Assembly (NCBI GenBank): GCA_963804185.1
Contig: CAWDPM010000021.1
Coordinates: 26,119 to 90,118 of the forward strand
Length of the DNA: 64,000 bases
Direction: 5' to 3'
DNA from: an uncultured Candidatus Rokubacteria bacterium
GTDB taxonomy: Bacteria > Methylomirabilota > Methylomirabilia > Rokubacteriales > DASRDR01
Below are positions 1 to 64,000 of the stretch, in pieces (the stretch's first letter is position 1; every line of letters begins with the position of its first letter). The notes beneath the pieces were generated by a model. That model saw only the letters and a program-made list of their open reading frames with translations. It searched no databases and was not told where the DNA came from. The position numbers and the translations under genes were made by a program.

Positions 1-58
1 CGTGAGCGCCTCTGTAGGATGGGCAGGCTGTGCGCATTGTGCGCACTAGGAGGAAGTC

Positions 59-193
59 GTGAAGCGGACGTTCCAACCGAACCGTCGCCGGCGCGCGAAG
101 ACCCACGGCTTCCGTGCACGCATGGCGACGAAGGGCGGCCGAAGGGTGCTGAAGCGGCGGCGCGCCAAGGGGCGGCGCCGGTTGACGGGCTAG
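59..193 (+). CDS. rpmH: 50S ribosomal protein L34
   Basis: Manual translation from GTG at 59: [44 protein letters not shown]; AGGAGG RBS upstream; precedes rnpA. Confidence 0.97.
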
Positions 194-200
194 GGCGGAA

Positions 201-563
201 GTGCCCGGGGCGCCGCCCACGCGGGCAACGCTGCCGCGGGCGGAGCGGTTACGATCCCGGGCCGAGTTTGACCGGCTGTTCCGGCGCGGGGCCCGCGTGG
301 AGGAGCCGGCATTCGTGCTGCTCTGGCGGTACGAGCCCGGACCGCGAGCCGTGGGCTTCGCTGCAGGGCGCCGGCTCGGGGGCAGCGTGGCGCGGAACCG
401 AGCGCGGCGGCGTCTTCGGGAGGCCTACCGGCGACAGCGGGGCGGACTGCCATGGATGGGCGTGCGCCTCTGCTTCATCGCACGCTCGGGTGTCCTGACC
501 ACTCCCTTCCCTCAACTGGTGACCGCGGTGGCCGGCGCCCTGGGGCAGATCGGGCGGCGGTAG
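201..563 (+). CDS. rnpA: Ribonuclease P protein component
   Basis: LPRAERLR..EF start, GGSVARNRARRRLRE (RNR motif), position after rpmH. Confidence 0.93.
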   Translation: MPGAPPTRATLPRAERLRSRAEFDRLFRRGARVEEPAFVLLWRYEPGPRAVGFAAGRRLGGSVARNRARRRLREAYRRQRGGLPWMGVRLCFIARSGVLTTPFPQLVTAVAGALGQIGRR

Positions 564-582
564 CCATAAGATCCTAAAAAAC

Positions 583-2310
583 ATGGAAAAACGCGCACTT
601 ATAGCGATTGCCCTGTCGATCGCCGTTCTCCTCGGCTGGCAGATGTGGTTCGGTGCGTCGGTGGAGTCTCCTGAGCGCGCCCGGCCGTCGGCGCCGAAGG
701 CCGTGCCTGGCTCGGCGCCGACGCCGGCAGGCGGTGGAGCGCTCGTACCGCAGCCGACTCCGCTCCCGCAGGCGCCGGCAGGCAGGGCGCCAGCCGTGGC
801 GGAGGTCCGAACGCCGCTCTACGCGGCGAGCTTTGCGGGCGACGGGAGCGTCACGGCGTGGACTATCGAGTACCGTGGCGCGAAGCGGTTGGTCGTCGAC
901 GGGGCCCTCCGCCCACTCGCCGTCGCCGTCCAGCGGCCAGATCACGCGCCCGAGCTCGTGGCGCTCCTTCCGGAGCGGCCACGGCTGGAGGTCTCCGCAG
1001 GGGAGCCGACCGGGACGCTGACATTCAGTGGGGCGACGGCCGATGGGCTGCGGGTTCGGCGGATCCTCGAGTTCCGAGCGGATTCCTATCGGGTGGGGGC
1101 CAGGTTCGAGGTGCAGGCCGCCGCGGCGAGTCCGGGCCCGGTGGATCTGCTGATGTACTGGACCACGCCGGTCGGGGTGGCCGGGGCAACCCCGGAGCAG
1201 CCCTGGCACACGTTCGGCGAGGGGGCGAACGGCCACCAGATGTTGGGGCGCATCCTCGTTGATCGCCCCGGCACGGACCCTGAGGCCCACGAGGCGCCGA
1301 CGCCGGCGCTGCGGGACCCGAAGGAATCCCCGGAGGGGCCGGGGCTGAAGGACCCGCATCTCGTCCCGGATGGCATGGTCGGAGACGAGGCGCGGTGGGC
1401 GGCGCTGGAGAACGACTACTTCATCGCCGCGCTGATCCGCCGCCCCGGGGGAGCTCTAACGCGCGGACGAGTCCGGGATGTGGCCCACGTAGGTCTGCTC
1501 TTGCGCGGCATTGCCGTCGGCGCCGGGCAGACCTGGGAGGGCGGCGGGGAGCTCTACGTCGGCCCAAAGGAGTGGGAACGCCTTCGCGCGTTGGGCGTGG
1601 GGCTAGAGGCCGCGCAGGCCCGGAACTACGGCCACTTCATGTGGTACCTGTTCCCGATGTGGTGGTTCTGCGTGCCGCTGCTCTGGCTCATGAACTTCTT
1701 TGGCACCTGGCTTCCCGGCCAGAATTACGGCGTGGCGATCATCCTCCTCACGGTGCTCGTCAAGGTCGTCTTCTACCCTCTGTCGCTCAAGAGCATGCGC
1801 TCGATGAAGGCCATGCAGGCACTTCAGCCGCAGCTGAACGCGTTGCGATCCAAGTACAAATCGGACCCCCAGCGATTCCAGCGGGAGCAGATGGAGATGT
1901 TCCGGAAGCACGGTGTAAATCCCATGGGGGGCTGCCTGCCCATGGTCGTGCAGATCCCGATCTTCTATGCCCTTTACCTGACCCTCCAGTACTCGGTGGA
2001 GCTTCAGGGGGCGCCCTTTCTGCTCTGGATCAATGACCTCTCGAAGAAGGACCCGTATTACGTCCTACCCATCCTGATGGGCGTTTCCATGCTGGTGCAG
2101 CAGAAGATGACGCCGACCGTCGGGGATCCCAGGCAAGCGCAGATCATGCTCATCATGCCAGTGGTGTTCACGTTCATGTTCCTCGAGTTCCCCACGGGGC
2201 TGGTCCTCTACTGGCTCGTGAACAACTGCCTGACCATCCTGCAGCAGTACCTGATCGACCGCAGTGCGGCGCCACGAAAGGCGGTCGAGCGCGAAGCCCG
2301 CCGGGCCTGA
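583..2310 (+). CDS. yidC: Membrane protein insertase YidC
   Basis: N-terminal TM, YVGPK, NYGVAIILLT, GGCLPMVVQIPIF, LWINDLS..DPYY motifs. Confidence 0.97.
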   Translation: MEKRALIAIALSIAVLLGWQMWFGASVESPERARPSAPKAVPGSAPTPAGGGALVPQPTPLPQAPAGRAPAVAEVRTPLYAASFAGDGSVTAWTIEYRGAKRLVVDGALRPLAVAVQRPDHAPELVALLPERPRLEVSAGEPTGTLTFSGATADGLRVRRILEFRADSYRVGARFEVQAAAASPGPVDLLMYWTTPVGVAGATPEQPWHTFGEGANGHQMLGRILVDRPGTDPEAHEAPTPALRDPKESPEGPGLKDPHLVPDGMVGDEARWAALENDYFIAALIRRPGGALTRGRVRDVAHVGLLLRGIAVGAGQTWEGGGELYVGPKEWERLRALGVGLEAAQARNYGHFMWYLFPMWWFCVPLLWLMNFFGTWLPGQNYGVAIILLTVLVKVVFYPLSLKSMRSMKAMQALQPQLNALRSKYKSDPQRFQREQMEMFRKHGVNPMGGCLPMVVQIPIFYALYLTLQYSVELQGAPFLLWINDLSKKDPYYVLPILMGVSMLVQQKMTPTVGDPRQAQIMLIMPVVFTFMFLEFPTGLVLYWLVNNCLTILQQYLIDRSAAPRKAVEREARRA

Positions 2311-2314
2311 CCCG

Positions 2315-3034
2315 GTGCGCGGGCCGGAGGGAGACCCCGGTCCCACGATCCGGCAGGCCGCAAAGGCCCTGGACCTCGCGATCCCGGCCAGCTTCGCAGC
2401 TCACGCAGCCACCTACCTGGACGAGTTGGAGCGCTGGCAGCGGGTCGGGGGACTCACGGGCTACCGGGATCGAGGCGCGCGCACGCGGCATCTCCTCCTG
2501 GAGTCGCTGATGCTGCTGTCGGTGGTACCGGCGCCTGCCTCACCCCTGCTCGACATCGGTAGTGGCCCTGGAGTGCCGGGATTGATTCTGAAGCTGGCGC
2601 GTCCGGAGTGGGAGGTTGTCCTGGTCGAGGCGGCGCGCCGACCGGCCAACTTCCTCCGCCACGTTGTTCGCCAGCTGGGTCTCGAGGGCGTCATGGTCCA
2701 CTGGGCGCGGGCCGAAGCCCTGGCCCTGGGCCCGCTGGCGGGTCGCTTCCAGACTGTAACGATGCGGGCAGTAGCGAGCGGGGAGGCAGCCCGGCAGCTC
2801 GCGATCCCGTTCCTCACCTCTGACGGCGCTCTCGTCCGGCCAGTTGGTCCGGGTGAGGCGCCCGTGGGGGAAACCGGGCGAGTGGTGACGCTGAACGTTC
2901 CGGGAGAATTGCCCTGGAGGCGACAGTTTCTTATAATCCGTCGGACGGAACTGGCGCGGGACGTTTCACGTGGAACACGAAGGACAGCGGAGCCGAAGCA
3001 TCGCGGTCGTGAACCAGAAGGGCGGCGTCGGTAA
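2315..3034 (+). CDS. rsmG: 16S rRNA (guanine527-N7) methyltransferase RsmG/GidB; start uncertain
   Basis: HLLLESL, LLDIGSGPGVPG SAM motif, RAE, VTMRAV; upstream of parA. Confidence 0.88.
   Translation: MRGPEGDPGPTIRQAAKALDLAIPASFAAHAATYLDELERWQRVGGLTGYRDRGARTRHLLLESLMLLSVVPAPASPLLDIGSGPGVPGLILKLARPEWEVVLVEAARRPANFLRHVVRQLGLEGVMVHWARAEALALGPLAGRFQTVTMRAVASGEAARQLAIPFLTSDGALVRPVGPGEAPVGETGRVVTLNVPGELPWRRQFLIIRRTELARDVSRGTRRTAEPKHRGREPEGRRR
2962..2977. promoter_or_regulatory. parS centromere site (CGTTTCACGTGGAACA)
   Basis: 14/16 match to TGTTTCACGTGAAACA; lies at the parA start. Confidence 0.88.
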
Positions 3035-3794
3035 GACCACGACGGCCGTCAATCTGGCCAGCGCCCTTGCCGTTGCGGATCAGTCGACGCTCCTGATCGA
3101 TCTCGACCCCCAGGCCAATACGACCGCCGCCCTGTCCGCCGAGATTCGAACAAAGGGCCGGTCGATCTACGAAGTGCTAGCCGAAAACCACCCCGTCGCC
3201 GAGGTCGTGTGCGGCACTGGGATCCCGGGCCTCACGCTGTTGCCAGGCAGCCCCGACCTGGTCGGGGCGGAGATCGACCTCGTGGCCGCCCCAGGCCGTG
3301 AGAGCCGGCTCCGCGCGGTGCTGGACCCGGTGCGTGCACGGTTCCGGTACGTCCTCATTGACTGCCCCCCGTCCCTGGGACTCCTGACACTCAATGCGCT
3401 GGTCGCGGCGGACGGTGTCCTAATTCCGCTTCAGTGCGAGTATTTTGGGCTTGAAGGATTGGCCCAGCTGGTCCGGACGCTCGACACCGTCCGCCTTCGG
3501 GTGAATCCCGCGCTGGAGATCGAGGGGATTGTATTCACGCTCTTCGACCACCGGACCACGCTCACCGCCCAGGTGCGCGCGGAGGTCGAGCGGTACTTCA
3601 AGGGTCAGGTCTTCACGACGGTGATTCCGCGCAACGTCCGGCTCTCGGAGGCCCCGAGCCATGGGCGATCGATCCTCCAGTACGATCTGCGGTCCCCTGG
3701 AGCCATCGCATATCTCGATCTCGCGAAGGAGGTCATGGGACGTGATGAAGCGCGCACTCGGGCGGGGTCTGGGCTCCCTCCTGCCACCCGCTGA
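2970..3794 (+). CDS. parA: Chromosome partitioning ATPase ParA/Soj
   Basis: NQKGGVGKTTT deviant Walker A, DLDPQAN, IDCPPSLG, IPRNVRLSEAPSHG. Confidence 0.96.
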   Translation: MEHEGQRSRSIAVVNQKGGVGKTTTAVNLASALAVADQSTLLIDLDPQANTTAALSAEIRTKGRSIYEVLAENHPVAEVVCGTGIPGLTLLPGSPDLVGAEIDLVAAPGRESRLRAVLDPVRARFRYVLIDCPPSLGLLTLNALVAADGVLIPLQCEYFGLEGLAQLVRTLDTVRLRVNPALEIEGIVFTLFDHRTTLTAQVRAEVERYFKGQVFTTVIPRNVRLSEAPSHGRSILQYDLRSPGAIAYLDLAKEVMGRDEARTRAGSGLPPATR

Positions 3795-4647
3795 GGCCGA
3801 GGAGGGAGGGCGGCTTCGAGACCTTCCCGTCGAGAGCCTGGTCCCGAACCCGCAGCAGCCGCGAAAGAGCTTCGATCCCCAGGCCCTCGACGAGCTGGCC
3901 GCTTCGATCCGGTCTTCCGGCCTCCTTCAACCTCTGGTCGTCAGGCCTCGAGGCAGCCAGTACGAGATCCTCGTCGGGGAGCGCCGCTGGCGGGCAGCCC
4001 AGCAGGCGGGCCTTGCCCGCGTGCCGGCCATCGTGCGCGAGGCCACCGATGCAGAGGCACTAGAGCTTGGCCTCGTCGAGAATCTTCTCCGGGAGGACCT
4101 GAATCCGGTCGAAGCGGCGCAGGCCTATCAGCGGCTGCTCGCGGAATTTGGGTGGACGCAGGAGGAGCTGGCGCGCCGGCTCGGGAAGGACCGGTCCTCA
4201 ATCGCGAATGCGCTTCGGCTGCTCCGCCTCCCCGAGGTAATCCAGGAGGATCTCCGGTCGGGCCGCTTGACGATGGGCCACGCGCGGGCGCTGCTGGGGC
4301 TCCCATCGCCTGCGGCACAGCTCCGCCTGCGAGAGCGCATTCTCGCGCAGGACTGGTCGGTCCGCGCGACTGAGGCGGGCGTGCAGGCGCGACGTCCGGG
4401 CCGGGGCAAGCCCAGACGGCGAGCCCCGGATGTCGAGGCGATCGAGGAGGAGCTGCGCCAGGCGCTCGGCACCCGTGTCCGGGTGGTGGGCACCCTGGGA
4501 CGTGGTCGGATCGAGCTTCCCTACAGCTCTCCGGAGGAGCTCGACCGCATCCATGGTCGCCTCACCGGTGGCCCGCCGGCTGCCGTACCGGGGCGTAGCG
4601 GCGTCTCCCCCACCGACCCACTATCAGCGAACAGTACCCTAGAATAA
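3745..4647 (+). CDS. parB: Chromosome partitioning protein ParB/Spo0J
   Basis: MKRALGRGL, PNPQQPRK, GERRWRAA arginine patch, HTH region. Confidence 0.96.
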   Translation: MKRALGRGLGSLLPPAEAEEGGRLRDLPVESLVPNPQQPRKSFDPQALDELAASIRSSGLLQPLVVRPRGSQYEILVGERRWRAAQQAGLARVPAIVREATDAEALELGLVENLLREDLNPVEAAQAYQRLLAEFGWTQEELARRLGKDRSSIANALRLLRLPEVIQEDLRSGRLTMGHARALLGLPSPAAQLRLRERILAQDWSVRATEAGVQARRPGRGKPRRRAPDVEAIEEELRQALGTRVRVVGTLGRGRIELPYSSPEELDRIHGRLTGGPPAAVPGRSGVSPTDPLSANSTLE

Positions 4648-4660
4648 GTATTTAAATAGA

Positions 4661-5743
4661 GTGTCTACTATTGTCGTGGGTTTGAGTGGCGGGGTCGATA
4701 GCTCCGTGGCCGCCGCGCTGCTCCGGGAAGCGGGTCATGAAGTGGTGGGGATCACCCTGCGCACGGCACCCTGGGAGGAGCCCGAGGAGGCATCCATCCG
4801 GTTCGGGTCCTGCTGCTCTCCCACCACCGCCGGCGCAGCGCGGCAGGTGGCGCGACGCCTCGGGATTCCCTACTTCCTCCTGAACCACGAGCGGGAGTTC
4901 GGGGACCGCGTCATCGAAGACTTCACCCGAGAGTACGGCGCGGGCCGGACGCCGAGCCCCTGCGTCGTATGCAACCGCGAGATCAAGTTCGGGACGCTGC
5001 TCCAGCGCGCACTCGCCTGGGAGGCGGACGCGGTGGCGACGGGGCACTACGCCCGCGTGGCCCCGGACCCGAGGACGGGACGGGTGTGCCTCCTGACCGC
5101 GCGCGATCTCATGAAGGACCAGAGCTACTTCCTCTGGCCGCTGTCCCAGGCGCAGCTCGCGAGGGCTCGCTTTCCGGTCGGAGGTCTCAGCAAGCCCGAG
5201 GTCCGGGCGCGGGCGCATGCGCGAGGGCTCGCTACCGCAGCCACTCCTGAAAGCCAGGAGCTCTGCTTCGTGAACGGAGACTACCGCGCGTTCCTGCGCG
5301 CGCGGATGCCCGAAGCGTTCCGCCCGGGGCCGATCCTGGACGAGGCGGGTCACGAGCTCGGCGGGCATGGGGGTCTCGGCGGGTATACGGTGGGCCAGCG
5401 TCGCGGCCTCGGGCGGCTCGGGTCCGCGCCGGCCTACGTGTTGCGGCTCGATCCCTCGCGTAATGCCCTCGTGGTGGGTCCCCGGGAAGCCCTGCGGGCC
5501 ACCCGGCTTGTCGCGGAGCAGGTGAACTGGATCGCGCTGCCGTCCCTTGTTGCGCCTCTCGAGGTCGAGGCGCGGGTGCGGCATCGGGCGCCATGCGTTG
5601 CGGCGCGCGTCCGACCGCTGGACGCCGAGCGCGTCGAGGTGACGCTCCGCGAACCGCAGTACGCGCTCACGCCGGGCCAGTCCGTCGTCTTCTACCGCGG
5701 CGAGGTGGTCGTCGGGGGCGGCGTGATCGCGAGCGCCGCTTGA
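4661..5743 (+). CDS. mnmA: tRNA 2-thiouridylase MnmA
   Basis: SGGVDSS PP-loop, TPSPCVVCNREIKF, ATGHYA, KDQSYFL, TVGQRRGLG, TPGQ. Confidence 0.96.
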   Translation: MSTIVVGLSGGVDSSVAAALLREAGHEVVGITLRTAPWEEPEEASIRFGSCCSPTTAGAARQVARRLGIPYFLLNHEREFGDRVIEDFTREYGAGRTPSPCVVCNREIKFGTLLQRALAWEADAVATGHYARVAPDPRTGRVCLLTARDLMKDQSYFLWPLSQAQLARARFPVGGLSKPEVRARAHARGLATAATPESQELCFVNGDYRAFLRARMPEAFRPGPILDEAGHELGGHGGLGGYTVGQRRGLGRLGSAPAYVLRLDPSRNALVVGPREALRATRLVAEQVNWIALPSLVAPLEVEARVRHRAPCVAARVRPLDAERVEVTLREPQYALTPGQSVVFYRGEVVVGGGVIASAA

Positions 5744-5825
5744 CACCCTTCCGAGCGGCGTGGTATCCCCTAGGGGGCTGCTTGCCCCTTTTTTCACAAC
5801 GTCCCCCGCCCCCGCGAGGCTAGAC

Positions 5826-6440
5826 ATGACACGGAACCGGTTGGTGGTGGGTCTGCCCGTCGACGTCGGGGCACTGTGCGCGCTGGCGCTCCTCCTGGCC
5901 GTGACGTCGCTCGGCGTCCCCGGGCTGGCGCATGCGGCCGAGGGGGGTGGTGGGAGCCTGATCGAGGTGAACTGGACGCTCGGGGTCCAGCTCATCAGCT
6001 TCCTCCTGCTGCTGGCCGTGCTCTACAAGCTTCTGTATCGCCCCCTGCTCGGTGCGCTCGAAGGGCGGAGCGCGGCCATCGCGCAGCAGCTCGCCGAGGC
6101 GCAGGCCGCGCGCGAGACGGCGCAGCGTGAGCTGGGCGCCATGGAAGCGCGGATCCGGGCCGCCCACGCGGACGCTCAGGCCCTGCGCGAGCGCGCCCTG
6201 CGCGAAGCCGGCGAGCTCCGTGAGCGGCTCAGCGCCGACGCGCGACAGGAGGCCGCGCGGCTGGTCGAGGCGGCGCAGGCCCAGGTCGGGCAGGAGGTCC
6301 GGCGCGCGCGGGCCGAGCTCCGGACCGAGGTGGGCGTGCTCGCCACGCAGATTGCCGAGCGGCTGATCCGCAAGAGCCTCACCGACGACGATCACCAGCG
6401 GCTGGTCCGCGAGGCGCTGGCACGGATCGGGCCGGCGTGA
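5826..6440 (+). CDS. atpF: ATP synthase F0 subunit b
   Basis: TM helix [19 protein letters not shown] followed by coiled coil; upstream of atpH. Confidence 0.9.
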
Positions 6441-6997
6441 AGCGGGACGCGGCCGTCGCGCGGCGCTACGCACGGGCGCTCCACGCGCTCGCCAGCGAGG
6501 CGCGCCGGGCGGAGGCGGTGACGGACGAGCTGGCGGCGTTCGACGAGCTCCTCTCCGCCGAGCCGGTGCTGCGGGAGGCGCTTCTCCGGCCGTGGGTGAA
6601 GGCGGCGACCAAGCGCGGCATCGTGCTCGAGGTGGCAGGCCGCCTCGGCGTCTCTCCGCTCACGCGGAACTTCCTGGCGCTTGTCGCACAGCGTCGCCGA
6701 CTCGACCTCCTGGGCGAGATTCTCGCGGCCTACCGGACGAGCGTCGACGAGGCCGCCGGGCGCAGCCGCGCTCGGGTGCGGAGCGCCGCGCCCCTGGCGG
6801 ACGCCGAGCAGGCGGCCTTGCGCGAGCACCTCGGCCGCCGCCTAGGCGGGACGGTCCTGCTGGACACAGAGGTCGACCCGAACCTCCTCGGCGGCTTCGT
6901 TGCCGAGGTTGGCAGCCGGGTCTTGGACATGAGCGTCGCGGGTCAGCTGGGGGTCCTCAGAGAGCGGATCATCAAGGGAGCGGGGGGAGCTGCATGA
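6437..6997 (+). CDS. atpH: ATP synthase F1 delta subunit
   Basis: [26 protein letters not shown]. Confidence 0.94.
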
Positions 6998-8520
6998 TCA
7001 AGGCCGGGGAGATCAGCGAGATCATCCGACGCCAGATCCAGGAGTTCGAGGGTGAGACCGATCTCACGGAGATCGGGCGGGTGATCGAGGTCGGGGACGG
7101 GATCGCCCGCGTCTACGGGCTCGAGCGGGCGATGGCGGGCGAGCTGCTCACGTTCCCCGAGGACATCGTCGGGATGGTGCTAAACCTCGAGGAGGACAAC
7201 GTCGGCGCGGTGCTCCTCGGCGAGGATCGCGCGATCCGCGAGGGCGACGTCGTGAAGCGGAGCGGGCGCATCGCGCAGGTGCCGGTGGGCGAGCCCCTCG
7301 TGGGGCGCGTGGTCAATGCCCTCGGCCAGCCCATCGACGGCAAGGGGCCGATCGACTCCAAGGAGTTCCGCCCGATCGAGCGGTACGCGCCGGGCGTGGT
7401 CGACCGCCGTCCCGTGAAGGAGCCCCTGCAGACGGGCATCAAGGCGATCGACGCCATGATCCCCATCGGGCGCGGTCAGCGGGAGCTGATCATCGGCGAC
7501 CGCCAGACCGGGAAGACGGCCATCGCGGTCGACACGATTCTCAACCAGAAGGGCCAGGGCGTGTACTGCTTCTACGTCGCCGTGGGACAGAAGCGGTCGA
7601 CCGTGGCGCAGGTCGTGCGGGTCTTCGAGGACAGCGGTGCCATGGCGTACACGACGGTCGTCGCGGCCACCGCCTCCGATCCGGCGCCCCTCCAGTACAT
7701 CGCGCCGTACGCCGGCGTCACGATGGGAGAGTACTTCCGCGACTCCAAGCGCCACGCGCTGTGCATCTACGACGACCTCTCCAAGCACGCGCAGGCGTAC
7801 CGCCAGCTCTCGCTGCTGCTCCGTCGTCCCCCCGGCCGCGAGGCGTACCCGGGCGACGTCTTCTACCTGCACTCGCGGCTTCTCGAGCGCGCGGCGAAGC
7901 TCAACGACGAGCTGGGCGGAGGATCGCTCACCGCGCTCCCGATCATCGAGACGCAGCTCGGCGACGTGTCCGCCTACATCCCGACCAACGTCATCTCCAT
8001 CACCGACGGGCAGATCTACCTGGAAACGGACCTCTTCTACGCCGGCATCCGGCCGGCGGTGAACGTCGGCCTCTCCGTCTCGCGGGTGGGCGGGTCCGCG
8101 CAGGTGAAGGCGATGCGCCAGGTGGCCGGGAAGCTCCGCCTGGACCTCGCTCAGTACCGGGAGCTGGCCGCCTTCGCCCAGTTCGGCTCGGAGCTCGACA
8201 AGGCGACCCAGCAGCAGCTGTCGCGCGGCCAGCGGATGGTCGAGGTCCTCAAGCAGGGCCAGTACGCCCCGTTGCCGGTCGAGAAGCAGATCCTCGTCAT
8301 CTACGCCGGCACCCAGGGTCACCTGGACGACGTCCCGGTCGACGCCCTGCGCACGTTCGAGGAGGCGCTCTACCAGTACGCTGACAGTCGCGGCGGCGCC
8401 GCGCTCGCCGAGATCCGCGAGAAGAAGGAGCTGTCCGATGCGCTCCGTCCGCAGATCGACGAGCTGATCGCCGGCGCGAAGGCCGAGTTCATGGCGTCTC
8501 GGGGCGCCGCCGCCGCGTAG
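6994..8520 (+). CDS. atpA: ATP synthase F1 alpha subunit
   Basis: [32 protein letters not shown]. Confidence 0.98.
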
Positions 8521-8541
8521 GAACGGGCACCGGCCCGACCG

Positions 8542-9424
8542 ATGGCGACGCTCCAGGACATCCGGCGGCGGATCCGTTCCGTCCAGTCCACCCAGAAGAT
8601 CACCCGCGCGATGAAGCTCGTCGCGGCCGCGAAGCTCCGACGCGCCCAGGAGCGGATCCTCGAGGCCCGGCCCTACGCCTTCCGGATGGCCGACTTGGTG
8701 AGCGCCCTCGTGCGGGGGCTGGGCGAGGACAAGCATCCGCTCCTGGTCCGGCGCGAGGGGCCCCGGAAGCTCTACGTCGTGGTGACCGCCGACAAGGGCC
8801 TGTGCGGCGCGTTCAACTCGAACATCGCGCGGCGCGCAGTCGAGCTCTTGCGCGGCGACGCGGACGGGAACGCCGCCGTCCTGACCGTGGGGCGCAAGGC
8901 GCGCGACTTCTTCCGCCGTCGGCCGTGGCCGCTGCGCGGCGAGCGGATCGGGTTCCTCGACCGCCTGGCGTTCGCGGATGTGCGCACGCTCGCGGGCGAG
9001 CTCATGCGGGCGTACCTGGCCGACGAGGTCGACGAGGTCTGGCTCGTGTTCAACGAGTTCCGATCGGTGGCGGTGCAACGGGTCGCCGTGGAGCGGCTCC
9101 TGCCGATCGAGCCGCCCGCGCGCGGCCGAGCCCGGGGCCGAGGGGCCGGCGGTCGACTACATCTACGAGCCCGACCCGGCGACCATCCTCGCCGCGCTGC
9201 TGCCGCGCCACGTGGAGGTGCAGGTCTACCGGGCGCTCCTCGAGTCGGCGGCCGGCGAGCAGGGCGCGCGCATGACGGCGATGGAGGCGGCGAGCAAGAA
9301 CGCCCAGGAGATGATCGGGCTCCTGACCATCCAGTACAACAAGGCGCGGCAGGAGCGGATCACCAAGGAGCTGCTCGACATCGTCGGGGGCGCCGAGGCC
9401 CTACGGGCCAGCGCGGAAGGCTGA
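8542..9424 (+). CDS. atpG: ATP synthase F1 gamma subunit (frameshift near 9120, probably a sequencing error)
   Basis: N-term [19 protein letters not shown] in one frame; C-term [29 protein letters not shown] in another. Confidence 0.93.
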
Positions 9425-9519
9425 CAGAGGTGCACGGATCACGTCGCCGCCGCGCTGGGACGCAGTGCGGTGGGGGGGCCTGGGGGAGGAGCGGCGCCGC
9501 TTCCCCCCGGAACGATTGA

Positions 9520-10947
<1,428 letters not shown>

Positions 10948-10963
10948 CGGGCAGGCGGCGGGG

Positions 10964-11389
10964 ATGGCGGACCGGCTCCGGCTCGAGGTGGCGACCCCGA
11001 TGCGACTGGTCGTGTCGGGCGAGGCCGACGAGGTCGTGGTCCCGGGCGTGGAAGGCTCGTTCGGCGTCCTCCCGGGGCACGCGCCGCTCCTGAGCCTCGT
11101 GGGAATCGGGGAGGTGATGTACCGAACCGGGCGCGAGGAGCACCACCTCGCGGTGAGCGGCGGGTTCGCCGAGGTCGGGTCCGGACCACGTGACGATCCT
11201 GACCGAGACGGCCGAGCGGCCCGAGGAGATCGACCTCGACCGGGCGCGCGCCGCACGCGGGACGCGCGGAGCAGCGGCTTCGGCTCCACGGCAGTGCGAG
11301 GAGACCGACGTGACGCGGGCGCTCTCCGCGCTCTGCCCGGGCGCAGGGCGCGGCTCCAGACCGCGGGCCGGCGGCCCGGCGGGGCGTGA
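10964..11389 (+). CDS. atpC: ATP synthase F1 epsilon subunit (frameshifted, probably sequencing errors)
   Basis: LEVATP, GSFGVLPGHAPL, AVSGGFAEV, then VTILTETAERPEEID in a shifted frame. Confidence 0.88.
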   Translation: MADRLRLEVATPMRLVVSGEADEVVVPGVEGSFGVLPGHAPLLSLVGIGEVMYRTGREEHHLAVSGGFAEVGSGPRDDPDRDGRAARGDRPRPGARRTRDARSSGFGSTAVRGDRRDAGALRALPGRRARLQTAGRRPGGA

Positions 11390-11508
11390 CGAGGGCGCGC
11401 GGCTCCGGGGCGAAGGGAGCCGCGCAGCGGGCCGCGCGTGGCGGACCCTCTGCCTTGACACCCCTCGCGGGCGCTGGGTAGGCTCAAGCGGGGGTTGCGG
11501 GCGCCGAC

Positions 11509-12003
11509 ATGGGACAGCCTGGACTCGTGCGGGTCTGCCTCCGCGACAAGCAGCGCCGGGTGAGCGGGCTCGCGCGGCCGTGGCGCGTACCCGCGCTCAT
11601 CGGGGCACTCGAGGCCGATCCCGAGACGATCTCCGATCTCCTCGTGGCCGTCCAGCGGTTCTTCTTCGGGCATCCCTTCGCGAGCACCAGCTACGACGGA
11701 CTGTTCGGCGCCCTCCGGCGCGCGCGCTTCGATCGCCGGTATACGGAGGCAGTGGCCAGCCACGGGACCGCGCTGTTCGACCTTGAGGCGCGCCGGATCC
11801 GGGTGGACGTGCGGGGCATCGGCTGGCGCCGGGAAGGCTGGCTCTACTATCACGACGGCGAGGCCTTCACGCGTCGGCGCGTGGCGTATCGGGTCCCGGA
11901 GTCCTGGCTGCTCGAGGGTGCGCCGGCGGATCAGGCTCCCCTGGTCGCGTGGAACGACGGGGGGCCCGAGCCGTTCGAGCACCTTATCGGCGGGGGGGAC
12001 TAG
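11509..12003 (+). CDS. Hypothetical protein
   Basis: 164-aa ORF with protein-like composition, co-oriented between atpC and the DUF507 genes. Confidence 0.6.
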   Translation: MGQPGLVRVCLRDKQRRVSGLARPWRVPALIGALEADPETISDLLVAVQRFFFGHPFASTSYDGLFGALRRARFDRRYTEAVASHGTALFDLEARRIRVDVRGIGWRREGWLYYHDGEAFTRRRVAYRVPESWLLEGAPADQAPLVAWNDGGPEPFEHLIGGGD

Positions 12004-12004
12004 C

Positions 12005-12283
12005 GTGCGGGGCCGGGAAGAGATCGCCAGCCGCATCGGGGACGTGATCGCCAAGCGCCTCGTCGGGCGTCGCTTCATCGAAGCGAAGGACGAGGCGCGG
12101 GTGCGGCAGGCGATCCAGCGCGTGATCGTGGACAATCTCGTGGCCGAGGAGCAGCTGGACGTCGAAGCTCGTCGGATCCTGCAGGGCTACGCGCGGGACA
12201 TCCGCGATCAGGGCCTGGACTACCGGCAGCTCTTCGCCAAGACCCGGGAGAAGCTCGCCCGGGACCGGGGATTCGTGCTGTGA
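12005..12283 (+). CDS. DUF507 family protein
   Basis: EEQLDVEARRIL...DYRQLFAKTREKLARDRGFVL pattern. Confidence 0.75.
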   Translation: MRGREEIASRIGDVIAKRLVGRRFIEAKDEARVRQAIQRVIVDNLVAEEQLDVEARRILQGYARDIRDQGLDYRQLFAKTREKLARDRGFVL

Positions 12284-12564
12284 TGAGGTGGAGCCGCGAG
12301 CGGCTGTTTCACCTGTCGGCGCGCCTCGCGGAAGAGGTGCTCGCCCAGGAGGGCGTGGTCGCCCTCAAGACCCCCGACGACGTCCGGAACGAGATCCTCC
12401 GGGCGCTCTCGGACGAGACGCGCGTCGAGGAGTCGATCGACGCCGAAGTCCGGAAGATCCTCGGCAGCTACGCGCGTCCCGTTCCCGAAGGCAGCCCGGA
12501 GTGGGAGGTCCTCTACCAGAAGACCCGCGACGAGGTCTTCCGGCGCCGGTTCCGCCTGGCGTGA
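12280..12564 (+). CDS. DUF507 family protein (second paralog)
   Basis: EESIDAEVRKILGSY..PEGSPEWEVLYQK pattern. Confidence 0.75.
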   Translation: MMRWSRERLFHLSARLAEEVLAQEGVVALKTPDDVRNEILRALSDETRVEESIDAEVRKILGSYARPVPEGSPEWEVLYQKTRDEVFRRRFRLA

Positions 12565-12631
12565 GCCCGCCGCTCGGCGGTGGGCCGTGGCCTCCGCATC
12601 ACCGCCAGCCGTCCCATCCAAGGAGAGAGGC

Positions 12632-13549
12632 ATGAAGCTTTGCCAGTTCCAGGTCGCCGGTGGGGGGCGCCGCGTGGGCGTGCTCGACGGTGACGACGTC
12701 ATCGACATCACCGCGCCGCGGGCCGGGGTCGGCTCGGTCCTGGACCTCCTCGTCTCCGGCCGCACGCCCGCCGGGATCGAGCGCCTGGCGCGCCGGCTCG
12801 GCCGCGAGCCCCGCCGGCGACGCCACGCCTGGGCCGCGCTGGACCGGGCGCCGCGGGGACGTGGCGTGGGACTGCTTGCGCCGCTCGAGCCCCCGGAGGT
12901 GTGGGGGGCGGGGATCACCTACCGGCGGAGCCGCGAGTACTACTCCGAGCACGACACCGGGCAGGCGCACCGCGGGAAGGGCATCTACGACTACGTGTAC
13001 GAGGCGGAGCGGCCGGAGCTCTTCTATAAGGGGTCCGCAGCGCGCTCGGTGGGCCCGCACGGCGCCGTCGGGCTCCGCGGTGACTCCAAGCTGACGGCGG
13101 TGGAAGCGGAGCTGGCGGTGGTCGTGGGCGTGGGCGGCGGCATCGTCGGTTACACGGTGGGCAACGACCTCTCGGCGTGGGACATCGAGCGCGAGAATCC
13201 GCTGTTCCTGCCCCAGTCCAAGGTCTTCCAGGGAAGCTTCGCGTTCGGCCCCGTGATCGCGACCCCTTCCTCCATCCCCGATCCCCACGCGCTCACCATC
13301 CGGTGCACCATCGAGCGGGGCAGCCGCCGGCTCTTCGAAGGCCAGGCCTCGACCGGCGACCTCAAGCGTCGGTGCGAGGAGCTCGTCGACTGGCTCGGCC
13401 GCTACAACCCGGTGCCGCCGGGCTCCGTGCTCTCAACCGGAACGGGCATCCTCGTGCCCGATGAGTGCGCGCTAGCGCCTGACGACGTCGTCAGCATTAC
13501 GATCGACGGGATCGGGACGCTGCGAAACTCCGTGCGGCGCCTCGACTAA
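12632..13549 (+). CDS. Fumarylacetoacetate hydrolase family protein
   Basis: EVWGAGITY, AERPELFYK, GYTVGNDLSAWDIERENPLFLPQSK, TGTGI. Confidence 0.9.
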   Translation: MKLCQFQVAGGGRRVGVLDGDDVIDITAPRAGVGSVLDLLVSGRTPAGIERLARRLGREPRRRRHAWAALDRAPRGRGVGLLAPLEPPEVWGAGITYRRSREYYSEHDTGQAHRGKGIYDYVYEAERPELFYKGSAARSVGPHGAVGLRGDSKLTAVEAELAVVVGVGGGIVGYTVGNDLSAWDIERENPLFLPQSKVFQGSFAFGPVIATPSSIPDPHALTIRCTIERGSRRLFEGQASTGDLKRRCEELVDWLGRYNPVPPGSVLSTGTGILVPDECALAPDDVVSITIDGIGTLRNSVRRLD

Positions 13550-15463
13550 CGGGGGGACGTTTCCCGCGGGGGCACGGCCGCGGGCCCCGCGCGCCGCGAG
13601 CCAGAGCGGGCCGAGGACCTCGGCCAGGTGCTCGCCCGCCAGCCGGTGCGCCAGGGCGTTGGGATGCTCGTCGAACCGGCTGACCCAGAAGCGCGTGTAA
13701 TCCCGGTACGCCCTAAACGTCGAGCGCAGGTCGACGCACGGGACGGCTTCCCGGCGGCAGAGCTCGAGGACCTGGTCGTGGAGCTCGGCGAACTCGTACG
13801 CGCTCGCCGCCAAGCCGGGGCTGAGATGCGGGAGCAGGGCGATGGCGACCGGGGTGCGGTGGGCGCGGCACTCGCCGATGAAATCCCGCAGCGCCTCGGC
13901 CGCTCCCTCCCAGCGCGGGCCGGCCGGATCGCCGAACATCCGATACATGTAGGCGGGATAGGTCTCCAAGAGTCCCAGGCGCTCCTGCAGGACGATGAAT
14001 TGGTCCTGGAGCATCCACCGGAAGAGCGAGCGGTGGGTGGCACGACGAATCGCCGCAAAGGGGATGAGGTCGGCTGCGCGCGGCCGGTCGACGTAGTCCC
14101 CGTTCTCGAGATCGTTCACGTACCACTCCAGGAGGACGAAGTCCGGGTCGGTGTGCCACACGGCCTGTCGGAGGATCTTGGTTTCATCCTGCGTGTCCGC
14201 CCCCACTCGCCCGAAGTTCACGGCCTCGTAGGTGACGGCCTCGGTGGACTGCGCGTTCAGGCGCTCGACGATCACGCGCTCCAGGCGGGCCGCGCGCGGC
14301 GCGCTCACCGACAGGGAATCGCCGAGCACGGCGATCCGGTACACGCCGAGAGGCTTCCGCAGAGGGAACTCGCGCTCGTCAAACCCGAGCGAGTTCATGG
14401 CGTCTGGCAGGACGGGGTGCAGGAGTTGTGGCATACCGCGAGCCCAGGGTTCATCGCGGAAGACCGCCCGCAGCCCGAACTCTGCGGCGCCGAGTGAGAC
14501 CGCCAGGGCCGTGATCGCGAGGAGACCGCGCCTTACCACTCCGGCGAGGACGCTGGCCGACCCGCGTGGCGCGGTCACCGGCCGGGGGTGGCCGCGGCCG
14601 AGCGGCAGGAGGCCCACGATCAGGAGGAGCCAGGCCCAGCGGGGGATGCCCCGCGTGGCTCTGGGAGCGGCGACCGCCAGGCCCAGGAGGAGGAGGCCGA
14701 GTGCGGGACCCAGGGCGCGCCGCCACGACCGCGTTCCATCGCCCAGGCGCCCGAGGCGGGCCCCCAGCAGCAAGGCGAGGCCTGCGGCCAGAAGAACGGC
14801 GCTCACGGCGGGGAAGCGCCCCCCGAGTCGCAGGTGACTCAGGGAGAACGACGGGAGCACCTCGACGAGCCGAACGCGCTTGAGAGCCACGCCGCTGCCG
14901 CCGTCATTGACCAAGGCCACTGACATCGTCGCGCCGGCACCGAGCGCGGAGGCGGGGATGGCGGCCTCCACTCGGCGTTCCGCGCGTGCCACCGCGCGAC
15001 CCGGTGGGCGACGTGGCCCGGGGCCCTCGAAAGTCGCGATGGTCCGACCATTCACCACGACGCGGAGGTGCGCGCGGGAGTCGGACGGGGGCAGCCCGAA
15101 GTCCTGGAGCTCGCGCGGCCGCGCCCGACCTGTTCGGACCTCGAAGCGGAGCGCGCGGGTCGTCGGCTGCTGGAGGTGAATCGCGACGGCATGGATCGAG
15201 CCGCCCGCCCACTGATCCACCGGGCCCGGCAACCAGGCGGGCACGCGGGCCCAGGGCCTGCCGGGCGTCACCGCGACGTCCGCCGGGCCCAAGAGGAACC
15301 GGCGGATCGATCGGGCGGGATCCTCGGGAGTTAAATTGAACCACTCCCGTCGCCCGATGCCGGCGACCACGGTGGCGATGAGGACCAGGGCAACCGCCAG
15401 GCGCGTCGCGGCGTCCGGAGAGCACCACATGCGAGCCACGCGCCCCCTGCCCGCACCGGTCAT
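13472..15463 (-). CDS. Membrane protein with C-terminal SGNH/GDSL hydrolase-like domain
   Basis: Several TM segments; RIAVLGDS, VND, DEHPNALAH motifs. Confidence 0.72.
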   Translation of the reverse strand: MTGAGRGRVARMWCSPDAATRLAVALVLIATVVAGIGRREWFNLTPEDPARSIRRFLLGPADVAVTPGRPWARVPAWLPGPVDQWAGGSIHAVAIHLQQPTTRALRFEVRTGRARPRELQDFGLPPSDSRAHLRVVVNGRTIATFEGPGPRRPPGRAVARAERRVEAAIPASALGAGATMSVALVNDGGSGVALKRVRLVEVLPSFSLSHLRLGGRFPAVSAVLLAAGLALLLGARLGRLGDGTRSWRRALGPALGLLLLGLAVAAPRATRGIPRWAWLLLIVGLLPLGRGHPRPVTAPRGSASVLAGVVRRGLLAITALAVSLGAAEFGLRAVFRDEPWARGMPQLLHPVLPDAMNSLGFDEREFPLRKPLGVYRIAVLGDSLSVSAPRAARLERVIVERLNAQSTEAVTYEAVNFGRVGADTQDETKILRQAVWHTDPDFVLLEWYVNDLENGDYVDRPRAADLIPFAAIRRATHRSLFRWMLQDQFIVLQERLGLLETYPAYMYRMFGDPAGPRWEGAAEALRDFIGECRAHRTPVAIALLPHLSPGLAASAYEFAELHDQVLELCRREAVPCVDLRSTFRAYRDYTRFWVSRFDEHPNALAHRLAGEHLAEVLGPLWLAARGARGRAPAGNVPPLVEAPHGVSQRPDPVDRNADDVVRR

Positions 15464-15672
15464 CAGGTAACTCCCCGGGCTGTCTCAGTAGACCAAGTCC
15501 TGGGCGGACACCGACTCACTCTTGACACTCAGCGGCCAATGACTTCATCGCACTTGCGCTCGCCGTCACGGAGGAAGGCCGCCAGGAGCCCAAAGCCGAT
15601 AGTCGCTCGGCGGATTGGCACGACCGTTTCCCGGCCGTCGGAGTGACGAAAGGAAATGGGTGGCTGCCTTCA

Positions 15673-17085
15673 TCAGGTGGCGAGGAACGTCCGAGTGTGC
15701 TCCAGGAACTGGCTGAAGGCCGGCTCGGTCTCGAGGAAGAGGTGGTTGCGCCCGTGCAGGGCCACGAACTTTGCCCCCGGGATGCCGGCGGCCATACGGC
15801 GCCCGGCTTCGAAGGGGACCTGGGCATCATCGCGCGCGTGCAGCACGAGCGTCGGCACGCTCACCCGCGGGAGCAACGCGGTGACATCGGTCTCGCCGTT
15901 CGCCTCGCGAATCCGGGCGGCCACGTCCGCCGATACCGTCATGCGCTGCAGCTCGTTGAACCAATCGGCCTGCTCTTTGGTCGCACCGGGCATGAACCGT
16001 GAGGTGAAGAGCTGGCGAAAGGCCGGGTTCTCCTGGCCCCAGCCCAGCCGAATCAGCGTCAGCATGGCGGCACCCTCCTCCTTCTCGGCCGCGGTGCGGG
16101 CGCCCTTCTTCCAGCCCAGCGCGTATCCGCCGTAGAGGATGAGATGCGACACGCGCTCAGGATGTCGCACTGCGTAGGCGATCGAGACCGCACACCCCTG
16201 GGAGATCCCGAGCAACGCGAACTGCGTGATCCCTGCAGCGTCAGCCACCGCCTCCAGATCGCCCACGAAGCTGTCGAACGAGATCTCGTCGACGGTCCGA
16301 TCCGACAGCCCGTTGCCGCGCGCGTCGTAGCGGACCAGCGTGTGGCCCTTCGCCAGCTCACGATAGAGATGCCGCCAGATCGGGCTCTCGAGATCGAATT
16401 CCAGATGGGTCATCCAGTTGCCCGTCTTGATCATCGGCGGCCCCTGGCCGATCATCGAGTAGGCGAGCTGGACGCCGTCGGGCGCGGTGCAGAAGCGAAT
16501 CTCCTGCGTGAGGTCGACGGCATTGGGGGCCGTCACGCCCGGACCGGCGCCCCCATCCGCCGGCGAGATGGCGAAGACGTCCACCGGATGCGCGATGTTC
16601 TTCAAGGTGCGCGGGCCGAGCGCCTGGAAATCTGCCTTGAGCACGCGGCTCACCTGGTCGAACACCTGGCGGGAGATGCAGATGCCGCCGGGCTCCGCGA
16701 TCCCTTCGAGACGCGCCGCGACGTTGATGCCGTCGCCGTAGATCCGGGTCTCGTCGTGGATGACGTCGCCCAGGTTGATGCCGATGCGGAACTGCATGCG
16801 GCGCGACTCCGGCACCGCGTCGTTGCGCACCGCCATGATGGTCTGGATCTCGACCGCGCACTCGGTCGCATTGATCACGCTCGGGAACTCGGCCAGGATG
16901 CCGTCACCGGCGGTGTCAATGATTCGGCCGCCGTAGCGGCCGACCAGCGGCAGGACCACCGCTTGGTGGTCCTTGAGATCGCGAACCGTCGCGGCCTCGT
17001 CCTCGCCCATGAGGCGGCTGTAGCCGGCGATGTCGGCGGCGAGAATCGCCGCGAGCCGGCGCTTCAGCGAGGAGTGGTCATCCAT
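15673..17085 (-). CDS. Class III adenylate/guanylate cyclase fused to alpha/beta hydrolase
   Basis: RRLAAILAADIAGYSRLM, GDGINVAARLE; GISQG nucleophile elbow. Confidence 0.9.
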   Translation of the reverse strand: MDDHSSLKRRLAAILAADIAGYSRLMGEDEAATVRDLKDHQAVVLPLVGRYGGRIIDTAGDGILAEFPSVINATECAVEIQTIMAVRNDAVPESRRMQFRIGINLGDVIHDETRIYGDGINVAARLEGIAEPGGICISRQVFDQVSRVLKADFQALGPRTLKNIAHPVDVFAISPADGGAGPGVTAPNAVDLTQEIRFCTAPDGVQLAYSMIGQGPPMIKTGNWMTHLEFDLESPIWRHLYRELAKGHTLVRYDARGNGLSDRTVDEISFDSFVGDLEAVADAAGITQFALLGISQGCAVSIAYAVRHPERVSHLILYGGYALGWKKGARTAAEKEEGAAMLTLIRLGWGQENPAFRQLFTSRFMPGATKEQADWFNELQRMTVSADVAARIREANGETDVTALLPRVSVPTLVLHARDDAQVPFEAGRRMAAGIPGAKFVALHGRNHLFLETEPAFSQFLEHTRTFLAT

Positions 17086-17469
17086 CTTCTGCTCTCCTGC
17101 ACGGCCGTAGACGTGAGGCGAGGTGGCCGGCATTGTCGCACCTCACGGTCAGGACCTCCAGAACTGCCCGCGAACGCTCTAGGTCTACGCTGAGGAACCC
17201 TCTCTCGCCTTGTGAGTCGAACTACATTCGGCCGCCGGATAGGCTGACCCGCGTAAGACCGTGACCGCCGCGAGGTCTTGCAGCCCATCTCGGCCGGGGA
17301 TGGACCTCTCGTCTCGATCTGCAGCCGGCTCGATTCACTCTCCTGCGTTCGTTTGTTCAGGATCGTCCCAGGCTGGATGGGCTGCTTGGTCCTGCAGTCT
17401 ATCCCGCTGTGCTTGGGCGCGAAAGATCCCCTCTGGCGTGCCGAGCGCCGGCGCCGTGCCGCTCGAGGA

Positions 17470-17980
17470 CCGGCGAGCTCCTCGGGCTGGAGTGATCGCA
17501 GGTTGACTTCGAGGCGGGGATCATCCGGCTCGAGGTGCGGACCACCAAGTACAAGAAAGGTCGGGAGCTCCCCTTCACAGCCCTGCCCGAGCCGAGATGC
17601 TCCGGGCCCAGCGGGCGGCCACCACGGCGCTGGGCCACCGGCAGGGCCGGATCATCCGGCACGTCTTCGATCGGGAGGGGTGGGCCATCAAGTCGTTCCG
17701 TCATGCCTGGCAGGCAGCGGTCACCGGGGCCGCGCGGCCCGGCCGGTTGCCGCCCGACTTCCGCCGGACGGCCGTTCGGAACCTAGTCCGGGCCGGGGTC
17801 TCCGCGAAGGTCGCCATGACCCTGACCAGCCATAAGACCAGGGCGGTGTTCGACCGGTACGACATCGTCAACGAGGCGGACCTCAGGAGCGCCGTCGAGC
17901 GGCTGGCGGCCCGACGCCCCGACGGCGGGCTGGGCCAGGTCATGCCGATGAAGCGGGGCGCGGCGCTGGCGTCCCCGTAA
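17470..17980 (+). pseudogene. Tyrosine integrase C-terminal remnant
   Basis: QVDFEAGIIRL..TTK fragment; PDFRRTAVRNL and SHKTRAVFDRY (HxxR and GH motifs degenerate); internal stop and frameshifts; N-terminus absent. Confidence 0.82.
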
Positions 17981-17995
17981 GATTCCCCGTAAGAT
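17972..17995. repeat. Tandem 12-bp repeat TCCCCGTAAGAT x2 (possible integrase arm site)
   Basis: Seen between the integrase end and the tRNA-Leu 3' end. Confidence 0.6.
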
Positions 17996-18031
17996 CGGCC
18001 GGCCGGGGGATGACGAGTCTTGCTAAACTAC

Positions 18032-18118
18032 TGGTGCCGAAGGGGGGACTCGAACCCCCACACCCTTGCGGGCACTAGACCCTGAATCTAGCGCGTCTGC
18101 CAATTCCGCCACTTCGGC
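18032..18118 (-). tRNA. tRNA-Leu(CAG)
   Basis: GCCGAAGTGGCGGAATTGGCAGACGCG..CTAGA-TTCAGGG-TCTAG, long variable arm, GGTTCGAGTCC, CCA. Confidence 0.95.
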
Positions 18119-18181
18119 GCCCGCGAGCAGGCGATAACGCTACCATCGGGTCCGGAGCCCGTCAAGACGAGGGGCCGTGAC

Positions 18182-18652
18182 GTGAGCAAGCCCGCCCCGG
18201 GCGAGAAGCTCGTCGCCTCCAACCGGCGAGCCCACCACAACTTCGACATCCTCGAGACCCACGAGGCGGGCCTCGTGCTCCAGGGCACGGAGGTCAAGTC
18301 GCTCCGGGACAGTCGGGCGGACCTCAAGGAGTCGTACGCCCGGATCGAGGGGAACGAGGCCTGGCTCCTCGGGCTACACATCAGCCCGTACGCCCAGGGC
18401 AACAGGGCCAACCACGACCCGCTACGGCCCCGCAAGCTCCTGCTCCATCGCGGGGAAATCAACCGACTGCTCGGGAAGATCATGGAGAGGGGATTGACCC
18501 TCGTCCCCTTGCGCCTATACTTCAAGCAAGGTCGGGCCAAGGTTGAACTGGGGCTCGCGCGTGGCCGAAAGACACTGGACAAGCGGCACGCGATCCGGGA
18601 GCGCGAGGAGCGACGCGAGGTCGCACGGGCTTTGCGCGAGCGGACGCGCTGA
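18182..18652 (+). CDS. smpB: SsrA-binding protein
   Basis: NRRAHHNF, EAGLVLQGTEVKSLR, RKLLLH, GRKTLDKR. Confidence 0.97.
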   Translation: MSKPAPGEKLVASNRRAHHNFDILETHEAGLVLQGTEVKSLRDSRADLKESYARIEGNEAWLLGLHISPYAQGNRANHDPLRPRKLLLHRGEINRLLGKIMERGLTLVPLRLYFKQGRAKVELGLARGRKTLDKRHAIREREERREVARALRERTR

Positions 18653-18664
18653 CAGGGAGGGCAT

Positions 18665-19021
18665 GGGGGCGACCGGTTTCGACGGGGATCACGATGTCCG
18701 GGGCAGCACCTCGAGGGCGCCCATCCCCTCGTCAAATGGTGGGTCGGCTATAGCTGCCGACAAAGAGCTAGCACTCGCCGCCTAACTAGCGGCGACGTCC
18801 GCCCTTCCCGGGCCAGCAGGGGAGGGGGCCGGGCGTCATAATTCTGCGGGCTGGCGCCGCGAGCGGGCCTGGGCAACGCGGCGCGAGATCGAACAGGCTG
18901 GTCTGGCCATGATCCCGTCCGCGGGAGCGTCGGTCGGCGAGATCTAAAGCGCGGACTATGGGTGTAGCGGCCTCGGGCTGACGGTCTTCGGACGTGGGTT
19001 CAATTCCCACCGCCTCCACCA
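18665..19021 (+). ncRNA. ssrA: tmRNA, tag (A)ADKELALAA at 18756-18785
   Basis: 5' GGGGGCGA..TTCGAC, 3' T-arm GGTTCAATTCCC..CTCCACCA, tag ORF ending LALAA*, adjacent to smpB. Confidence 0.95.
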
Positions 19022-19052
19022 TCCTTTCTGTATCGCAACACCGTGTTAAATA

Positions 19053-19082
19053 AGGGGCCTCGGAGCGATCCTCCGGGGCCCT
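19053..19082 (+). terminator. Hairpin downstream of tmRNA (island-supplied)
   Basis: AGGGGCCTCGGAG-CGATC-CTCCGGGGCCCT stem-loop. Confidence 0.55.
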
Positions 19083-19119
19083 CGGTGCGTCTATCCAGCG
19101 GCCATCCAGCGAATCGAGT

Positions 19120-19304
19120 GAGCGCGTGATGGCGGAGCTCGATGCCGGAACGGTCTACGCGAACCGCTGCGACTACCTGGATCCGCTGCTCCCCGGGGTC
19201 GGGGTCAAGGACAGCGGCAAGGGCTGCTCGCTCTCCCACCTGGGGTTTCGCCACCTGACGCGGCCGAAGAGCTTCCACCTGCGCGCTCGCACTCGCCCGG
19301 CCTG
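19120..19304 (+). pseudogene. Aldehyde dehydrogenase C-terminal fragment
   Basis: ELDAGTVYANRCDYLDP..GVKDSGKGCSLSHLGF..LTRPKSFHLR. Confidence 0.65.
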
Positions 19305-19351
19305 ACCGGGGGTCGACGCGCGGGACACCGCTGTCAGGCCCGCGCCCGCGG

Positions 19352-20311
19352 TCAGGCGCGGGACCGGCCAAGCCGTCGGGTACGCGCGTGCTCCGCCCAC
19401 ATCGCCTTGGCGTACGCGAGACTCTTCTGGTCCGCGTGGAACTGGTCCCCCGCCGAGGCGCCCTCGATCGCCATGTAGCCCGCGTAGCCGGCCGCGTGCA
19501 TCGCGGCCACCGCGAACCGGTAGTCGATCTCGCCGTCCGGCAGCGGCACCCGCAGGAACACCGAGCGCTGCATCTCCGGGTGGTACACCCGGTAGAGATT
19601 CTTGCAGTGCCAGTACACGGAGATCGGCGCCAGCTGCCGGATGCAGTCCTCCGGGGTCTCCTCCGGGACGTCGTAGGTCCAGTAGACGTTGCCGAGGTCC
19701 GGGTTGATGCCGAAGTTCCGGCGGTCGACCAGCCGGTGGATCAACCGGGCCGACCACGAGTTATCGACGAGCGAGTTCTGGTGGACCTCCACCGAGATCG
19801 TGACACCCGCGTCCGCCGCCTGGTCACACGCTGTCTGACACGCCTTCGCCAGGGCCTCGTACTCGGAGAGCTGGGCGTCCCGCGACGCGTCCTGAGCGAC
19901 CGGCCAGCCGTGCTGCGACCCCGGAAGGCTGCCGGCCGGGTTGCCGGGGCGCCGCGCGGGCGCGCTCAGCGCGGTGTTGACGACCGTCGCGCCCACCCAG
20001 CCGGCGAACTGGATGGCGCTGGCCTGACGCGCTCGGTTGCGAGGGCCGTGCCGTGCGTCCGTCAGGGTCCCACCGGCTCGCACGCAGCCGATCGGCATCC
20101 CCGCCTGCCGGAGCCGCCGGCCGAACGCCTTCACCTGCCGCTCCGACCCGCCCGTCCTCTCGAGGACCTCGACGCCGACCTCGATCGCATCGAACCCGAT
20201 GTCCTTCGCCGTGCGCAAGAACGCCGCCGTGTAGTCGTCCGGGGCAAGGTTCCAGGAATCGAAGCTGGTTGGGTAGAGCGTGGCGCGCCGATGCGCGTAG
20301 CAGAATCGCAT
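19352..20311 (-). CDS. Sugar phosphate isomerase/epimerase (xylose isomerase-like TIM barrel)
   Basis: GFDAIE, SVEVHQ, INPDLGN, YWHCKN, GEIDY, GYMAIEG. Confidence 0.82.
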   Translation of the reverse strand: MRFCYAHRRATLYPTSFDSWNLAPDDYTAAFLRTAKDIGFDAIEVGVEVLERTGGSERQVKAFGRRLRQAGMPIGCVRAGGTLTDARHGPRNRARQASAIQFAGWVGATVVNTALSAPARRPGNPAGSLPGSQHGWPVAQDASRDAQLSEYEALAKACQTACDQAADAGVTISVEVHQNSLVDNSWSARLIHRLVDRRNFGINPDLGNVYWTYDVPEETPEDCIRQLAPISVYWHCKNLYRVYHPEMQRSVFLRVPLPDGEIDYRFAVAAMHAAGYAGYMAIEGASAGDQFHADQKSLAYAKAMWAEHARTRRLGRSRA

Positions 20312-20383
20312 GGGGGCGAACGTAGCACGGGCACGGATTCGCGTCCACGCAGTCGGATCACCGGCGCTTGACGCCCGGCGCTG

Positions 20384-20760
20384 GTGGATGGTGTAGTGCG
20401 CTGCGGCGCCACGCCCGCCCGCGGTCCGCGCGGACGGCGCACGCGCCGAGCAGTCGATTCCTTGTTCGGAGGTCTCGATGCCCAGATCGTCCATCGCCAT
20501 CGAGCGACTGGCCGCCGGGCCCATGCCGCCGACGGCGGCCAACCCGACCTGGCCCAACGTCCTCATACTCGTGTCGCCGACGTGGTAGCGAGGATGGGGC
20601 CGGCGCCGTGGGCTACGCGCCTCATCGCCGACGAGCGCCCGCTCGTGACCCTGATCGCGGCGCCACCCGGAGGCGGCAACCGTCCTCACTGGCACGCCGA
20701 CTTCGACGAGTGGTAGGCGTCTTCGCCGGGCATCTCCAGTGGGAGCTGACCGGCGGCGTC
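20384..20760 (+). pseudogene. Cupin-domain gene fragment
   Basis: PPGGGNRPHWHADFDEW followed by a stop and truncation. Confidence 0.55.
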
Positions 20761-20791
20761 GCGGCCTCGTCGGGAGTGTCGTCGTCACCCG

Positions 20792-20957
20792 ATGACGTCC
20801 GAGCTTCCCGTCGTCTCCGGACGGGAGGCCATCCGCGTCTTCGAGCAGCTTGGCTACCGCGTCGTGCCGCAGCGCAGCAGCCACATCCGGCTCCGCCACG
20901 CGACTGATCCCTCGAGGAAGTCGCTGACGGTCCCGGACCACCGTACGCTCAAACCAC
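20792..20957 (+). pseudogene. Truncated HicA-type toxin
   Basis: LPVVSGREAIRVFEQLGY..QRSSHIRLRH..LTVPDHRTLKP; canonical GSH altered to SSH; C-terminus lost. Confidence 0.7.
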
Positions 20958-20994
20958 CTGGCTCAGCACGCACCTGCCATACCCGGGGCGGGTC

Positions 20995-21117
20995 GGCTTC
21001 ACGCTGGGCACGCTCGACACGCCCGTCGTGCCGGCCGAGCAGAAGCACATCTACGTGGGCTCGAAGGCGCCCCGGTGGACGATCCACGACGCGCTGCCGC
21101 AAAGCGAGCGCGAGTGA
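20995..21117 (+). pseudogene. GFA/CENP-V family C-terminal fragment
   Basis: TLGTLDTP..PAEQKHIYVGSKAPRWTIHDALPQ. Confidence 0.55.
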
Positions 21118-21134
21118 AGGAGAAAGAGAAAAGC

Positions 21135-22034
21135 ATGCCGAACCAACAGGCAGGATTGATCGGGCTGGGCGCCATGGGCGCCGGCATCGCCGCCACCATG
21201 CGCCGTGCCGGCTACACCGTGCATGTGTGCGATGCGCGCCCCGGCGTGGCTGCCGCCTTTGCCGCCGATGGCGGCGTGGCGCACGACACGCCGGCGCAGG
21301 TCGCCGCCGCGTGCGAGCGGCTGGTGAGCGTGGTGGTAAATGCGCAGCAGACCGAGGCGGTGCTTTTCGGCGAGGGCGGCGCGGCCGCTGCGCTGCGGCC
21401 AGGCAGCGTGTTCGTGATGTGCTCCACGGTCGACCCGAACTGGTCGGTGGCGCTGGAGGCGCGCCTGGCCGTGGCCGGCATCCACTACATCGACGCGCCG
21501 ATTTCCGGCGGTGCGGCCAAGGCGGCCAGCGGCCAGATGACGATGATGACCTCCGCCCGGCCCGAGGCCTATGCCAAGGCCGGCGATCTGCTCGAGTCCA
21601 TGGCCGGCAAGGTGTACCGCCTGGGCGACCGCGCAGGCGCGGGCAGCAAGGTGAAGATCATCAACCAGCTACTGGCCGGCGTACACATCGCCGCCGCGGC
21701 CGAGGCGATGGCGCTGGGCTTGCGGGAGGGCGTGGCACCGGAAGCGCTGTACGAGGTCATCACCCACAGCGCGGGCAACAGCTGGATGTTCGAGAACCGC
21801 ATGGCCCATGTGCTGGCAGGCGACTACACGCCGCTGTCGGCGGTCGACCTCTTCGTGAAGGACCTGGGCCTGGTGCTCGACACCGCGCGCGCCAGCAAGT
21901 TTCCGCTGCCGCTCGCGTCCACCGCGCACCAGATGTTCATGCAGGCCTCCACCGCGGGCTTCGCGAAGGAGGACGACAGCGCGGTGATTAAGATTTTTCC
22001 GGGCATCGAACTTCCAAAGCGTGAGGGAGCATGA
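21135..22034 (+). CDS. ltnD: L-threonate dehydrogenase-like (3-hydroxyisobutyrate dehydrogenase family)
   Basis: GLGAMG, DAPISGGAAKA, GSKVKIINQLLAGVHIAAAAEA, SAGNSWMFENR, EDDSAVIKIF. Confidence 0.8.
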   Translation: MPNQQAGLIGLGAMGAGIAATMRRAGYTVHVCDARPGVAAAFAADGGVAHDTPAQVAAACERLVSVVVNAQQTEAVLFGEGGAAAALRPGSVFVMCSTVDPNWSVALEARLAVAGIHYIDAPISGGAAKAASGQMTMMTSARPEAYAKAGDLLESMAGKVYRLGDRAGAGSKVKIINQLLAGVHIAAAAEAMALGLREGVAPEALYEVITHSAGNSWMFENRMAHVLAGDYTPLSAVDLFVKDLGLVLDTARASKFPLPLASTAHQMFMQASTAGFAKEDDSAVIKIFPGIELPKREGA

Positions 22035-22404
22035 CCGAGCGCCGTGCCGGGCCCCCCCAAGCAAGCGCGCCCCCCCCTTCGGCGGCGACCTCTGGCCGGT
22101 CGTGAATCCGTGGGCCACCGGGTACGACCTGTTCCGCGGGCGCCGCCAGGCCGGCCGCTTGCGACCTACCCGGCGCGATGGGGCGTCGCGACGGCCGTCC
22201 TCGCCTTCGTGAGCTTCGCCGCGATGGAGCGCGCGTGGAGCCAGAGCGAGGTTCCACGGTCCCTGGCCCTCGCGATACTCGGCTACTCGGTGTTCACGTG
22301 GGTCGCGATGGTCGTGTTCGGCCGTGACCTGTGGCTCGCGCGAGGGGAGCGATCTCACGAGCATGAGCGCGCTCCGCGGGCGCACGCTGGCTCGCCAGGG
22401 GGAT

Positions 22405-22591
22405 CGGGATCCGCCGCTCATCCGTGACCGGGACAGCCGGTATGGCGAAGCGTTTGATCGGCGCGTGCGTGAACTGGGGGTGAGACTGCCCAACCCGACA
22501 GGCCGGATCATCGGGCGTCCGGTGCTCGGGGGCCTGCACCACGTGTATCAGCATGCAGCCTGGTGGTCGGATGGAGTTGTTGCGCCCCACA
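22405..22591 (+). mobile_element. Internally deleted IS remnant (rve integrase-core transposase)
   Basis: LIRDRDSRYGEAFD joined directly to the C-terminal RPVLGGLHHVY; end sequence GGATGGAGTTGTTGCGCCCCACA. Confidence 0.6.
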
Positions 22592-22896
22592 GCCGTTCGC
22601 AAGCGCGTGTGGGGGCCGGCGCTCACGAAGGCCGGGCTCCGGCACGTGCGGATCTACAGCCTCCGCCACACGTTCGCGTCCATGCTGATCAGCCAGGCGA
22701 GAACATCAAGTACATCTCGACGCAGCTGGGGCACGCCTCCGTCCAGATCACGCTCGACCGATACGGGCACCTGTTCCCGGACGGGAAGCGGACCGCCGCG
22801 AGCCGGCTCGAGGCGCAACTTGCCGCGGCCGTTCCATCCAGCGGCTATCCAGCAGAACGAGCCGGAGCCCCCGGGAACGGCAAGAACAGCATGTAA
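22592..22896 (+). pseudogene. Tyrosine integrase C-terminal remnant
   Basis: RIYSLRHTFASMLI / ENIKYISTQLGHASVQITLDRYGHL, frameshifted. Confidence 0.85.
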
Positions 22897-23027
22897 GACG
22901 AAACCCCTTAGTGAAGACTGATGAAGCGGGACGATGCTGGAATCAGCCGGAAAACCCTGGAAAAGCCCGAGTGGGTTCAATTCCCACCGCCTCCACCATC
23001 CTCCTGACGCGGCAAGCACCGAGAGGA

Positions 23028-23063
23028 CAAAGGGCTCCAGAGATCCCTCTGGGGCCCTTGTTG
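23028..23063 (+). terminator. Hairpin after the right att repeat (likely original ssrA terminator)
   Basis: CAAAGGGCTCCAGAG-ATCC-CTCTGGGGCCCTTGTTG. Confidence 0.6.
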
Positions 23064-23151
23064 TTTCGATCCGGCGAGCGCGAGCCCCGCGCGCGTCGCG
23101 CGCGGAAACCTTGGGCTCCCCGAGCGCAGCGGCTAGAATGGGGGCTCGCCT

Positions 23152-24846
23152 ATGCTCAGGTGGGTCGCCCCGATCCTGGTGGTGGGGCTGCTGCTGACCG
23201 TCACGGCCGCGCGCGCGGAAGGCGCACCTGTCGCCGTCGAGATCAGCACGGCGTCCGGTGCGCGCCTGGGTCAGCTCGTCGGGGAGTGGCAAGGAAGCGC
23301 GACGTACTTCCCGCTGTTGGATGTCGCGCGTCTGGCGAGCGCGAGCACGCGCCGAGCTCCGGGAGGCGATCGGATCAGCCTGGTTACGCGCCACGGGGTG
23401 GTTCAATTGGCGAAGGACGCGCGGCAGATCAGCGTGGACGGCCGCGCAGTTTCACTCGCCGCGCCCGTTCGTGTACGCCGGGGAGCGTGGCGTGTCCCGG
23501 GCGACCTCCTGGTGCGTGGCCTCCCCACGCTCCTGGGCGCCGGCGTGCGCGTGACCCCCACCGAGATCCGCGAGGCGCGGCCGGTGCCGCCAGGTCTCGC
23601 GAAGCCGAGCGTGCGTCCCGCCGTCGCATCAGCCCCCCGCGCCGTTGCAGTGCCGGCGCTCGCGCCGCCCCGTCCGGTCCCGCCCGCCGGCGCCCCGTCG
23701 GCCGCGCTGGCCCCTGCGGAGCCGGTCGAGCCGGCGCGGCCCGAGGCCGAGAGTCCACGCGCCCCGGTGCGTCCCGCGGGCCGCTCTTCCGCGCGCGTGG
23801 AGCTGCGGATCCGCTCGTACCCTACCTACACGCGGATGGTCGTCGAGGCCGACGCCCCGCTCGAGCCGCGGCTCGTCGAGACCGAGGCCGGCCTGACTAT
23901 CGCGTTCCCCGAGGTGAACCCACGCGGGTGGACGGGCACCCGCACGGTGCGGGACGGGTTGGTGGCGACCGCCGAGCTCGGCGAGTCTCGCGGGGCGGCC
24001 TCCCTCCGGGTGGCGTTCGAACGTCAGCCCGCTGCCCGGAAGGTCTTCCGCCTGGAGGATCCGCCGCGCGTGGTGCTCGACTTCCACCGGCAGGCGCTTG
24101 GCGCGACCGCGCCGACACCCGGGGAGGCTGGGCCCGAGGCTCTCCGGACGATTGTGGTCGACCCCGGGCACGGCGGTCACGATGCCGGCGCCGTCGGGCC
24201 GACCGGACTTCAGGAGAAGGAGCTCACGCTCGACATCTCACGGCGCGTCGCCGCGCTGCTCCAGGAGGAGCTCGGAGTCCGCGTCGTGCTCACACGCGCG
24301 CGGGACCAGTTCCTGGGGCTCCGGGAGCGCACGGCGCTCGCTAACCGGGAGCGCGCGGACCTGTTCGTCTCCATCCATGTCAACGCCGCGCCGGGCGGCG
24401 CCGCAACGGGAACCGAGACCTACTTCCTCTCGAACGAGGCGACGGACGGCGCTGCGCGGCGGGCGGCGGAGTACGAGAACCGCCTGATCGGGGGCGACAC
24501 GCGGGCGCGGGGTGGCGCCCCGGACGTGCTGCGTTCGATCCTGTGGGACCTCGCGCAATCGGACTTCCAGCAGGAGTCGAGCCGGGTGGCGGAGGCGCTG
24601 CAGAACAACCTGGACCGCGCGCTTCGCCGCCCGAGCCGCGGTGTCAAGCAGGCTCCCTTCTACGTGCTGGGCGGCGCCGCCATGCCGGCCGTCCTCGTCG
24701 AGATCGGATTCATCTCGAACCCAGAGGACGAGCAGCGGCTCCGGGACGATGGCTACCGGGATCGGATCGCCCGGGCCCTCGCCGCCGGGGTGGCCGGATA
24801 CAAGCGGAGCTACGACCAGCGAGCGGGCGTGTTGGTGAAACGATGA
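23152..24846 (+). CDS. N-acetylmuramoyl-L-alanine amidase (AMIN-like + Amidase_3)
   Basis: Signal peptide, [32 protein letters not shown]. Confidence 0.92.
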
Positions 24847-25583
24847 CGCGGCACGACGGCCGCGGGCCGGAGGATCTGCGCCCGGTACGGCTCACGCGCC
24901 GGTACACCCGGCACGCGGAGGGGTCCGTCTTGGTCGAGGTCGGCGACACCCGCGTGATCTGCACCGCGTCGGTCGAGGATCGCGTACCGCCGTTTCTTCG
25001 CGGGAGCGGCCAGGGCTGGGTCACGGCGGAGTACGGGATGCTGCCGCGCGCCACGTCGACCCGAACGGGCCGCGAGGCAGGGCGGACGGGCGGCCGGACG
25101 CACGAGATCCAGCGGCTCGTCGGGCGCTCCCTGCGAGCAGTGATGCAGCTCAACCAGTTCGGCGAGCGCACGGTCACCGTCGACTGCGACGTCATCCAGG
25201 CCGACGGTGGGACCCGGACGGCGGCGATCACGGGCGGGTACGTGGCGCTCGCCGACGCCATCCAGCACCTCCGCGACAGTAGCCGCCTCCTGGGGGAGCC
25301 CTTGCGGGACCTCGTCGCCGCGACCAGCGTCGGGGTCGTCGGGGGAAACCCGGTGGTCGACCTAGACTACGCGGAGGACTCGACGGCCGAGGTGGACATG
25401 AACGTCGTGATGACGGGGGCCGAGCGCTTCGTCGAGGTGCAGGGGACCGCCGAGCGCACGCCCTTCGACCAGGCGCAGCTCGACGGCCTCCTCGGGCTCG
25501 CCCGTCGGGGTCTGGCCCGGCTCCTCGCCTTCCAGCGGCGGGCGCTCGCCGACCGAAAGGCAGCCGTCTTCACGCTGCCGTGA
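24843..25583 (+). CDS. rph: Ribonuclease PH
   Basis: [39 protein letters not shown]. Confidence 0.97.
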
Positions 25584-26191
25584 CGCCGCGGCTCGTCCTG
25601 GCCACGGCGAATCCGGAAAAGGTCCGAGAGTTTCGCCCGCTGCTCGGCGGTCTCGGCTACACGATCGTTTCGCTGTGGGAGCTCAGCGACGTGCGGCTCC
25701 CGCCCGAGGGCGAGACCAGCTACGCGGACAACGCGCTCGCGAAGGCCCGGGCCGTGACGGCCGCGACGCCGGCAGTGGCGCTTGGGGACGACTCTGGCCT
25801 CGAGGTGGACGCGCTCGGTGGCCGGCCGGGCGTGGCCTCGGCGCGCTACGGAGGTCCGGGGCTCACTGGCGCGGAGCGCATCGCGCGGCTCCTCGCGGAG
25901 CTGGGACCGACGCGGTCGCGCGGGGCCCGTTTCCGGTGCGCTATTGCGCTGGTCGCGCCGTGGGGAGAAGAAGCCCTGGTCGAGGGCGTCGTGGACGGCG
26001 TCCTCACCGGGGCGCCACGCGGGACCGGGGGGTTCGGGTACGACCCAGTGTTCCTCGTCCCCGGGCTCGGACGGACCTTCGGCGAGCTGACGGACAGCGA
26101 AAAGGAGCGACTGAGTCACCGGGCTCGCGCCGTAGCGGCGGCGCGACCGATCCTCGCTCGCTGGGCCGCGCGGCTCCGGGAACTCGGCTAG
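25580..26191 (+). CDS. rdgB: dITP/XTP pyrophosphatase
   Basis: [26 protein letters not shown]; follows rph. Confidence 0.95.
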
Positions 26192-27135
26192 CACTGCGCC
26201 ACATCCCCCGCCCCGCCGCGCTTCGGTGCGCAGCGTGCGGTCTGCCGGAAGACGGCGTCTCCTCGCGGCGGCAGTGCCTGTCGGCGCTCGAGCATCCGAA
26301 GAATCCAGCAGGCCCCCGCCGCGGACGCGAGGTGCTTCCACGTGTGGCCGCTCACTGCGATCAGGCTGAAGATGGCGCGATCGAAGTGCTCGAATACCTT
26401 TGCCAGCGCGTACCAGCCGATCGCCGCGACGAGATCCGTCGTCCGCGTGTAGCGGGCCGGGAACAGGGCCAGGATCAGCGGGATCAGCACCATGCTACCG
26501 AACTGGACCAGGGCGTAGGGGCGGAGGTCGCCGTGACCGCGCTGCTCACCGACGTGCCAGTAGAGCGTGCTCGCGGCGCCGACGATCAGCAGCGGCCACA
26601 GGCCCCTTGCCCCGGCGCGTAGGCTGATCCGCTCGCCGAGCACGCTCGCGAAGAGCGCCATGAAGGCGATCGTCATCGGCAAGCGATCCCAGAAGAGAGT
26701 CGTGTTGTCCGGCCGCCAGTGATAGTAGGCGGAGCCGATTCCGGTCAGCGCGATGCCGGCGAAGAAGACCCAGTAGGGCTGGCGCTCGCCTGGCGTGAGG
26801 AACGCCGCGGCGCCCCCATGCCGGCGATCACGGTGCAGGAACCGGAGTCCCAGCGCGCCGACTAGCAGGAAGGGCAGGTTCGAGGCGACGTTGAGTACGT
26901 TGGGGATGCCGGCGGCCGCCCGCCGATCGGCGAAGTCGTGGTACGCGGGATCCTGCGGGATGGGCGGCGCCAGCGCCACCCCGAGAACCATGAGGACGAC
27001 CAGCGCTTGGAGCAGCCAAACGCGCCGGCGTCCGGCGCGGGCCTCCGGGCCGGCGTCACGCGCCCGGCGCTGGCTACCTGGCAACCGGGCATCGCCGGAT
27101 GGCCCCTGCGTCCAGGCGTCACCGCTCGTCGTCAC
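26188..27135 (-). CDS. Ceramidase-like (CREST) membrane protein; start uncertain
   Basis: YHDFADRR, NVASNLPF, GSAYYH, WDRLPM, SGHTWKH. Confidence 0.78.
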   Translation of the reverse strand: MTTSGDAWTQGPSGDARLPGSQRRARDAGPEARAGRRRVWLLQALVVLMVLGVALAPPIPQDPAYHDFADRRAAAGIPNVLNVASNLPFLLVGALGLRFLHRDRRHGGAAAFLTPGERQPYWVFFAGIALTGIGSAYYHWRPDNTTLFWDRLPMTIAFMALFASVLGERISLRAGARGLWPLLIVGAASTLYWHVGEQRGHGDLRPYALVQFGSMVLIPLILALFPARYTRTTDLVAAIGWYALAKVFEHFDRAIFSLIAVSGHTWKHLASAAGACWILRMLERRQALPPRGDAVFRQTARCAPKRGGAGDVAQC

Positions 27136-27216
27136 ATCGCCGACTGTACCTCGGAGGGGCCTCACCCCAGTCGGGCCACTCGCCCGCGCCGCGGGGTGGT
27201 AGGATTGCTCGCCGTC

Positions 27217-27888
27217 GTGGATGCTGATCGGTTCAACCGGACGCTGCCGAAGCTGTTTGACGCCTACCCGCGCTCGAAGCACCCGCGGGACCGGCGCTTT
27301 GCGGCCATCCTGGCGGAGGTCGGCGGGCTCGCCCGTGAGAACAACCTCGCGCTCCTGAACCTGGCCGCGTCGCTCCTCGGCCCGGGGGAAAGCTACGTCG
27401 AGGTCGGCTCGTTCAAGGGGCTCAGCCTGATCGCGGCGATGCTGGGCAACCCGGGGGATTTCGTCGGCATCGACAACTTCTCCCTCGGAGAGGGCAGCCG
27501 CAAGGTTCTGGACGCGAACCTGCGCCGTCGTGGCCTGACGGGCTACGTCATGCTCGAGGGCGATGCCTTCGAGCTCCTGCGCGGCGGCGTGCTGGCCCGT
27601 CGGCGCGTGGGTGTCTACTACTACGACGCGGCGCATGACTACGCCTCCCAGGTCGAGGGGCTCCGGCTCATCGAGCCGTACCTCGCGGACGACGCCCTGC
27701 TGATCGTCGACGACACGGACTGGGAGCAGGTCGCGCGGGCGACGCGTGACTACCTGGCCGCCCAGCCGAGGGCGGAGCTGCTCGTCAAGCTCGACGGCAA
27801 GGACCGCGGGCAGCCCTGGTGGTGGGAAGGCGTCCAGGTGCTGCGCTGGCACCGGCCGCCGCGCGGCGCCAAACCTTCAGGACTTTGA
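27217..27888 (+). CDS. Class I SAM-dependent methyltransferase (Methyltransf_24-like)
   Basis: YVEVGSFKGLS, YYYDAAHDY, LIVDD. Confidence 0.8.
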   Translation: MDADRFNRTLPKLFDAYPRSKHPRDRRFAAILAEVGGLARENNLALLNLAASLLGPGESYVEVGSFKGLSLIAAMLGNPGDFVGIDNFSLGEGSRKVLDANLRRRGLTGYVMLEGDAFELLRGGVLARRRVGVYYYDAAHDYASQVEGLRLIEPYLADDALLIVDDTDWEQVARATRDYLAAQPRAELLVKLDGKDRGQPWWWEGVQVLRWHRPPRGAKPSGL

Positions 27889-28039
27889 CCGCCCCCTACA
27901 CCCGACGCCGTACTCTTCTCCCTGGTCGTGGAGTACCGCGCAAAGGGAGCGACGGAACGGCGCGGCCGCGGCTTGTCGGCCGCAGGGGTTAACGGGCGGC
28001 CGGCCAGCCGCTCGGGGAGGTAGTGTAGGATAAGCCGGT

Positions 28040-28116
28040 CGGGGCGTGGCGCAGCCTGGTAGCGCGCCTGCCTTGGGAGCAGGAGGTCGGCCGTTCAAAT
28101 CGGCTCGCCCCGACCA
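28040..28116 (+). tRNA. tRNA-Pro(TGG)
   Basis: CGGGGCGTGGCGCAGCCTGGTAGCGC, CCTGC-CTTGGGA-GCAGG, GTTCAAATC, CCA. Confidence 0.95.
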
Positions 28117-28230
28117 TCTCGCCCATCTCGGCCGTCCAACCCGCGCACGAGGGCCCGGCAAGCCGGTGTGCCGCCCACGCCTCCCCCGGCAGGTCCGCCG
28201 AGAGGGCCATGCTAGGGTAGAGGGACGCGC

Positions 28231-28274
28231 GCGCCTGTAGCTCAGTCGGATAGAGCAACGGCCTTCTAAGCGTT
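28231..28274 (+). pseudogene. 5' half of tRNA-Arg(TCT), truncated after the anticodon
   Basis: GCGCCTGTAGCTCAGTCGGATAGAGCAACGGCCTTCTAAGCG; no T-arm or acceptor 3' strand follows. Confidence 0.85.
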
Positions 28275-28285
28275 GGCTGAGTGTG

Positions 28286-28324
28286 AACCCGCCGGTAACT
28301 CCGCAACTTACCGGCGGGTTTTTA
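28286..28324 (+). terminator. Intrinsic terminator-like hairpin
   Basis: 13-bp perfect stem AACCCGCCGGTAA/TTACCGGCGGGTT followed by a T-run. Confidence 0.7.
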
Positions 28325-28572
28325 ATTGCCTGCTTGGGTGGCGGTGGGCGGTTTGGCGTAGAATCCGGGCGGTCGCGGGCACAGTTTCGGGCAAAGTGTC
28401 AGGCCGGTCGTGGAGCGGTAGTGACCGGCATGGTGCCCGAGCTCGTTAGGGGGCTCGACGCCACCATGGCTGGTTGTCGTCCCGCTGCCCGTCGGATTGG
28501 CAATCCAGCAGACCGTCGAGCAAATGACCGGAAAGCGAGGCCGCTAGCGCCCGCCCCATCCCCGGGGCCCGC

Positions 28573-29478
28573 TCACACCTGTCCCGACCACGACGCAGTG
28601 GCGACCGCTCGCCAGCGGGCCCGGATCGCCTCGACCTCGGCCGCGGGCAGCGGCCCCGCCCGCAGGAGGGCCGCGTTCGCTTGCCATCGATCGGGCCGGG
28701 TCGTCCCGACGATGGCCGTGTGGACGCCGGGGACCGCGAGCGTGAAGCGCAGGGCCGTGGCCACCCCCGCCGCGCTCTCGTCCCGCAGGAAGCCGTAGTC
28801 GAGTGCGCGCAGGCGCGACCAGTACGTCTGGTAGTACGCCTCGGCGGGCTTCCGCGAGTGGCGCCAGGCGACGTTCGCCAGGGGCCGCTTGGCGATGACG
28901 CCCATCCCGCGCTCGCGGGCCAGCGGCAGCGTGAGCTCGATGGCCTCCTGGTCCGCGATGCTGATCGAGGTCTGGAGCGTGTCGAAGCGCCCGCACTCCA
29001 CGGCATGGCGCGCGGCCTCGCCGTCGCCGCTGTAGCCGATGTAGCGGGTCAGCCCGCGCTCCCGGGCGCGCTCGAGCGCGTCGATGACGTCGCCCTTGCG
29101 GAGCTCGGCCAACGAGCAGCTGTGGAGCTGGATCAGGTCGACGTGATCGGTGCCGAGCCGCCCGAGGCTCCGCTCGATGCTCCGGAGGAGCGCGGCGGGG
29201 CGCCAATCCGCCCGGCCCCAGCCGCCTGCGTGCCCGCACTTGGTGAAGAGGGCGACCTCGTGGCGACGGGGCCCGATCGCCTTGCCGACGAGGACCTCGC
29301 TGTCCTCGTAGCACTCGGCCGTGTCGATCACGGTGAGCCCGGCGTCCAGCGCGCTCCCGAGCAGGCGCCCGACCGTGCGAGCCGCGACCCGCTGGTAGCC
29401 GATCTCGGATCCCCCGAAGCCCAGCACGCTGGCCTGGATATCGGTGCGGCCGAGGCGCCGGCGCTCGATCGTGCCCAT
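28573..29478 (-). CDS. Aldo/keto reductase
   Basis: IDTAECY, LFTKCG, SLGRLGTDHVDLIQLH, IGYSG. Confidence 0.92.
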   Translation of the reverse strand: MGTIERRRLGRTDIQASVLGFGGSEIGYQRVAARTVGRLLGSALDAGLTVIDTAECYEDSEVLVGKAIGPRRHEVALFTKCGHAGGWGRADWRPAALLRSIERSLGRLGTDHVDLIQLHSCSLAELRKGDVIDALERARERGLTRYIGYSGDGEAARHAVECGRFDTLQTSISIADQEAIELTLPLARERGMGVIAKRPLANVAWRHSRKPAEAYYQTYWSRLRALDYGFLRDESAAGVATALRFTLAVPGVHTAIVGTTRPDRWQANAALLRAGPLPAAEVEAIRARWRAVATASWSGQV

Positions 29479-29764
29479 GGGACGCTAGAATGCGACGCCG
29501 CGAGCCCGGAGTCCACCGGGCTCGGTGCGTGCCGGCGGTCGCGGCCGGCCCGGCCCCGCCGCCCCCACGCCGGGGTCGCGCGTTTGCTATCCTCCCGGTG
29601 GCACTTCTGCTCGGGAAACAGGCTTTGCACCGCCTCGTGGACCAGGAGGAGTAGTTGCTTGCCCTCCTCGAGCCCCAACTCCCTGAGACTGTCCCGCAGC
29701 CCGTCGACGGTTTGCGAATACAGGCCGCCTTGGTGAACGATACCTACGCGATAGATGCGGGGCT

Positions 29765-29890
29765 GTTACGCCTCGACCGTGAGCGGCGCGGCGAGGAGAC
29801 CGAAGCTCCCAGCGACGAACGCTCGTCTTTTCATCACTGGATGACTTCATCCGCCCGCGCGAGCACGGAGGACGGGATCGTCAGACCGAC
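29765..29890 (-). pseudogene. SBP-SBP junction remnant (C-terminus of one, signal peptide of the next)
   Basis: GLTIPSSVLARADEVIQ* then MKRRAFVAGSFGLLAAPLTVEA*. Confidence 0.75.
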
Positions 29891-30159
29891 GCTCCGGTCC
29901 CCTTCGTCGCCGGGGAGCACACGGGGCATCGCTGGTTCCACGGGAGCGCACACCCGTGACCGTCATGGAACCAGTGGCGGTCACACCCGTCACAGTAGTG
30001 ATCATGGCGCGGAAGAGGGGGCGGCTTCCGTCGGCGGCCCCATCGCTGGACTATCCGATCACGGGCCACGCCCCAGTACCAGGGCATGCTGAAGATGCGC
30101 AGACGACTGATGCGAACGGACCAGTCACGTCTGAACGGATTGCGCCCACGAGGTCGCAT
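29881..30159 (-). CDS. Small Cys/His-rich hypothetical protein
   Basis: HDHYCDGCDRHWFH..C..CPVC pattern; start uncertain. Confidence 0.5.
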   Translation of the reverse strand: MRPRGRNPFRRDWSVRISRLRIFSMPWYWGVARDRIVQRWGRRRKPPPLPRHDHYCDGCDRHWFHDGHGCALPWNQRCPVCSPATKGTGASV

Positions 30160-30175
30160 AAGCGGGCGCCCTTGC

Positions 30176-31153
30176 CTACTGGATGAGCTCATCCGCCCGC
30201 GCCAGCACCGAGGGCGGGATCGTGAGGCCGAGGGTCTTGGCCGTCTGCAAGTTGATCACCAGTTCGACCTTCGTCGGCTGCTCGACGGGGAGGTTAGCGG
30301 GGTTTGCGCCCTTAAAGATCTTGTCGGCGAAGCCGGCGGCGCGGCGATACACGTCGGCGTAGTTCACGCCGTAGGCGAGCAACCCGCCGACATACTCCCT
30401 CGATGCGTACATGGCCGGCAGCTGATGCTTGGCTGCCAGGTCGACGATGACCCGCTGATTCGCCAGGGTGAGCGTGTCGAGCCCCACGATCAACGCGTCA
30501 GCACGCTGCCGAATGGCGGCATCGAACGCCGGCCCGAGATCCTCGGGCTTTCGCGCGTCGAGAAGCTGGGGTTGCAGGCCCAAGGATCGCACCGCCGTCT
30601 CCACCTCTTTCCACTGAGGCGGGATGGCTGGGTTGCCCATGTTGAAGAGGGCCGCGATCCGTGTGGCTTTCGGAACCAGCTCCTTGAGCAGCTCGACGCG
30701 TTTCGGATAGGTCTCCATGACAATGGGGCTCAGGCCCGTAACATTCGCGCCGGGGCGTGCGAGGCTCGCGACGAGGCCCTGCGCGACGGGATCGCCCACC
30801 CCCGTGATGACCACGGGAATCGTACCCGAAGCATTCTTGGCCGCCAGCACCGCTGGCGTTCCTCTCGCAAGGATCATGTCCACCTTCAGTCGGACCAGGT
30901 CCGCCGCCAGGCTGGGGAACCGTTCGTCGCGGCCCTCGGCCGACCGGTACTCGATGACGAACTGCTTCCCTTCCACGTACCCTAGTGCCCGGAGCCCTTG
31001 TCGGAAGCCCTCGAGGTTGCCGGCATTCGTCTCTGGCGACGTTCTCTCGAGCATGCCGATGCGATAGACCTTCCCCGGCGGCTGCGCCTCGGTGGGGAGC
31101 GGCGCGGCGAGGAGGGCCAGGGCGAGGTAAGCGACCATTGAAACTCGCGTCAT
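30176..31153 (-). CDS. ABC_sub_bind family substrate-binding protein
   Basis: Signal peptide, KVYRIG, SLARPGANVTG, EQPTKVELVINL..GLTIPPSVLARADE. Confidence 0.9.
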   Translation of the reverse strand: MTRVSMVAYLALALLAAPLPTEAQPPGKVYRIGMLERTSPETNAGNLEGFRQGLRALGYVEGKQFVIEYRSAEGRDERFPSLAADLVRLKVDMILARGTPAVLAAKNASGTIPVVITGVGDPVAQGLVASLARPGANVTGLSPIVMETYPKRVELLKELVPKATRIAALFNMGNPAIPPQWKEVETAVRSLGLQPQLLDARKPEDLGPAFDAAIRQRADALIVGLDTLTLANQRVIVDLAAKHQLPAMYASREYVGGLLAYGVNYADVYRRAAGFADKIFKGANPANLPVEQPTKVELVINLQTAKTLGLTIPPSVLARADELIQ

Positions 31154-31299
31154 GGGTCACCTCCGACGCACACCGCTTCCGCCTTCTCGAGCCAGAAGCC
31201 CATGCCCATCTCGCGGCGGCGGGCCGTGGCGCGATCGAGGTTCGCTCAGGCTCCGCGGGGCGGGCGCTCGAGGCCGGGGAGAGCCCTTCGCGAGCGGTC

Positions 31300-32898
31300 C
31301 TACGTGATCTTCACGTTCCAGAAGACCGGCGCGGTGAACTTGAGAATACCCTGGACCTCCTTGCGGAAGGCCGTCGGCTGGAACCATTCACCCCACGGGA
31401 CGTACGTCACCTCGTCGAGAGCGACCTTCTGGATCTCCTCGGCGAGCTGCCTGCGCTTCGCCTGATCGGTCGCGCGTACCCAGTCGGTGGTGAGCTTCTC
31501 GAGCTGCGGAACCTCGGGCCAGCCGAACCAGGCGCCCGGGCCGGCGCCCGCCACGCCGTAGTGGACGACCGGGTTGAACACGTCCGCCGCGGCCCACCAG
31601 GTGTGCACGATGTTCCAGCCGCCCTTGTCGGGCGGCTCCTTGCGGGCGCGCACGGCGAGGTGCGACGACCAATCCATCGGTTTGAGGACAACGTTGAAGC
31701 CGATGGACTCGAGCCGCTGGCGCGTGACGATCGCCGCGGCGTTGATGAACGACACATCGATGGCCTGGATCACCACGACGGGCCGGCCATCGTAGCCCGA
31801 CTCCTTCACGAGCTGCCTTGCCCGGTCGAGGTCGTGTTTCATCATCGGCTCGGCGCCGGTCTGCGTGAAGTGGGGACCACCGCAGGCGAAGACCGAATAG
31901 CAGGGTCGGTAATACTTCGACTGCCCGTGAGCCCAAGCAAGATATGTCACCTGATCCATCATGTGGAGCAGTGCTTGGCGCGCCTTCTTGTTGTTGAACG
32001 GCGGGTGCAGGTGGTTCGGCCGGAGCCAGCCCTGGGTCCCGAGGGGATCGACGAGGAACGTCCGCAGAGCCGGGTTCTGCTCGATCTTCGGGATGAAGTC
32101 GAGCGGTGGCAGCTCCCACCAGTCGACGTCGCCCGCGGCGAGGGCGTCCGCCGCGTCCGCGGGGTCGGGGATGTATCGCCAGACCACCTTGTCGAGATAC
32201 ACTTTCTTGCCGCCCGTCGAGCCGCTCGGCTCCTCGTCGCGCGGGACGTAGTCGGGGTTCCGCACGTACACGACCTGCTTGCCCGGTTGCCACTCGTCCC
32301 TCGCGAACTTGAACGGTCCCGAGCCCACGACCTCCTTGAGCTGCTCGTCCGGCGAGGTGGCGGCGATCCGCGCCGGCATTATGAAGGGCACGTTGTTCGA
32401 CGGCTTTCCCAGCGCGTCGAGCACAGGGCCGAAGGGCTCGGCAAGCTCGAGTGTGAACGTCTTCTGGTCGACGGGCCGGATCTTCCCCGTGTGCGCCATG
32501 AGGAGCCGGCCGAAGCGATCCTTCTTGCCCCAGCGCTTGAGGGACTCGACGCAGTCTTCCGACCGGACCGGCTGCCCGTCGTGCCACCGGAGGCCGGCGC
32601 GCAACGTGAACGTGTACTTCATGCCGTCCGCCGATACGGTGGAGTGCTCGACCATCTGCGGCCGGATCTGGAGCTGTTCGTCGGTGCCAAAGAGGGTATC
32701 GTACACCAGGTACCCGTGGTTACGCGTGATGTAGGCGGTCGTCCAGACGGGATCCAGGACCTTCAGGTCGGCCTGCGCCACGAACCGGAGAGTCCGACGA
32801 CCCTTCTGGGCGTGGACCGCTGGCGCCCCGAGCGTCACGGCAGCGGCCGTCGCGGCCGCGCCTCCGAGAATCTGTCGGCGATTGAGATGATTCATCAC
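31300..32898 (-). CDS. Peptide/nickel (family 5) ABC substrate-binding protein with Tat signal
   Basis: NRRQILGG twin-arginine, LDPVWTTAYITRNHGYLVYDTLF, GSGPFKF. Confidence 0.9.
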   Translation of the reverse strand: MMNHLNRRQILGGAAATAAAVTLGAPAVHAQKGRRTLRFVAQADLKVLDPVWTTAYITRNHGYLVYDTLFGTDEQLQIRPQMVEHSTVSADGMKYTFTLRAGLRWHDGQPVRSEDCVESLKRWGKKDRFGRLLMAHTGKIRPVDQKTFTLELAEPFGPVLDALGKPSNNVPFIMPARIAATSPDEQLKEVVGSGPFKFARDEWQPGKQVVYVRNPDYVPRDEEPSGSTGGKKVYLDKVVWRYIPDPADAADALAAGDVDWWELPPLDFIPKIEQNPALRTFLVDPLGTQGWLRPNHLHPPFNNKKARQALLHMMDQVTYLAWAHGQSKYYRPCYSVFACGGPHFTQTGAEPMMKHDLDRARQLVKESGYDGRPVVVIQAIDVSFINAAAIVTRQRLESIGFNVVLKPMDWSSHLAVRARKEPPDKGGWNIVHTWWAAADVFNPVVHYGVAGAGPGAWFGWPEVPQLEKLTTDWVRATDQAKRRQLAEEIQKVALDEVTYVPWGEWFQPTAFRKEVQGILKFTAPVFWNVKIT

Positions 32899-33189
32899 AC
32901 GCTCCGTCTACGGGGTCTCGGGCTCGCGGAGAATCGATTCTGCAGCATGGATCCTAGGCGGTGCAAAGCCTGTTTCCCGCCCCCCCCGATCCCGCCCCGT
33001 CAGCCCAGCGGGCGCATTCCCCGGGGTGACCGGACTCTAGCGCGCGGCAGGCCGGCCCGGCAAGGCGCAGAGCGGGCCCAGAGCGGGCCGGGACGGACTC
33101 GGGGAGACGTAGGTGAGAACCGGCTCCCACGGGTCGGCGGGCAGACTGGAACGGCGGCGGCTGGGGGTGGACGCCGGAACCGACGGCGG

Positions 33190-33420
33190 GTCACGGGGCG
33201 GTGACGGAACGGTGCGGCGGCGGCCGGGCCGCCAGCCCCAGCGCCGCGAGGAAGCCGCCGGACCGCATGGGGCTCGGTCACCGCGCCCACGATCTGACGC
33301 GGGCCGGCACAGCGGGGACAGACGAGGACCTCGATCGCGAACACGCGGTGGAGGAGCCGGGCCCACGGCCACCGCCTTGGCGCGCGCGCGCCGGCGTCCG
33401 CGCGCGCGTCGTCAGGTGCG
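33190..33420 (-). mobile_element. IS91-family transposase C-terminal remnant
   Basis: WARLLHRVFAIEVLVCPRCAGPRQIVGAVTEPHAVRRL. Confidence 0.65.
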
Positions 33421-33529
33421 GGCGGCGGCGGGACGATCGCCGAACGCCGTGGCCCAGGTCCCGGTGAACGTGGTCGATCACCTGATGGGACTCCAGGCGG
33501 CGGTGAACCTGCCGCGCATCCACTGGTCC

Positions 33530-33715
33530 GGAGACGAGCTCGAGATGACTCGTAGGATCTCGCCCGTGGCCGTCTGCTGCTCCAGCGCCTCCGCAGGCTC
33601 GCGGGTCCGCGTCCGTAGGAGGTCCGCCGTAGCCTTCTGCTGCTCCAAGGCCGCGGTCTAGGACCGGCTTAGGCTTTCGATCTGCTCCCTCCACATCTGC
33701 GTGCGCCCCTGGCAT
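33530..33715 (-). pseudogene. N-terminal remnant of a GAF histidine kinase paralog
   Basis: [41 protein letters not shown], matching the 60660-60800 segment. Confidence 0.7.
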
Positions 33716-34085
33716 GGAGCCCTCCGTAGGACGAACGTCCTGACGCGCCGCTGTTGGTTCAAGGATTGGGTCGACGTTCAGTTGAGGCTGCGGGCCAAGC
33801 CGATCTACATCCTGGCTCCCTGGTGACTACCGGACCTGCGACGAGATCGAGGAAGCCTTCCGAGCCAATTAGGCGATGCTACCGTGCGCCTAAGGACTCC
33901 AAACGCCCTCTCCGCCGCGGACACCCTGGCCAGCCTTCGATCAGTGACTTGCCCACGACTTGCCCTAAGCGAACGAACGTCATCGATCGGAACCGGTCTC
34001 CATCCCCAGGAGCGGCGCGGTCTAAGCTCGCGGATTGATGACGATGTCGTCCGATGGCGTCCGCTGGTAGCGTCGGGGGCATGGC

Positions 34086-34130
34086 CTACGAATCCGAAGG
34101 TCGCAGGTTCGAATCCTGCTGGGCGCACCA
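34086..34130 (+). repeat. 3' half of tRNA-Arg(ACG): att-site fragment
   Basis: CTACGAATCCGAAGGTCGCAGGTTCGAATCCTGCTGGGCGCACCA without D-arm or 5' acceptor strand. Confidence 0.85.
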
Positions 34131-34533
34131 CCGAAGCTTCCGTATCTGACGCGGGCTTTCGCTGGACTGACGGCGGGTTCGAGGACATGAGCGGGGCCGC
34201 CCGTCACCGTCTGTAGAGTGCCCCTGCGTGCCCGGAAGTGTCTAGATGTGCCGGGCGAAGTGGCAAAGTCAGGGCAAAGACAGGCGAAGGGCGTCAGTGT
34301 CGCCGCCCGCTCGTGGCTAGCGTCGTCGTTAGCCGGGTGCGTCTGGCGCGGTGACCTGGTCACGCCGCAGCGGATTGGACCTCAGACGGGACAATGATCC
34401 CCTCTGCATCCCGCTCCGGACTCTCGCGCGCGTGGCATAGCCGGAACCCGTGGTCGATCTCGAGTCCGGCCTCCAGCGCCCGCGCCGCCCCAGCGAGAGT
34501 CTCCCCCTGGCCTCGCGCCTGAAGTCGTACCCG

Positions 34534-34778
34534 GTGACGTACGTACGCCGCCAGACCCCGGTCTGTGGCGCGGTCTGCCGCCGCCCTGACGGGCCGCCGG
34601 CCGCAGCGCGTCTGCTCCCCGCGATGCCGCGTCGCATCCTGGCGCTCGCTGCGCGCCCAAGAGACCGCCGCCACGCTCGCCCGGCTTCCTCGCCGAGAAC
34701 GCGGCCCTCCGGCAGCGGGTCGGCGAACTCGAACGCCTCGTCCGGCAGCTCAAGTGCCGCCTCTGGCCACAGGCGTAG
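34534..34778 (+). pseudogene. Repeat gene A copy 1 (Zn-finger + coiled coil), frameshifted
   Basis: QRVCSPRCR..AENAALRQRVGELERLVRQLKCRLW; homologous to 53754-53993. Confidence 0.7.
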
Positions 34779-34815
34779 TCCGAACTGCCAGCCGCCGCCC
34801 TGTGAGGCATTTTCT

Positions 34816-35097
34816 TCAGCGCAACTCGGGCGGCGCGAACCGCCGCAGCGGATTCGCCACCTGATCGGGCTCCCAGATCGGCACGAGCTGCCACCAGCCC
34901 GCGCGCACCGGCACCGGCACGAACTCGGTCGTGCAGCCGCACCAGGCGGGAATGTGGAGCGTCCGGCCGGGTAGCCACCCATGTGGACGCAGGTGCTCGG
35001 TGCGCATCCGCATAACGGCGACCTCGCGCCCACACGTCCAGCAGGCGCGGGTGGGGAGCCGGCGGCCGGCGGCGTCGAGCCAGATGGGCGGGGTCAT
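34816..35097 (-). CDS. Repeat gene B copy 1, 93-aa Cys/Trp-rich protein
   Basis: MTPPIWLDAAG..CWTCG..WCGC; near-identical copy at 48283-48564. Confidence 0.75.
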   Translation of the reverse strand: MTPPIWLDAAGRRLPTRACWTCGREVAVMRMRTEHLRPHGWLPGRTLHIPAWCGCTTEFVPVPVRAGWWQLVPIWEPDQVANPLRRFAPPELR

Positions 35098-35140
35098 GAG
35101 GGTCTTCGGATCAGCCCGCCTCTTCCCGTTTGGGCCCCGA

Positions 35141-35635
35141 CTACTCTGTGAGCAAGATAAGGTCCAATTCCTTGTCCTTGCTGCGCAACCGACCGATGAG
35201 GAACCGCAAGAGGTTTGCATACACGGTCTTGCCGATCCGGTCGTGCTCCTCCACAATTCCCCGAAAGTCCGCCCTCGTAAGCAGGCACAGTCGTGAGGGT
35301 GTTACCGCCTGCGCCGACGCTGAACTGGGTTGGTCGTCGATGACGCCGTACTCTCCGAAGCAGCGTCCGGGGCCGAGGCGGTTGAGGTGAATGCGGCTCG
35401 GTCTCCGCGTCATCCCGCCTGCCACGTGTTCTGGCAGGAAGACCTCGATTTCGCCTTCGAGGACAATGTAGAGTCCTTCGCCCTTATGCCCTTCCGCCAG
35501 GAGCATCTGGCCTGCAGCCGCGTCTACCAACCGGCAGGAGGCGATGATCAGGTCCAGCTCCGCCGGCCTCAGGCGCTCGAAGACTACCGAGTTGGCCAGG
35601 TTCGCCCGATACCGTTGCAGGCTACCCGCGCTCAT
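35141..35635 (-). CDS. Cyclic nucleotide-binding domain protein
   Basis: LYIVLEGEIEV, LGPGRCFGE, SASAQAVT. Confidence 0.85.
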   Translation of the reverse strand: MSAGSLQRYRANLANSVVFERLRPAELDLIIASCRLVDAAAGQMLLAEGHKGEGLYIVLEGEIEVFLPEHVAGGMTRRPSRIHLNRLGPGRCFGEYGVIDDQPSSASAQAVTPSRLCLLTRADFRGIVEEHDRIGKTVYANLLRFLIGRLRSKDKELDLILLTE

Positions 35636-35740
35636 GGCCGAGACCGCGCTCCGTCAAGCCGCTGAGACTTGCCGATTCGAGCCGAGGTCGCTTCCCTATT
35701 TCTGGGAAAGACGGTTGGGTCAGCCGCACGACACGCGGAG

Positions 35741-36721
35741 TCACTCGATCACCTCGTCCGCCCGCGCGAGCATGGCTGGGGGAATCGTCAGGCCCAGCGC
35801 CTTCGCGGTCTTGAGATTGATCACGAGCTCGAACTTCGTCGCTTGCTGGACCGGAAGATCAGCCGGGCTCGCCCCTTTCAGGATCTTGTCTACATAGGCG
35901 GCGGCGCGGCGATAGAGATCTGCACGATCCGGGCTGTAGCTGAGCAGGCCTCCTGCCTCCACGTGTTCTCGCGGTCCGAACATCGTCGGCAGCTTGTGCG
36001 TCAACCCGAGCTCGGCAAGCCGCTTTGCCCCGCCCATGAACAGCGGGGTCGAGAGGACCAAAACCGCGCCGGCACGTTCTCGAACGATTGCCAAAAAGGC
36101 GCCGTCGAACTCTGAGGTACTGCGCACGGCCAGCGTTTGAAGCCGGAGACCCAGTGCCCGGCTCATATCCTCGACCGCCTTCAATGCCGGTCGATGCGAC
36201 GGCGTGGCCGGATCCCAGATAATGGCCACGCGTTTGAGTCCAGGGAGTGTCTCCTTCAGCAACTCCAGGCTCTTCGCCATGGTCTCACTCATGACGATGG
36301 TGAGTCCCGTGGCATTGGTGCCTGGCCGCGCGAGGCTCGCGACGTGACCACTGCCAATCGGGTCCGCGTGGCTTGCGAAGACGATGGGGATCGTCGAGGT
36401 TGCTCGCTGAGCCGCCCCGGTGTAGATGGACGTCGGCGCGACGATGAGATCGACCTTGAGTCGGACCAGCTCCTCCACCAGACCCGGAAGCCGATCGAAT
36501 CGCCCCTCGGTCCACCGGTATTCAAAGGCAATGTTCTGCCCCTCGACCCAGCCCAGATCACGCAGCCCCTGACGGAATGCTTCGAGCGCGTGCGGCCACA
36601 CGGCGGGGGTATCCCACAGAAACCCGATGCGATACACCTTTCCAGTCTGTTGCGCCGCCACAGAACGGGGGGCGGCCAGGGCGGTGACCGCTCCAGCAAC
36701 AAACGCGCGCCGGCTAATCAT
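35741..36721 (-). CDS. ABC_sub_bind family substrate-binding protein
   Basis: SRRAFV signal, SLARPGTNATG, KFELVINLKTAKALGLTIP. Confidence 0.9.
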   Translation of the reverse strand: MISRRAFVAGAVTALAAPRSVAAQQTGKVYRIGFLWDTPAVWPHALEAFRQGLRDLGWVEGQNIAFEYRWTEGRFDRLPGLVEELVRLKVDLIVAPTSIYTGAAQRATSTIPIVFASHADPIGSGHVASLARPGTNATGLTIVMSETMAKSLELLKETLPGLKRVAIIWDPATPSHRPALKAVEDMSRALGLRLQTLAVRSTSEFDGAFLAIVRERAGAVLVLSTPLFMGGAKRLAELGLTHKLPTMFGPREHVEAGGLLSYSPDRADLYRRAAAYVDKILKGASPADLPVQQATKFELVINLKTAKALGLTIPPAMLARADEVIE

Positions 36722-37689
36722 TGGATCACTTCATCCGCCCGCGCGAGCACCGACGGCGGGATCGTGAGGCCGAGGGCCTTGGCGGTCTTGAGGTTGATGA
36801 CCAACTCGAACTTCGTGGGCTGCTCCACCGGGAGGTCGGCAGGCTTGGCACCCTTGAGAATCTTGTCCACGTAGATGGCGGCGCGCCGGAACAAGGCCGG
36901 GATATACGTGCCGTACGACATGAGGCCGCCGGCCTCCACGATGATTCTGTTCGACCAGATCGCCGGAAGCCGGTGCCGCGCCGCGAGCTCAGCGAACTGC
37001 GTCCGGTATGTCGTGAACAGCGGCGTATCGATGTTGAGCAGGGCCCCGGCACCGCTCACGGCCTTGAATGCGGCTTCGAAGTCCTCTGGACCTCGCACCG
37101 CCGCCGGCTTGAGTTGCAATCTCAGGGCGCGTGCCGCTTCCTCCGTCTCTCTCCGCTGTACCGGGTCGGTTGGATGCGCCGGATGCGTGAGGACCGCCAC
37201 TTGCTTCAATGTCGGAAGGAGTTCCCGGAGCAGCTCCAGGCGCTTGGTGATAGTCGCGCCAGCGTTGACCGTCACTCCGGTGATGTTGCCGCCGGGGCGT
37301 GCCAGGCTCTTGATAAGCCCGATCTCCACCGGATGACTCAGGCTCGTGAAGACGATGGGGATGGACGTGGTCGCGGTCTCTGCTGCGATCCCCGCGGACG
37401 AGGCCGAAGCCACGATGACGTCGACCTTCGATCGCACCAGCTCTTCCGCGAGGCGCGGTAGCTCATCGAGGGTGCCGATCCGGAATTCGATGACCACGTT
37501 CTGGCCCTCGACGTATCCCAACTCGCGGAGACCTTCCCGGAATTCGTCGACCCAGAACTTCGGCGGCTCGCCGGCGCGGAGAAATCCGATCCTGTAGACC
37601 TTCCCGGCCTGCTGCGCCTCGGTGGCGAGCGGCGCGGCGAGGAGGCTGAGGGTGCCCACAATGAACCCTCGTCGCTCCACGCGTGTCAT
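36718..37689 (-). CDS. ABC_sub_bind family substrate-binding protein
   Basis: ERRGFI signal, SLARPGGNITG, EQPTKFELVINLKTAKALGLTIP. Confidence 0.9.
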   Translation of the reverse strand: MTRVERRGFIVGTLSLLAAPLATEAQQAGKVYRIGFLRAGEPPKFWVDEFREGLRELGYVEGQNVVIEFRIGTLDELPRLAEELVRSKVDVIVASASSAGIAAETATTSIPIVFTSLSHPVEIGLIKSLARPGGNITGVTVNAGATITKRLELLRELLPTLKQVAVLTHPAHPTDPVQRRETEEAARALRLQLKPAAVRGPEDFEAAFKAVSGAGALLNIDTPLFTTYRTQFAELAARHRLPAIWSNRIIVEAGGLMSYGTYIPALFRRAAIYVDKILKGAKPADLPVEQPTKFELVINLKTAKALGLTIPPSVLARADEVIQ

Positions 37690-40600
37690 CGCGCGCCTCC
37701 ACCCAGCTCCGCGACGGCATTCTCCAGCCAGAAAGTCATGCCCATCTCGCGGTACATCGTGGTCGCGGTGGTCAGGTGCTCATCGGCCTTCGCCCGGTCA
37801 GCCAGTGCGGCGGTAGAGCGTGCCGAGGCCGAGGTGGCAGTGGGCGACGAGCGGGCGCATGCCCAGCGACCCGGCCAGTGTCAGCGCCTGGCGAAAGTGG
37901 GCACCGGCCTCCTCGACCCCAGGCGGGCCGCCGCGCGCGGCAATGTCACCGAGAAGTCGAAGCACCCATGCCCGGCAGCCGATTTCCTCGTGTGCCTCAG
38001 CCATGCGCAGCGCGTCGTGGGCCAGCCCGCGCGCCTCGTCGACACGATCGGCGAGCAAATGGGCTTCCGCGTACCAACCGTCCCGGAGCGACTGCAACCA
38101 GCGCAAGTCGGGCGACGCGCGGGATGCTCCTGCTTCGTCGATCAGACGTTGCGCCTCCGCGTGGTGTCCCAGCAGGGCTCGGGCGTAGCCGAGTGCCGCC
38201 CCGCAGGTCAGGAACAAGCTGACGATGCCCCACACGCGTCCGATCTCCCGTCCCTGGGCGAGGGCCGAGGTCGCCCGGTCCAGGTCTCCGCGGCGGAGGC
38301 TCACCTGGCCGAGGGCCCAGCACGCGAACGAGAGGGAGAATGGATGATCGGCCGCCGTAGCGATCTGCATGGCCTCGTCCGCCATCGCCAGGCTTTCCGC
38401 GAACGATCCCGTCTCGGCCTGGCTGAGCGCCAGCCACACCCGGGCGATGACCGACGGGAGAGTCGCCGCGCCCGGACGCGCGTAGAGGTGCTCACCCGCG
38501 CTGAGCGTCACGGCATCACGAAGGATCGCGATCGCGCGCGGGAAGTCGCCGAGCATGTGATAGCTCGCCCCCAGGCGATAGCCGAGCTGGGCCCGGAGCA
38601 CCGCATCCTCCAAGCCGTCCGCGAGGGCCAAAGCGCGGATACCCTCCGTAACGCTCCGCCGGTTATCGGAAAGGCCCAACAAGGTATTCACGAGCCCACT
38701 CGAGACGTGGACTTGGCGCCAGCGATCTTGCAGGCGTTCGGCGATCGGAACGGCGGCCAGGAGTTCGGGCAGAAGGCGCTCCAGCTCGGCGAGCGGCGTC
38801 AGCACGTCTCTCAGGTCGGTCCGCAGATCGACCGCGTGTTCCAGCGCGAACCGACTCTCGGGGAGGCGCGGGAGGACCCCCAGCGCCTCCTCATAGGCGG
38901 CCGCCGCTTGCCGGAAGGCGGAGCGCCCGGCCGCCTTGAGGCCGGCCTGACGAAGGTAGGTCACCGCCTTCTCCCACGCTTCACCTCGCACCGCGTGGTA
39001 GGCCAGCCGCTCGATATGCTCGGCGAGGCGGTCGGGATAGAGCCGCTCGATGGCCTCGACGATTCGGGCGTGCTGGGCTCGCCGTCGCTCCTGGAGCAGG
39101 CTGCCGTAGGCGACCTCGTGGGTGAGCGCATGTTTGAAGGTGTATTCGAGGTCCGGGAAGAGGCTCGTCTCGTACAGGAACTCGGCCGCCTGGAGGTGGG
39201 TGAGCCCCCGGCGAAGGTTGTCCTCGGGGACGTCGGCGATCGCCTGCAGGAGCGTGAACGGCACATCCTTCCCAATGACGGCGGCGGCCTGGAGGAGCCG
39301 CTTGTCCTCGGGGGCCAGCCGGTCGATGCGTGCCGCGAGGATCGCCTGAACCGTGACTGGGATCTGCCACGCGTCCGGTGTCTTCGCGACCCGATACGCG
39401 CCCCGCTCCCCGACGAGCACCTGGGTCTCCACGAGGGTCCGCACGCTCTCCTCCAGAAAGAAGGGGTTTCCCTCGGTCCGTTCGATCAGCACCCGCTTGA
39501 GTGGCGCGAGGGTCTGGTCCTCCCCCAGGAGCGCGGTGAGCAGTGTGTCGGCGCTCTCGGGCGGCAACGGGTCGATCCGCAGCTGGACGTAGTAGGTCTT
39601 GCCACCCCAGACATGCTGGTACTCGGGCCGGTAGTTGACGAGCAGCAGGATGCGGGCGGTCGGCAGGCTCTCTATGAGGCCGTCGAGGAGCGCCTGGGTC
39701 TCGGCGTCGATCCAGTGGAGATCCTCGAAAAGGAGGAGCAGCGGCTGGACCAGACTCTCCCGGAGCAGCAGCCGTCTGATCGCGTCCAGAGTTCGCTGTC
39801 GGCGTTGCGGCGGGTCGAGGGCCGCCCACGCGGCGTCCTCGACGGGGACGTCCAGCAGCGCCAGCAGCGGTGTCAGCAGTGGCTCCAGCGCCCGGTCCAG
39901 CATCAGGAGTTTGCCCGCCACGCGTTCCCGGATCTCTCGCGGTTCGTCGCGCTCCTGGATCCGGCAATACCCCTTGAGCAACTCAATGACGGGCAGGTAC
40001 GGTGTGGCCTTCCCGTAGGAGACCGAGCCGCTCTCGAGCACCAGCCAGCCCTGGGTGCGGTGAGACCGCGTGAACTCCCAGGCGAGCCGCGATTTTCCCA
40101 CCCCGGCCTCGCCCACCACCGCGACCGCCTGCCCGTGGCCCGTCGCGGCGCGCTCGAGCGCCTGGGCCAACTGCTGTAGCTCACCGTCGCGTCCGACGAA
40201 GCGGGTCAGCCCACGGGTCGCACTGGCCTGGAGCCTGGACCGGGTCGGCACGGTGGCGGTCAACTCGTAGACCGGTGTCGGGGTTTCCAGCCCCTTCACG
40301 GCCACCGCCCCGAGCGGTTTGACCTGAACGTAGCCTTCGGCCAGCTTCAAGGTGTCACCGGTGACCAGCGCGGAGCCGGGTTTCGCCATCTGCTCCATCC
40401 GGGCGGCGAGATGGGTCGTTTGCCCGACGGCGGTGTAATCCATGTGGAGGTCACTGCCGATCGCCCGCACGACGACCTCACCGGAGTTGAGGCCCACGCG
40501 AATCTGCACGGGTGTGCCGCCGCCGCGCTGGATCTCGTCCGCGTAGAGGTTCACCCGGCGCTGCATTCTCAGTGCGGCATAGCAGGCGCGGACTGCGTGG

Positions 40601-41057
40601 TCCTCATGCCCGATCGGCGCGCCGAACAACGCCATGATCCCATCGCCCATCACCTGGTTGACGGTGCCCTCGTAGTGATGAACGGCCTCCATCATCCGCT
40701 CGAGCACCGGGTCGAGGAGCTTCCGCGCCTCCTCGGGGTCGCGGTCGGCGAGCAGCTCCATCGAGCCCTTGAGGTCGGCGAAGAGCACCGTGACCTGCTT
40801 GCGCTCGCCCTCGAGGGCGCTCTTCGACGTCAGGATCTTCTCGGCGAGGTGCTTGGGCGTGTAGGACTCGGGGACTTGGCGTCCAGCGCGGTGGTCGCGG
40901 CGCTGGCAGCGGCGGGTCCCGCACTGAGCCGCAGAATCGCTTGCCCGGCGCAAGCTCTGCCGCCACACTGCGCGCAGGCCAGCGCGAGGCGGCTGCCGCA
41001 GTCCTCGCAGAACCGCGCGCCCGTCGCGGTTCTCGGCTGGCACCGGGGACACGTCAT
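37686..41057 (-). CDS. Zinc-ribbon / adenylate cyclase / AAA ATPase / TPR multidomain protein (frameshifts near both ends)
   Basis: [59 protein letters not shown]-term [11 protein letters not shown]. Confidence 0.88.
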
Positions 41058-41059
41058 GG

Positions 41060-42996
41060 CCGTGGGGGCGCGCCTCCGCCCTGATCGCTCGCACTCTTTC
41101 GTCAAGCCGAACGGGCAGCGTGAAGCTGAACGTCGACCCCTGGCCCACCTGGCTCTGGACCCAGATCCGCCCCCCGTGCAGCTCCACGAACTTCTTGGCG
41201 AGCGTCAGGCCCGAGCCCCGTGCCCTCCTGCGTGCGGGCGTCGTCCCGGCCGACCTGGCGGAACTCCTCGAAGATGGCCGCCTGATCCTCGGGCGCGATG
41301 CCGATCCCCGTGTCGCTGACGGCGATGGTGACGACGCTCGTCGGCCGCCGTCGCGGTGAGGCCGACCCGGCCCCCCTCCGGGGTGAACTTCACCGCATTG
41401 GAGAGGAGGTTCACCAGGATCTGCTTGACCTTCCGCTCGTCCGCGACGATGTCGCCCACCCGCTCGTCCACGGTCTGGGTGAGCGTGATCCCGTGCCGGG
41501 TCGCCCGCTCCCGAACCAGGGTCAGCGCATTGTCGAGCGCGGTGGGCAGATGGAACCGCCCGAGCTCCAGCTCCAGCCGGCCGGCCTCCACCTTGGCCAG
41601 GTCGAGGATGTCGTTGATCAGGGAGAGGAGATGCCGGCCCGAGGACAGGATGTCCTGGAGGTACTCGGCCTGCTTCTCGTTCACCTCCCCGAACATCCGC
41701 TCGGCCAGGACCTCCGAGAAGCCGAGGATCGCGTTCAGCGGGGTCCGGAGCTCGTGGGACATGTTGGCGAGGAACTCGGACTTGTGGCGGCTCGCGGCCT
41801 CGAGCTGGCGGCTCTTGTCCGCGATCTCTTGGAAGAGTCGAGCGTTCTGGATCGCGAGGGCGGACTGGGTCGCAAAGGTGCGCAGCAGATCGATGGTCTC
41901 GGTTGGGAACTCACCAGGCCGCTTACGCGTGACCCCAAGACAGCCTATGAGCCGGTCCTGGTGGATCATCGGTACTGCGAGGACGGCTCGGACCCCTGAT
42001 TCAATGAGGGTCTCCCGTACCCGGCTCTCGTACAGCCCCGGGATGGTTATGTCAGGGACCTGGAACGGTTCGCGCGTGATCGCGGTCCGTCCAATTGCAC
42101 CCTCGCCTTTCTGGTACCGGACTTCGCGAAGAGCCTGTGGAAGACCTTCCCCGATTTCAGCGGTGGCCCGCTGGACGAATTCCTCGGCAATTTCGTCGTA
42201 TTCCGAGACCAGTCCACCGTCCAGCCCCGAGAGCTCGACGGCCCGCGACACGATGGTCGTCAGCACCGTGGCGAGATCGAGCGTGGAGCTGACCGCCCTG
42301 CCGACCTCGCCGAGGGCGGTGAGCTGATCGACCGACCGGGTCAACTCGGCGGTCCGCGCCTGCAGTTCCTTGAACAGCCGCACGTTCTCGATCGCGATGA
42401 CCGCCTGGTCGGCGAAGGTCTGGAGGAGCTCGATCTGCTATCTCGGTGAACGGCCGAACCTCAGTCCGCCGGATGCCGATCGCCCCGATGGCCTCGGTAC
42501 CGCGGAGCAGAGGAACGGTGAGCGTTGTCCGGTGGCCCAGAGACCGCGCAAACGCGCTGCCCTCTGGATACTCGTCCGTCTCGGCCTGGATGTCGGCGAC
42601 CTGGATCGTCCGCCGGTCGAGTACCGCACGTCCCATGGACGTTCCTCGAAGGGGAAATTCGCCCGGAGGAAGAGAGGGGATCGGGCCCTGGTGGGCCACG
42701 AGGCGGAGCTGGTCACCGTCCACCTGGAAGATCGCGGCATCGGACGCGTCGCACAGACGGGCGGCGCTCCTCAGCACTGCCGCGAACACGGGCTGGACAT
42801 CGGTCGGGGAGCTGGAGATAACGCGCAGGATCTCGGCCGTCGCGGTCCCCTGCTCCAGCGACTCTGTCAGGGCACTGGTGATCTCCGCATAGGACGGTGC
42901 TGGCGTGCCAGTCGGATTGGCGCTGAGGGGCGTGCCGCACTCCCCACAGAACTTCTGGCCGCTGGGGTTCTCGTGCTGGCAGCGGGGACAGGGCAT
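41060..42996 (-). CDS. Zinc-ribbon / GAF / histidine kinase (frameshifted; 3' end approximate)
   Basis: [21 protein letters not shown], two GAF regions, [35 protein letters not shown]. Confidence 0.85.
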
Positions 42997-43216
42997 GTTC
43001 AACGTCTCCCGAGTCCGGATCTCTAACCGCAGGCCACGATCAATCGCGTCACGGGACCCAGGGAGCCGCCGGAACTGGGCGTCCCGGCGCCCCCGGAGGG
43101 CACGGCAGCCCGACCCTACCGCGAGCCGGCCTCCGGCGCCAGCCGCCGGCTACCGCTCCCGGTAGGCTCGCTGCCGGACCCGGTTGCCTTCCGACTCGGT
43201 GGCGTAGCGGCGGGGA

Positions 43217-43287
43217 TCCGCCAGCGGGTCGGCGAGCTCGAGCGCCTCGTCGGGTAGCTCAAGCGCCGCCTCTGGCTGACGGCGTAG
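43217..43287 (+). repeat. Repeat gene A copy 2 (3' fragment only)
   Basis: RQRVGELERLVG*LKRRLWLTA*. Confidence 0.75.
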
Positions 43288-43584
43288 CGCCGCCCTGCTT
43301 GGCGCCGTCGGAGCCGATTGGTGGTGTCTACCCAAATCGTGTAGGCCAATCCCCCCTTGTAGCGCGCCGCTCCGGGCGTCAGGAAACAAGGCACAGAGAA
43401 AGCCGCCGCCCGTGTGGCGGCCGATATCGACGCCATGCTGCTCCATGCGCTCATGGACCAGACGCCGATTCCCGGCTGCGGAGTCGATGGCCTGATTGTC
43501 TACATCGCCACGCGACATCCCCATGGTGCCCCGTGCACTGATCCAGACCGTGCTACCGGGCAGCCTCCGACATGTCGCGACACA

Positions 43585-45187
43585 CTACGCAACCGGCGCC
43601 CAGATAGCGAGGAAACTCCTAACGGCAGGCAGTGCCGCCCCCAGTATCCGCGGCGTAGTCAGCGCAGACGATGAACGACTTCCTGACCGGGACCACAGTA
43701 TTGCCGAAATTGCCGGAGTCGTCTGAGAAACCGGGCGGCGGGGTTTCCTTGCCGTATTCGTCGTCATATCGGTACGTGGACGAGCTGCCGCTTGTGTCTG
43801 GATATCGAAAGCCACAATGCCTCCCCTGACGTCGATGGTCTTGGACTCCACGCGCCCGCCGGAATATATGAATCCGCGGATCTCGGTCCCGGAACCGCTG
43901 CCGATGTCGGCGCAGGTTTTCTGAGGCGCATACGGGTTAGCAGCGGTAGGCGGCGGCTGCTGCTGGGGATCGTAGATCAGCAGGGTCAACGGATAGCCAT
44001 AAACCCTCACCGCAGAGTTGTGCGTGGCCGTCTGCATCGAGCCAAAATTCCCTAGCATCATGTCGAGGTTCTGGCCGCTGCAGCTGCCTGGACCATTACC
44101 TTCAACCACCAAGGTGCCGTAGAAGGTGCCGCCCTGGATAATGACCTGGCCCGTGTTTCCGGCTTCGCATGACGTACGCGTTGCGCCCGTTCTTGTCGCC
44201 GCTACCAACACTGCCAAAGCCCTTGTTCCCACGGAACACCATGCCCGTCGCGTCCGAAGGACAAGGCGTACCCGGCGCGATGAAGGAACTTGCTTGTAGG
44301 AGGGGCCGTCGTGTCCGGCAAGTCCCCATTCTTGACGCACGCCGGGCCGCCACCATACGCCTGACCGGCCGTGGTCAACGCGCAGTCGAAGTAACCGTGG
44401 TACGTCTGCCCGCCGCCATTGCAGTTCTGCTTGAGCGTTCCCCGCCCCGGTCACCACCTTGCGACCACTGGGGCTGCAACCGGGGTTCAGCGTGGACGCT
44501 TCGGGTCGATCTCTGAACATCCGAGTGTCGGCGTTGGGAGCACGTCGTAGGCGCCCGGTCCACCGGGGTACTCATTTGGGTCCGCCGGTATGATCGTGGG
44601 ATTGCCGTTTCGGTTCCCCTGCTCGTTGCAGTAGCCGGGGGATTGTCCTGGCTCGAGTTCGAGCAGACGTGCTTCCAGGCGGTATCGATCGCCACGATCG
44701 CCCGCACTCGGGCGCGACCCAGCCCGTTCGCGGCCGTTGCCCACGCCGTGAGGACTGCCGTCTCGTTGTTGTCGCGGCCGGGTGTCCCCCCGCTGCAGCT
44801 CGCGTCCTGGATCGCGACGGGAACGAGGGGGAAGCAGTCATTGTCGATGACCACCGAGTAGTCCCCCGCTCCCAGGGGGATCCCGCTGAATAGCAGCTTG
44901 GCGAGCCCTGCGTCGCAACCGTAGGAGGACGAGTTGCCGGGATCCGTCCACCTCGAGAACCCGCACGCCCCACTGGCGTCGGCGGCGGTGCGCACCGCGT
45001 CCCGCCCGCGCTCGAGCCCGGCCTCCGCCAGAGCCTCGGCCTGCGCCTGGGCCTTGTAGTTGACCGCCGTCGTCACCTCGAGCCGGGACAGGAGCGCGAA
45101 CGAGAAGCTCAGGATTCCGAAGATCAGCATCGCGATGACGGCGATGATGAGGACCGATCCACCCTGGTCATACCGGGTTGCGTTCAT
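43585..45187 (-). CDS. PilX-like minor pilin (frameshifted; 3' end approximate)
   Basis: QGGSVLIIAVIAMLIF, QAEALAEAGLE PilX N-terminal motif. Confidence 0.7.
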
Positions 45188-45211
45188 GTGTCCTCCACGA
45201 GACACCCTCGA

Positions 45212-46029
45212 CTAGGAGCGGTTCTTGAGCGTGACCTCGGTGACGAGCGTGCGGCTCACCGTTTGCCCCCCGATCATTTGCTGCGCCTCGACCCGGATCC
45301 GGATACGCCCGATGTTGTCGGCCTGCTCCTGACTGCTCAGCGGCAGGCTGAAGGCGTTGTCGCAGGGGTTGGCCACACCGGCGCAGGGACCGAAGTTCGG
45401 CCGCGGATAGTACGTGAACGAGAGACCGTTGATGTCAACGGCCACCATCGCCACGGGCCCCGTCCCGTCATCACGGGTGATGCACTGGGGCACCCCTGGT
45501 GTGCAGTTCGCCGTCGAAAGCGCGTACAGCACGTCCTCCTCGCCGCGATCCGCCTGGGAGGCCGGTGACGTGATGGCGTTGCCCATCCCCGCGATCCGCC
45601 CGTTGTGGTTGCGGTCCGAGCGGATGCGCAGGGTCGTTGCCGTGGCCTGGCTGTACGGAATCGCGAACAGCCCCTTGCAGCCGGCGCCACCCGCCATTAT
45701 CGGTCTGCCAGGTGGGGCTCCCGGTCCCGGTGAGTCGCGTGGTGCACCGGGTCGACCTTGGTGCCATCGCAGTCCGTTGCATCTGCCGTGCGGTAGTCGA
45801 ACGCACAGGTGGTGACGTCCCGACCGGTCGATCGGATCTCGCGGATCATGAAGTCGATGGCGGCCCGCACGTTCTGCTGGACTTCCGCCGACTCGGCCCC
45901 GAGGAAGTAGGCCTCCTGCGCCTTGCCCCAGACGCCGATGACGGCAGCCATCACGATCGCGAACAGCGCGAGGGTGATCACCAACTCGGTCAGGGTCACG
46001 CCACGCAGGTCGCGCAGCAGGTGGTTCAT
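45212..46029 (-). CDS. PilW-like prepilin (frameshifted)
   Basis: RGVTLTELVITLALF cleavage/methylation motif, QQNVRAAIDFMIREIR, C-term EVTLKN. Confidence 0.75.
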
Positions 46030-46042
46030 GGCGAAAGGCGTT

Positions 46043-46489
46043 TCAATTTCCAGTCAGTTCGCTCGGATGGTCACGACCGTCGTCCGCCAGCTCGGGTTCG
46101 GGACCGTGCTGCTGAACTCCACGACGGCGGTGATCGTCGTGGTCGCCGCCGTCGGGGCTGCCGGGCTGGACGGCAACGCAGCGGGAGAACCCTGCGTACG
46201 CAGAGACCGTCCGCAGATTCCCGCTCCCCGTGCAGTCGGTCGGCAAAGTGCCCGACGACCCGTCGAAGCTAAGACTCGCGATGCTGCTGTAGTCGGCGGC
46301 CTTGGCGCGCTCGATGGCTTCCTGGGCCAGGAGGGTTGCCGTGGTCTGGAAGCCGCTCGCCACCACCCCGTACATGGCGTACGGGACCGACGCCGCAAGC
46401 CCGAGGAGCGCAATGGCCAGGAGGACCATCGCGACCATCAGCTCCACCATGGAGACGCCGTGCTGATCCCGCCTTTTCAACCCGGTCAC
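46043..46489 (-). CDS. PilV-like prepilin
   Basis: HGVSMVELMVAMVLLAI, ATLLAQEAIE. Confidence 0.78.
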   Translation of the reverse strand: MTGLKRRDQHGVSMVELMVAMVLLAIALLGLAASVPYAMYGVVASGFQTTATLLAQEAIERAKAADYSSIASLSFDGSSGTLPTDCTGSGNLRTVSAYAGFSRCVAVQPGSPDGGDHDDHRRRGVQQHGPEPELADDGRDHPSELTGN

Positions 46490-46502
46490 GGCGGTTTCTC
46501 TT

Positions 46503-47051
46503 TCAGCACCCGGCCAGCCGGACGCCGCCGTACAGGGTGACGGTGATCGTGCTGAGACACGCTGAGGGCGACGTGTCCACGTTGAAGATTGTGTTGGCCG
46601 GGCCCGCCGGGAGAATCCGATTCCCGATCGGGTCGAAGATCAAGGTCGGCGCGGAGGTCACGACGTTGCCGGTTTGGGAAAGGGCTTGCCAGTCGTATCC
46701 GGAGACGATGGCGCCGTTGCACGCCGGAGTCGTGTCGGCCTGGCGAATGCGGTAGTGGCCGGACGCGAATTCGATGCAGTGATCGGATCCCTGCGTGATG
46801 GCGAACTGCCGGGCCAGCCGGATTGCCGCCACCGTCTGCTCGGCGGCGCCCTTGATGAGCAGGACCTGGCGAACGTTGGATAGCCAGGGATATGCCGCGA
46901 AGCCGACGATGGCGAGAACAAGGAGCACGATCATCAGTTCCATGGTGGTCAGGGCGCGCTGCTCCCTCCACCCGGGTGCGGTCCGTCCGGCAGTCAACTG
47001 CTTTCGATCTCTCCGGGGGGTTGACACCTTGAGTCTCCCGCCGCCATACAC
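46503..47051 (-). CDS. FimT/GspH-like prepilin; start uncertain
   Basis: RALTTMELMIVLLVLAI, IRLARQFAI, IFDPIG. Confidence 0.75.
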   Translation of the reverse strand: MYGGGRLKVSTPRRDRKQLTAGRTAPGWREQRALTTMELMIVLLVLAIVGFAAYPWLSNVRQVLLIKGAAEQTVAAIRLARQFAITQGSDHCIEFASGHYRIRQADTTPACNGAIVSGYDWQALSQTGNVVTSAPTLIFDPIGNRILPAGPANTIFNVDTSPSACLSTITVTLYGGVRLAGC

Positions 47052-47523
47052 TTCGAATCAGCGGGGCATGGCCTCGGATCTTCCCGTGGCCATCAGCGCT
47101 CCGAGGGCGCGGAGCATCGAAGGACCCTTCGGGGGGGGCCAATCACTCGTTGAACGTCTTGAACCCAGCGATGCCGACATCAGCAGGTCTAACGCGTGCC
47201 CGGACAGGCTCGACTTGCTGTGCTCCTCTTGGGAGTGCGGCTAACCGTCCGCCTTTCCCCGGCTGGGCACGGACTGGTGCGACCGCCTCCCTTGGCTCCG
47301 AGATTGCGCGGCGGACACGCGCCCTGTCAAGGGCGTCACGAGTGCGTCAGGAGTGACGGGCGTCGCGAGTGACGGCGAATGGCGGCAGACGCCTGAGTCC
47401 TTGCTGATCTTGCGGATCTGGACCGCGAGTCGGATCTTGTTGATGCCGATGCCGCCGAGGTTCCCCGATTGGCACGGTCGCCACTGATACGGCGCGAGAT
47501 TGCGTTTGGCATTAGTCCCTATC

Positions 47524-47696
47524 CAGCGCGTCTGCTCCCCCGCTGTCGCATCATCCGTTGGCGGGCGCGGCGCGCCCAGGAGACCGCCGCCACGCTCGCG
47601 CGACTACTCGCCGAGAACGTCGCCCTCCGCCAGCGGGTGGCCGAACTCGAGCGCCTGGTCGGGCAGCTCAAGCGCCGCCTCTGGCCGACAGCGTAG
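47524..47696 (+). repeat. Repeat gene A copy 3 (5'-truncated)
   Basis: QRVCSPRCR..AQETAATLARLLAENVALRQRVAELERLVGQLKRRLWPTA*. Confidence 0.75.
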
Positions 47697-48282
47697 TCCC
47701 GCCGCGCCCTCGCGCGGTCCAGCGCCGATCGAGGAGCTGGCGGCGCGGTGGTTACGCGTTCCAGGCAGCCCGCCAGCGCTTGGATAGGGCACCGGCGACC
47801 CGAGCACGCCCTCTCGGGCCAGCCTAGATCAGGTCCGGATCAGGCCCGGCGTGTGGAATCCGCGACCTCTGCACGCCCGTGTCGCAATTAGGGTCCGCCG
47901 GTGCGGAGAGCATTGCAGTCGCGTACAGCCCCGCTCCGGTAAGTCCCCCCGTTTTCGGTGAGTTGCGAGCGCCCGATGGGTGGCTCGGAACTTGCTCATC
48001 CTGGCCCGCCAGAGCTCACCGCACGCAGACCGGTAAGGTCGCCGCTGAACGGCCGGCTTCCCGCTGAAACCGATGCCGTCCGAGGGGGAGCTTAATCGAG
48101 GCCCGTGAGGAAAGGAGGCGGCCCGGTTCGCGACGTTATCCCAGCCAGGCGGGTCGTTGCCCCGCCCGGCCGGCTGCACGACGAGACACACGAAGCTACC
48201 AGGGTCTGGGGGCACCACACCCCAGCCCGGGCCATACCACCCACATCTCACCAAAAAGAGTGGTCAGGGGCCTGTTCGTTCC

Positions 48283-48564
48283 TTATTGGGGCTCCGGCGG
48301 CGCGAACCGCCGCAGCGGATTGGCTACCTGGTCTGGCTCCCAGATCGGCACGAGTTGCCACCAGCCCGTGCGCACCGGCACCGGCACATACTCGGTCGTG
48401 CAGCCACACCAGGCAGGAATGTCGAGCGTCCGCCCAGGCTGCCACCCGTGCGGGCGCAGGTGCTCAACACGCATGCGCATGACTGCGACCTCCCGCCCAC
48501 AGGTCCAGCAGGCCCGGGTCGGGCGCCGACGACCGGCGGCGTCGAGCCAGATGGGCGGGGTCAC
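48283..48564 (-). CDS. Repeat gene B copy 2
   Basis: 93 aa, near-identical to 34816-35097. Confidence 0.75.
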   Translation of the reverse strand: MTPPIWLDAAGRRRPTRACWTCGREVAVMRMRVEHLRPHGWQPGRTLDIPAWCGCTTEYVPVPVRTGWWQLVPIWEPDQVANPLRRFAPPEPQ

Positions 48565-48598
48565 CTTATGGCCTGCGGCGAGGGCGGCATCTTCACTC

Positions 48599-49600
48599 TC
48601 ACCCCTTCAACTCCTTCTTCAGCTCGTTGAGGAAGCGCCAGTCGGTGCCCTGGGCAATCAGCTTATTCGGGGGCGACTTGATCACGCCGGCTTCAAGCAT
48701 GCGAAGCGCGAAGAAGCGGATCGTGTCAGCCGAGTCGTACTCGCGCCACCGTCCGTACGGCACCTCACGTAGTACCTGCAGTGTGGCGTCCTGGTGCGCG
48801 GTGAAGCCGCGATCAACGAGCATCCGGGCGACCCGTTCAGGCTCGGCAGCGCAGATGTCGGTCGCCTTGACAATCGCGCGGAGCGCACGCTTCGTCGCCA
48901 CGGGGTGCTTCCGGACAAAATCCTGGCTCGCCACCGTCATGCAGCAGAAGTACTGAGACCAGGGGCGATCCAGTGCGGTGTTTACCACCGCGTGGCCGAT
49001 CTTCCTTGCCCGGAGTTCCTGGGGGACCGGCGGGAAGCCGAGGACCGCGTCGACTTTGCGCTCGATGAACAACTGCGTTGCCCCCGGGTTGAGCACAAAG
49101 GTGATGTCCTTCCGAGGATCAAGGCCAACGTAACTGACCATCGCAGCCACGAACGCCTGATAACCGGGAACCGCCACCGCCACCGTCTTGCCATGAAGGT
49201 CACGCACCGACCGGATTCGGTCGGTGGCAAACAGTTCATAGCATCCGCCGTGAACCCCCATCAGAGCCACGAGCGGCTTCCCTGCGTCCAAGAGAAGGAG
49301 CAGACCTGGTGCGTCGAGGAGTGTCATGTCCACCTGGCCAGCGGTCAGCGGAACTGAGGGGTCAGTAGTAGTGGTCACGTACTCCACCGTCGAAAAGCCC
49401 TCGGCTCGAAGCAGGTCCTCAGCAACCCACTGAGGTGCGACGCAGGCGACATCGAACGGGAATTTGACAAGGCGGATCGTCGTTGTCTCCGGCGGCGCCT
49501 CTGCGGCAGCAAGCTTGGTTTCAGTGCCGAAAAGTGCCGCCGCCCCCGCCAGGGTCAGGCCACTCACAAACTCGCGTCGATTCCAAGGCGCGCTATGCAT
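48599..49600 (-). CDS. NMT1/SsuA-like substrate-binding protein with Tat signal
   Basis: NRREFV twin-arginine, PETTTIRL, RPWSQYFCC, HPVATKRALRA. Confidence 0.85.
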   Translation of the reverse strand: MHSAPWNRREFVSGLTLAGAAALFGTETKLAAAEAPPETTTIRLVKFPFDVACVAPQWVAEDLLRAEGFSTVEYVTTTTDPSVPLTAGQVDMTLLDAPGLLLLLDAGKPLVALMGVHGGCYELFATDRIRSVRDLHGKTVAVAVPGYQAFVAAMVSYVGLDPRKDITFVLNPGATQLFIERKVDAVLGFPPVPQELRARKIGHAVVNTALDRPWSQYFCCMTVASQDFVRKHPVATKRALRAIVKATDICAAEPERVARMLVDRGFTAHQDATLQVLREVPYGRWREYDSADTIRFFALRMLEAGVIKSPPNKLIAQGTDWRFLNELKKELKG

Positions 49601-49697
49601 GATCGACCTCCTTCATCTCCGCCGCCGCCTGCTCCAGCCAAAAGCCCATCTCCATCTCGCGGTAGTACGTAGAATGGCATCATCGCACAACACGGCC

Positions 49698-50696
49698 TTA
49701 CTCGATGACCTCATCCGCCCGCGCCAGCACCGCCGGCGGGATGGTGAGGCCGAGTGCCTTGGCGGTTTTCAGGTTGATGACGAGTTCGAACTTGGTGGGC
49801 TGCTCGATGGGCAGGTCGCCAGGCTTCGCGCCTTCCAGAATCTTCGCCACATGTGTGGCGAGACGCCGGTACAGCTGAAGGACGTTCGGCCCATACGACA
49901 TCAGCCCACCCGCCTCTGCAACCTCCCGATATGCGTAGATGCCTGGGAGGCGGGTCCTTGCCGAAAGGCCAGCAAAGTACCGTGCGTTGACGTAGTGCGT
50001 TCTATCCGTGAACCCGAGGAGTCCATCCGCCTGCGCCCTGGCGATGAGCAACGCAAGGACGGACTCAGGGTCGTCACCCCCGTGCGCCTCGACGGGGTGG
50101 AGAGTCACGTCGAGTGTGGCGGCCGCATCGCGCAACTCCTGCCAGTCCCGGACGAAGTCGAGATTGGCCGGATTCCAGAGGACGGCCACGCGGGATAGCG
50201 TCGGAACAACCTCCTTCAGCAAGGACAGCCTTTTGACGGACACCTCGGGCGTGAACGTGGAGATCCCCGTGATGTTCCCGCCCGGACGTGCGAGGCCCGC
50301 CACGATCCCTTTCCCGACCAGATCATCGGCACATCCGATCACGATTGGAATGGTGCGCGTCGCCTGTCGGGCTACGTGGAATTCCGGGCCGCATACCTGA
50401 AATATTAGGAGATCCACCTTCTGCGCGATGAGGCCGTCCACCAGGCCTTGCAGACGTTCGTAGTGTCGTTCTGCGGTCCGGTACTCAAGGACGAAATCCC
50501 GGCCGTTCACCCAATGCAGCGCCTCCAGGCCTTCGAGTAGTGCCTTGGAGTTAGGATGCGCGAGCCATCTCTCGACGGGGAAGTTGAAGGACACGACTCC
50601 GATCCGTGGAATCCTCGGCGGACGCTCGGCCTCGGCGGCGAGCGGCGCGGCGAGGGCCGCGACGAGAAGCATGACCATCGCCAAGCCTCGCGTCAT
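49698..50696 (-). CDS. ABC_sub_bind family substrate-binding protein
   Basis: GLARPGGNITG, EQPTKFELVINLKTAKALGLTIPPAVLARADEVIE. Confidence 0.9.
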   Translation of the reverse strand: MTRGLAMVMLLVAALAAPLAAEAERPPRIPRIGVVSFNFPVERWLAHPNSKALLEGLEALHWVNGRDFVLEYRTAERHYERLQGLVDGLIAQKVDLLIFQVCGPEFHVARQATRTIPIVIGCADDLVGKGIVAGLARPGGNITGISTFTPEVSVKRLSLLKEVVPTLSRVAVLWNPANLDFVRDWQELRDAAATLDVTLHPVEAHGGDDPESVLALLIARAQADGLLGFTDRTHYVNARYFAGLSARTRLPGIYAYREVAEAGGLMSYGPNVLQLYRRLATHVAKILEGAKPGDLPIEQPTKFELVINLKTAKALGLTIPPAVLARADEVIE

Positions 50697-50980
50697 CGCT
50701 CGGCTCCACCCAACTCCGTCTCCGCTTTCTCCAGCCAAAACCTCATGTCCATCTCCCGGTACATGGCGCTCGCGGTCGTCAGGTGCTCGTGCGCCTTCAC
50801 GTGGTCACCGGTGCGGCGGTAGAGCTCGCCGAGGCCGAGGTGGCAGTGGGCGACGAGGGGGCGCATGCCGAGCTCGGAGGCCAGGACCATGGCGGCGCCG
50901 TAGTGCCCCTCGGCCGCCGCCGCGGCGGGATGGTTCGGGTGCGAGGCAATCTCGCCAAGGAGGCGGAGCGCCCATGCCTC
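50693..50980 (-). pseudogene. C-terminal stub of an adenylate cyclase/TPR protein
   Basis: [48 protein letters not shown]. Confidence 0.8.
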
Positions 50981-51219
50981 ACAAGACCGGCCAGGTAGGG
51001 GCAGCTGTCATCTTTTCTTACAGTGGGGCCGGCTGCTGCTCCAGCCTACAACTCACAATAAACACTACACCACAGTGATAGGCTCCAATTACTTCCCGAG
51101 CGAAAAGTCCCGTCCGGTCGGCCGGTGCTCCCCGAGGCTGTCCGCCTGCTTTACACCGCCGCGGGCTTCGCTCCTTGGGTCAATACTCCAAGTCCTTGAT
51201 TCTTCGGGGATCGTGTCAC

Positions 51220-51236
51220 TCGGCACGGCTGTTGCT
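51220..51236 (+). promoter_or_regulatory. Sigma-54 (-24/-12) promoter
   Basis: TCGGCACGGCTGTTGCT with GG-N10-GC spacing, ~40 bp before the PEP-CTERM-type gene. Confidence 0.65.
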
Positions 51237-51274
51237 GCCTCTGGTCAAGGCGCGGTGCAAAGGAGACAGGGACA

Positions 51275-52092
51275 ATGACAGGGCGGCTCATCAGGCAGTG
51301 CATGCCGGCGCTAGCCTTGGCGGGAGCGATTCTCCTCTCCCTGCCCCCGAGGGCCGACGCTATTCTTCAAGCCGCGGCTTCCATCGACGGTGTGGCGAGC
51401 CTGGCCTGCGACCAGAACGTGTGCGCGGGAGGCGGGGCGCCGACTTTTGCGGACATCGATCCTTTGGTCGGGGTTCTGACGACCTCTCCCACCACGATCG
51501 GCGGCATCTCCCTGTTTTTCGCCGTTCAGACCTCTGTGAAGTCCTCGGGCCCGGGCGGGCTCAACACTCTCTCCAGCGCCGGGACGGTGGTACAGAACAT
51601 CGACAGCGTCGCACATGTGGTTCTGCTTACAATCGGTGACACCGGTTTCATTGGCCCAGCATTCACGTTCACAACCACCGGAAGTGGTACCTGGGTAGAC
51701 CAAACGTTGCCCGCCCTCTTTGGGGGCTCGACGATCACGATGGAGTGGTTTAACGATCCCGCGAATGCCCAAGGGGCGGACTCCCCGGGCGACACGCCCG
51801 GCATCATGGTCAACACCGCTACCGACACACCACAGGACGGGACTAGTGTCCAGTCGTTCGGAGGGCCCGTATCCCCTTTCAACTGTCCGGCACCCATCAA
51901 CCCGACCCCGCCCTCTTCTCGATGACGCTCGACAACGAGATCGTGCTCGGGCCGGGCATCAGGCTGGAGAGCCGCGGTCAGGCGGAGTCGAAGCCGCAAG
52001 CCCAAGTCGTCGTCCCTGCACCGGCCACGCTTCTGCTCCTCGGCGGCGGTCTCGCGCTGCTCGGGTGGAGGCGCTGGAAGTCGCCCGCGTAG
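51275..52092 (+). CDS. PEP-CTERM-type (VPAP variant) surface protein, frameshifted near 51900
   Basis: Signal peptide, Thr/Gly-rich body, C-terminal VPAPATLLLLGGGLALLGWRRWKSPA*. Confidence 0.78.
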
Positions 52093-52434
52093 AATACGCA
52101 GTTCCCGCAGGTTCGCAGTCAGCAAGGCCGCCTGAACGGCGGCTTTGCTGCTTCTTGTGAGGACCCGCTCGCCGCGCCCGTCCCCGCATTGCCAGTAGCG
52201 CGAAGCGCGTGAGTGCCTAACAATCCCGTCAACCGGACCTGGGCCGATCACAGTCACGTGCTCGGCGCCCGCCAATCCGGCCACGCGGACACGTGCCGCC
52301 GGGCGGGGCGCGCCCCATCAGGAGCAGACGCAGTCGTCCCATCACGGCTTGGGGGCCGGCCGCTCGACCGCGATGAGTGCTATCGTGCGGGGCGTGGAGC
52401 CCCGTGTCGACCCGGGCGGCCTCAGGCGTCCCCT

Positions 52435-52920
52435 GTGACCAGTCTCCTCCGCCCGTGGCAGCCCGGACAATCGGGCAATCCCCTTGGCCAGGCCACGAGC
52501 CGGGTCACCCTCGCCCGCTATATCCGCCAACTCAGCCAGGACGGGCAGGTCTACGTCGATTTCCTCATGACCGTCATGCGCGGCGAGGCGCTGCCCTTAC
52601 CGGCGCCGCATGGGCATGGGCACGCCCAGGGCCGGCCCCCACGTCCGACGATCGATCAGCGGTTGCGGGCGGCGGAACTCCTCATGGACCGGGGATGGGG
52701 CAAGGCGAAGGAGATCCTCGAGTTCGTCGAGGATCGACCACGCATTGATCATCGCGCCCTCGTGGCGCAGCTGTCCGCCGACGAACGCGCGACGCTCGAG
52801 CACCTCCTCGATCGGGCCCTCGCGCGCTATGGGCACGCCGACATGACCCCCGCGATTGAGACCGTGGCCGAGCCGGTGCCGCGGTCGGCTGAGCCGGTCC
52901 CTGATGCAGACGCTTCCTGA
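52435..52920 (+). CDS. DUF5681-like protein (putative terminase small subunit)
   Basis: PWQPGQSGNPLG, RLRAAELLMDRGWGK; overlaps the TerL-like gene. Confidence 0.68.
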   Translation: MTSLLRPWQPGQSGNPLGQATSRVTLARYIRQLSQDGQVYVDFLMTVMRGEALPLPAPHGHGHAQGRPPRPTIDQRLRAAELLMDRGWGKAKEILEFVEDRPRIDHRALVAQLSADERATLEHLLDRALARYGHADMTPAIETVAEPVPRSAEPVPDADAS

Positions 52921-53653
52921 CCGTGGGGCGGTGCTCACGGATGCGGTCGATCTCAAGCACGAGCTTGCGGCCGCGCGCTATCGGGACGACGTGTGGGCGT
53001 GGATCAGCGAGTGTGTGACCACGGTCGATGAACTGGACGCGCGGACCCCCATCAAACCGTTTCCGACTCGTGTCTGCGTGCGCTGTTCGACCTACGAGGG
53101 GGGCGTCGAGACGACGTGCATTCGGTGTGGCGACGCCACGCGCCCATTGATCTACTTGCGGGAACTCGCGCATCAATGGCAGAGTGCGAAGCCGCCCCTC
53201 CTCGTCGTGCCGAAGGCGCGGCGTATGAAGCTAAGTTGGCTGTTCGTCGCCTGCCACGTCTGGGGGTCCCTGCACTGGCCGCACGCGAAGGTCTTTTTCG
53301 TCTCCTCGAAGGAAGAGAAGTCCGGGGAACTCGTCGAGCGCGCCCATGGCATCCTGTCGCGGCTTCCGCCGCACGGCGGGGGCGGGCGTCTCGTGGGACA
53401 GACGGCCTCTCCCCCATCAGTGCGGCTGGATAACGGAGCCTCTATTGTCGGGGTGGCGGAGGGGGCGTCGCAGCTTCGCCAGTACACGTCCACGGCGGTG
53501 CTGGCTGACGAATTCGGACACTGGATGCAGCCTCGCGAGACGTTCTCGGCCATGAAACCCACCATGGATGGGGGCGGCCGCATCACGATCGTGTCGAGCG
53601 CGTATCCGGGAACCTTCGCAGAGCTCGTCCGGGGTGAGCTCCTAAGCGGATAG
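52904..53653 (+). CDS. Terminase large subunit-like ATPase domain only (249 aa)
   Basis: LVVPKARRMKLSW (KxRxxGxS-like), FFVSSKEEKS, AVLADEF Walker B, ITIVSSA coupling motif; stops before a nuclease domain. Confidence 0.7.
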   Translation: MQTLPDRGAVLTDAVDLKHELAAARYRDDVWAWISECVTTVDELDARTPIKPFPTRVCVRCSTYEGGVETTCIRCGDATRPLIYLRELAHQWQSAKPPLLVVPKARRMKLSWLFVACHVWGSLHWPHAKVFFVSSKEEKSGELVERAHGILSRLPPHGGGGRLVGQTASPPSVRLDNGASIVGVAEGASQLRQYTSTAVLADEFGHWMQPRETFSAMKPTMDGGGRITIVSSAYPGTFAELVRGELLSG

Positions 53654-53753
53654 CCGTATGAGTATCGCGTGAGGCCCCGCAAGAAGAAGTCACCGACCGT
53701 CGGCCCCCCATCCGGACGACGCCACATGGATATCGGTCGCGTGAGCTAACCGT

Positions 53754-53993
53754 TCACACGCTCCGGCCCTTCCAGAGGCGGGTCTTGAGCTGCCGGACCA
53801 GGTGCTCCAGTTCGACGACGCGCTGGCGGAACCACGCGTTCTCGGTTCGGAGCTGGGCGACCATGGCGGCGTGCTCCCGCGCGCGGTCTCGGTGCCACTG
53901 GGCGGTCCGACATCGAGGCGAGCAGACGCGCGACGCGCGGCCCGCCGCAAGGGGCTGGCTGCACACCGCGCAGACGCCGGACACGAACGCCAT
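53754..53993 (-). CDS. Repeat gene A copy 4 (intact, 79 aa, Zn-finger + coiled coil)
   Basis: CAVCSQPL..RVCSPRCR..LRTENAWFRQRVVELEHLVRQLKTRLW. Confidence 0.7.
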   Translation of the reverse strand: MAFVSGVCAVCSQPLAAGRASRVCSPRCRTAQWHRDRAREHAAMVAQLRTENAWFRQRVVELEHLVRQLKTRLWKGRSV

Positions 53994-54144
53994 ACGTATC
54001 ATAGGATAGTGCGGTCTCGGCCTCACGCCTGAGCGAGTCGCACACGCTCGGCCCTTACCGGCGCTTAGCTACCGCCGGGACCGGCGCGTCCTGCCGCGCC
54101 TGGGCCGAGCGGCTCGTCGCAGACGCTCCGGGTAGGAGGGAGCC

Positions 54145-55191
54145 ATGGGGTCGCGCCTCCCGACGCACTTCCCGCTTCCCCCCAAGTTCGAGCGCTGGTG
54201 GCATGCATTCCTGACGACCCATCGGCCCCACCCGGACGTTGCTATCACCACGGCACTGGAACGCGGGCTCCGCTGGTGGATCTTGCCGTGTCTCCCGCGA
54301 GACGCCGACTGGGTTGCGCGGGACGCGCAGAATCGCGAGTGGGACCAGCTGATCGCCCACCAGGGCGTGGTCACCGTGCAGCGCCACGCCGCGCCGAGCG
54401 AGACGGCGACGCTCGCGGCGGAGGCGGCGGATTTCATCCACGAAGTCGAGCCGGGCGGGGCGTTTTGCGTGACGCCCAGGCCTGCGCCGGGGCAACCGAG
54501 GCCGCTGGGGGAGCCCGTGTGTGTCTGCGGGATCTTCGCGCTGACCTGGCAGGAGGACCATCTCACCCAGTTGGCGCTTCGTCTCGCAGAACCACTGGCC
54601 AAGGCCGTGCTCCGGAAGATGGCGCGCGGCTTCGCGCGTGAGGCCCAGCAGGGTCCGTACGCGCCGGTGACCGCCAATGCTGCGGCCACGCTGGACGTAA
54701 TCGTCCAGGCCCTCCTGTGGATGTACGTGCAATTGATGCACGATCGGGCCGCGTTCCCGCGTGATCCGCTGGCCGTGCGCGTGGCGCGCCTGTGTGCGGC
54801 CCCGATGGTCCTGCCGGACAAGACCGGGCATCGATCGCGGATTGTGGGCGAGGAGTACGAGTGGTGGCTGGGGCTGCTCCGTGATCTGGTCCACCGGGTG
54901 ATGCGACCGGCTTTCCCGAAGGAACAGTGGGCCACGACGGGGCGAACGCGTGACAAGCAGGCGCGCTTCGAGAAACTGCGCGCCACCTGGCCGACCCTCC
55001 CGGACGCGGTGCTCAAGCACGTGAAGGAGCAGGATGACCGTGGAGAGGCGGAACGACGCCTCACGGCTGCCCTGGTCGAGACGATGGCCTGGGGCCAGGC
55101 AGCCCCTGAAGCGGTCCGGCGCGCCGTCCTGCGCCACCGGGCCCTGATCCGACGCTTCGACGCGGCCGACCGCGCGGCCGACCCGGAGTAG
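54145..55191 (+). CDS. Hypothetical protein (348 aa)
   Basis: AGGAGG RBS, long ORF leading the HTH-primase run. Confidence 0.65.
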   Translation: MGSRLPTHFPLPPKFERWWHAFLTTHRPHPDVAITTALERGLRWWILPCLPRDADWVARDAQNREWDQLIAHQGVVTVQRHAAPSETATLAAEAADFIHEVEPGGAFCVTPRPAPGQPRPLGEPVCVCGIFALTWQEDHLTQLALRLAEPLAKAVLRKMARGFAREAQQGPYAPVTANAAATLDVIVQALLWMYVQLMHDRAAFPRDPLAVRVARLCAAPMVLPDKTGHRSRIVGEEYEWWLGLLRDLVHRVMRPAFPKEQWATTGRTRDKQARFEKLRATWPTLPDAVLKHVKEQDDRGEAERRLTAALVETMAWGQAAPEAVRRAVLRHRALIRRFDAADRAADPE

Positions 55192-55261
55192 ACGCTCCCC
55201 GAGCCATTTACACCACGACTTGGGTCTCCGCGCGGCTGACTATGGCTGAAGGAGACCCACG

Positions 55262-55519
55262 ATGGCCCGCACCGCGTTTTTGACGGTCAAGGAAGCCGCC
55301 GCCCGGTCACGCCTGTCGGTGCGCACGCTCCGCCGCGCCATCCTCGCCCGACAGCTCTCGGCGGTCCGGCCAGGCGGGCGGCGTCGGGTCTTGATTCCGG
55401 ACGGGGCCCTTGAGGCCTTCATGTACCTGACGACCGCTCGGACATCGGCCGCTGTCGAACCGGAGCCTGAGGGCCTCGCGACGAAGTTCGAGCGCGTCGC
55501 CGATCAGCGGCCGGCATGA
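55262..55519 (+). CDS. Excisionase-like HTH protein
   Basis: FLTVKEAAARSRLSVRTLRRAI..L.AVRPGGRRRVLI. Confidence 0.8.
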   Translation: MARTAFLTVKEAAARSRLSVRTLRRAILARQLSAVRPGGRRRVLIPDGALEAFMYLTTARTSAAVEPEPEGLATKFERVADQRPA

Positions 55520-55773
55520 GGCCGATGGAGACCCGATTCGCGCGGACGCTCTCACGAGAGTTTCGTCTCGCGGTGAAGTTCGACGACCCCCGCCCGCAGT
55601 GGCGCATCGCGATGGCGGCGGGCGTGAGTCCGCACATGCTGAGTCGGTGGCTGAGCGGCTACGGGCGGGTGCGCCCGGATGATCCGCGCCTGCTGCGCGT
55701 GGCCCGCGAGGTCGGCGTCTCGCCGGATCGTCAGTTCGAGCCGCCGCCGACGCCCGAGCTGTTGAACTCCTAA
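55516..55773 (+). CDS. XRE-like HTH protein
   Basis: PQWRIAMAAGVSPHMLSRWLSG. Confidence 0.65.
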   Translation: MRPMETRFARTLSREFRLAVKFDDPRPQWRIAMAAGVSPHMLSRWLSGYGRVRPDDPRLLRVAREVGVSPDRQFEPPPTPELLNS

Positions 55774-55887
55774 GACGGCGACTCCGGGGATTCCCGCCCC
55801 GGCGCTCGCCACAACGAGAGGCGCGTCAGATGGCGACCCCGAGTCTACCGCCACGGTCGGTATCCCGGCGAGTCTCTGAGGGGCGTC

Positions 55888-58590
55888 GTGTCTGATCGAT
55901 TGGACCGCGCCATGGCTCTGGCGCTGCGGGGCTGGCGCGTCTTCCCGCTCCATAGCGTCAGCAAGGGCGGGCGGTGCTCGTGTCGTCACGCTGCGTGCCG
56001 CCAGGTTGCCAAACACCCCCGCACCGAACACGGACTCCACGATGCCGCCGCGTCGCCCTCTGCCGTTGCCGCCTGGTGGCTCAAGTGGCGCGACGCCAAC
56101 ATCGGTCTGCCGACGGGCGAGCACTTCACTGTCCTCGACGTAGACCCCAAGGCCGGGGGGGATGAGGCCCTCCGATCTCTGGAGGCCCTCCACGGCCCTC
56201 TGCCGCCCACTTGGCGCGTCCTGACGGGCGGGGGTGGGTGTCACCTCTACTTCCTCCCTGTCGTCGATCTCGCGAACTCTGCAAGCCTGCTCGGGCCTGG
56301 CTTAGACATCCGTGGAGTGGGTGGGTACGTCGTCGCGCCGGGCTCCACTCACGCCTCAGGGCGCGAGTACACCTGGGAGGCGGGCCTGGGACCGGACGAG
56401 GTGCCGCTGGCGGCAATGCCCGCCTGGATGGTCGAGGCGCTCCGTCGGCCTCGAGGGACCGGGGATGCGGCCACGGACGAGGAGTGGGCGGCGCGGTTCG
56501 CGGGCGTGCCGCTCGGGCAGATCAACGACACGGCGACCCGGTGTGCGGGCTACCTGGCGGCGCGCGGGCTGCCCCCCGATGTCATCGGGCAGATCCTCAT
56601 CGGCTTCGGCGCGCGCTGCACGCCGCCGATCAGCCGCGAGGACGCGGCGACGTTCCGCGACATCGCCCGGCGCATCTGGGACAAGGAACAGGCGAAGCGG
56701 CAGGCCCCGACGACCGTCGATGCGCCGCCTCTCCGTGAGGACTGGGGGGCCTTCCGGCTCGAGGAGGGGCACATCGCGTGGGAGCATTTTGTCGGTCAGG
56801 GGCGAGACCGGGCGCGGGTGACGACGCGGCTGGCGAACTTCGATGCGTGGATTCCCCACGTCGAGCTGCTGGACTCCGGCGACGAGGATGTCACGCGACT
56901 CTTTCAGGTGACGGGCCGGCTGGCGACGGGGGAGCCGCTTCCCTCGCTGGCGATCTCCGCCAAGGACTTTGATCGGCTCGACTGGGTCACGGAGCACTGG
57001 GGCCCCGTCGCGATGGTGCTGGAGACGCGGCACCGGGACAAGCTCGCCCAGGCGATCAAAACCCGCACGGTCAGCACCCAGCATCCGCTCTATCGGCACA
57101 TTGGCTTTACCCGGACCGGCACGCCCAGGGTCTTCCTCACGGTGGCGGGGGCGGTCGGCGCGGATGGCTATGACGTGGATCTCGGGCGCACGGACAACCT
57201 GCTGCGCTATGCGATGCCCCAATACCCTGAAGCGCCCGGCGCGGGCATCACGGCGAGCTTCGCCTTGCTCGCTGTCGCGCCTGCGGCCGTCATGGTGCCA
57301 CTCCTGGGCGCGGTCTGGCGCGCGCCGCTGTCCTGGGCGGTGTCCTGCGACTACTCGATCTGGCTCGTTGGCGAGACGCTCAGCCGGAAATCGAGCCTGG
57401 CGGCATTGGTGCTCAATCACTACGGGGACTTCCCGTCGAAGTTAACCCTGCCGATGTCCTGGTCCTGGACGCGGACCGCGCTCGAAATCGCCACATATCA
57501 GCTGAAGGACGCGCTCATCGTCATCGACGACTACGCGCCAGATGCGCACTCGCGGGACATTGCCACCACCGCGCGGGCGATTATCCGGGACTTAGGCAAT
57601 CAATCCTCTCGGGGCCGCGCGACCCGCGACATCACGGCCCGCCGGCAATACGTGCCGCGCGGTCTCGTGCTCTCGACCGGCGAATCGTTTCCCTCCGGGG
57701 GCGAGTCGTTAGCCGCCCGGGTGCTGATCCTCCGCGTGGCCCGGGACACCGTGAACAACGCGGCCCTCTCCGCCGCGCAGGAGGAACGGGCGCGCACGCA
57801 GTTGCGCCATGGGCAGAGCGGCTATGTGCAATGGCTGGGTGCGCAATTCCAGAACGGCTTCGAGCCGCGCTTCAAGAACGATCTCGCGGAGCTGACGGCG
57901 ACCGCCCGCGCCGACACGGGGGGGCAACCGGGCCGGATGGCCGAAACGATCGCGAGTCTGCAAATGGGATGGGCCTTCGGGATGCGCTATGCCGTCGCGA
58001 TCGGGGCTCTGACGACCCAGGAGGCGGATCGCTATCAGCGGGAGGCCTGGCAGACGTTGCTCACCGCCGGCCAGAGCCACACGCAATTCGTCGAAGAGCG
58101 CCAGCCGCATCGGCTCTACCTCCAGCGACTCTACGCGGTCCTCCAGCAGGGCGATGCCTTGCTCTTGCCGAAGGGCATCAAGCGCGAAGCGGTGGAGGTC
58201 CGGGGGCGGGAGGTGGTGGTGGGCTGGCACGACGAGGCCTGGCTCTATCTCATTCCGGAGACCGCCTACAGCGTGGTGGCGCGGGTCTCCCGGGACATGG
58301 GCGAAGACTTTCCCGTGCCGTTGGAACAGATGGACCGGATCTTCCTCGAGCACAAGCTCACCGACCCCCGTCCGACCGGCGCGACCGGGCGCGCGCGCGT
58401 CCGCGAAGGGCAATACGCCCAAGCGCGGGTGGTGAAACTCAAGAAGAGCGCGATCGTCGATCTCCTGGGGGCGTTCACGGTGCCGGGGCTCCCGGAGCGC
58501 GAGGGCATGCCGATTGACTATGGGGGCTCCATGGGTTCCTCAAACAGCACGGCCGACGAGCACGAGCCTGGCGATGAGCCGCCCTTTTGA
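55888..58590 (+). CDS. Bifunctional primase-polymerase fused to DUF927/SF3-like helicase
   Basis: GWRVFPL, C.C...C...KHP, NIGLPTG, VLDVD, GLDIRG.GGYVVAPGS; GETLSRKS and LIVIDD P-loop motifs. Confidence 0.85.
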   Translation: MSDRLDRAMALALRGWRVFPLHSVSKGGRCSCRHAACRQVAKHPRTEHGLHDAAASPSAVAAWWLKWRDANIGLPTGEHFTVLDVDPKAGGDEALRSLEALHGPLPPTWRVLTGGGGCHLYFLPVVDLANSASLLGPGLDIRGVGGYVVAPGSTHASGREYTWEAGLGPDEVPLAAMPAWMVEALRRPRGTGDAATDEEWAARFAGVPLGQINDTATRCAGYLAARGLPPDVIGQILIGFGARCTPPISREDAATFRDIARRIWDKEQAKRQAPTTVDAPPLREDWGAFRLEEGHIAWEHFVGQGRDRARVTTRLANFDAWIPHVELLDSGDEDVTRLFQVTGRLATGEPLPSLAISAKDFDRLDWVTEHWGPVAMVLETRHRDKLAQAIKTRTVSTQHPLYRHIGFTRTGTPRVFLTVAGAVGADGYDVDLGRTDNLLRYAMPQYPEAPGAGITASFALLAVAPAAVMVPLLGAVWRAPLSWAVSCDYSIWLVGETLSRKSSLAALVLNHYGDFPSKLTLPMSWSWTRTALEIATYQLKDALIVIDDYAPDAHSRDIATTARAIIRDLGNQSSRGRATRDITARRQYVPRGLVLSTGESFPSGGESLAARVLILRVARDTVNNAALSAAQEERARTQLRHGQSGYVQWLGAQFQNGFEPRFKNDLAELTATARADTGGQPGRMAETIASLQMGWAFGMRYAVAIGALTTQEADRYQREAWQTLLTAGQSHTQFVEERQPHRLYLQRLYAVLQQGDALLLPKGIKREAVEVRGREVVVGWHDEAWLYLIPETAYSVVARVSRDMGEDFPVPLEQMDRIFLEHKLTDPRPTGATGRARVREGQYAQARVVKLKKSAIVDLLGAFTVPGLPEREGMPIDYGGSMGSSNSTADEHEPGDEPPF

Positions 58591-58596
58591 GTGCTC

Positions 58597-58883
58597 TGAG
58601 TCACCCTGGAGGGCAGTGAGTCACCCCCGAGTCACCCCCGGTGGCTCACGACATGTATGCGCCGTGATTCAGAAGAATCCCTGATGAGTCACCCGAGTCA
58701 CCCCTCCGCCGGTAGACGTGTGTGCGCGCGTGTGTGTGTGTATGTGCGGGGGTGGACCTTCCCCGCGCGATCTCTATACATATACGGTTAACTCACCTGA
58801 CTCACTCTATCTATCTGTACACGGCGACTGCGAAAAAAGTGAGTCAACCCCCATGACTCACCCATGACTCACCTGACTCACCC
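58597..58883. repeat. Iteron cluster / putative replication origin
   Basis: About 11 copies of YGA(G/C)TCAC directly downstream of the primase, around an alternating RY tract and AT-richer core. Confidence 0.8.
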
Positions 58884-59733
58884 ACACCCTGGATGCGGCC
58901 GATGGAGATGCCGTGGCGGCACACGCGCTCGAGTGCCGATGGTCTCCGGATTTAGCGCATTGGCGACAATGGCTGACGCAATACGCGGAGCCCCCGCCCG
59001 TGCAGCACCGGCTCAGAACACTGGGCTACTGGCCCTCCCGCTCCACGGTGAGTGGCGATGAGGGACCAGAACCTCGTGGGCGGGACTGACGCGCCACGCC
59101 CCGCGCCGCTGGTGTCGCCCGCCCCGATGCCGGCGGTGTCCGACACGCTCCGCCGGGTGGCCTTCGATCTCGTGGTCGTGGGCGAGCAGACGCTGCTCGC
59201 CGAGCAGCCGACGCGCACGGCCGTGGTGCGGAGGCCGGCATCCTGCTGCGCACGGTGCTTCAGCGACTGCCGGCGGCCACGCCGGCGGGGCCGATGCCGC
59301 CGCCGCAGGATCCCGTCGCCGGACCCGACGATGACCGGTCGATCCCGTTCTAAGGGCGGTCGGGGCGGGGTCGCGCGATGAGCCCCAGGCCGTGCCGGCA
59401 CGAGGCGTCAGCCCGCCTGCGGCGGCAGGCGCAGGGCAAACCGACGGGCGGGAGCCGCTGACGTGACGCCGCCCGTCCCGATCCCCAGCTTCGACGCACT
59501 CGCCCGGGACCCGGGCCAGGCCGCCGCGATTCCGGGCGACACGCAGGGATGACCTCGCGGGGGCCGGGGCCGCACTTGGACGAGGTGGCCAATGACCCAC
59601 GTCGGGCGGACGCGCTGCCGTCGGAACTGACGCCCGGGCTCCCGCTAGCTGCCGCGAGCCGTCGGCTCCGCCGACCGGCTGGCCGCCCTCGGGCCGTCCG
59701 GACCTCTGGACTCTCAGTCCAAGGCCCCCGACT

Positions 59734-60153
59734 GTGAGCACGCCCCCTCTCGCGTTGGCCGCTGCGTCCGCCCGCCTCCGAGGGAAGCCCGGACGTCCAC
59801 GAAAGGTGCCGTCCAGCGACGGGACACCGGCTCGTCAGGCCAGTGTTCCGTCTGGTGCGACCAGAATGTCTCCGACGGCGCAAGGTTCCACGGCGCCCAC
59901 GCGCCCTGTGCCCATGACTGTGCCCATGGCGCCCCTTCAGCCGCGCCTTCTGGACCTGGCTACGACGGCACTCTACCTCGGGTGCTCCGCATGGACCGTA
60001 CGCGACCTGGAGGCGGCCGGCGTGCTTGCGCGGGTCCGTCTGCCCCTGTCCGGTGGGCGGGAGCTGCGGAAGCTCCTGTTCGACCGCGAGGATCTCGATC
60101 GGTTGGTCGCCCTCTCGAAGGACGCCGCGCCCCAGCTCGAGGGCCGGCCATGA
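59734..60153 (+). CDS. Excisionase-like HTH protein
   Basis: PRLLDLATTALYLGCSAWTVRDL..KLLFDREDLDRLV. Confidence 0.72.
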   Translation: MSTPPLALAAASARLRGKPGRPRKVPSSDGTPARQASVPSGATRMSPTAQGSTAPTRPVPMTVPMAPLQPRLLDLATTALYLGCSAWTVRDLEAAGVLARVRLPLSGGRELRKLLFDREDLDRLVALSKDAAPQLEGRP

Positions 60154-60547
60154 GAGCCCTGAACGGTGCCATCGGCGCGGACCGACGATGATCCGGCGCA
60201 GCTCCTCCGCGCCGACCCACTCAGAGAGCTTTGCCTGGGCCCCAGGGGCGGATCGTACTCCTCCGACAAGGCCGCCGACCCGACGGCGCCAGGACGGCGT
60301 GTAGCCGTCAGGAGCGTGGCGTAGCCGTGAGTTTCGACCTGTCGGCGCCGCCGATGGGGTCTCCCAGCAGGCTCTAGGGCGAGCCACGCCCCAGAACCGC
60401 CCATCTGGCGCCCGAGGCGGGGTCGGGGTAGGGTCGGGGCACCGTGCCCGATGGAACGGCCGGGACGCCGAGCTTTGGCGGCGACCCGGATGCCGTGACG
60501 CAGTGCCTCGCTGGCCGCTCACGATCCGGACTGGGGAGCCGCTCCAT

Positions 60548-63500
60548 ATGCCCTGTCCCCGATGCCAGCACGAGAACCCCAGCGGCCAGAAGTTCTGCGG
60601 CGCGTGCGGCACGTTCCTCACGGCCAATCCGAGTGGTTTGCCAGCGCGGTCACATGCGGAGATCACGACCGCCCTGAGTGAGGCGGTGGAGCAGCAGAAA
60701 GCCACGGCGGAGCTCCTACAGACGCGGAACCGCGAGCTCGCGGAAGCGCAAGAGCAGCAGACTGCGACCGCGGAGATCCTGCGCGTCATCTCCAGCTCGC
60801 CGACCGACGTCCAGCCCGTGATGGATGCGGTGGCGGCAAGCGCTGCACGGCTCTGTGGCGCAACCGACGCGGCCGTCCGCCGGGTTCACGGAGACTTTCT
60901 CGAAACCGTCGCCGTTCACGGACCAGCCTGGATCGACAGGATCCGGGTTCAACGTGATGTTCCAAGCGGTCGCGCCGTGATCGACGCCGTCACAATCCAC
61001 GTCCACGACGTCGTCGCGGCTCAAGACGAGTTCCCGGGCTTGCCCGCGCAGGTCCTGGAGAGAGGCGGCGAGACGCTGCTGGCCGTGCCACTGCTCCGTG
61101 AGGGGATGGCTATCGGCGTGATTTCAATTCGCCGCCACAAGGTCCTCCCGTTCACCGAGAAGCAGATTGCCCTGCTCCAGACCTTCGCCGACCAGGCCGT
61201 CATCGCCATCGAGAACGTCCGCCTGTTCACCGAGCTGCAGCAGAAGAACCGGGCGCTCACGGAAGCCCACGCGCAGGTGACCGAGTCACTCGAGCAGCAG
61301 ACGGCCACGGCCGAGATTCTGCGGGTCATCGCGAGCTCGCCGACCGACCTGCAGCCCGTCCTGGATGTCGTTGCAGAGAACGCCGCGCGGGTCTGCGGTG
61401 GCATCGACTCGCTCATTTTCCGCCTGGAGGGGAACGTTCTACGGCTCGTCGCCCGGTACGGGACGCTGCCGGTGGTCACGAGCATCGGGGATACCATATC
61501 CGCCACGCGGGACACGGTGGCTGGCCGGGCGCTATCGGAGCGACGGACGATCCACGTCGAGGATCTTCGGGCATTGCCCGAGACGGAGTTCCCGGAAACG
61601 CAGGGCACGGGCGCGCGAACGAGCATATGCAGGGCACTAAACCTATCCTGGCCACGCCGCTACTGCGCGAGGGCGTTCCGCTCGGGACCATCCTGATCCG
61701 TCGGGCCGAGGCCCGGCCCTTCTCGGCCACGCAGATCGCGCTTCTGGAGACGTTCGCCAACCAGGCCGTCATCGCCATCGAGAACGTCCGCCTGTTCACG
61801 GAACTGCAGGAGAAAAACCAAGCGCTCACAGAGACGCATGCCCAGGTGACCGAGTCGCTGGAGCAGCAGACGGCCACGGCCGAGATCCTGCGGGTCATCA
61901 GCACCTCGCCGACGGAACTGCAGCCCGTACTCGACGCCGTGGTCAGGAGCGCTGCACGCTTCTGCGGAGCCCAAGACGCAGAGATCTACCACCTGGACGG
62001 GGAAGGTCTCAAGGTGGCTGCCCACCACGGCCACATTTCCGCCCCGGTAGGCCGCGTGGTTCCTGTCGTGCGGGGAACGGCTGCAGGGCGAGCCGTGCTG
62101 GAACGACGGCCCGTTCACGTGGCTGATTTCCTCGCCGAGGCAGAGGATTTCCCCGTGGGCAGCGCGTTGGCGAGGGAGTTCGGCTACCGAACGGGCCTGG
62201 CCGTTCCGCTGCTTCGGGAAGGGACGGCCATCGGCACGATAAACCTCCGGCGCACCAAGATGCAGCCGTTCGCGGACAAGGAAATCGCCCTGCTCCAGAC
62301 CTTCGCCGACCAGGCGGTCATCGCGATCGAGAACGTGCGTTTGTTCAACGAGCTCAAAAACAAGAACGGCGCGCTCGCTGAGGCACTCGAGCAGCAGACT
62401 GCGACCAGCGAGCTCCTCAAGGTGATCGGCCGGTCCACCTTCGACCTCCAGCCGGTCTTCGAGACGTTGGCCGAGAACGCGATCAGGTTGTGCGAGGCCG
62501 AACGCGCGTTGATCTTCCGGCTCGACGGTCAGGTTATGCGAGTCGTGGCCACCCACAACGTCTTCCCAGAGCTCAGAGCATTCATCGAGCAGAATCCCAT
62601 CACTCCCGGACGCGGGAGCGGCATCGGTCGTGCCGCCCTCGAGCGGCGCACCATCCACATCCACGATATCCGGACCGATCCCGAGTACACCTACGCTGGG
62701 CAGCAGATTGCTCCTTACCGGACCGTGCTGGTAGTCCCCATGCTCAGGGCGGGCGAGCTGTTGGGAGTCATTGCGATCCACCGGCACGAGGTCCGGCCAT
62801 TCATGCACAGTCAGATCACGCTGATGGAGACCTTCGCCGACCAGGCCGCCATCGCGATCGAAAACACGCAGCTGTTCAAGGAGTTGGAAGCGCGTACGGC
62901 CCAGCTCAGCCGCTCCGTCCAGGAACTGCAGGCGCTTGGCGAGGTCAGCCAAGCCCTCAGCTCGACGCTCGACCTCGCGACGGTGCTCAGCACCATCGTC
63001 GCCCGCGCCAACCAGCTCGCCGGCGCCGACGGGGGCTTCGTCTACGAGTATGACGAGCCGAGCGAGGCGTTTCACCTGCGCGCCACCGACAACCTCGACG
63101 AGGAGGTGGTCGTGCTGGCCCGGCACACGCCGGTCCCCCGCAGCGAGGGTGTCCTCGGGCGCATGGCCGTGACACGGGAGCCGGTGCAGATTCCCGACAT
63201 CGGCGAGGAGAGCGCGTACCACAGCCCTCTGCGGGACGTGCTGCTGAGGACCGGAACGCGGGCGCTTCTGGCCATTCCGCTGCTGCACGAGGACGACCTG
63301 ATCGGCGGCCTCACCGTCAACAAGAAGACGCCCGGGGAGTTCTCGCCGCAAGTCATCGGCCTGCTCAAGACCTTTGCCAGCCAGTCCGCGCTGGCCATCC
63401 AGAACGCCCGGCTGTTCCGCGAGATCGCGGATAAGAGCCGGCAGCTCGAGGCCGCGAGTCACCATAAGTCCGAGTTCCTCGCCAACATGTCCCATGAGCT

Positions 63501-64000
63501 TCGGACGCCGCTGAACGCGATCCTCGGCTTCTCGGAGGTGCTGGCCGAGCGGATGTTCGGGGAGGTGAACGAAAAGCAAGCCGAGTACCTCCAAGACATC
63601 CTGTCCTCGGGCCGGCATCTCCTCTCCCTGATCAACGACATCCTCGACCTGGCCAAGGTGGAGGCCGGACGGCAGGAGCTGGAGCTGGGGCGGTTCCATC
63701 TGCCGACCGCCTTGGACAATGCCCTGACCTTGGTGCGGGGGCGGGCGACGCGACACGGGATCACGCTCACCCAGACCGTGGACGAACGGCTGGGCGACAT
63801 CGTCGCGGACGAGCGGAAAGTGAAGCAGATCCTGGTGAACCTCCTGTCCAATGCGGTGAAGTTCACCCGCGAGGGCGGCCGGGTTGGCCTCAGCGCGACG
63901 GCGGCCGAGAGCGTTGTCACCATCGCCGTCAGCGACACGGGGGTCGGGATCGCGCCCGAAGACCAGGCCGCCATCTTCGAGGAGTTCCGTCAGGTTGGCC
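60548..64000 (+). CDS. Zinc-ribbon / multi-GAF histidine kinase (frameshift near 61620; runs off the window)
   Basis: [18 protein letters not shown], repeated [28 protein letters not shown] linkers, [17 protein letters not shown]-box, NAVKFT. Confidence 0.88.

Follow-up and report, generated by a model that had tools for sequence, protein, structure and literature searches.

Integrons are built from single-gene units set in tandem, which vary in order and in origin, include unrelated cargo and are each closed by a repeated element, and islands that target tRNA genes with a tyrosine integrase form another known class. In the p44/msp2 genes of Anaplasma, a variable centre lies between conserved 5' and 3' flanks of more than 50 bp, many truncated copies and fragments occur, and a single expression locus receives sequence by recombination from silent donors of the same genome (PMC1366493). 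Similarly, in type I restriction specificity genes, modules are replaced, lost or moved via conserved flanks of about 14–53 bp (DoMo or TRD reassortment), and the account names no dedicated recombinase (PMC3077401). In Rhs/VgrG C-terminal displacement and homology-facilitated illegitimate recombination, paired homologous and illegitimate joins are described to make arrays of orphaned 3' ends (PMC8125069, PMC3240628), and large serine recombinases are described to target conserved coding sites (PMC10083194).

The locus studied here, a 64,000-nt stretch of contig CAWDPM010000021.1 (the window; its own genome is G000, with contigs including C15, C18 and C21), resembles each of these in part. The PF04392 binding-protein genes (SBPs) also have a variable centre between conserved flanks, with fragments, but they are mostly full genes in coupled arrays, and their close middles cross species and phyla, with none within a genome, in contrast to p44/msp2 as described (PMC1366493). 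As in the DoMo account, modules appear to be exchanged with crossovers in short conserved flanks; however, the domains of a single gene are the units there, while the SBP unit is nearly a whole gene, SBP arms are only 75–90% alike, and unrelated genes are captured (PMC3077401). Instead of the two domain positions under one repeat pair of hsdS, an SBP consists of a single middle with unlike arms on its two sides. Arrays of orphan 3' ends are shared with the Rhs/VgrG type (PMC8125069, PMC3240628), yet there the orphan end is, by the first of these accounts, the variable payload, whereas in the SBP arrays the orphan end is the conserved arm, with the binding protein or cargo as payload (PMC8125069). 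SBP arrays have the integron layout of tandem single-gene units with a repeated end, without IntI or a conserved hairpin; the repeat is coding sequence and the switch points are scattered.

The island and its SBP arrays

An island of about 45 kb at tRNA-Arg encloses the whole finding (stubs, SBP arrays and AC genes of the window; AC, adenylate cyclase). The partner of its left-border repeat lies at G000:C21:99301-99343 (43 nt, 100% identical). Beyond the window, an integrase ORF (C21:98103-99131; 343 aa) adjoins tRNA-Arg, with a PF00589 match (E = 2e-4) that is below the cut-off. A tRNA-derived direct repeat and a tyrosine integrase beside the tRNA, as in known tRNA-targeting islands, are thus present, the latter with that match below cut-off. 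The features of the island, other than those of the AC genes, are as follows:

28229..28271, forward strand: att-like direct repeat (43 nt) copying the 5' part of tRNA-Arg(TCT), left island border
29647..29833, reverse strand: 5' part of a PF04392 SBP, broken (signal peptide, TAA after 23 codons)
29834..29889, reverse strand: orphan SBP 3' arm, GLTIPSSVLARADEVIQ and stop, abutting the next SBP start
29890..30170, reverse strand: single-copy cargo of 281 nt, bounded by a full SBP end on one side and the orphan arm on the other, with a Cys/His-rich ORF (29881-30192)
30176..31153, reverse strand: PF04392 SBP, 325 aa, intact
31300..32898, reverse strand: family-5 SBP (PF00496), 85% to a copy on C18, in the place of the AC body
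32950..33400, reverse strand: repeated mobile-element end (33 blastn hits genome-wide, no Pfam match), presumably IS91-like by its motif
34083..34130, forward strand: tRNA-Arg(ACG) 3' fragment, second att-like remnant
34816..35097, reverse strand: ZP, a 93-aa CxxC/CxC orphan protein, the usual last gene of AC-SBP units
35141..35635, reverse strand: cNMP-binding domain cargo gene
35741..36721, reverse strand: PF04392 SBP, 326 aa
36718..37689, reverse strand: PF04392 SBP, 323 aa
48283..48564, reverse strand: second ZP copy
48599..49600, reverse strand: NMT1/THI5-family SBP, 333 aa
49698..50696, reverse strand: PF04392 SBP

Four window genes match PF04392 (ABC_sub_bind) above the gathering score (129–163 bits), and no cognate ABC permease or ATPase was found among the island ORFs scanned. 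The bare SBP end followed by the next signal peptide, which an earlier sequence-only reading had pointed out, is indeed there (29834-29889, then an SBP start ending at TAA after 23 codons), and region 29600-30209 is covered by contigs of run X2, possibly the source sample, with 0–1 differences per piece. The five SBP 3' ends that this reading called near-identical have only 73–89% (40–49 of 55 nt) in common. The Cys/His-rich ORF has no Pfam match, and the SBP at 30176-31153 has no close relative in the 14 genus genomes searched.

A proportion of 14 of the 38 SBP 3' ends in G000 is truncated, as counted on candidate regions, a search that very weak fragments elsewhere could escape, and 15 of the 20 full copies are intact. 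Orphan SBP ends carry variable, non-homologous left junctions. Their lengths depart only weakly from a log-uniform spread (p = 0.08, with four mobile-element cases taken out). A stub cluster at model position 909-910 was considered as a dedicated cassette boundary and rejected, since four of the five stubs there are element insertions.

Middles and ends of SBP genes have separate histories

The comparison set comprised 179 full SBPs (140 intact), with relatives sampled around SBP hits in about 0.95 Mb of loci. Among distant copies the SBP end is the most conserved part of the gene, yet in close pairs it is the most diverged. Identity in close pairs falls from 0.89–0.97 in the middle to 0.79–0.90 at the end, exactly where distant pairs climb to 0.73–0.78, and the last 75 nt are below the middle in 19 of 20 clusters. 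For instance, the middle of the SBP at 36718-37689 is 97% identical to copies at loci L002 and L111, while the ends are 79–91% identical. Along the L002 copy, the middle stays at 95–100% per 100 nt; identity falls in the first ~90 nt, the last 200 nt fall to 90 and then 78%, and the downstream gene differs. Similarly, the SBP at 35741-36721 shares 89% of its middle and 79% of its 3' end with a copy in genome G007 that has other neighbours. Change points are scattered, 15–186 nt from the end on the 3' side and 33–324 nt from the start on the 5' side; the 5' drop is partly expected, as signal peptides evolve fast.

Synonymous sites show the same pattern. Twelve independent close pairs, whose members come from different genomes, have a synonymous identity of 0.80 for the middle (1179/1466) and 0.81 for an internal control (312/387), but 0.63 for the last 50 codons (192/304), a drop seen in 11 of the pairs (p = 4e-10, a nominal value, as sites within pairs are not independent). 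Outside Rokubacteria the counts are 646/845 for the middle versus 99/175 for the end, in seven of eight clusters, the exception being a same-locus tandem pair. A Rokubacteria and an Alphaproteobacteria locus (L030 and L032) have middles 85% identical, with synonymous counts of 95/115 versus 9/25. A nearest-neighbour rank test gave 31/31 for internal and 6/31 for terminal segments, a contrast biased by family-wide end similarity and therefore given no weight. As a control, core genes were compared in 29 sense-strand comparisons, after 13 antisense frames among 42 rows had been set aside; the last 25 codons were below the middle in seven, by 0.01–0.05, and two core genes were also lower there in synonymous identity. 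Among distant copies, several core operon genes likewise have raised synonymous identity towards the 3' end, and that of SBP ends is also seen between phyla; such a rise is therefore not diagnostic alone. Within-genome concerted evolution as its sole cause was rejected, the excess being similar between genomes and phyla.

SBP paralogues are imported, not duplicated locally: none of the 18 close pairs lies within one genome, and two middles from G000 share 61% identity at most, so that silent within-genome donors for one expression locus were not found. The proposal that variable middles are swapped between conserved gene ends thus gains ground: the ends behave unlike the middle at synonymous sites, middles are found between different end alleles and neighbours, and close copies vary in gene order. 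Arrays of single-gene units in variable order, with unrelated cargo, are present. An unrelated DUF3237 gene lies between a signal arm and a 3' arm both in G001, after an AC end, and in G014, after an SBP end. No recombination event was directly visible in short-read metagenome contigs: their joints were short or ambiguous, may stem from other organisms and were not counted.

Adenylate-cyclase 3' stubs are probably mostly deletion remnants

The AC gene and stubs of the window and the kinase next to them, all on the reverse strand, are:

31150..31216, reverse strand: AC/AAA/TPR 3' stub, ~65 nt, REMGMGFWLEKAE..GDP and stop, overlapping the SBP ATG at 31153 and carrying GGAGGTGA
37686..41054, reverse strand: zinc-ribbon/class III cyclase/AAA/TPR gene, full-length by homology, frameshifted in the assembly (37800 and 5' part)
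41105..43002, reverse strand: zinc-ribbon/GAF/HisKA/HATPase kinase, the gene that precedes the cyclase; frameshifted in the assembly
about 49593..49667, reverse strand: AC 3' stub, ~70 nt, YREMEMGFWLEQA..VDHA and stop, giving AAGGAGGT to the NMT1 gene
50693..50984, reverse strand: AC 3' stub, ~290 nt, overlapping the SBP ATG at 50696

The overlap of the AC gene end with an SBP start by ATGA (37686-37689) and the three orphan stubs with stop/start overlaps ahead of SBP genes are all seen in the sequence; at the NMT1-family gene the overlap is 8 nt instead of ATGA, with AAGGAGGT 5 nt ahead of the ATG at 49600. Profile searches with the AC end place the two shortest stubs beyond chance (E = 1.4e-10 and 4.5e-14). 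The AC gene had been called intact; it is full-length by homology, but its open frame is cut short at 37798, and there are frameshifts towards its 5' end too. Contigs of three of the four sequencing runs lack the extra base at 37800, so this shift is probably an assembly error, as the frameshifts of this gene probably are in general. The suggested role of AC ends as ribosome-binding sites is clear at three of four junctions (GGAGG; GGAGGTGA, spaced only 3 nt from the start; and AAGGAGGT) and weak at 50696. A paralogous spacer on C15 has only its first ~25 nt in common with the stub at 49593..49667 and has its own ribosome-binding site, and no match spanning the AC-to-NMT1 junction was found in 14 genus genomes.

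Stubs recur across the genome, as with the SBPs, with 17 of 39 AC 3' ends truncated in G000. Nonetheless, they do not behave as the portable units that had been envisaged. Their lengths are continuous from 50 to 1372 nt and match a log-uniform spread (KS p = 0.72), which rules out a fixed length, and an SBP or NMT1 start follows 8 of 17 stubs versus 6 of 18 full AC genes in the profile search, no clear enrichment. AC stubs are therefore probably for the most part remnants of ordinary deletion or erosion that retain a ribosome-binding site for the next gene. Moreover, the 5' switch of SBP cassettes falls in signal-peptide codons and not in the AC end. That end is probably also a right arm for exchanging the TPR segment within AC genes, judging from AC pairs with AAA parts 84–88% identical but TPR parts 35–53%; the reverse chimera is also seen. 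Crossovers in conserved flanks are thus indicated for this segment besides the SBPs.

Likely recombination at shared ends and its alternatives

Since middles recur almost unchanged across species between different ends and neighbours, ordinary recombination at the ends likely swaps the genes. We consider it likely, on comparative grounds, that RecA-type recombination at shared ends exchanges PF04392 SBP middles as cassettes without an integron integrase; such exchange would account for close middles with diverged ends, different neighbours, scattered switch points and cargo between arms. Homologous recombination would take place in the common last ~150–200 nt and in the signal-peptide codons, with donor DNA arriving via tRNA-targeting integrase islands or natural transformation. 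One homologous and one illegitimate join would leave short SBP-end stubs, and the incoming gene would take over from the upstream arm both a ribosome-binding site and a stop/start overlap. The arms may have begun as protein constraint, repeated exchange then keeping them alike and GC-rich; a real antisense protein was also considered as a source of the G-ending codons. MutS, RecA, DprA and ComEC are present; as arms are ~76% identical on average and MutS is present, most arm pairs would recombine poorly. The suggestion that shuffling is recombinase-free holds for the integron integrase (TIGR02249 gives 13 weak matches in G000, none above cut-off). It does not hold for the region as a whole, which lies within a tyrosine-integrase island and in a genome where 4 of 14 SBP stubs arise from the insertion of a serine-recombinase element or a group II intron. 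The term also wants qualifying because RecA is most likely required for the exchange itself.

Birth-and-death decay, in which island-borne paralogues are eroded by random deletion down to the stubs still recognisable, and ends stay alike by protein or ribosome-binding-site constraint with no role in exchange, is unlikely as the overall explanation, even though it is probably right for most AC stubs, given their log-uniform lengths. In-frame or microhomology deletions join a zinc ribbon to an AC end and an SBP start to an SBP end, the C-terminal motif is conserved in the solved PF04392 relative 3LKV, and core genes may show raised terminal synonymous identity. Decay, however, cannot turn the most conserved segment into the most diverged one in close pairs, an inversion that largely refutes it for SBPs; core genes show only the few small drops given above, and the same cargo stands behind two different 5' arms. 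Shuffling at the SBP end by site-specific elements (large serine recombinase, group II introns, IS91-like elements, island integrases), with stubs as scars, appears quite improbable. A 2.6-kb Resolvase/Recombinase/Zn-ribbon element does sit at SBP model position 910-914 in three of the four copies whose left end was mapped, the 3' ends of two group II introns adjoin the same site, stub starts pile up at 905-910, and 17 of 38 SBP ends in G000 are no more than 15 kb away from an att-like tRNA fragment versus 7.6% of random points. Yet these elements account for only the four stubs mentioned, the switch points of close pairs spread across ~170 nt, and other intron copies and the fourth recombinase element lie in unrelated sequence. 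The element has the domain set of large serine recombinases and, like those described, repeatedly uses one conserved coding site (PMC10083194). The integrase island would be a vehicle and the serine recombinase element a parasite of the arms, neither being the cassette exchange itself.

That shared ends in metagenome-assembled genomes led to chimeric joins or mis-polishing, with fake mosaics and gene order, is very unlikely. SBP and AC ends draw more than 100 times the soil-community contig depth of the middles and the G000 assembly has indel errors, but mis-polishing to a community consensus would raise end likeness rather than lower it. Moreover, 5 of the 12 pairs join genomes of 10–30 contigs (G001, G003, G008, G014), and stub junctions of the window are bridged in separate runs (contigs from two soil runs, X1 and X2, span 49667 and 49600, though a run may be the source sample). 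Equally hard to credit is a dedicated, selected diversification system in which a unit-borne factor such as ZP steers exchange at the arms. AC-SBP units follow a fixed grammar with ZP last, ZP is multi-copy and almost limited to this genus, and the arms are conserved at the nucleotide level across phyla; the same inversion nonetheless occurs in other lineages, with just one weak ZP match among 16 other genomes, and there is neither a conserved hairpin nor any sign of ZP acting on DNA. Four of five SBP ends fold no better than shuffles as attC-type hairpins (sense strand only, RNA parameters), and neither an alifold consensus nor a gain over synonymous permutation was found. Hairpins of an attC-like or coupling kind at SBP and AC ends were thus rejected; of the four AC ends, a single stub gave a good fold (z = -3.7).

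Gene flow among soil bacteria

Most genomes of this genus have 12–54 PF04392 matches. Such orphan arrays are large in uncultured soil bacteria, and their mode of diversification was previously unexplained. They grow through import, with ends and middles having separate histories even between phyla, and would offer a testable route of soil gene flow that needs no dedicated recombinase. Recombination in flanks around a variable centre is a known kind of process; no published account of such an SBP-end exchange system was found in the openly accessible literature searched. It is possible, if rather doubtful, that the ~75–200-nt gene end serves soil-wide and across phyla as a landing pad, equivalent to an integron but made of coding sequence. 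Rokubacteria, Binatia, Proteobacteria and Acidobacteria might use it to exchange cassettes for ligand-binding sensors and to bring unrelated genes into signalling operons with coupled translation, the pad being maintained at the nucleotide level and parasitised by the serine recombinase element and group II introns. The conserved coding site used by the former is now named. Trees, read mapping and binning on PF04392 genes call for caution, as they can be misled by the ends. The RNA run X23 gave short pieces only, all on conserved ends.

Unit Layout and Gene Families

The genome (G000) measures 7.93 Mb in 32 contigs, and the window corresponds to G000:C21:26119–90118. All four long substrate-binding protein genes (SBPs) of the window belong to PF04392, which has 38 matches in G000 and 6–54 across 14 other genomes of the genus. 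The closest relatives of the window SBP are Candidatus Rokubacteria/Methylomirabilota records; relatives at 46–60% occur in Binatia, Proteobacteria, Acidobacteria and further groups. The long gene (AC) combines cyclase, AAA_16 and TPR domains and lies behind a GAF-HisKA kinase. The common module grammar is zinc ribbon, (GAF)n, HisKA, AC, (SBP)n, optional NMT1 or cargo, a small ZP gene and a short repeat. The NMT1-family gene of the window is

48599–49600: NMT1-family gene

A repeated segment of ~80–370 nt with a short coiled-coil ORF (+ strand; window 34427–34800, 43217–43300, 47524–47760 and 53772–53998) stands at both ends of several units, with about 20 copies genome-wide. NMT1-family SBPs also form tandem arrays (G000:C1:96768–99934 and C20:160153–170711) that have a conserved 3′ end of their own as well as short 3′ stubs, which suggests that this second family behaves in the same way.

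Ends and Middles of SBP Genes

The ends of SBP genes (arms: the signal-peptide codons and the last ~150–200 nt) and the middles between them have separate histories. The decisive comparison was that of close pairs, drawn from 179 full SBPs of G000 and of relatives' loci selected around SBP matches (about 0.95 Mb). A copy of window SBP 36718–37689 in a relative (L002) is 95–100% identical in the middle, but its signal codons and final ~190 nt belong to other alleles; its neighbour is different too. In pairs with 88–98% middles, identity drops from 0.89–0.97 to 0.79–0.90 exactly where distant pairs climb from about 0.55 to 0.73–0.78, and the last 75 nt are less identical than the middle in 19 of 20 clusters. 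The sequence-only reading, which took conserved SBP and AC ends for homology arms and portable ribosome-binding sites, had suggested comparing synonymous divergence at ends and internally. Among 140 intact SBPs (12 independent close pairs) the ends do depart, towards lower identity: synonymous sites agree at 0.80 in middles and at 0.81 in a 50-codon internal control, but only at 0.63 in the final 50 codons (11/12 pairs; nominal p = 4e-10). For core genes, the final 25 codons are below the middle in 7/29 comparisons on the sense strand, never by more than 0.05 (13 antisense rows were excluded).

No close pair (of 18) comes from a single genome; inside G000, no two middles are more than 61% identical. 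Since core genes in four of the pair genomes are only 80–90% identical to G000, the middles at 95–100% reflect recent transfer. The pattern extends outside Rokubacteria (synonymous 0.76 versus 0.57; 7/8 clusters); between L030 (Rokubacteria) and L032 (Alphaproteobacteria) the middle is 85% identical, with synonymous matches of 95/115 versus 9/25. Change points are scattered over positions 15–186 nt before the 3′ end, the pattern expected of homologous recombination. As that reading anticipated, gene order is not fixed: neighbours of close pairs mostly differ, except where a whole island was copied.

Distant copies show an excess of synonymous identity at the ends. Across 16 intact G000 SBPs, codon context predicts four-fold-site agreement of 0.42; signal codons reach 0.56 and the final 20 codons 0.55, the middle 0.31–0.42. 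The 3′ excess also holds between phyla (0.49 versus 0.29). AC ends reach 0.54–0.58 (expected 0.42–0.43), with part of the cyclase domain also raised. GC at four-fold sites is higher toward the ends, and folding tests found no conserved fold accounting for the synonymous conservation. The distant-copy result is not decisive alone because terminal identity is also raised in several core operon genes.

Cargo and Stubs

Cargo genes lie between arms. SBP 3′ parts are merely 36–89 nt long in 22 of 43 cases (relatives and G000), several in the order SBP end, cargo, stub (orphan 3′ end), next gene, as at window 30176–29834; among the cargo are a pyridoxamine-oxidase-like gene and a methyltransferase. 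In two relatives (G001 and G014) a DUF3237 gene is flanked by SBP signal and 3′ arms, preceded in one genome by an AC end and in the second by an SBP end; the switch falls within the LLAAPLAAEA codons.

Inspection of the window bore out all stubs and stop/start overlaps where they had been placed; the five SBP ends called near-identical share only 40–49 of 55 nt. The AC gene, described as intact, is full-length by homology but frameshifted in this assembly, probably an assembly error because the base at 37800 is absent from contigs of three of four soil runs. Contigs from two soil runs span the junctions at 49667 and 49600. The stub at 49593 shares only its first ~25 nt with the paralogous SBP-NMT1 spacer on contig C15, which has its own ribosome-binding site; this indicates that an AC end came in together with a different NMT1 start at a non-homologous junction.

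Genome-wide (E < 1e-5), 39 AC ends comprise 18 full-length genes, four starting near 2.5 kb and 17 truncated stubs of 50, 53, 73, 74, 91, 151, 159, 228, 244, 277, 313, 473, 521, 688, 922, 1251 and 1372 nt. Stubs are not rare, but their lengths are erosion-like: a uniform distribution is rejected (p = 1e-5) and a log-uniform one fits (p = 0.72). By profile, an SBP or NMT1 start directly follows 8/17 stubs versus 6/18 full genes, and 6/27 AC ends are truncated in relatives' loci (ends cut by a locus edge left out). Given this length spread, adjacency and truncation, AC stubs look like erosion products retaining the overlap and ribosome-binding site. In three stubs the AC end is fused to a zinc-ribbon start; another fusion links the start of one SBP to an SBP end through a short word common to both. 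AC genes are also mosaic: AAA parts 84–88% identical accompany TPR parts at 35–53%, a combination that is reversed in one G000 pair.

Possible Mechanism and Known Systems

RecA-type exchange at the arms would account for the switches; recA, dprA and comEC are present in the genome, although mutS is too. Short stubs may stem from HFIR-type one-sided joins, with the incoming gene using the inherited ribosome-binding site. Protein constraint was probably the origin of the arms because the SBP C-terminal motif also occurs in the solved relative 3LKV. A profile search found no integron integrase in G000, in line with the proposed integrase-free shuffling. The SBP system works in a similar way to p44/msp2 conversion (PMC1366493), hsdS domain movement (DoMo; PMC3077401), Rhs C-terminal displacement (PMC8125069) and HFIR (PMC3240628). 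Tests for membership placed the SBP system outside integrons, p44-type donor systems and DoMo, and searches of the openly accessible literature (supplements apart) yielded no account of an SBP-end exchange system.

Elements Inserted in the SBP 3′ Arm

Stubs make up 14 of 38 SBP ends in G000. A 2.6-kb large serine recombinase element adjoins two of them, splitting the SBP at model position 910–914; a third left junction lies in an SBP arm on C5, and the fourth copy is inside a gene for a Walker-A ATPase. Two further stubs adjoin group II intron 3′ ends at that SBP position (Rfam 38 bits versus a gathering score of 40).

G000:C11:968171–970773 (L077): serine recombinase element
G000:C28:173250–175842 (L076): serine recombinase element
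G000:C5:1519409: serine recombinase element
G000:C11:289474–292093: serine recombinase element
G000:C15:24606 (L079): group II intron 3′ end
G000:C20:22005 (L078): group II intron 3′ end

The element has inverted terminal motifs. Its three copies at one SBP site have flanks that do not match one another, and the ATPase copy has a 7-nt flanking repeat. Further intron copies have their ends in unrelated sequence. Recombinases aiming at conserved coding sites are already known (PMC10083194).

Integrase Islands

The locus sits in an island of ~45 kb whose borders are marked by a 43-nt tRNA-Arg(TCT) repeat; an integrase remnant lies beside the tRNA. Similar units on C15 are bracketed by four tRNA-Thr att repeats. 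An att-like tRNA fragment lies no more than 15 kb from 17/38 SBP ends and 11/21 ZP copies, compared with 7.6% of random points. Since such repeats bracket units and fragments are enriched near SBP ends and ZP, integrase islands are the likely vehicle.

At G000:C15:220670–329600, tRNA-Thr(CGT) precedes four att repeats in tandem, accompanied by integrases and AC-SBP-ZP units, forming a stacked island array. An entire AC-SBP-SBP-SBP block (G000:C4:1584–8758) is 96–100% identical to the L125 block of a relative (G007) despite core genes at 80–85%, which marks a recent cross-species island transfer. A 28-nt repeat of the 3′ end of the tmRNA (window 18665–19021) lies about 4 kb downstream (22971–22998), the apparent remnant of another small island.

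Also inside the island, window 44375–47142 and 52213–58590 comprise a minor pilin-like cluster (GspH-like match; another copy on C1) together with phage-like remnants, namely a Prim-Pol/DUF927 gene and ORFs without family match that are presumably terminase-like. ZP, a 93-aa CxxC/CxC protein without Pfam match (window 48283–48564 and 34816–35097, − strand), is usually the last gene of AC-SBP units, often near an att-like tRNA fragment. It has 27 matches in G000 and 124 unnamed homologues, and is present in 12 of the 14 genomes of the genus but hardly anywhere else; in one homologue (P0090) it is joined to an integrase tail.
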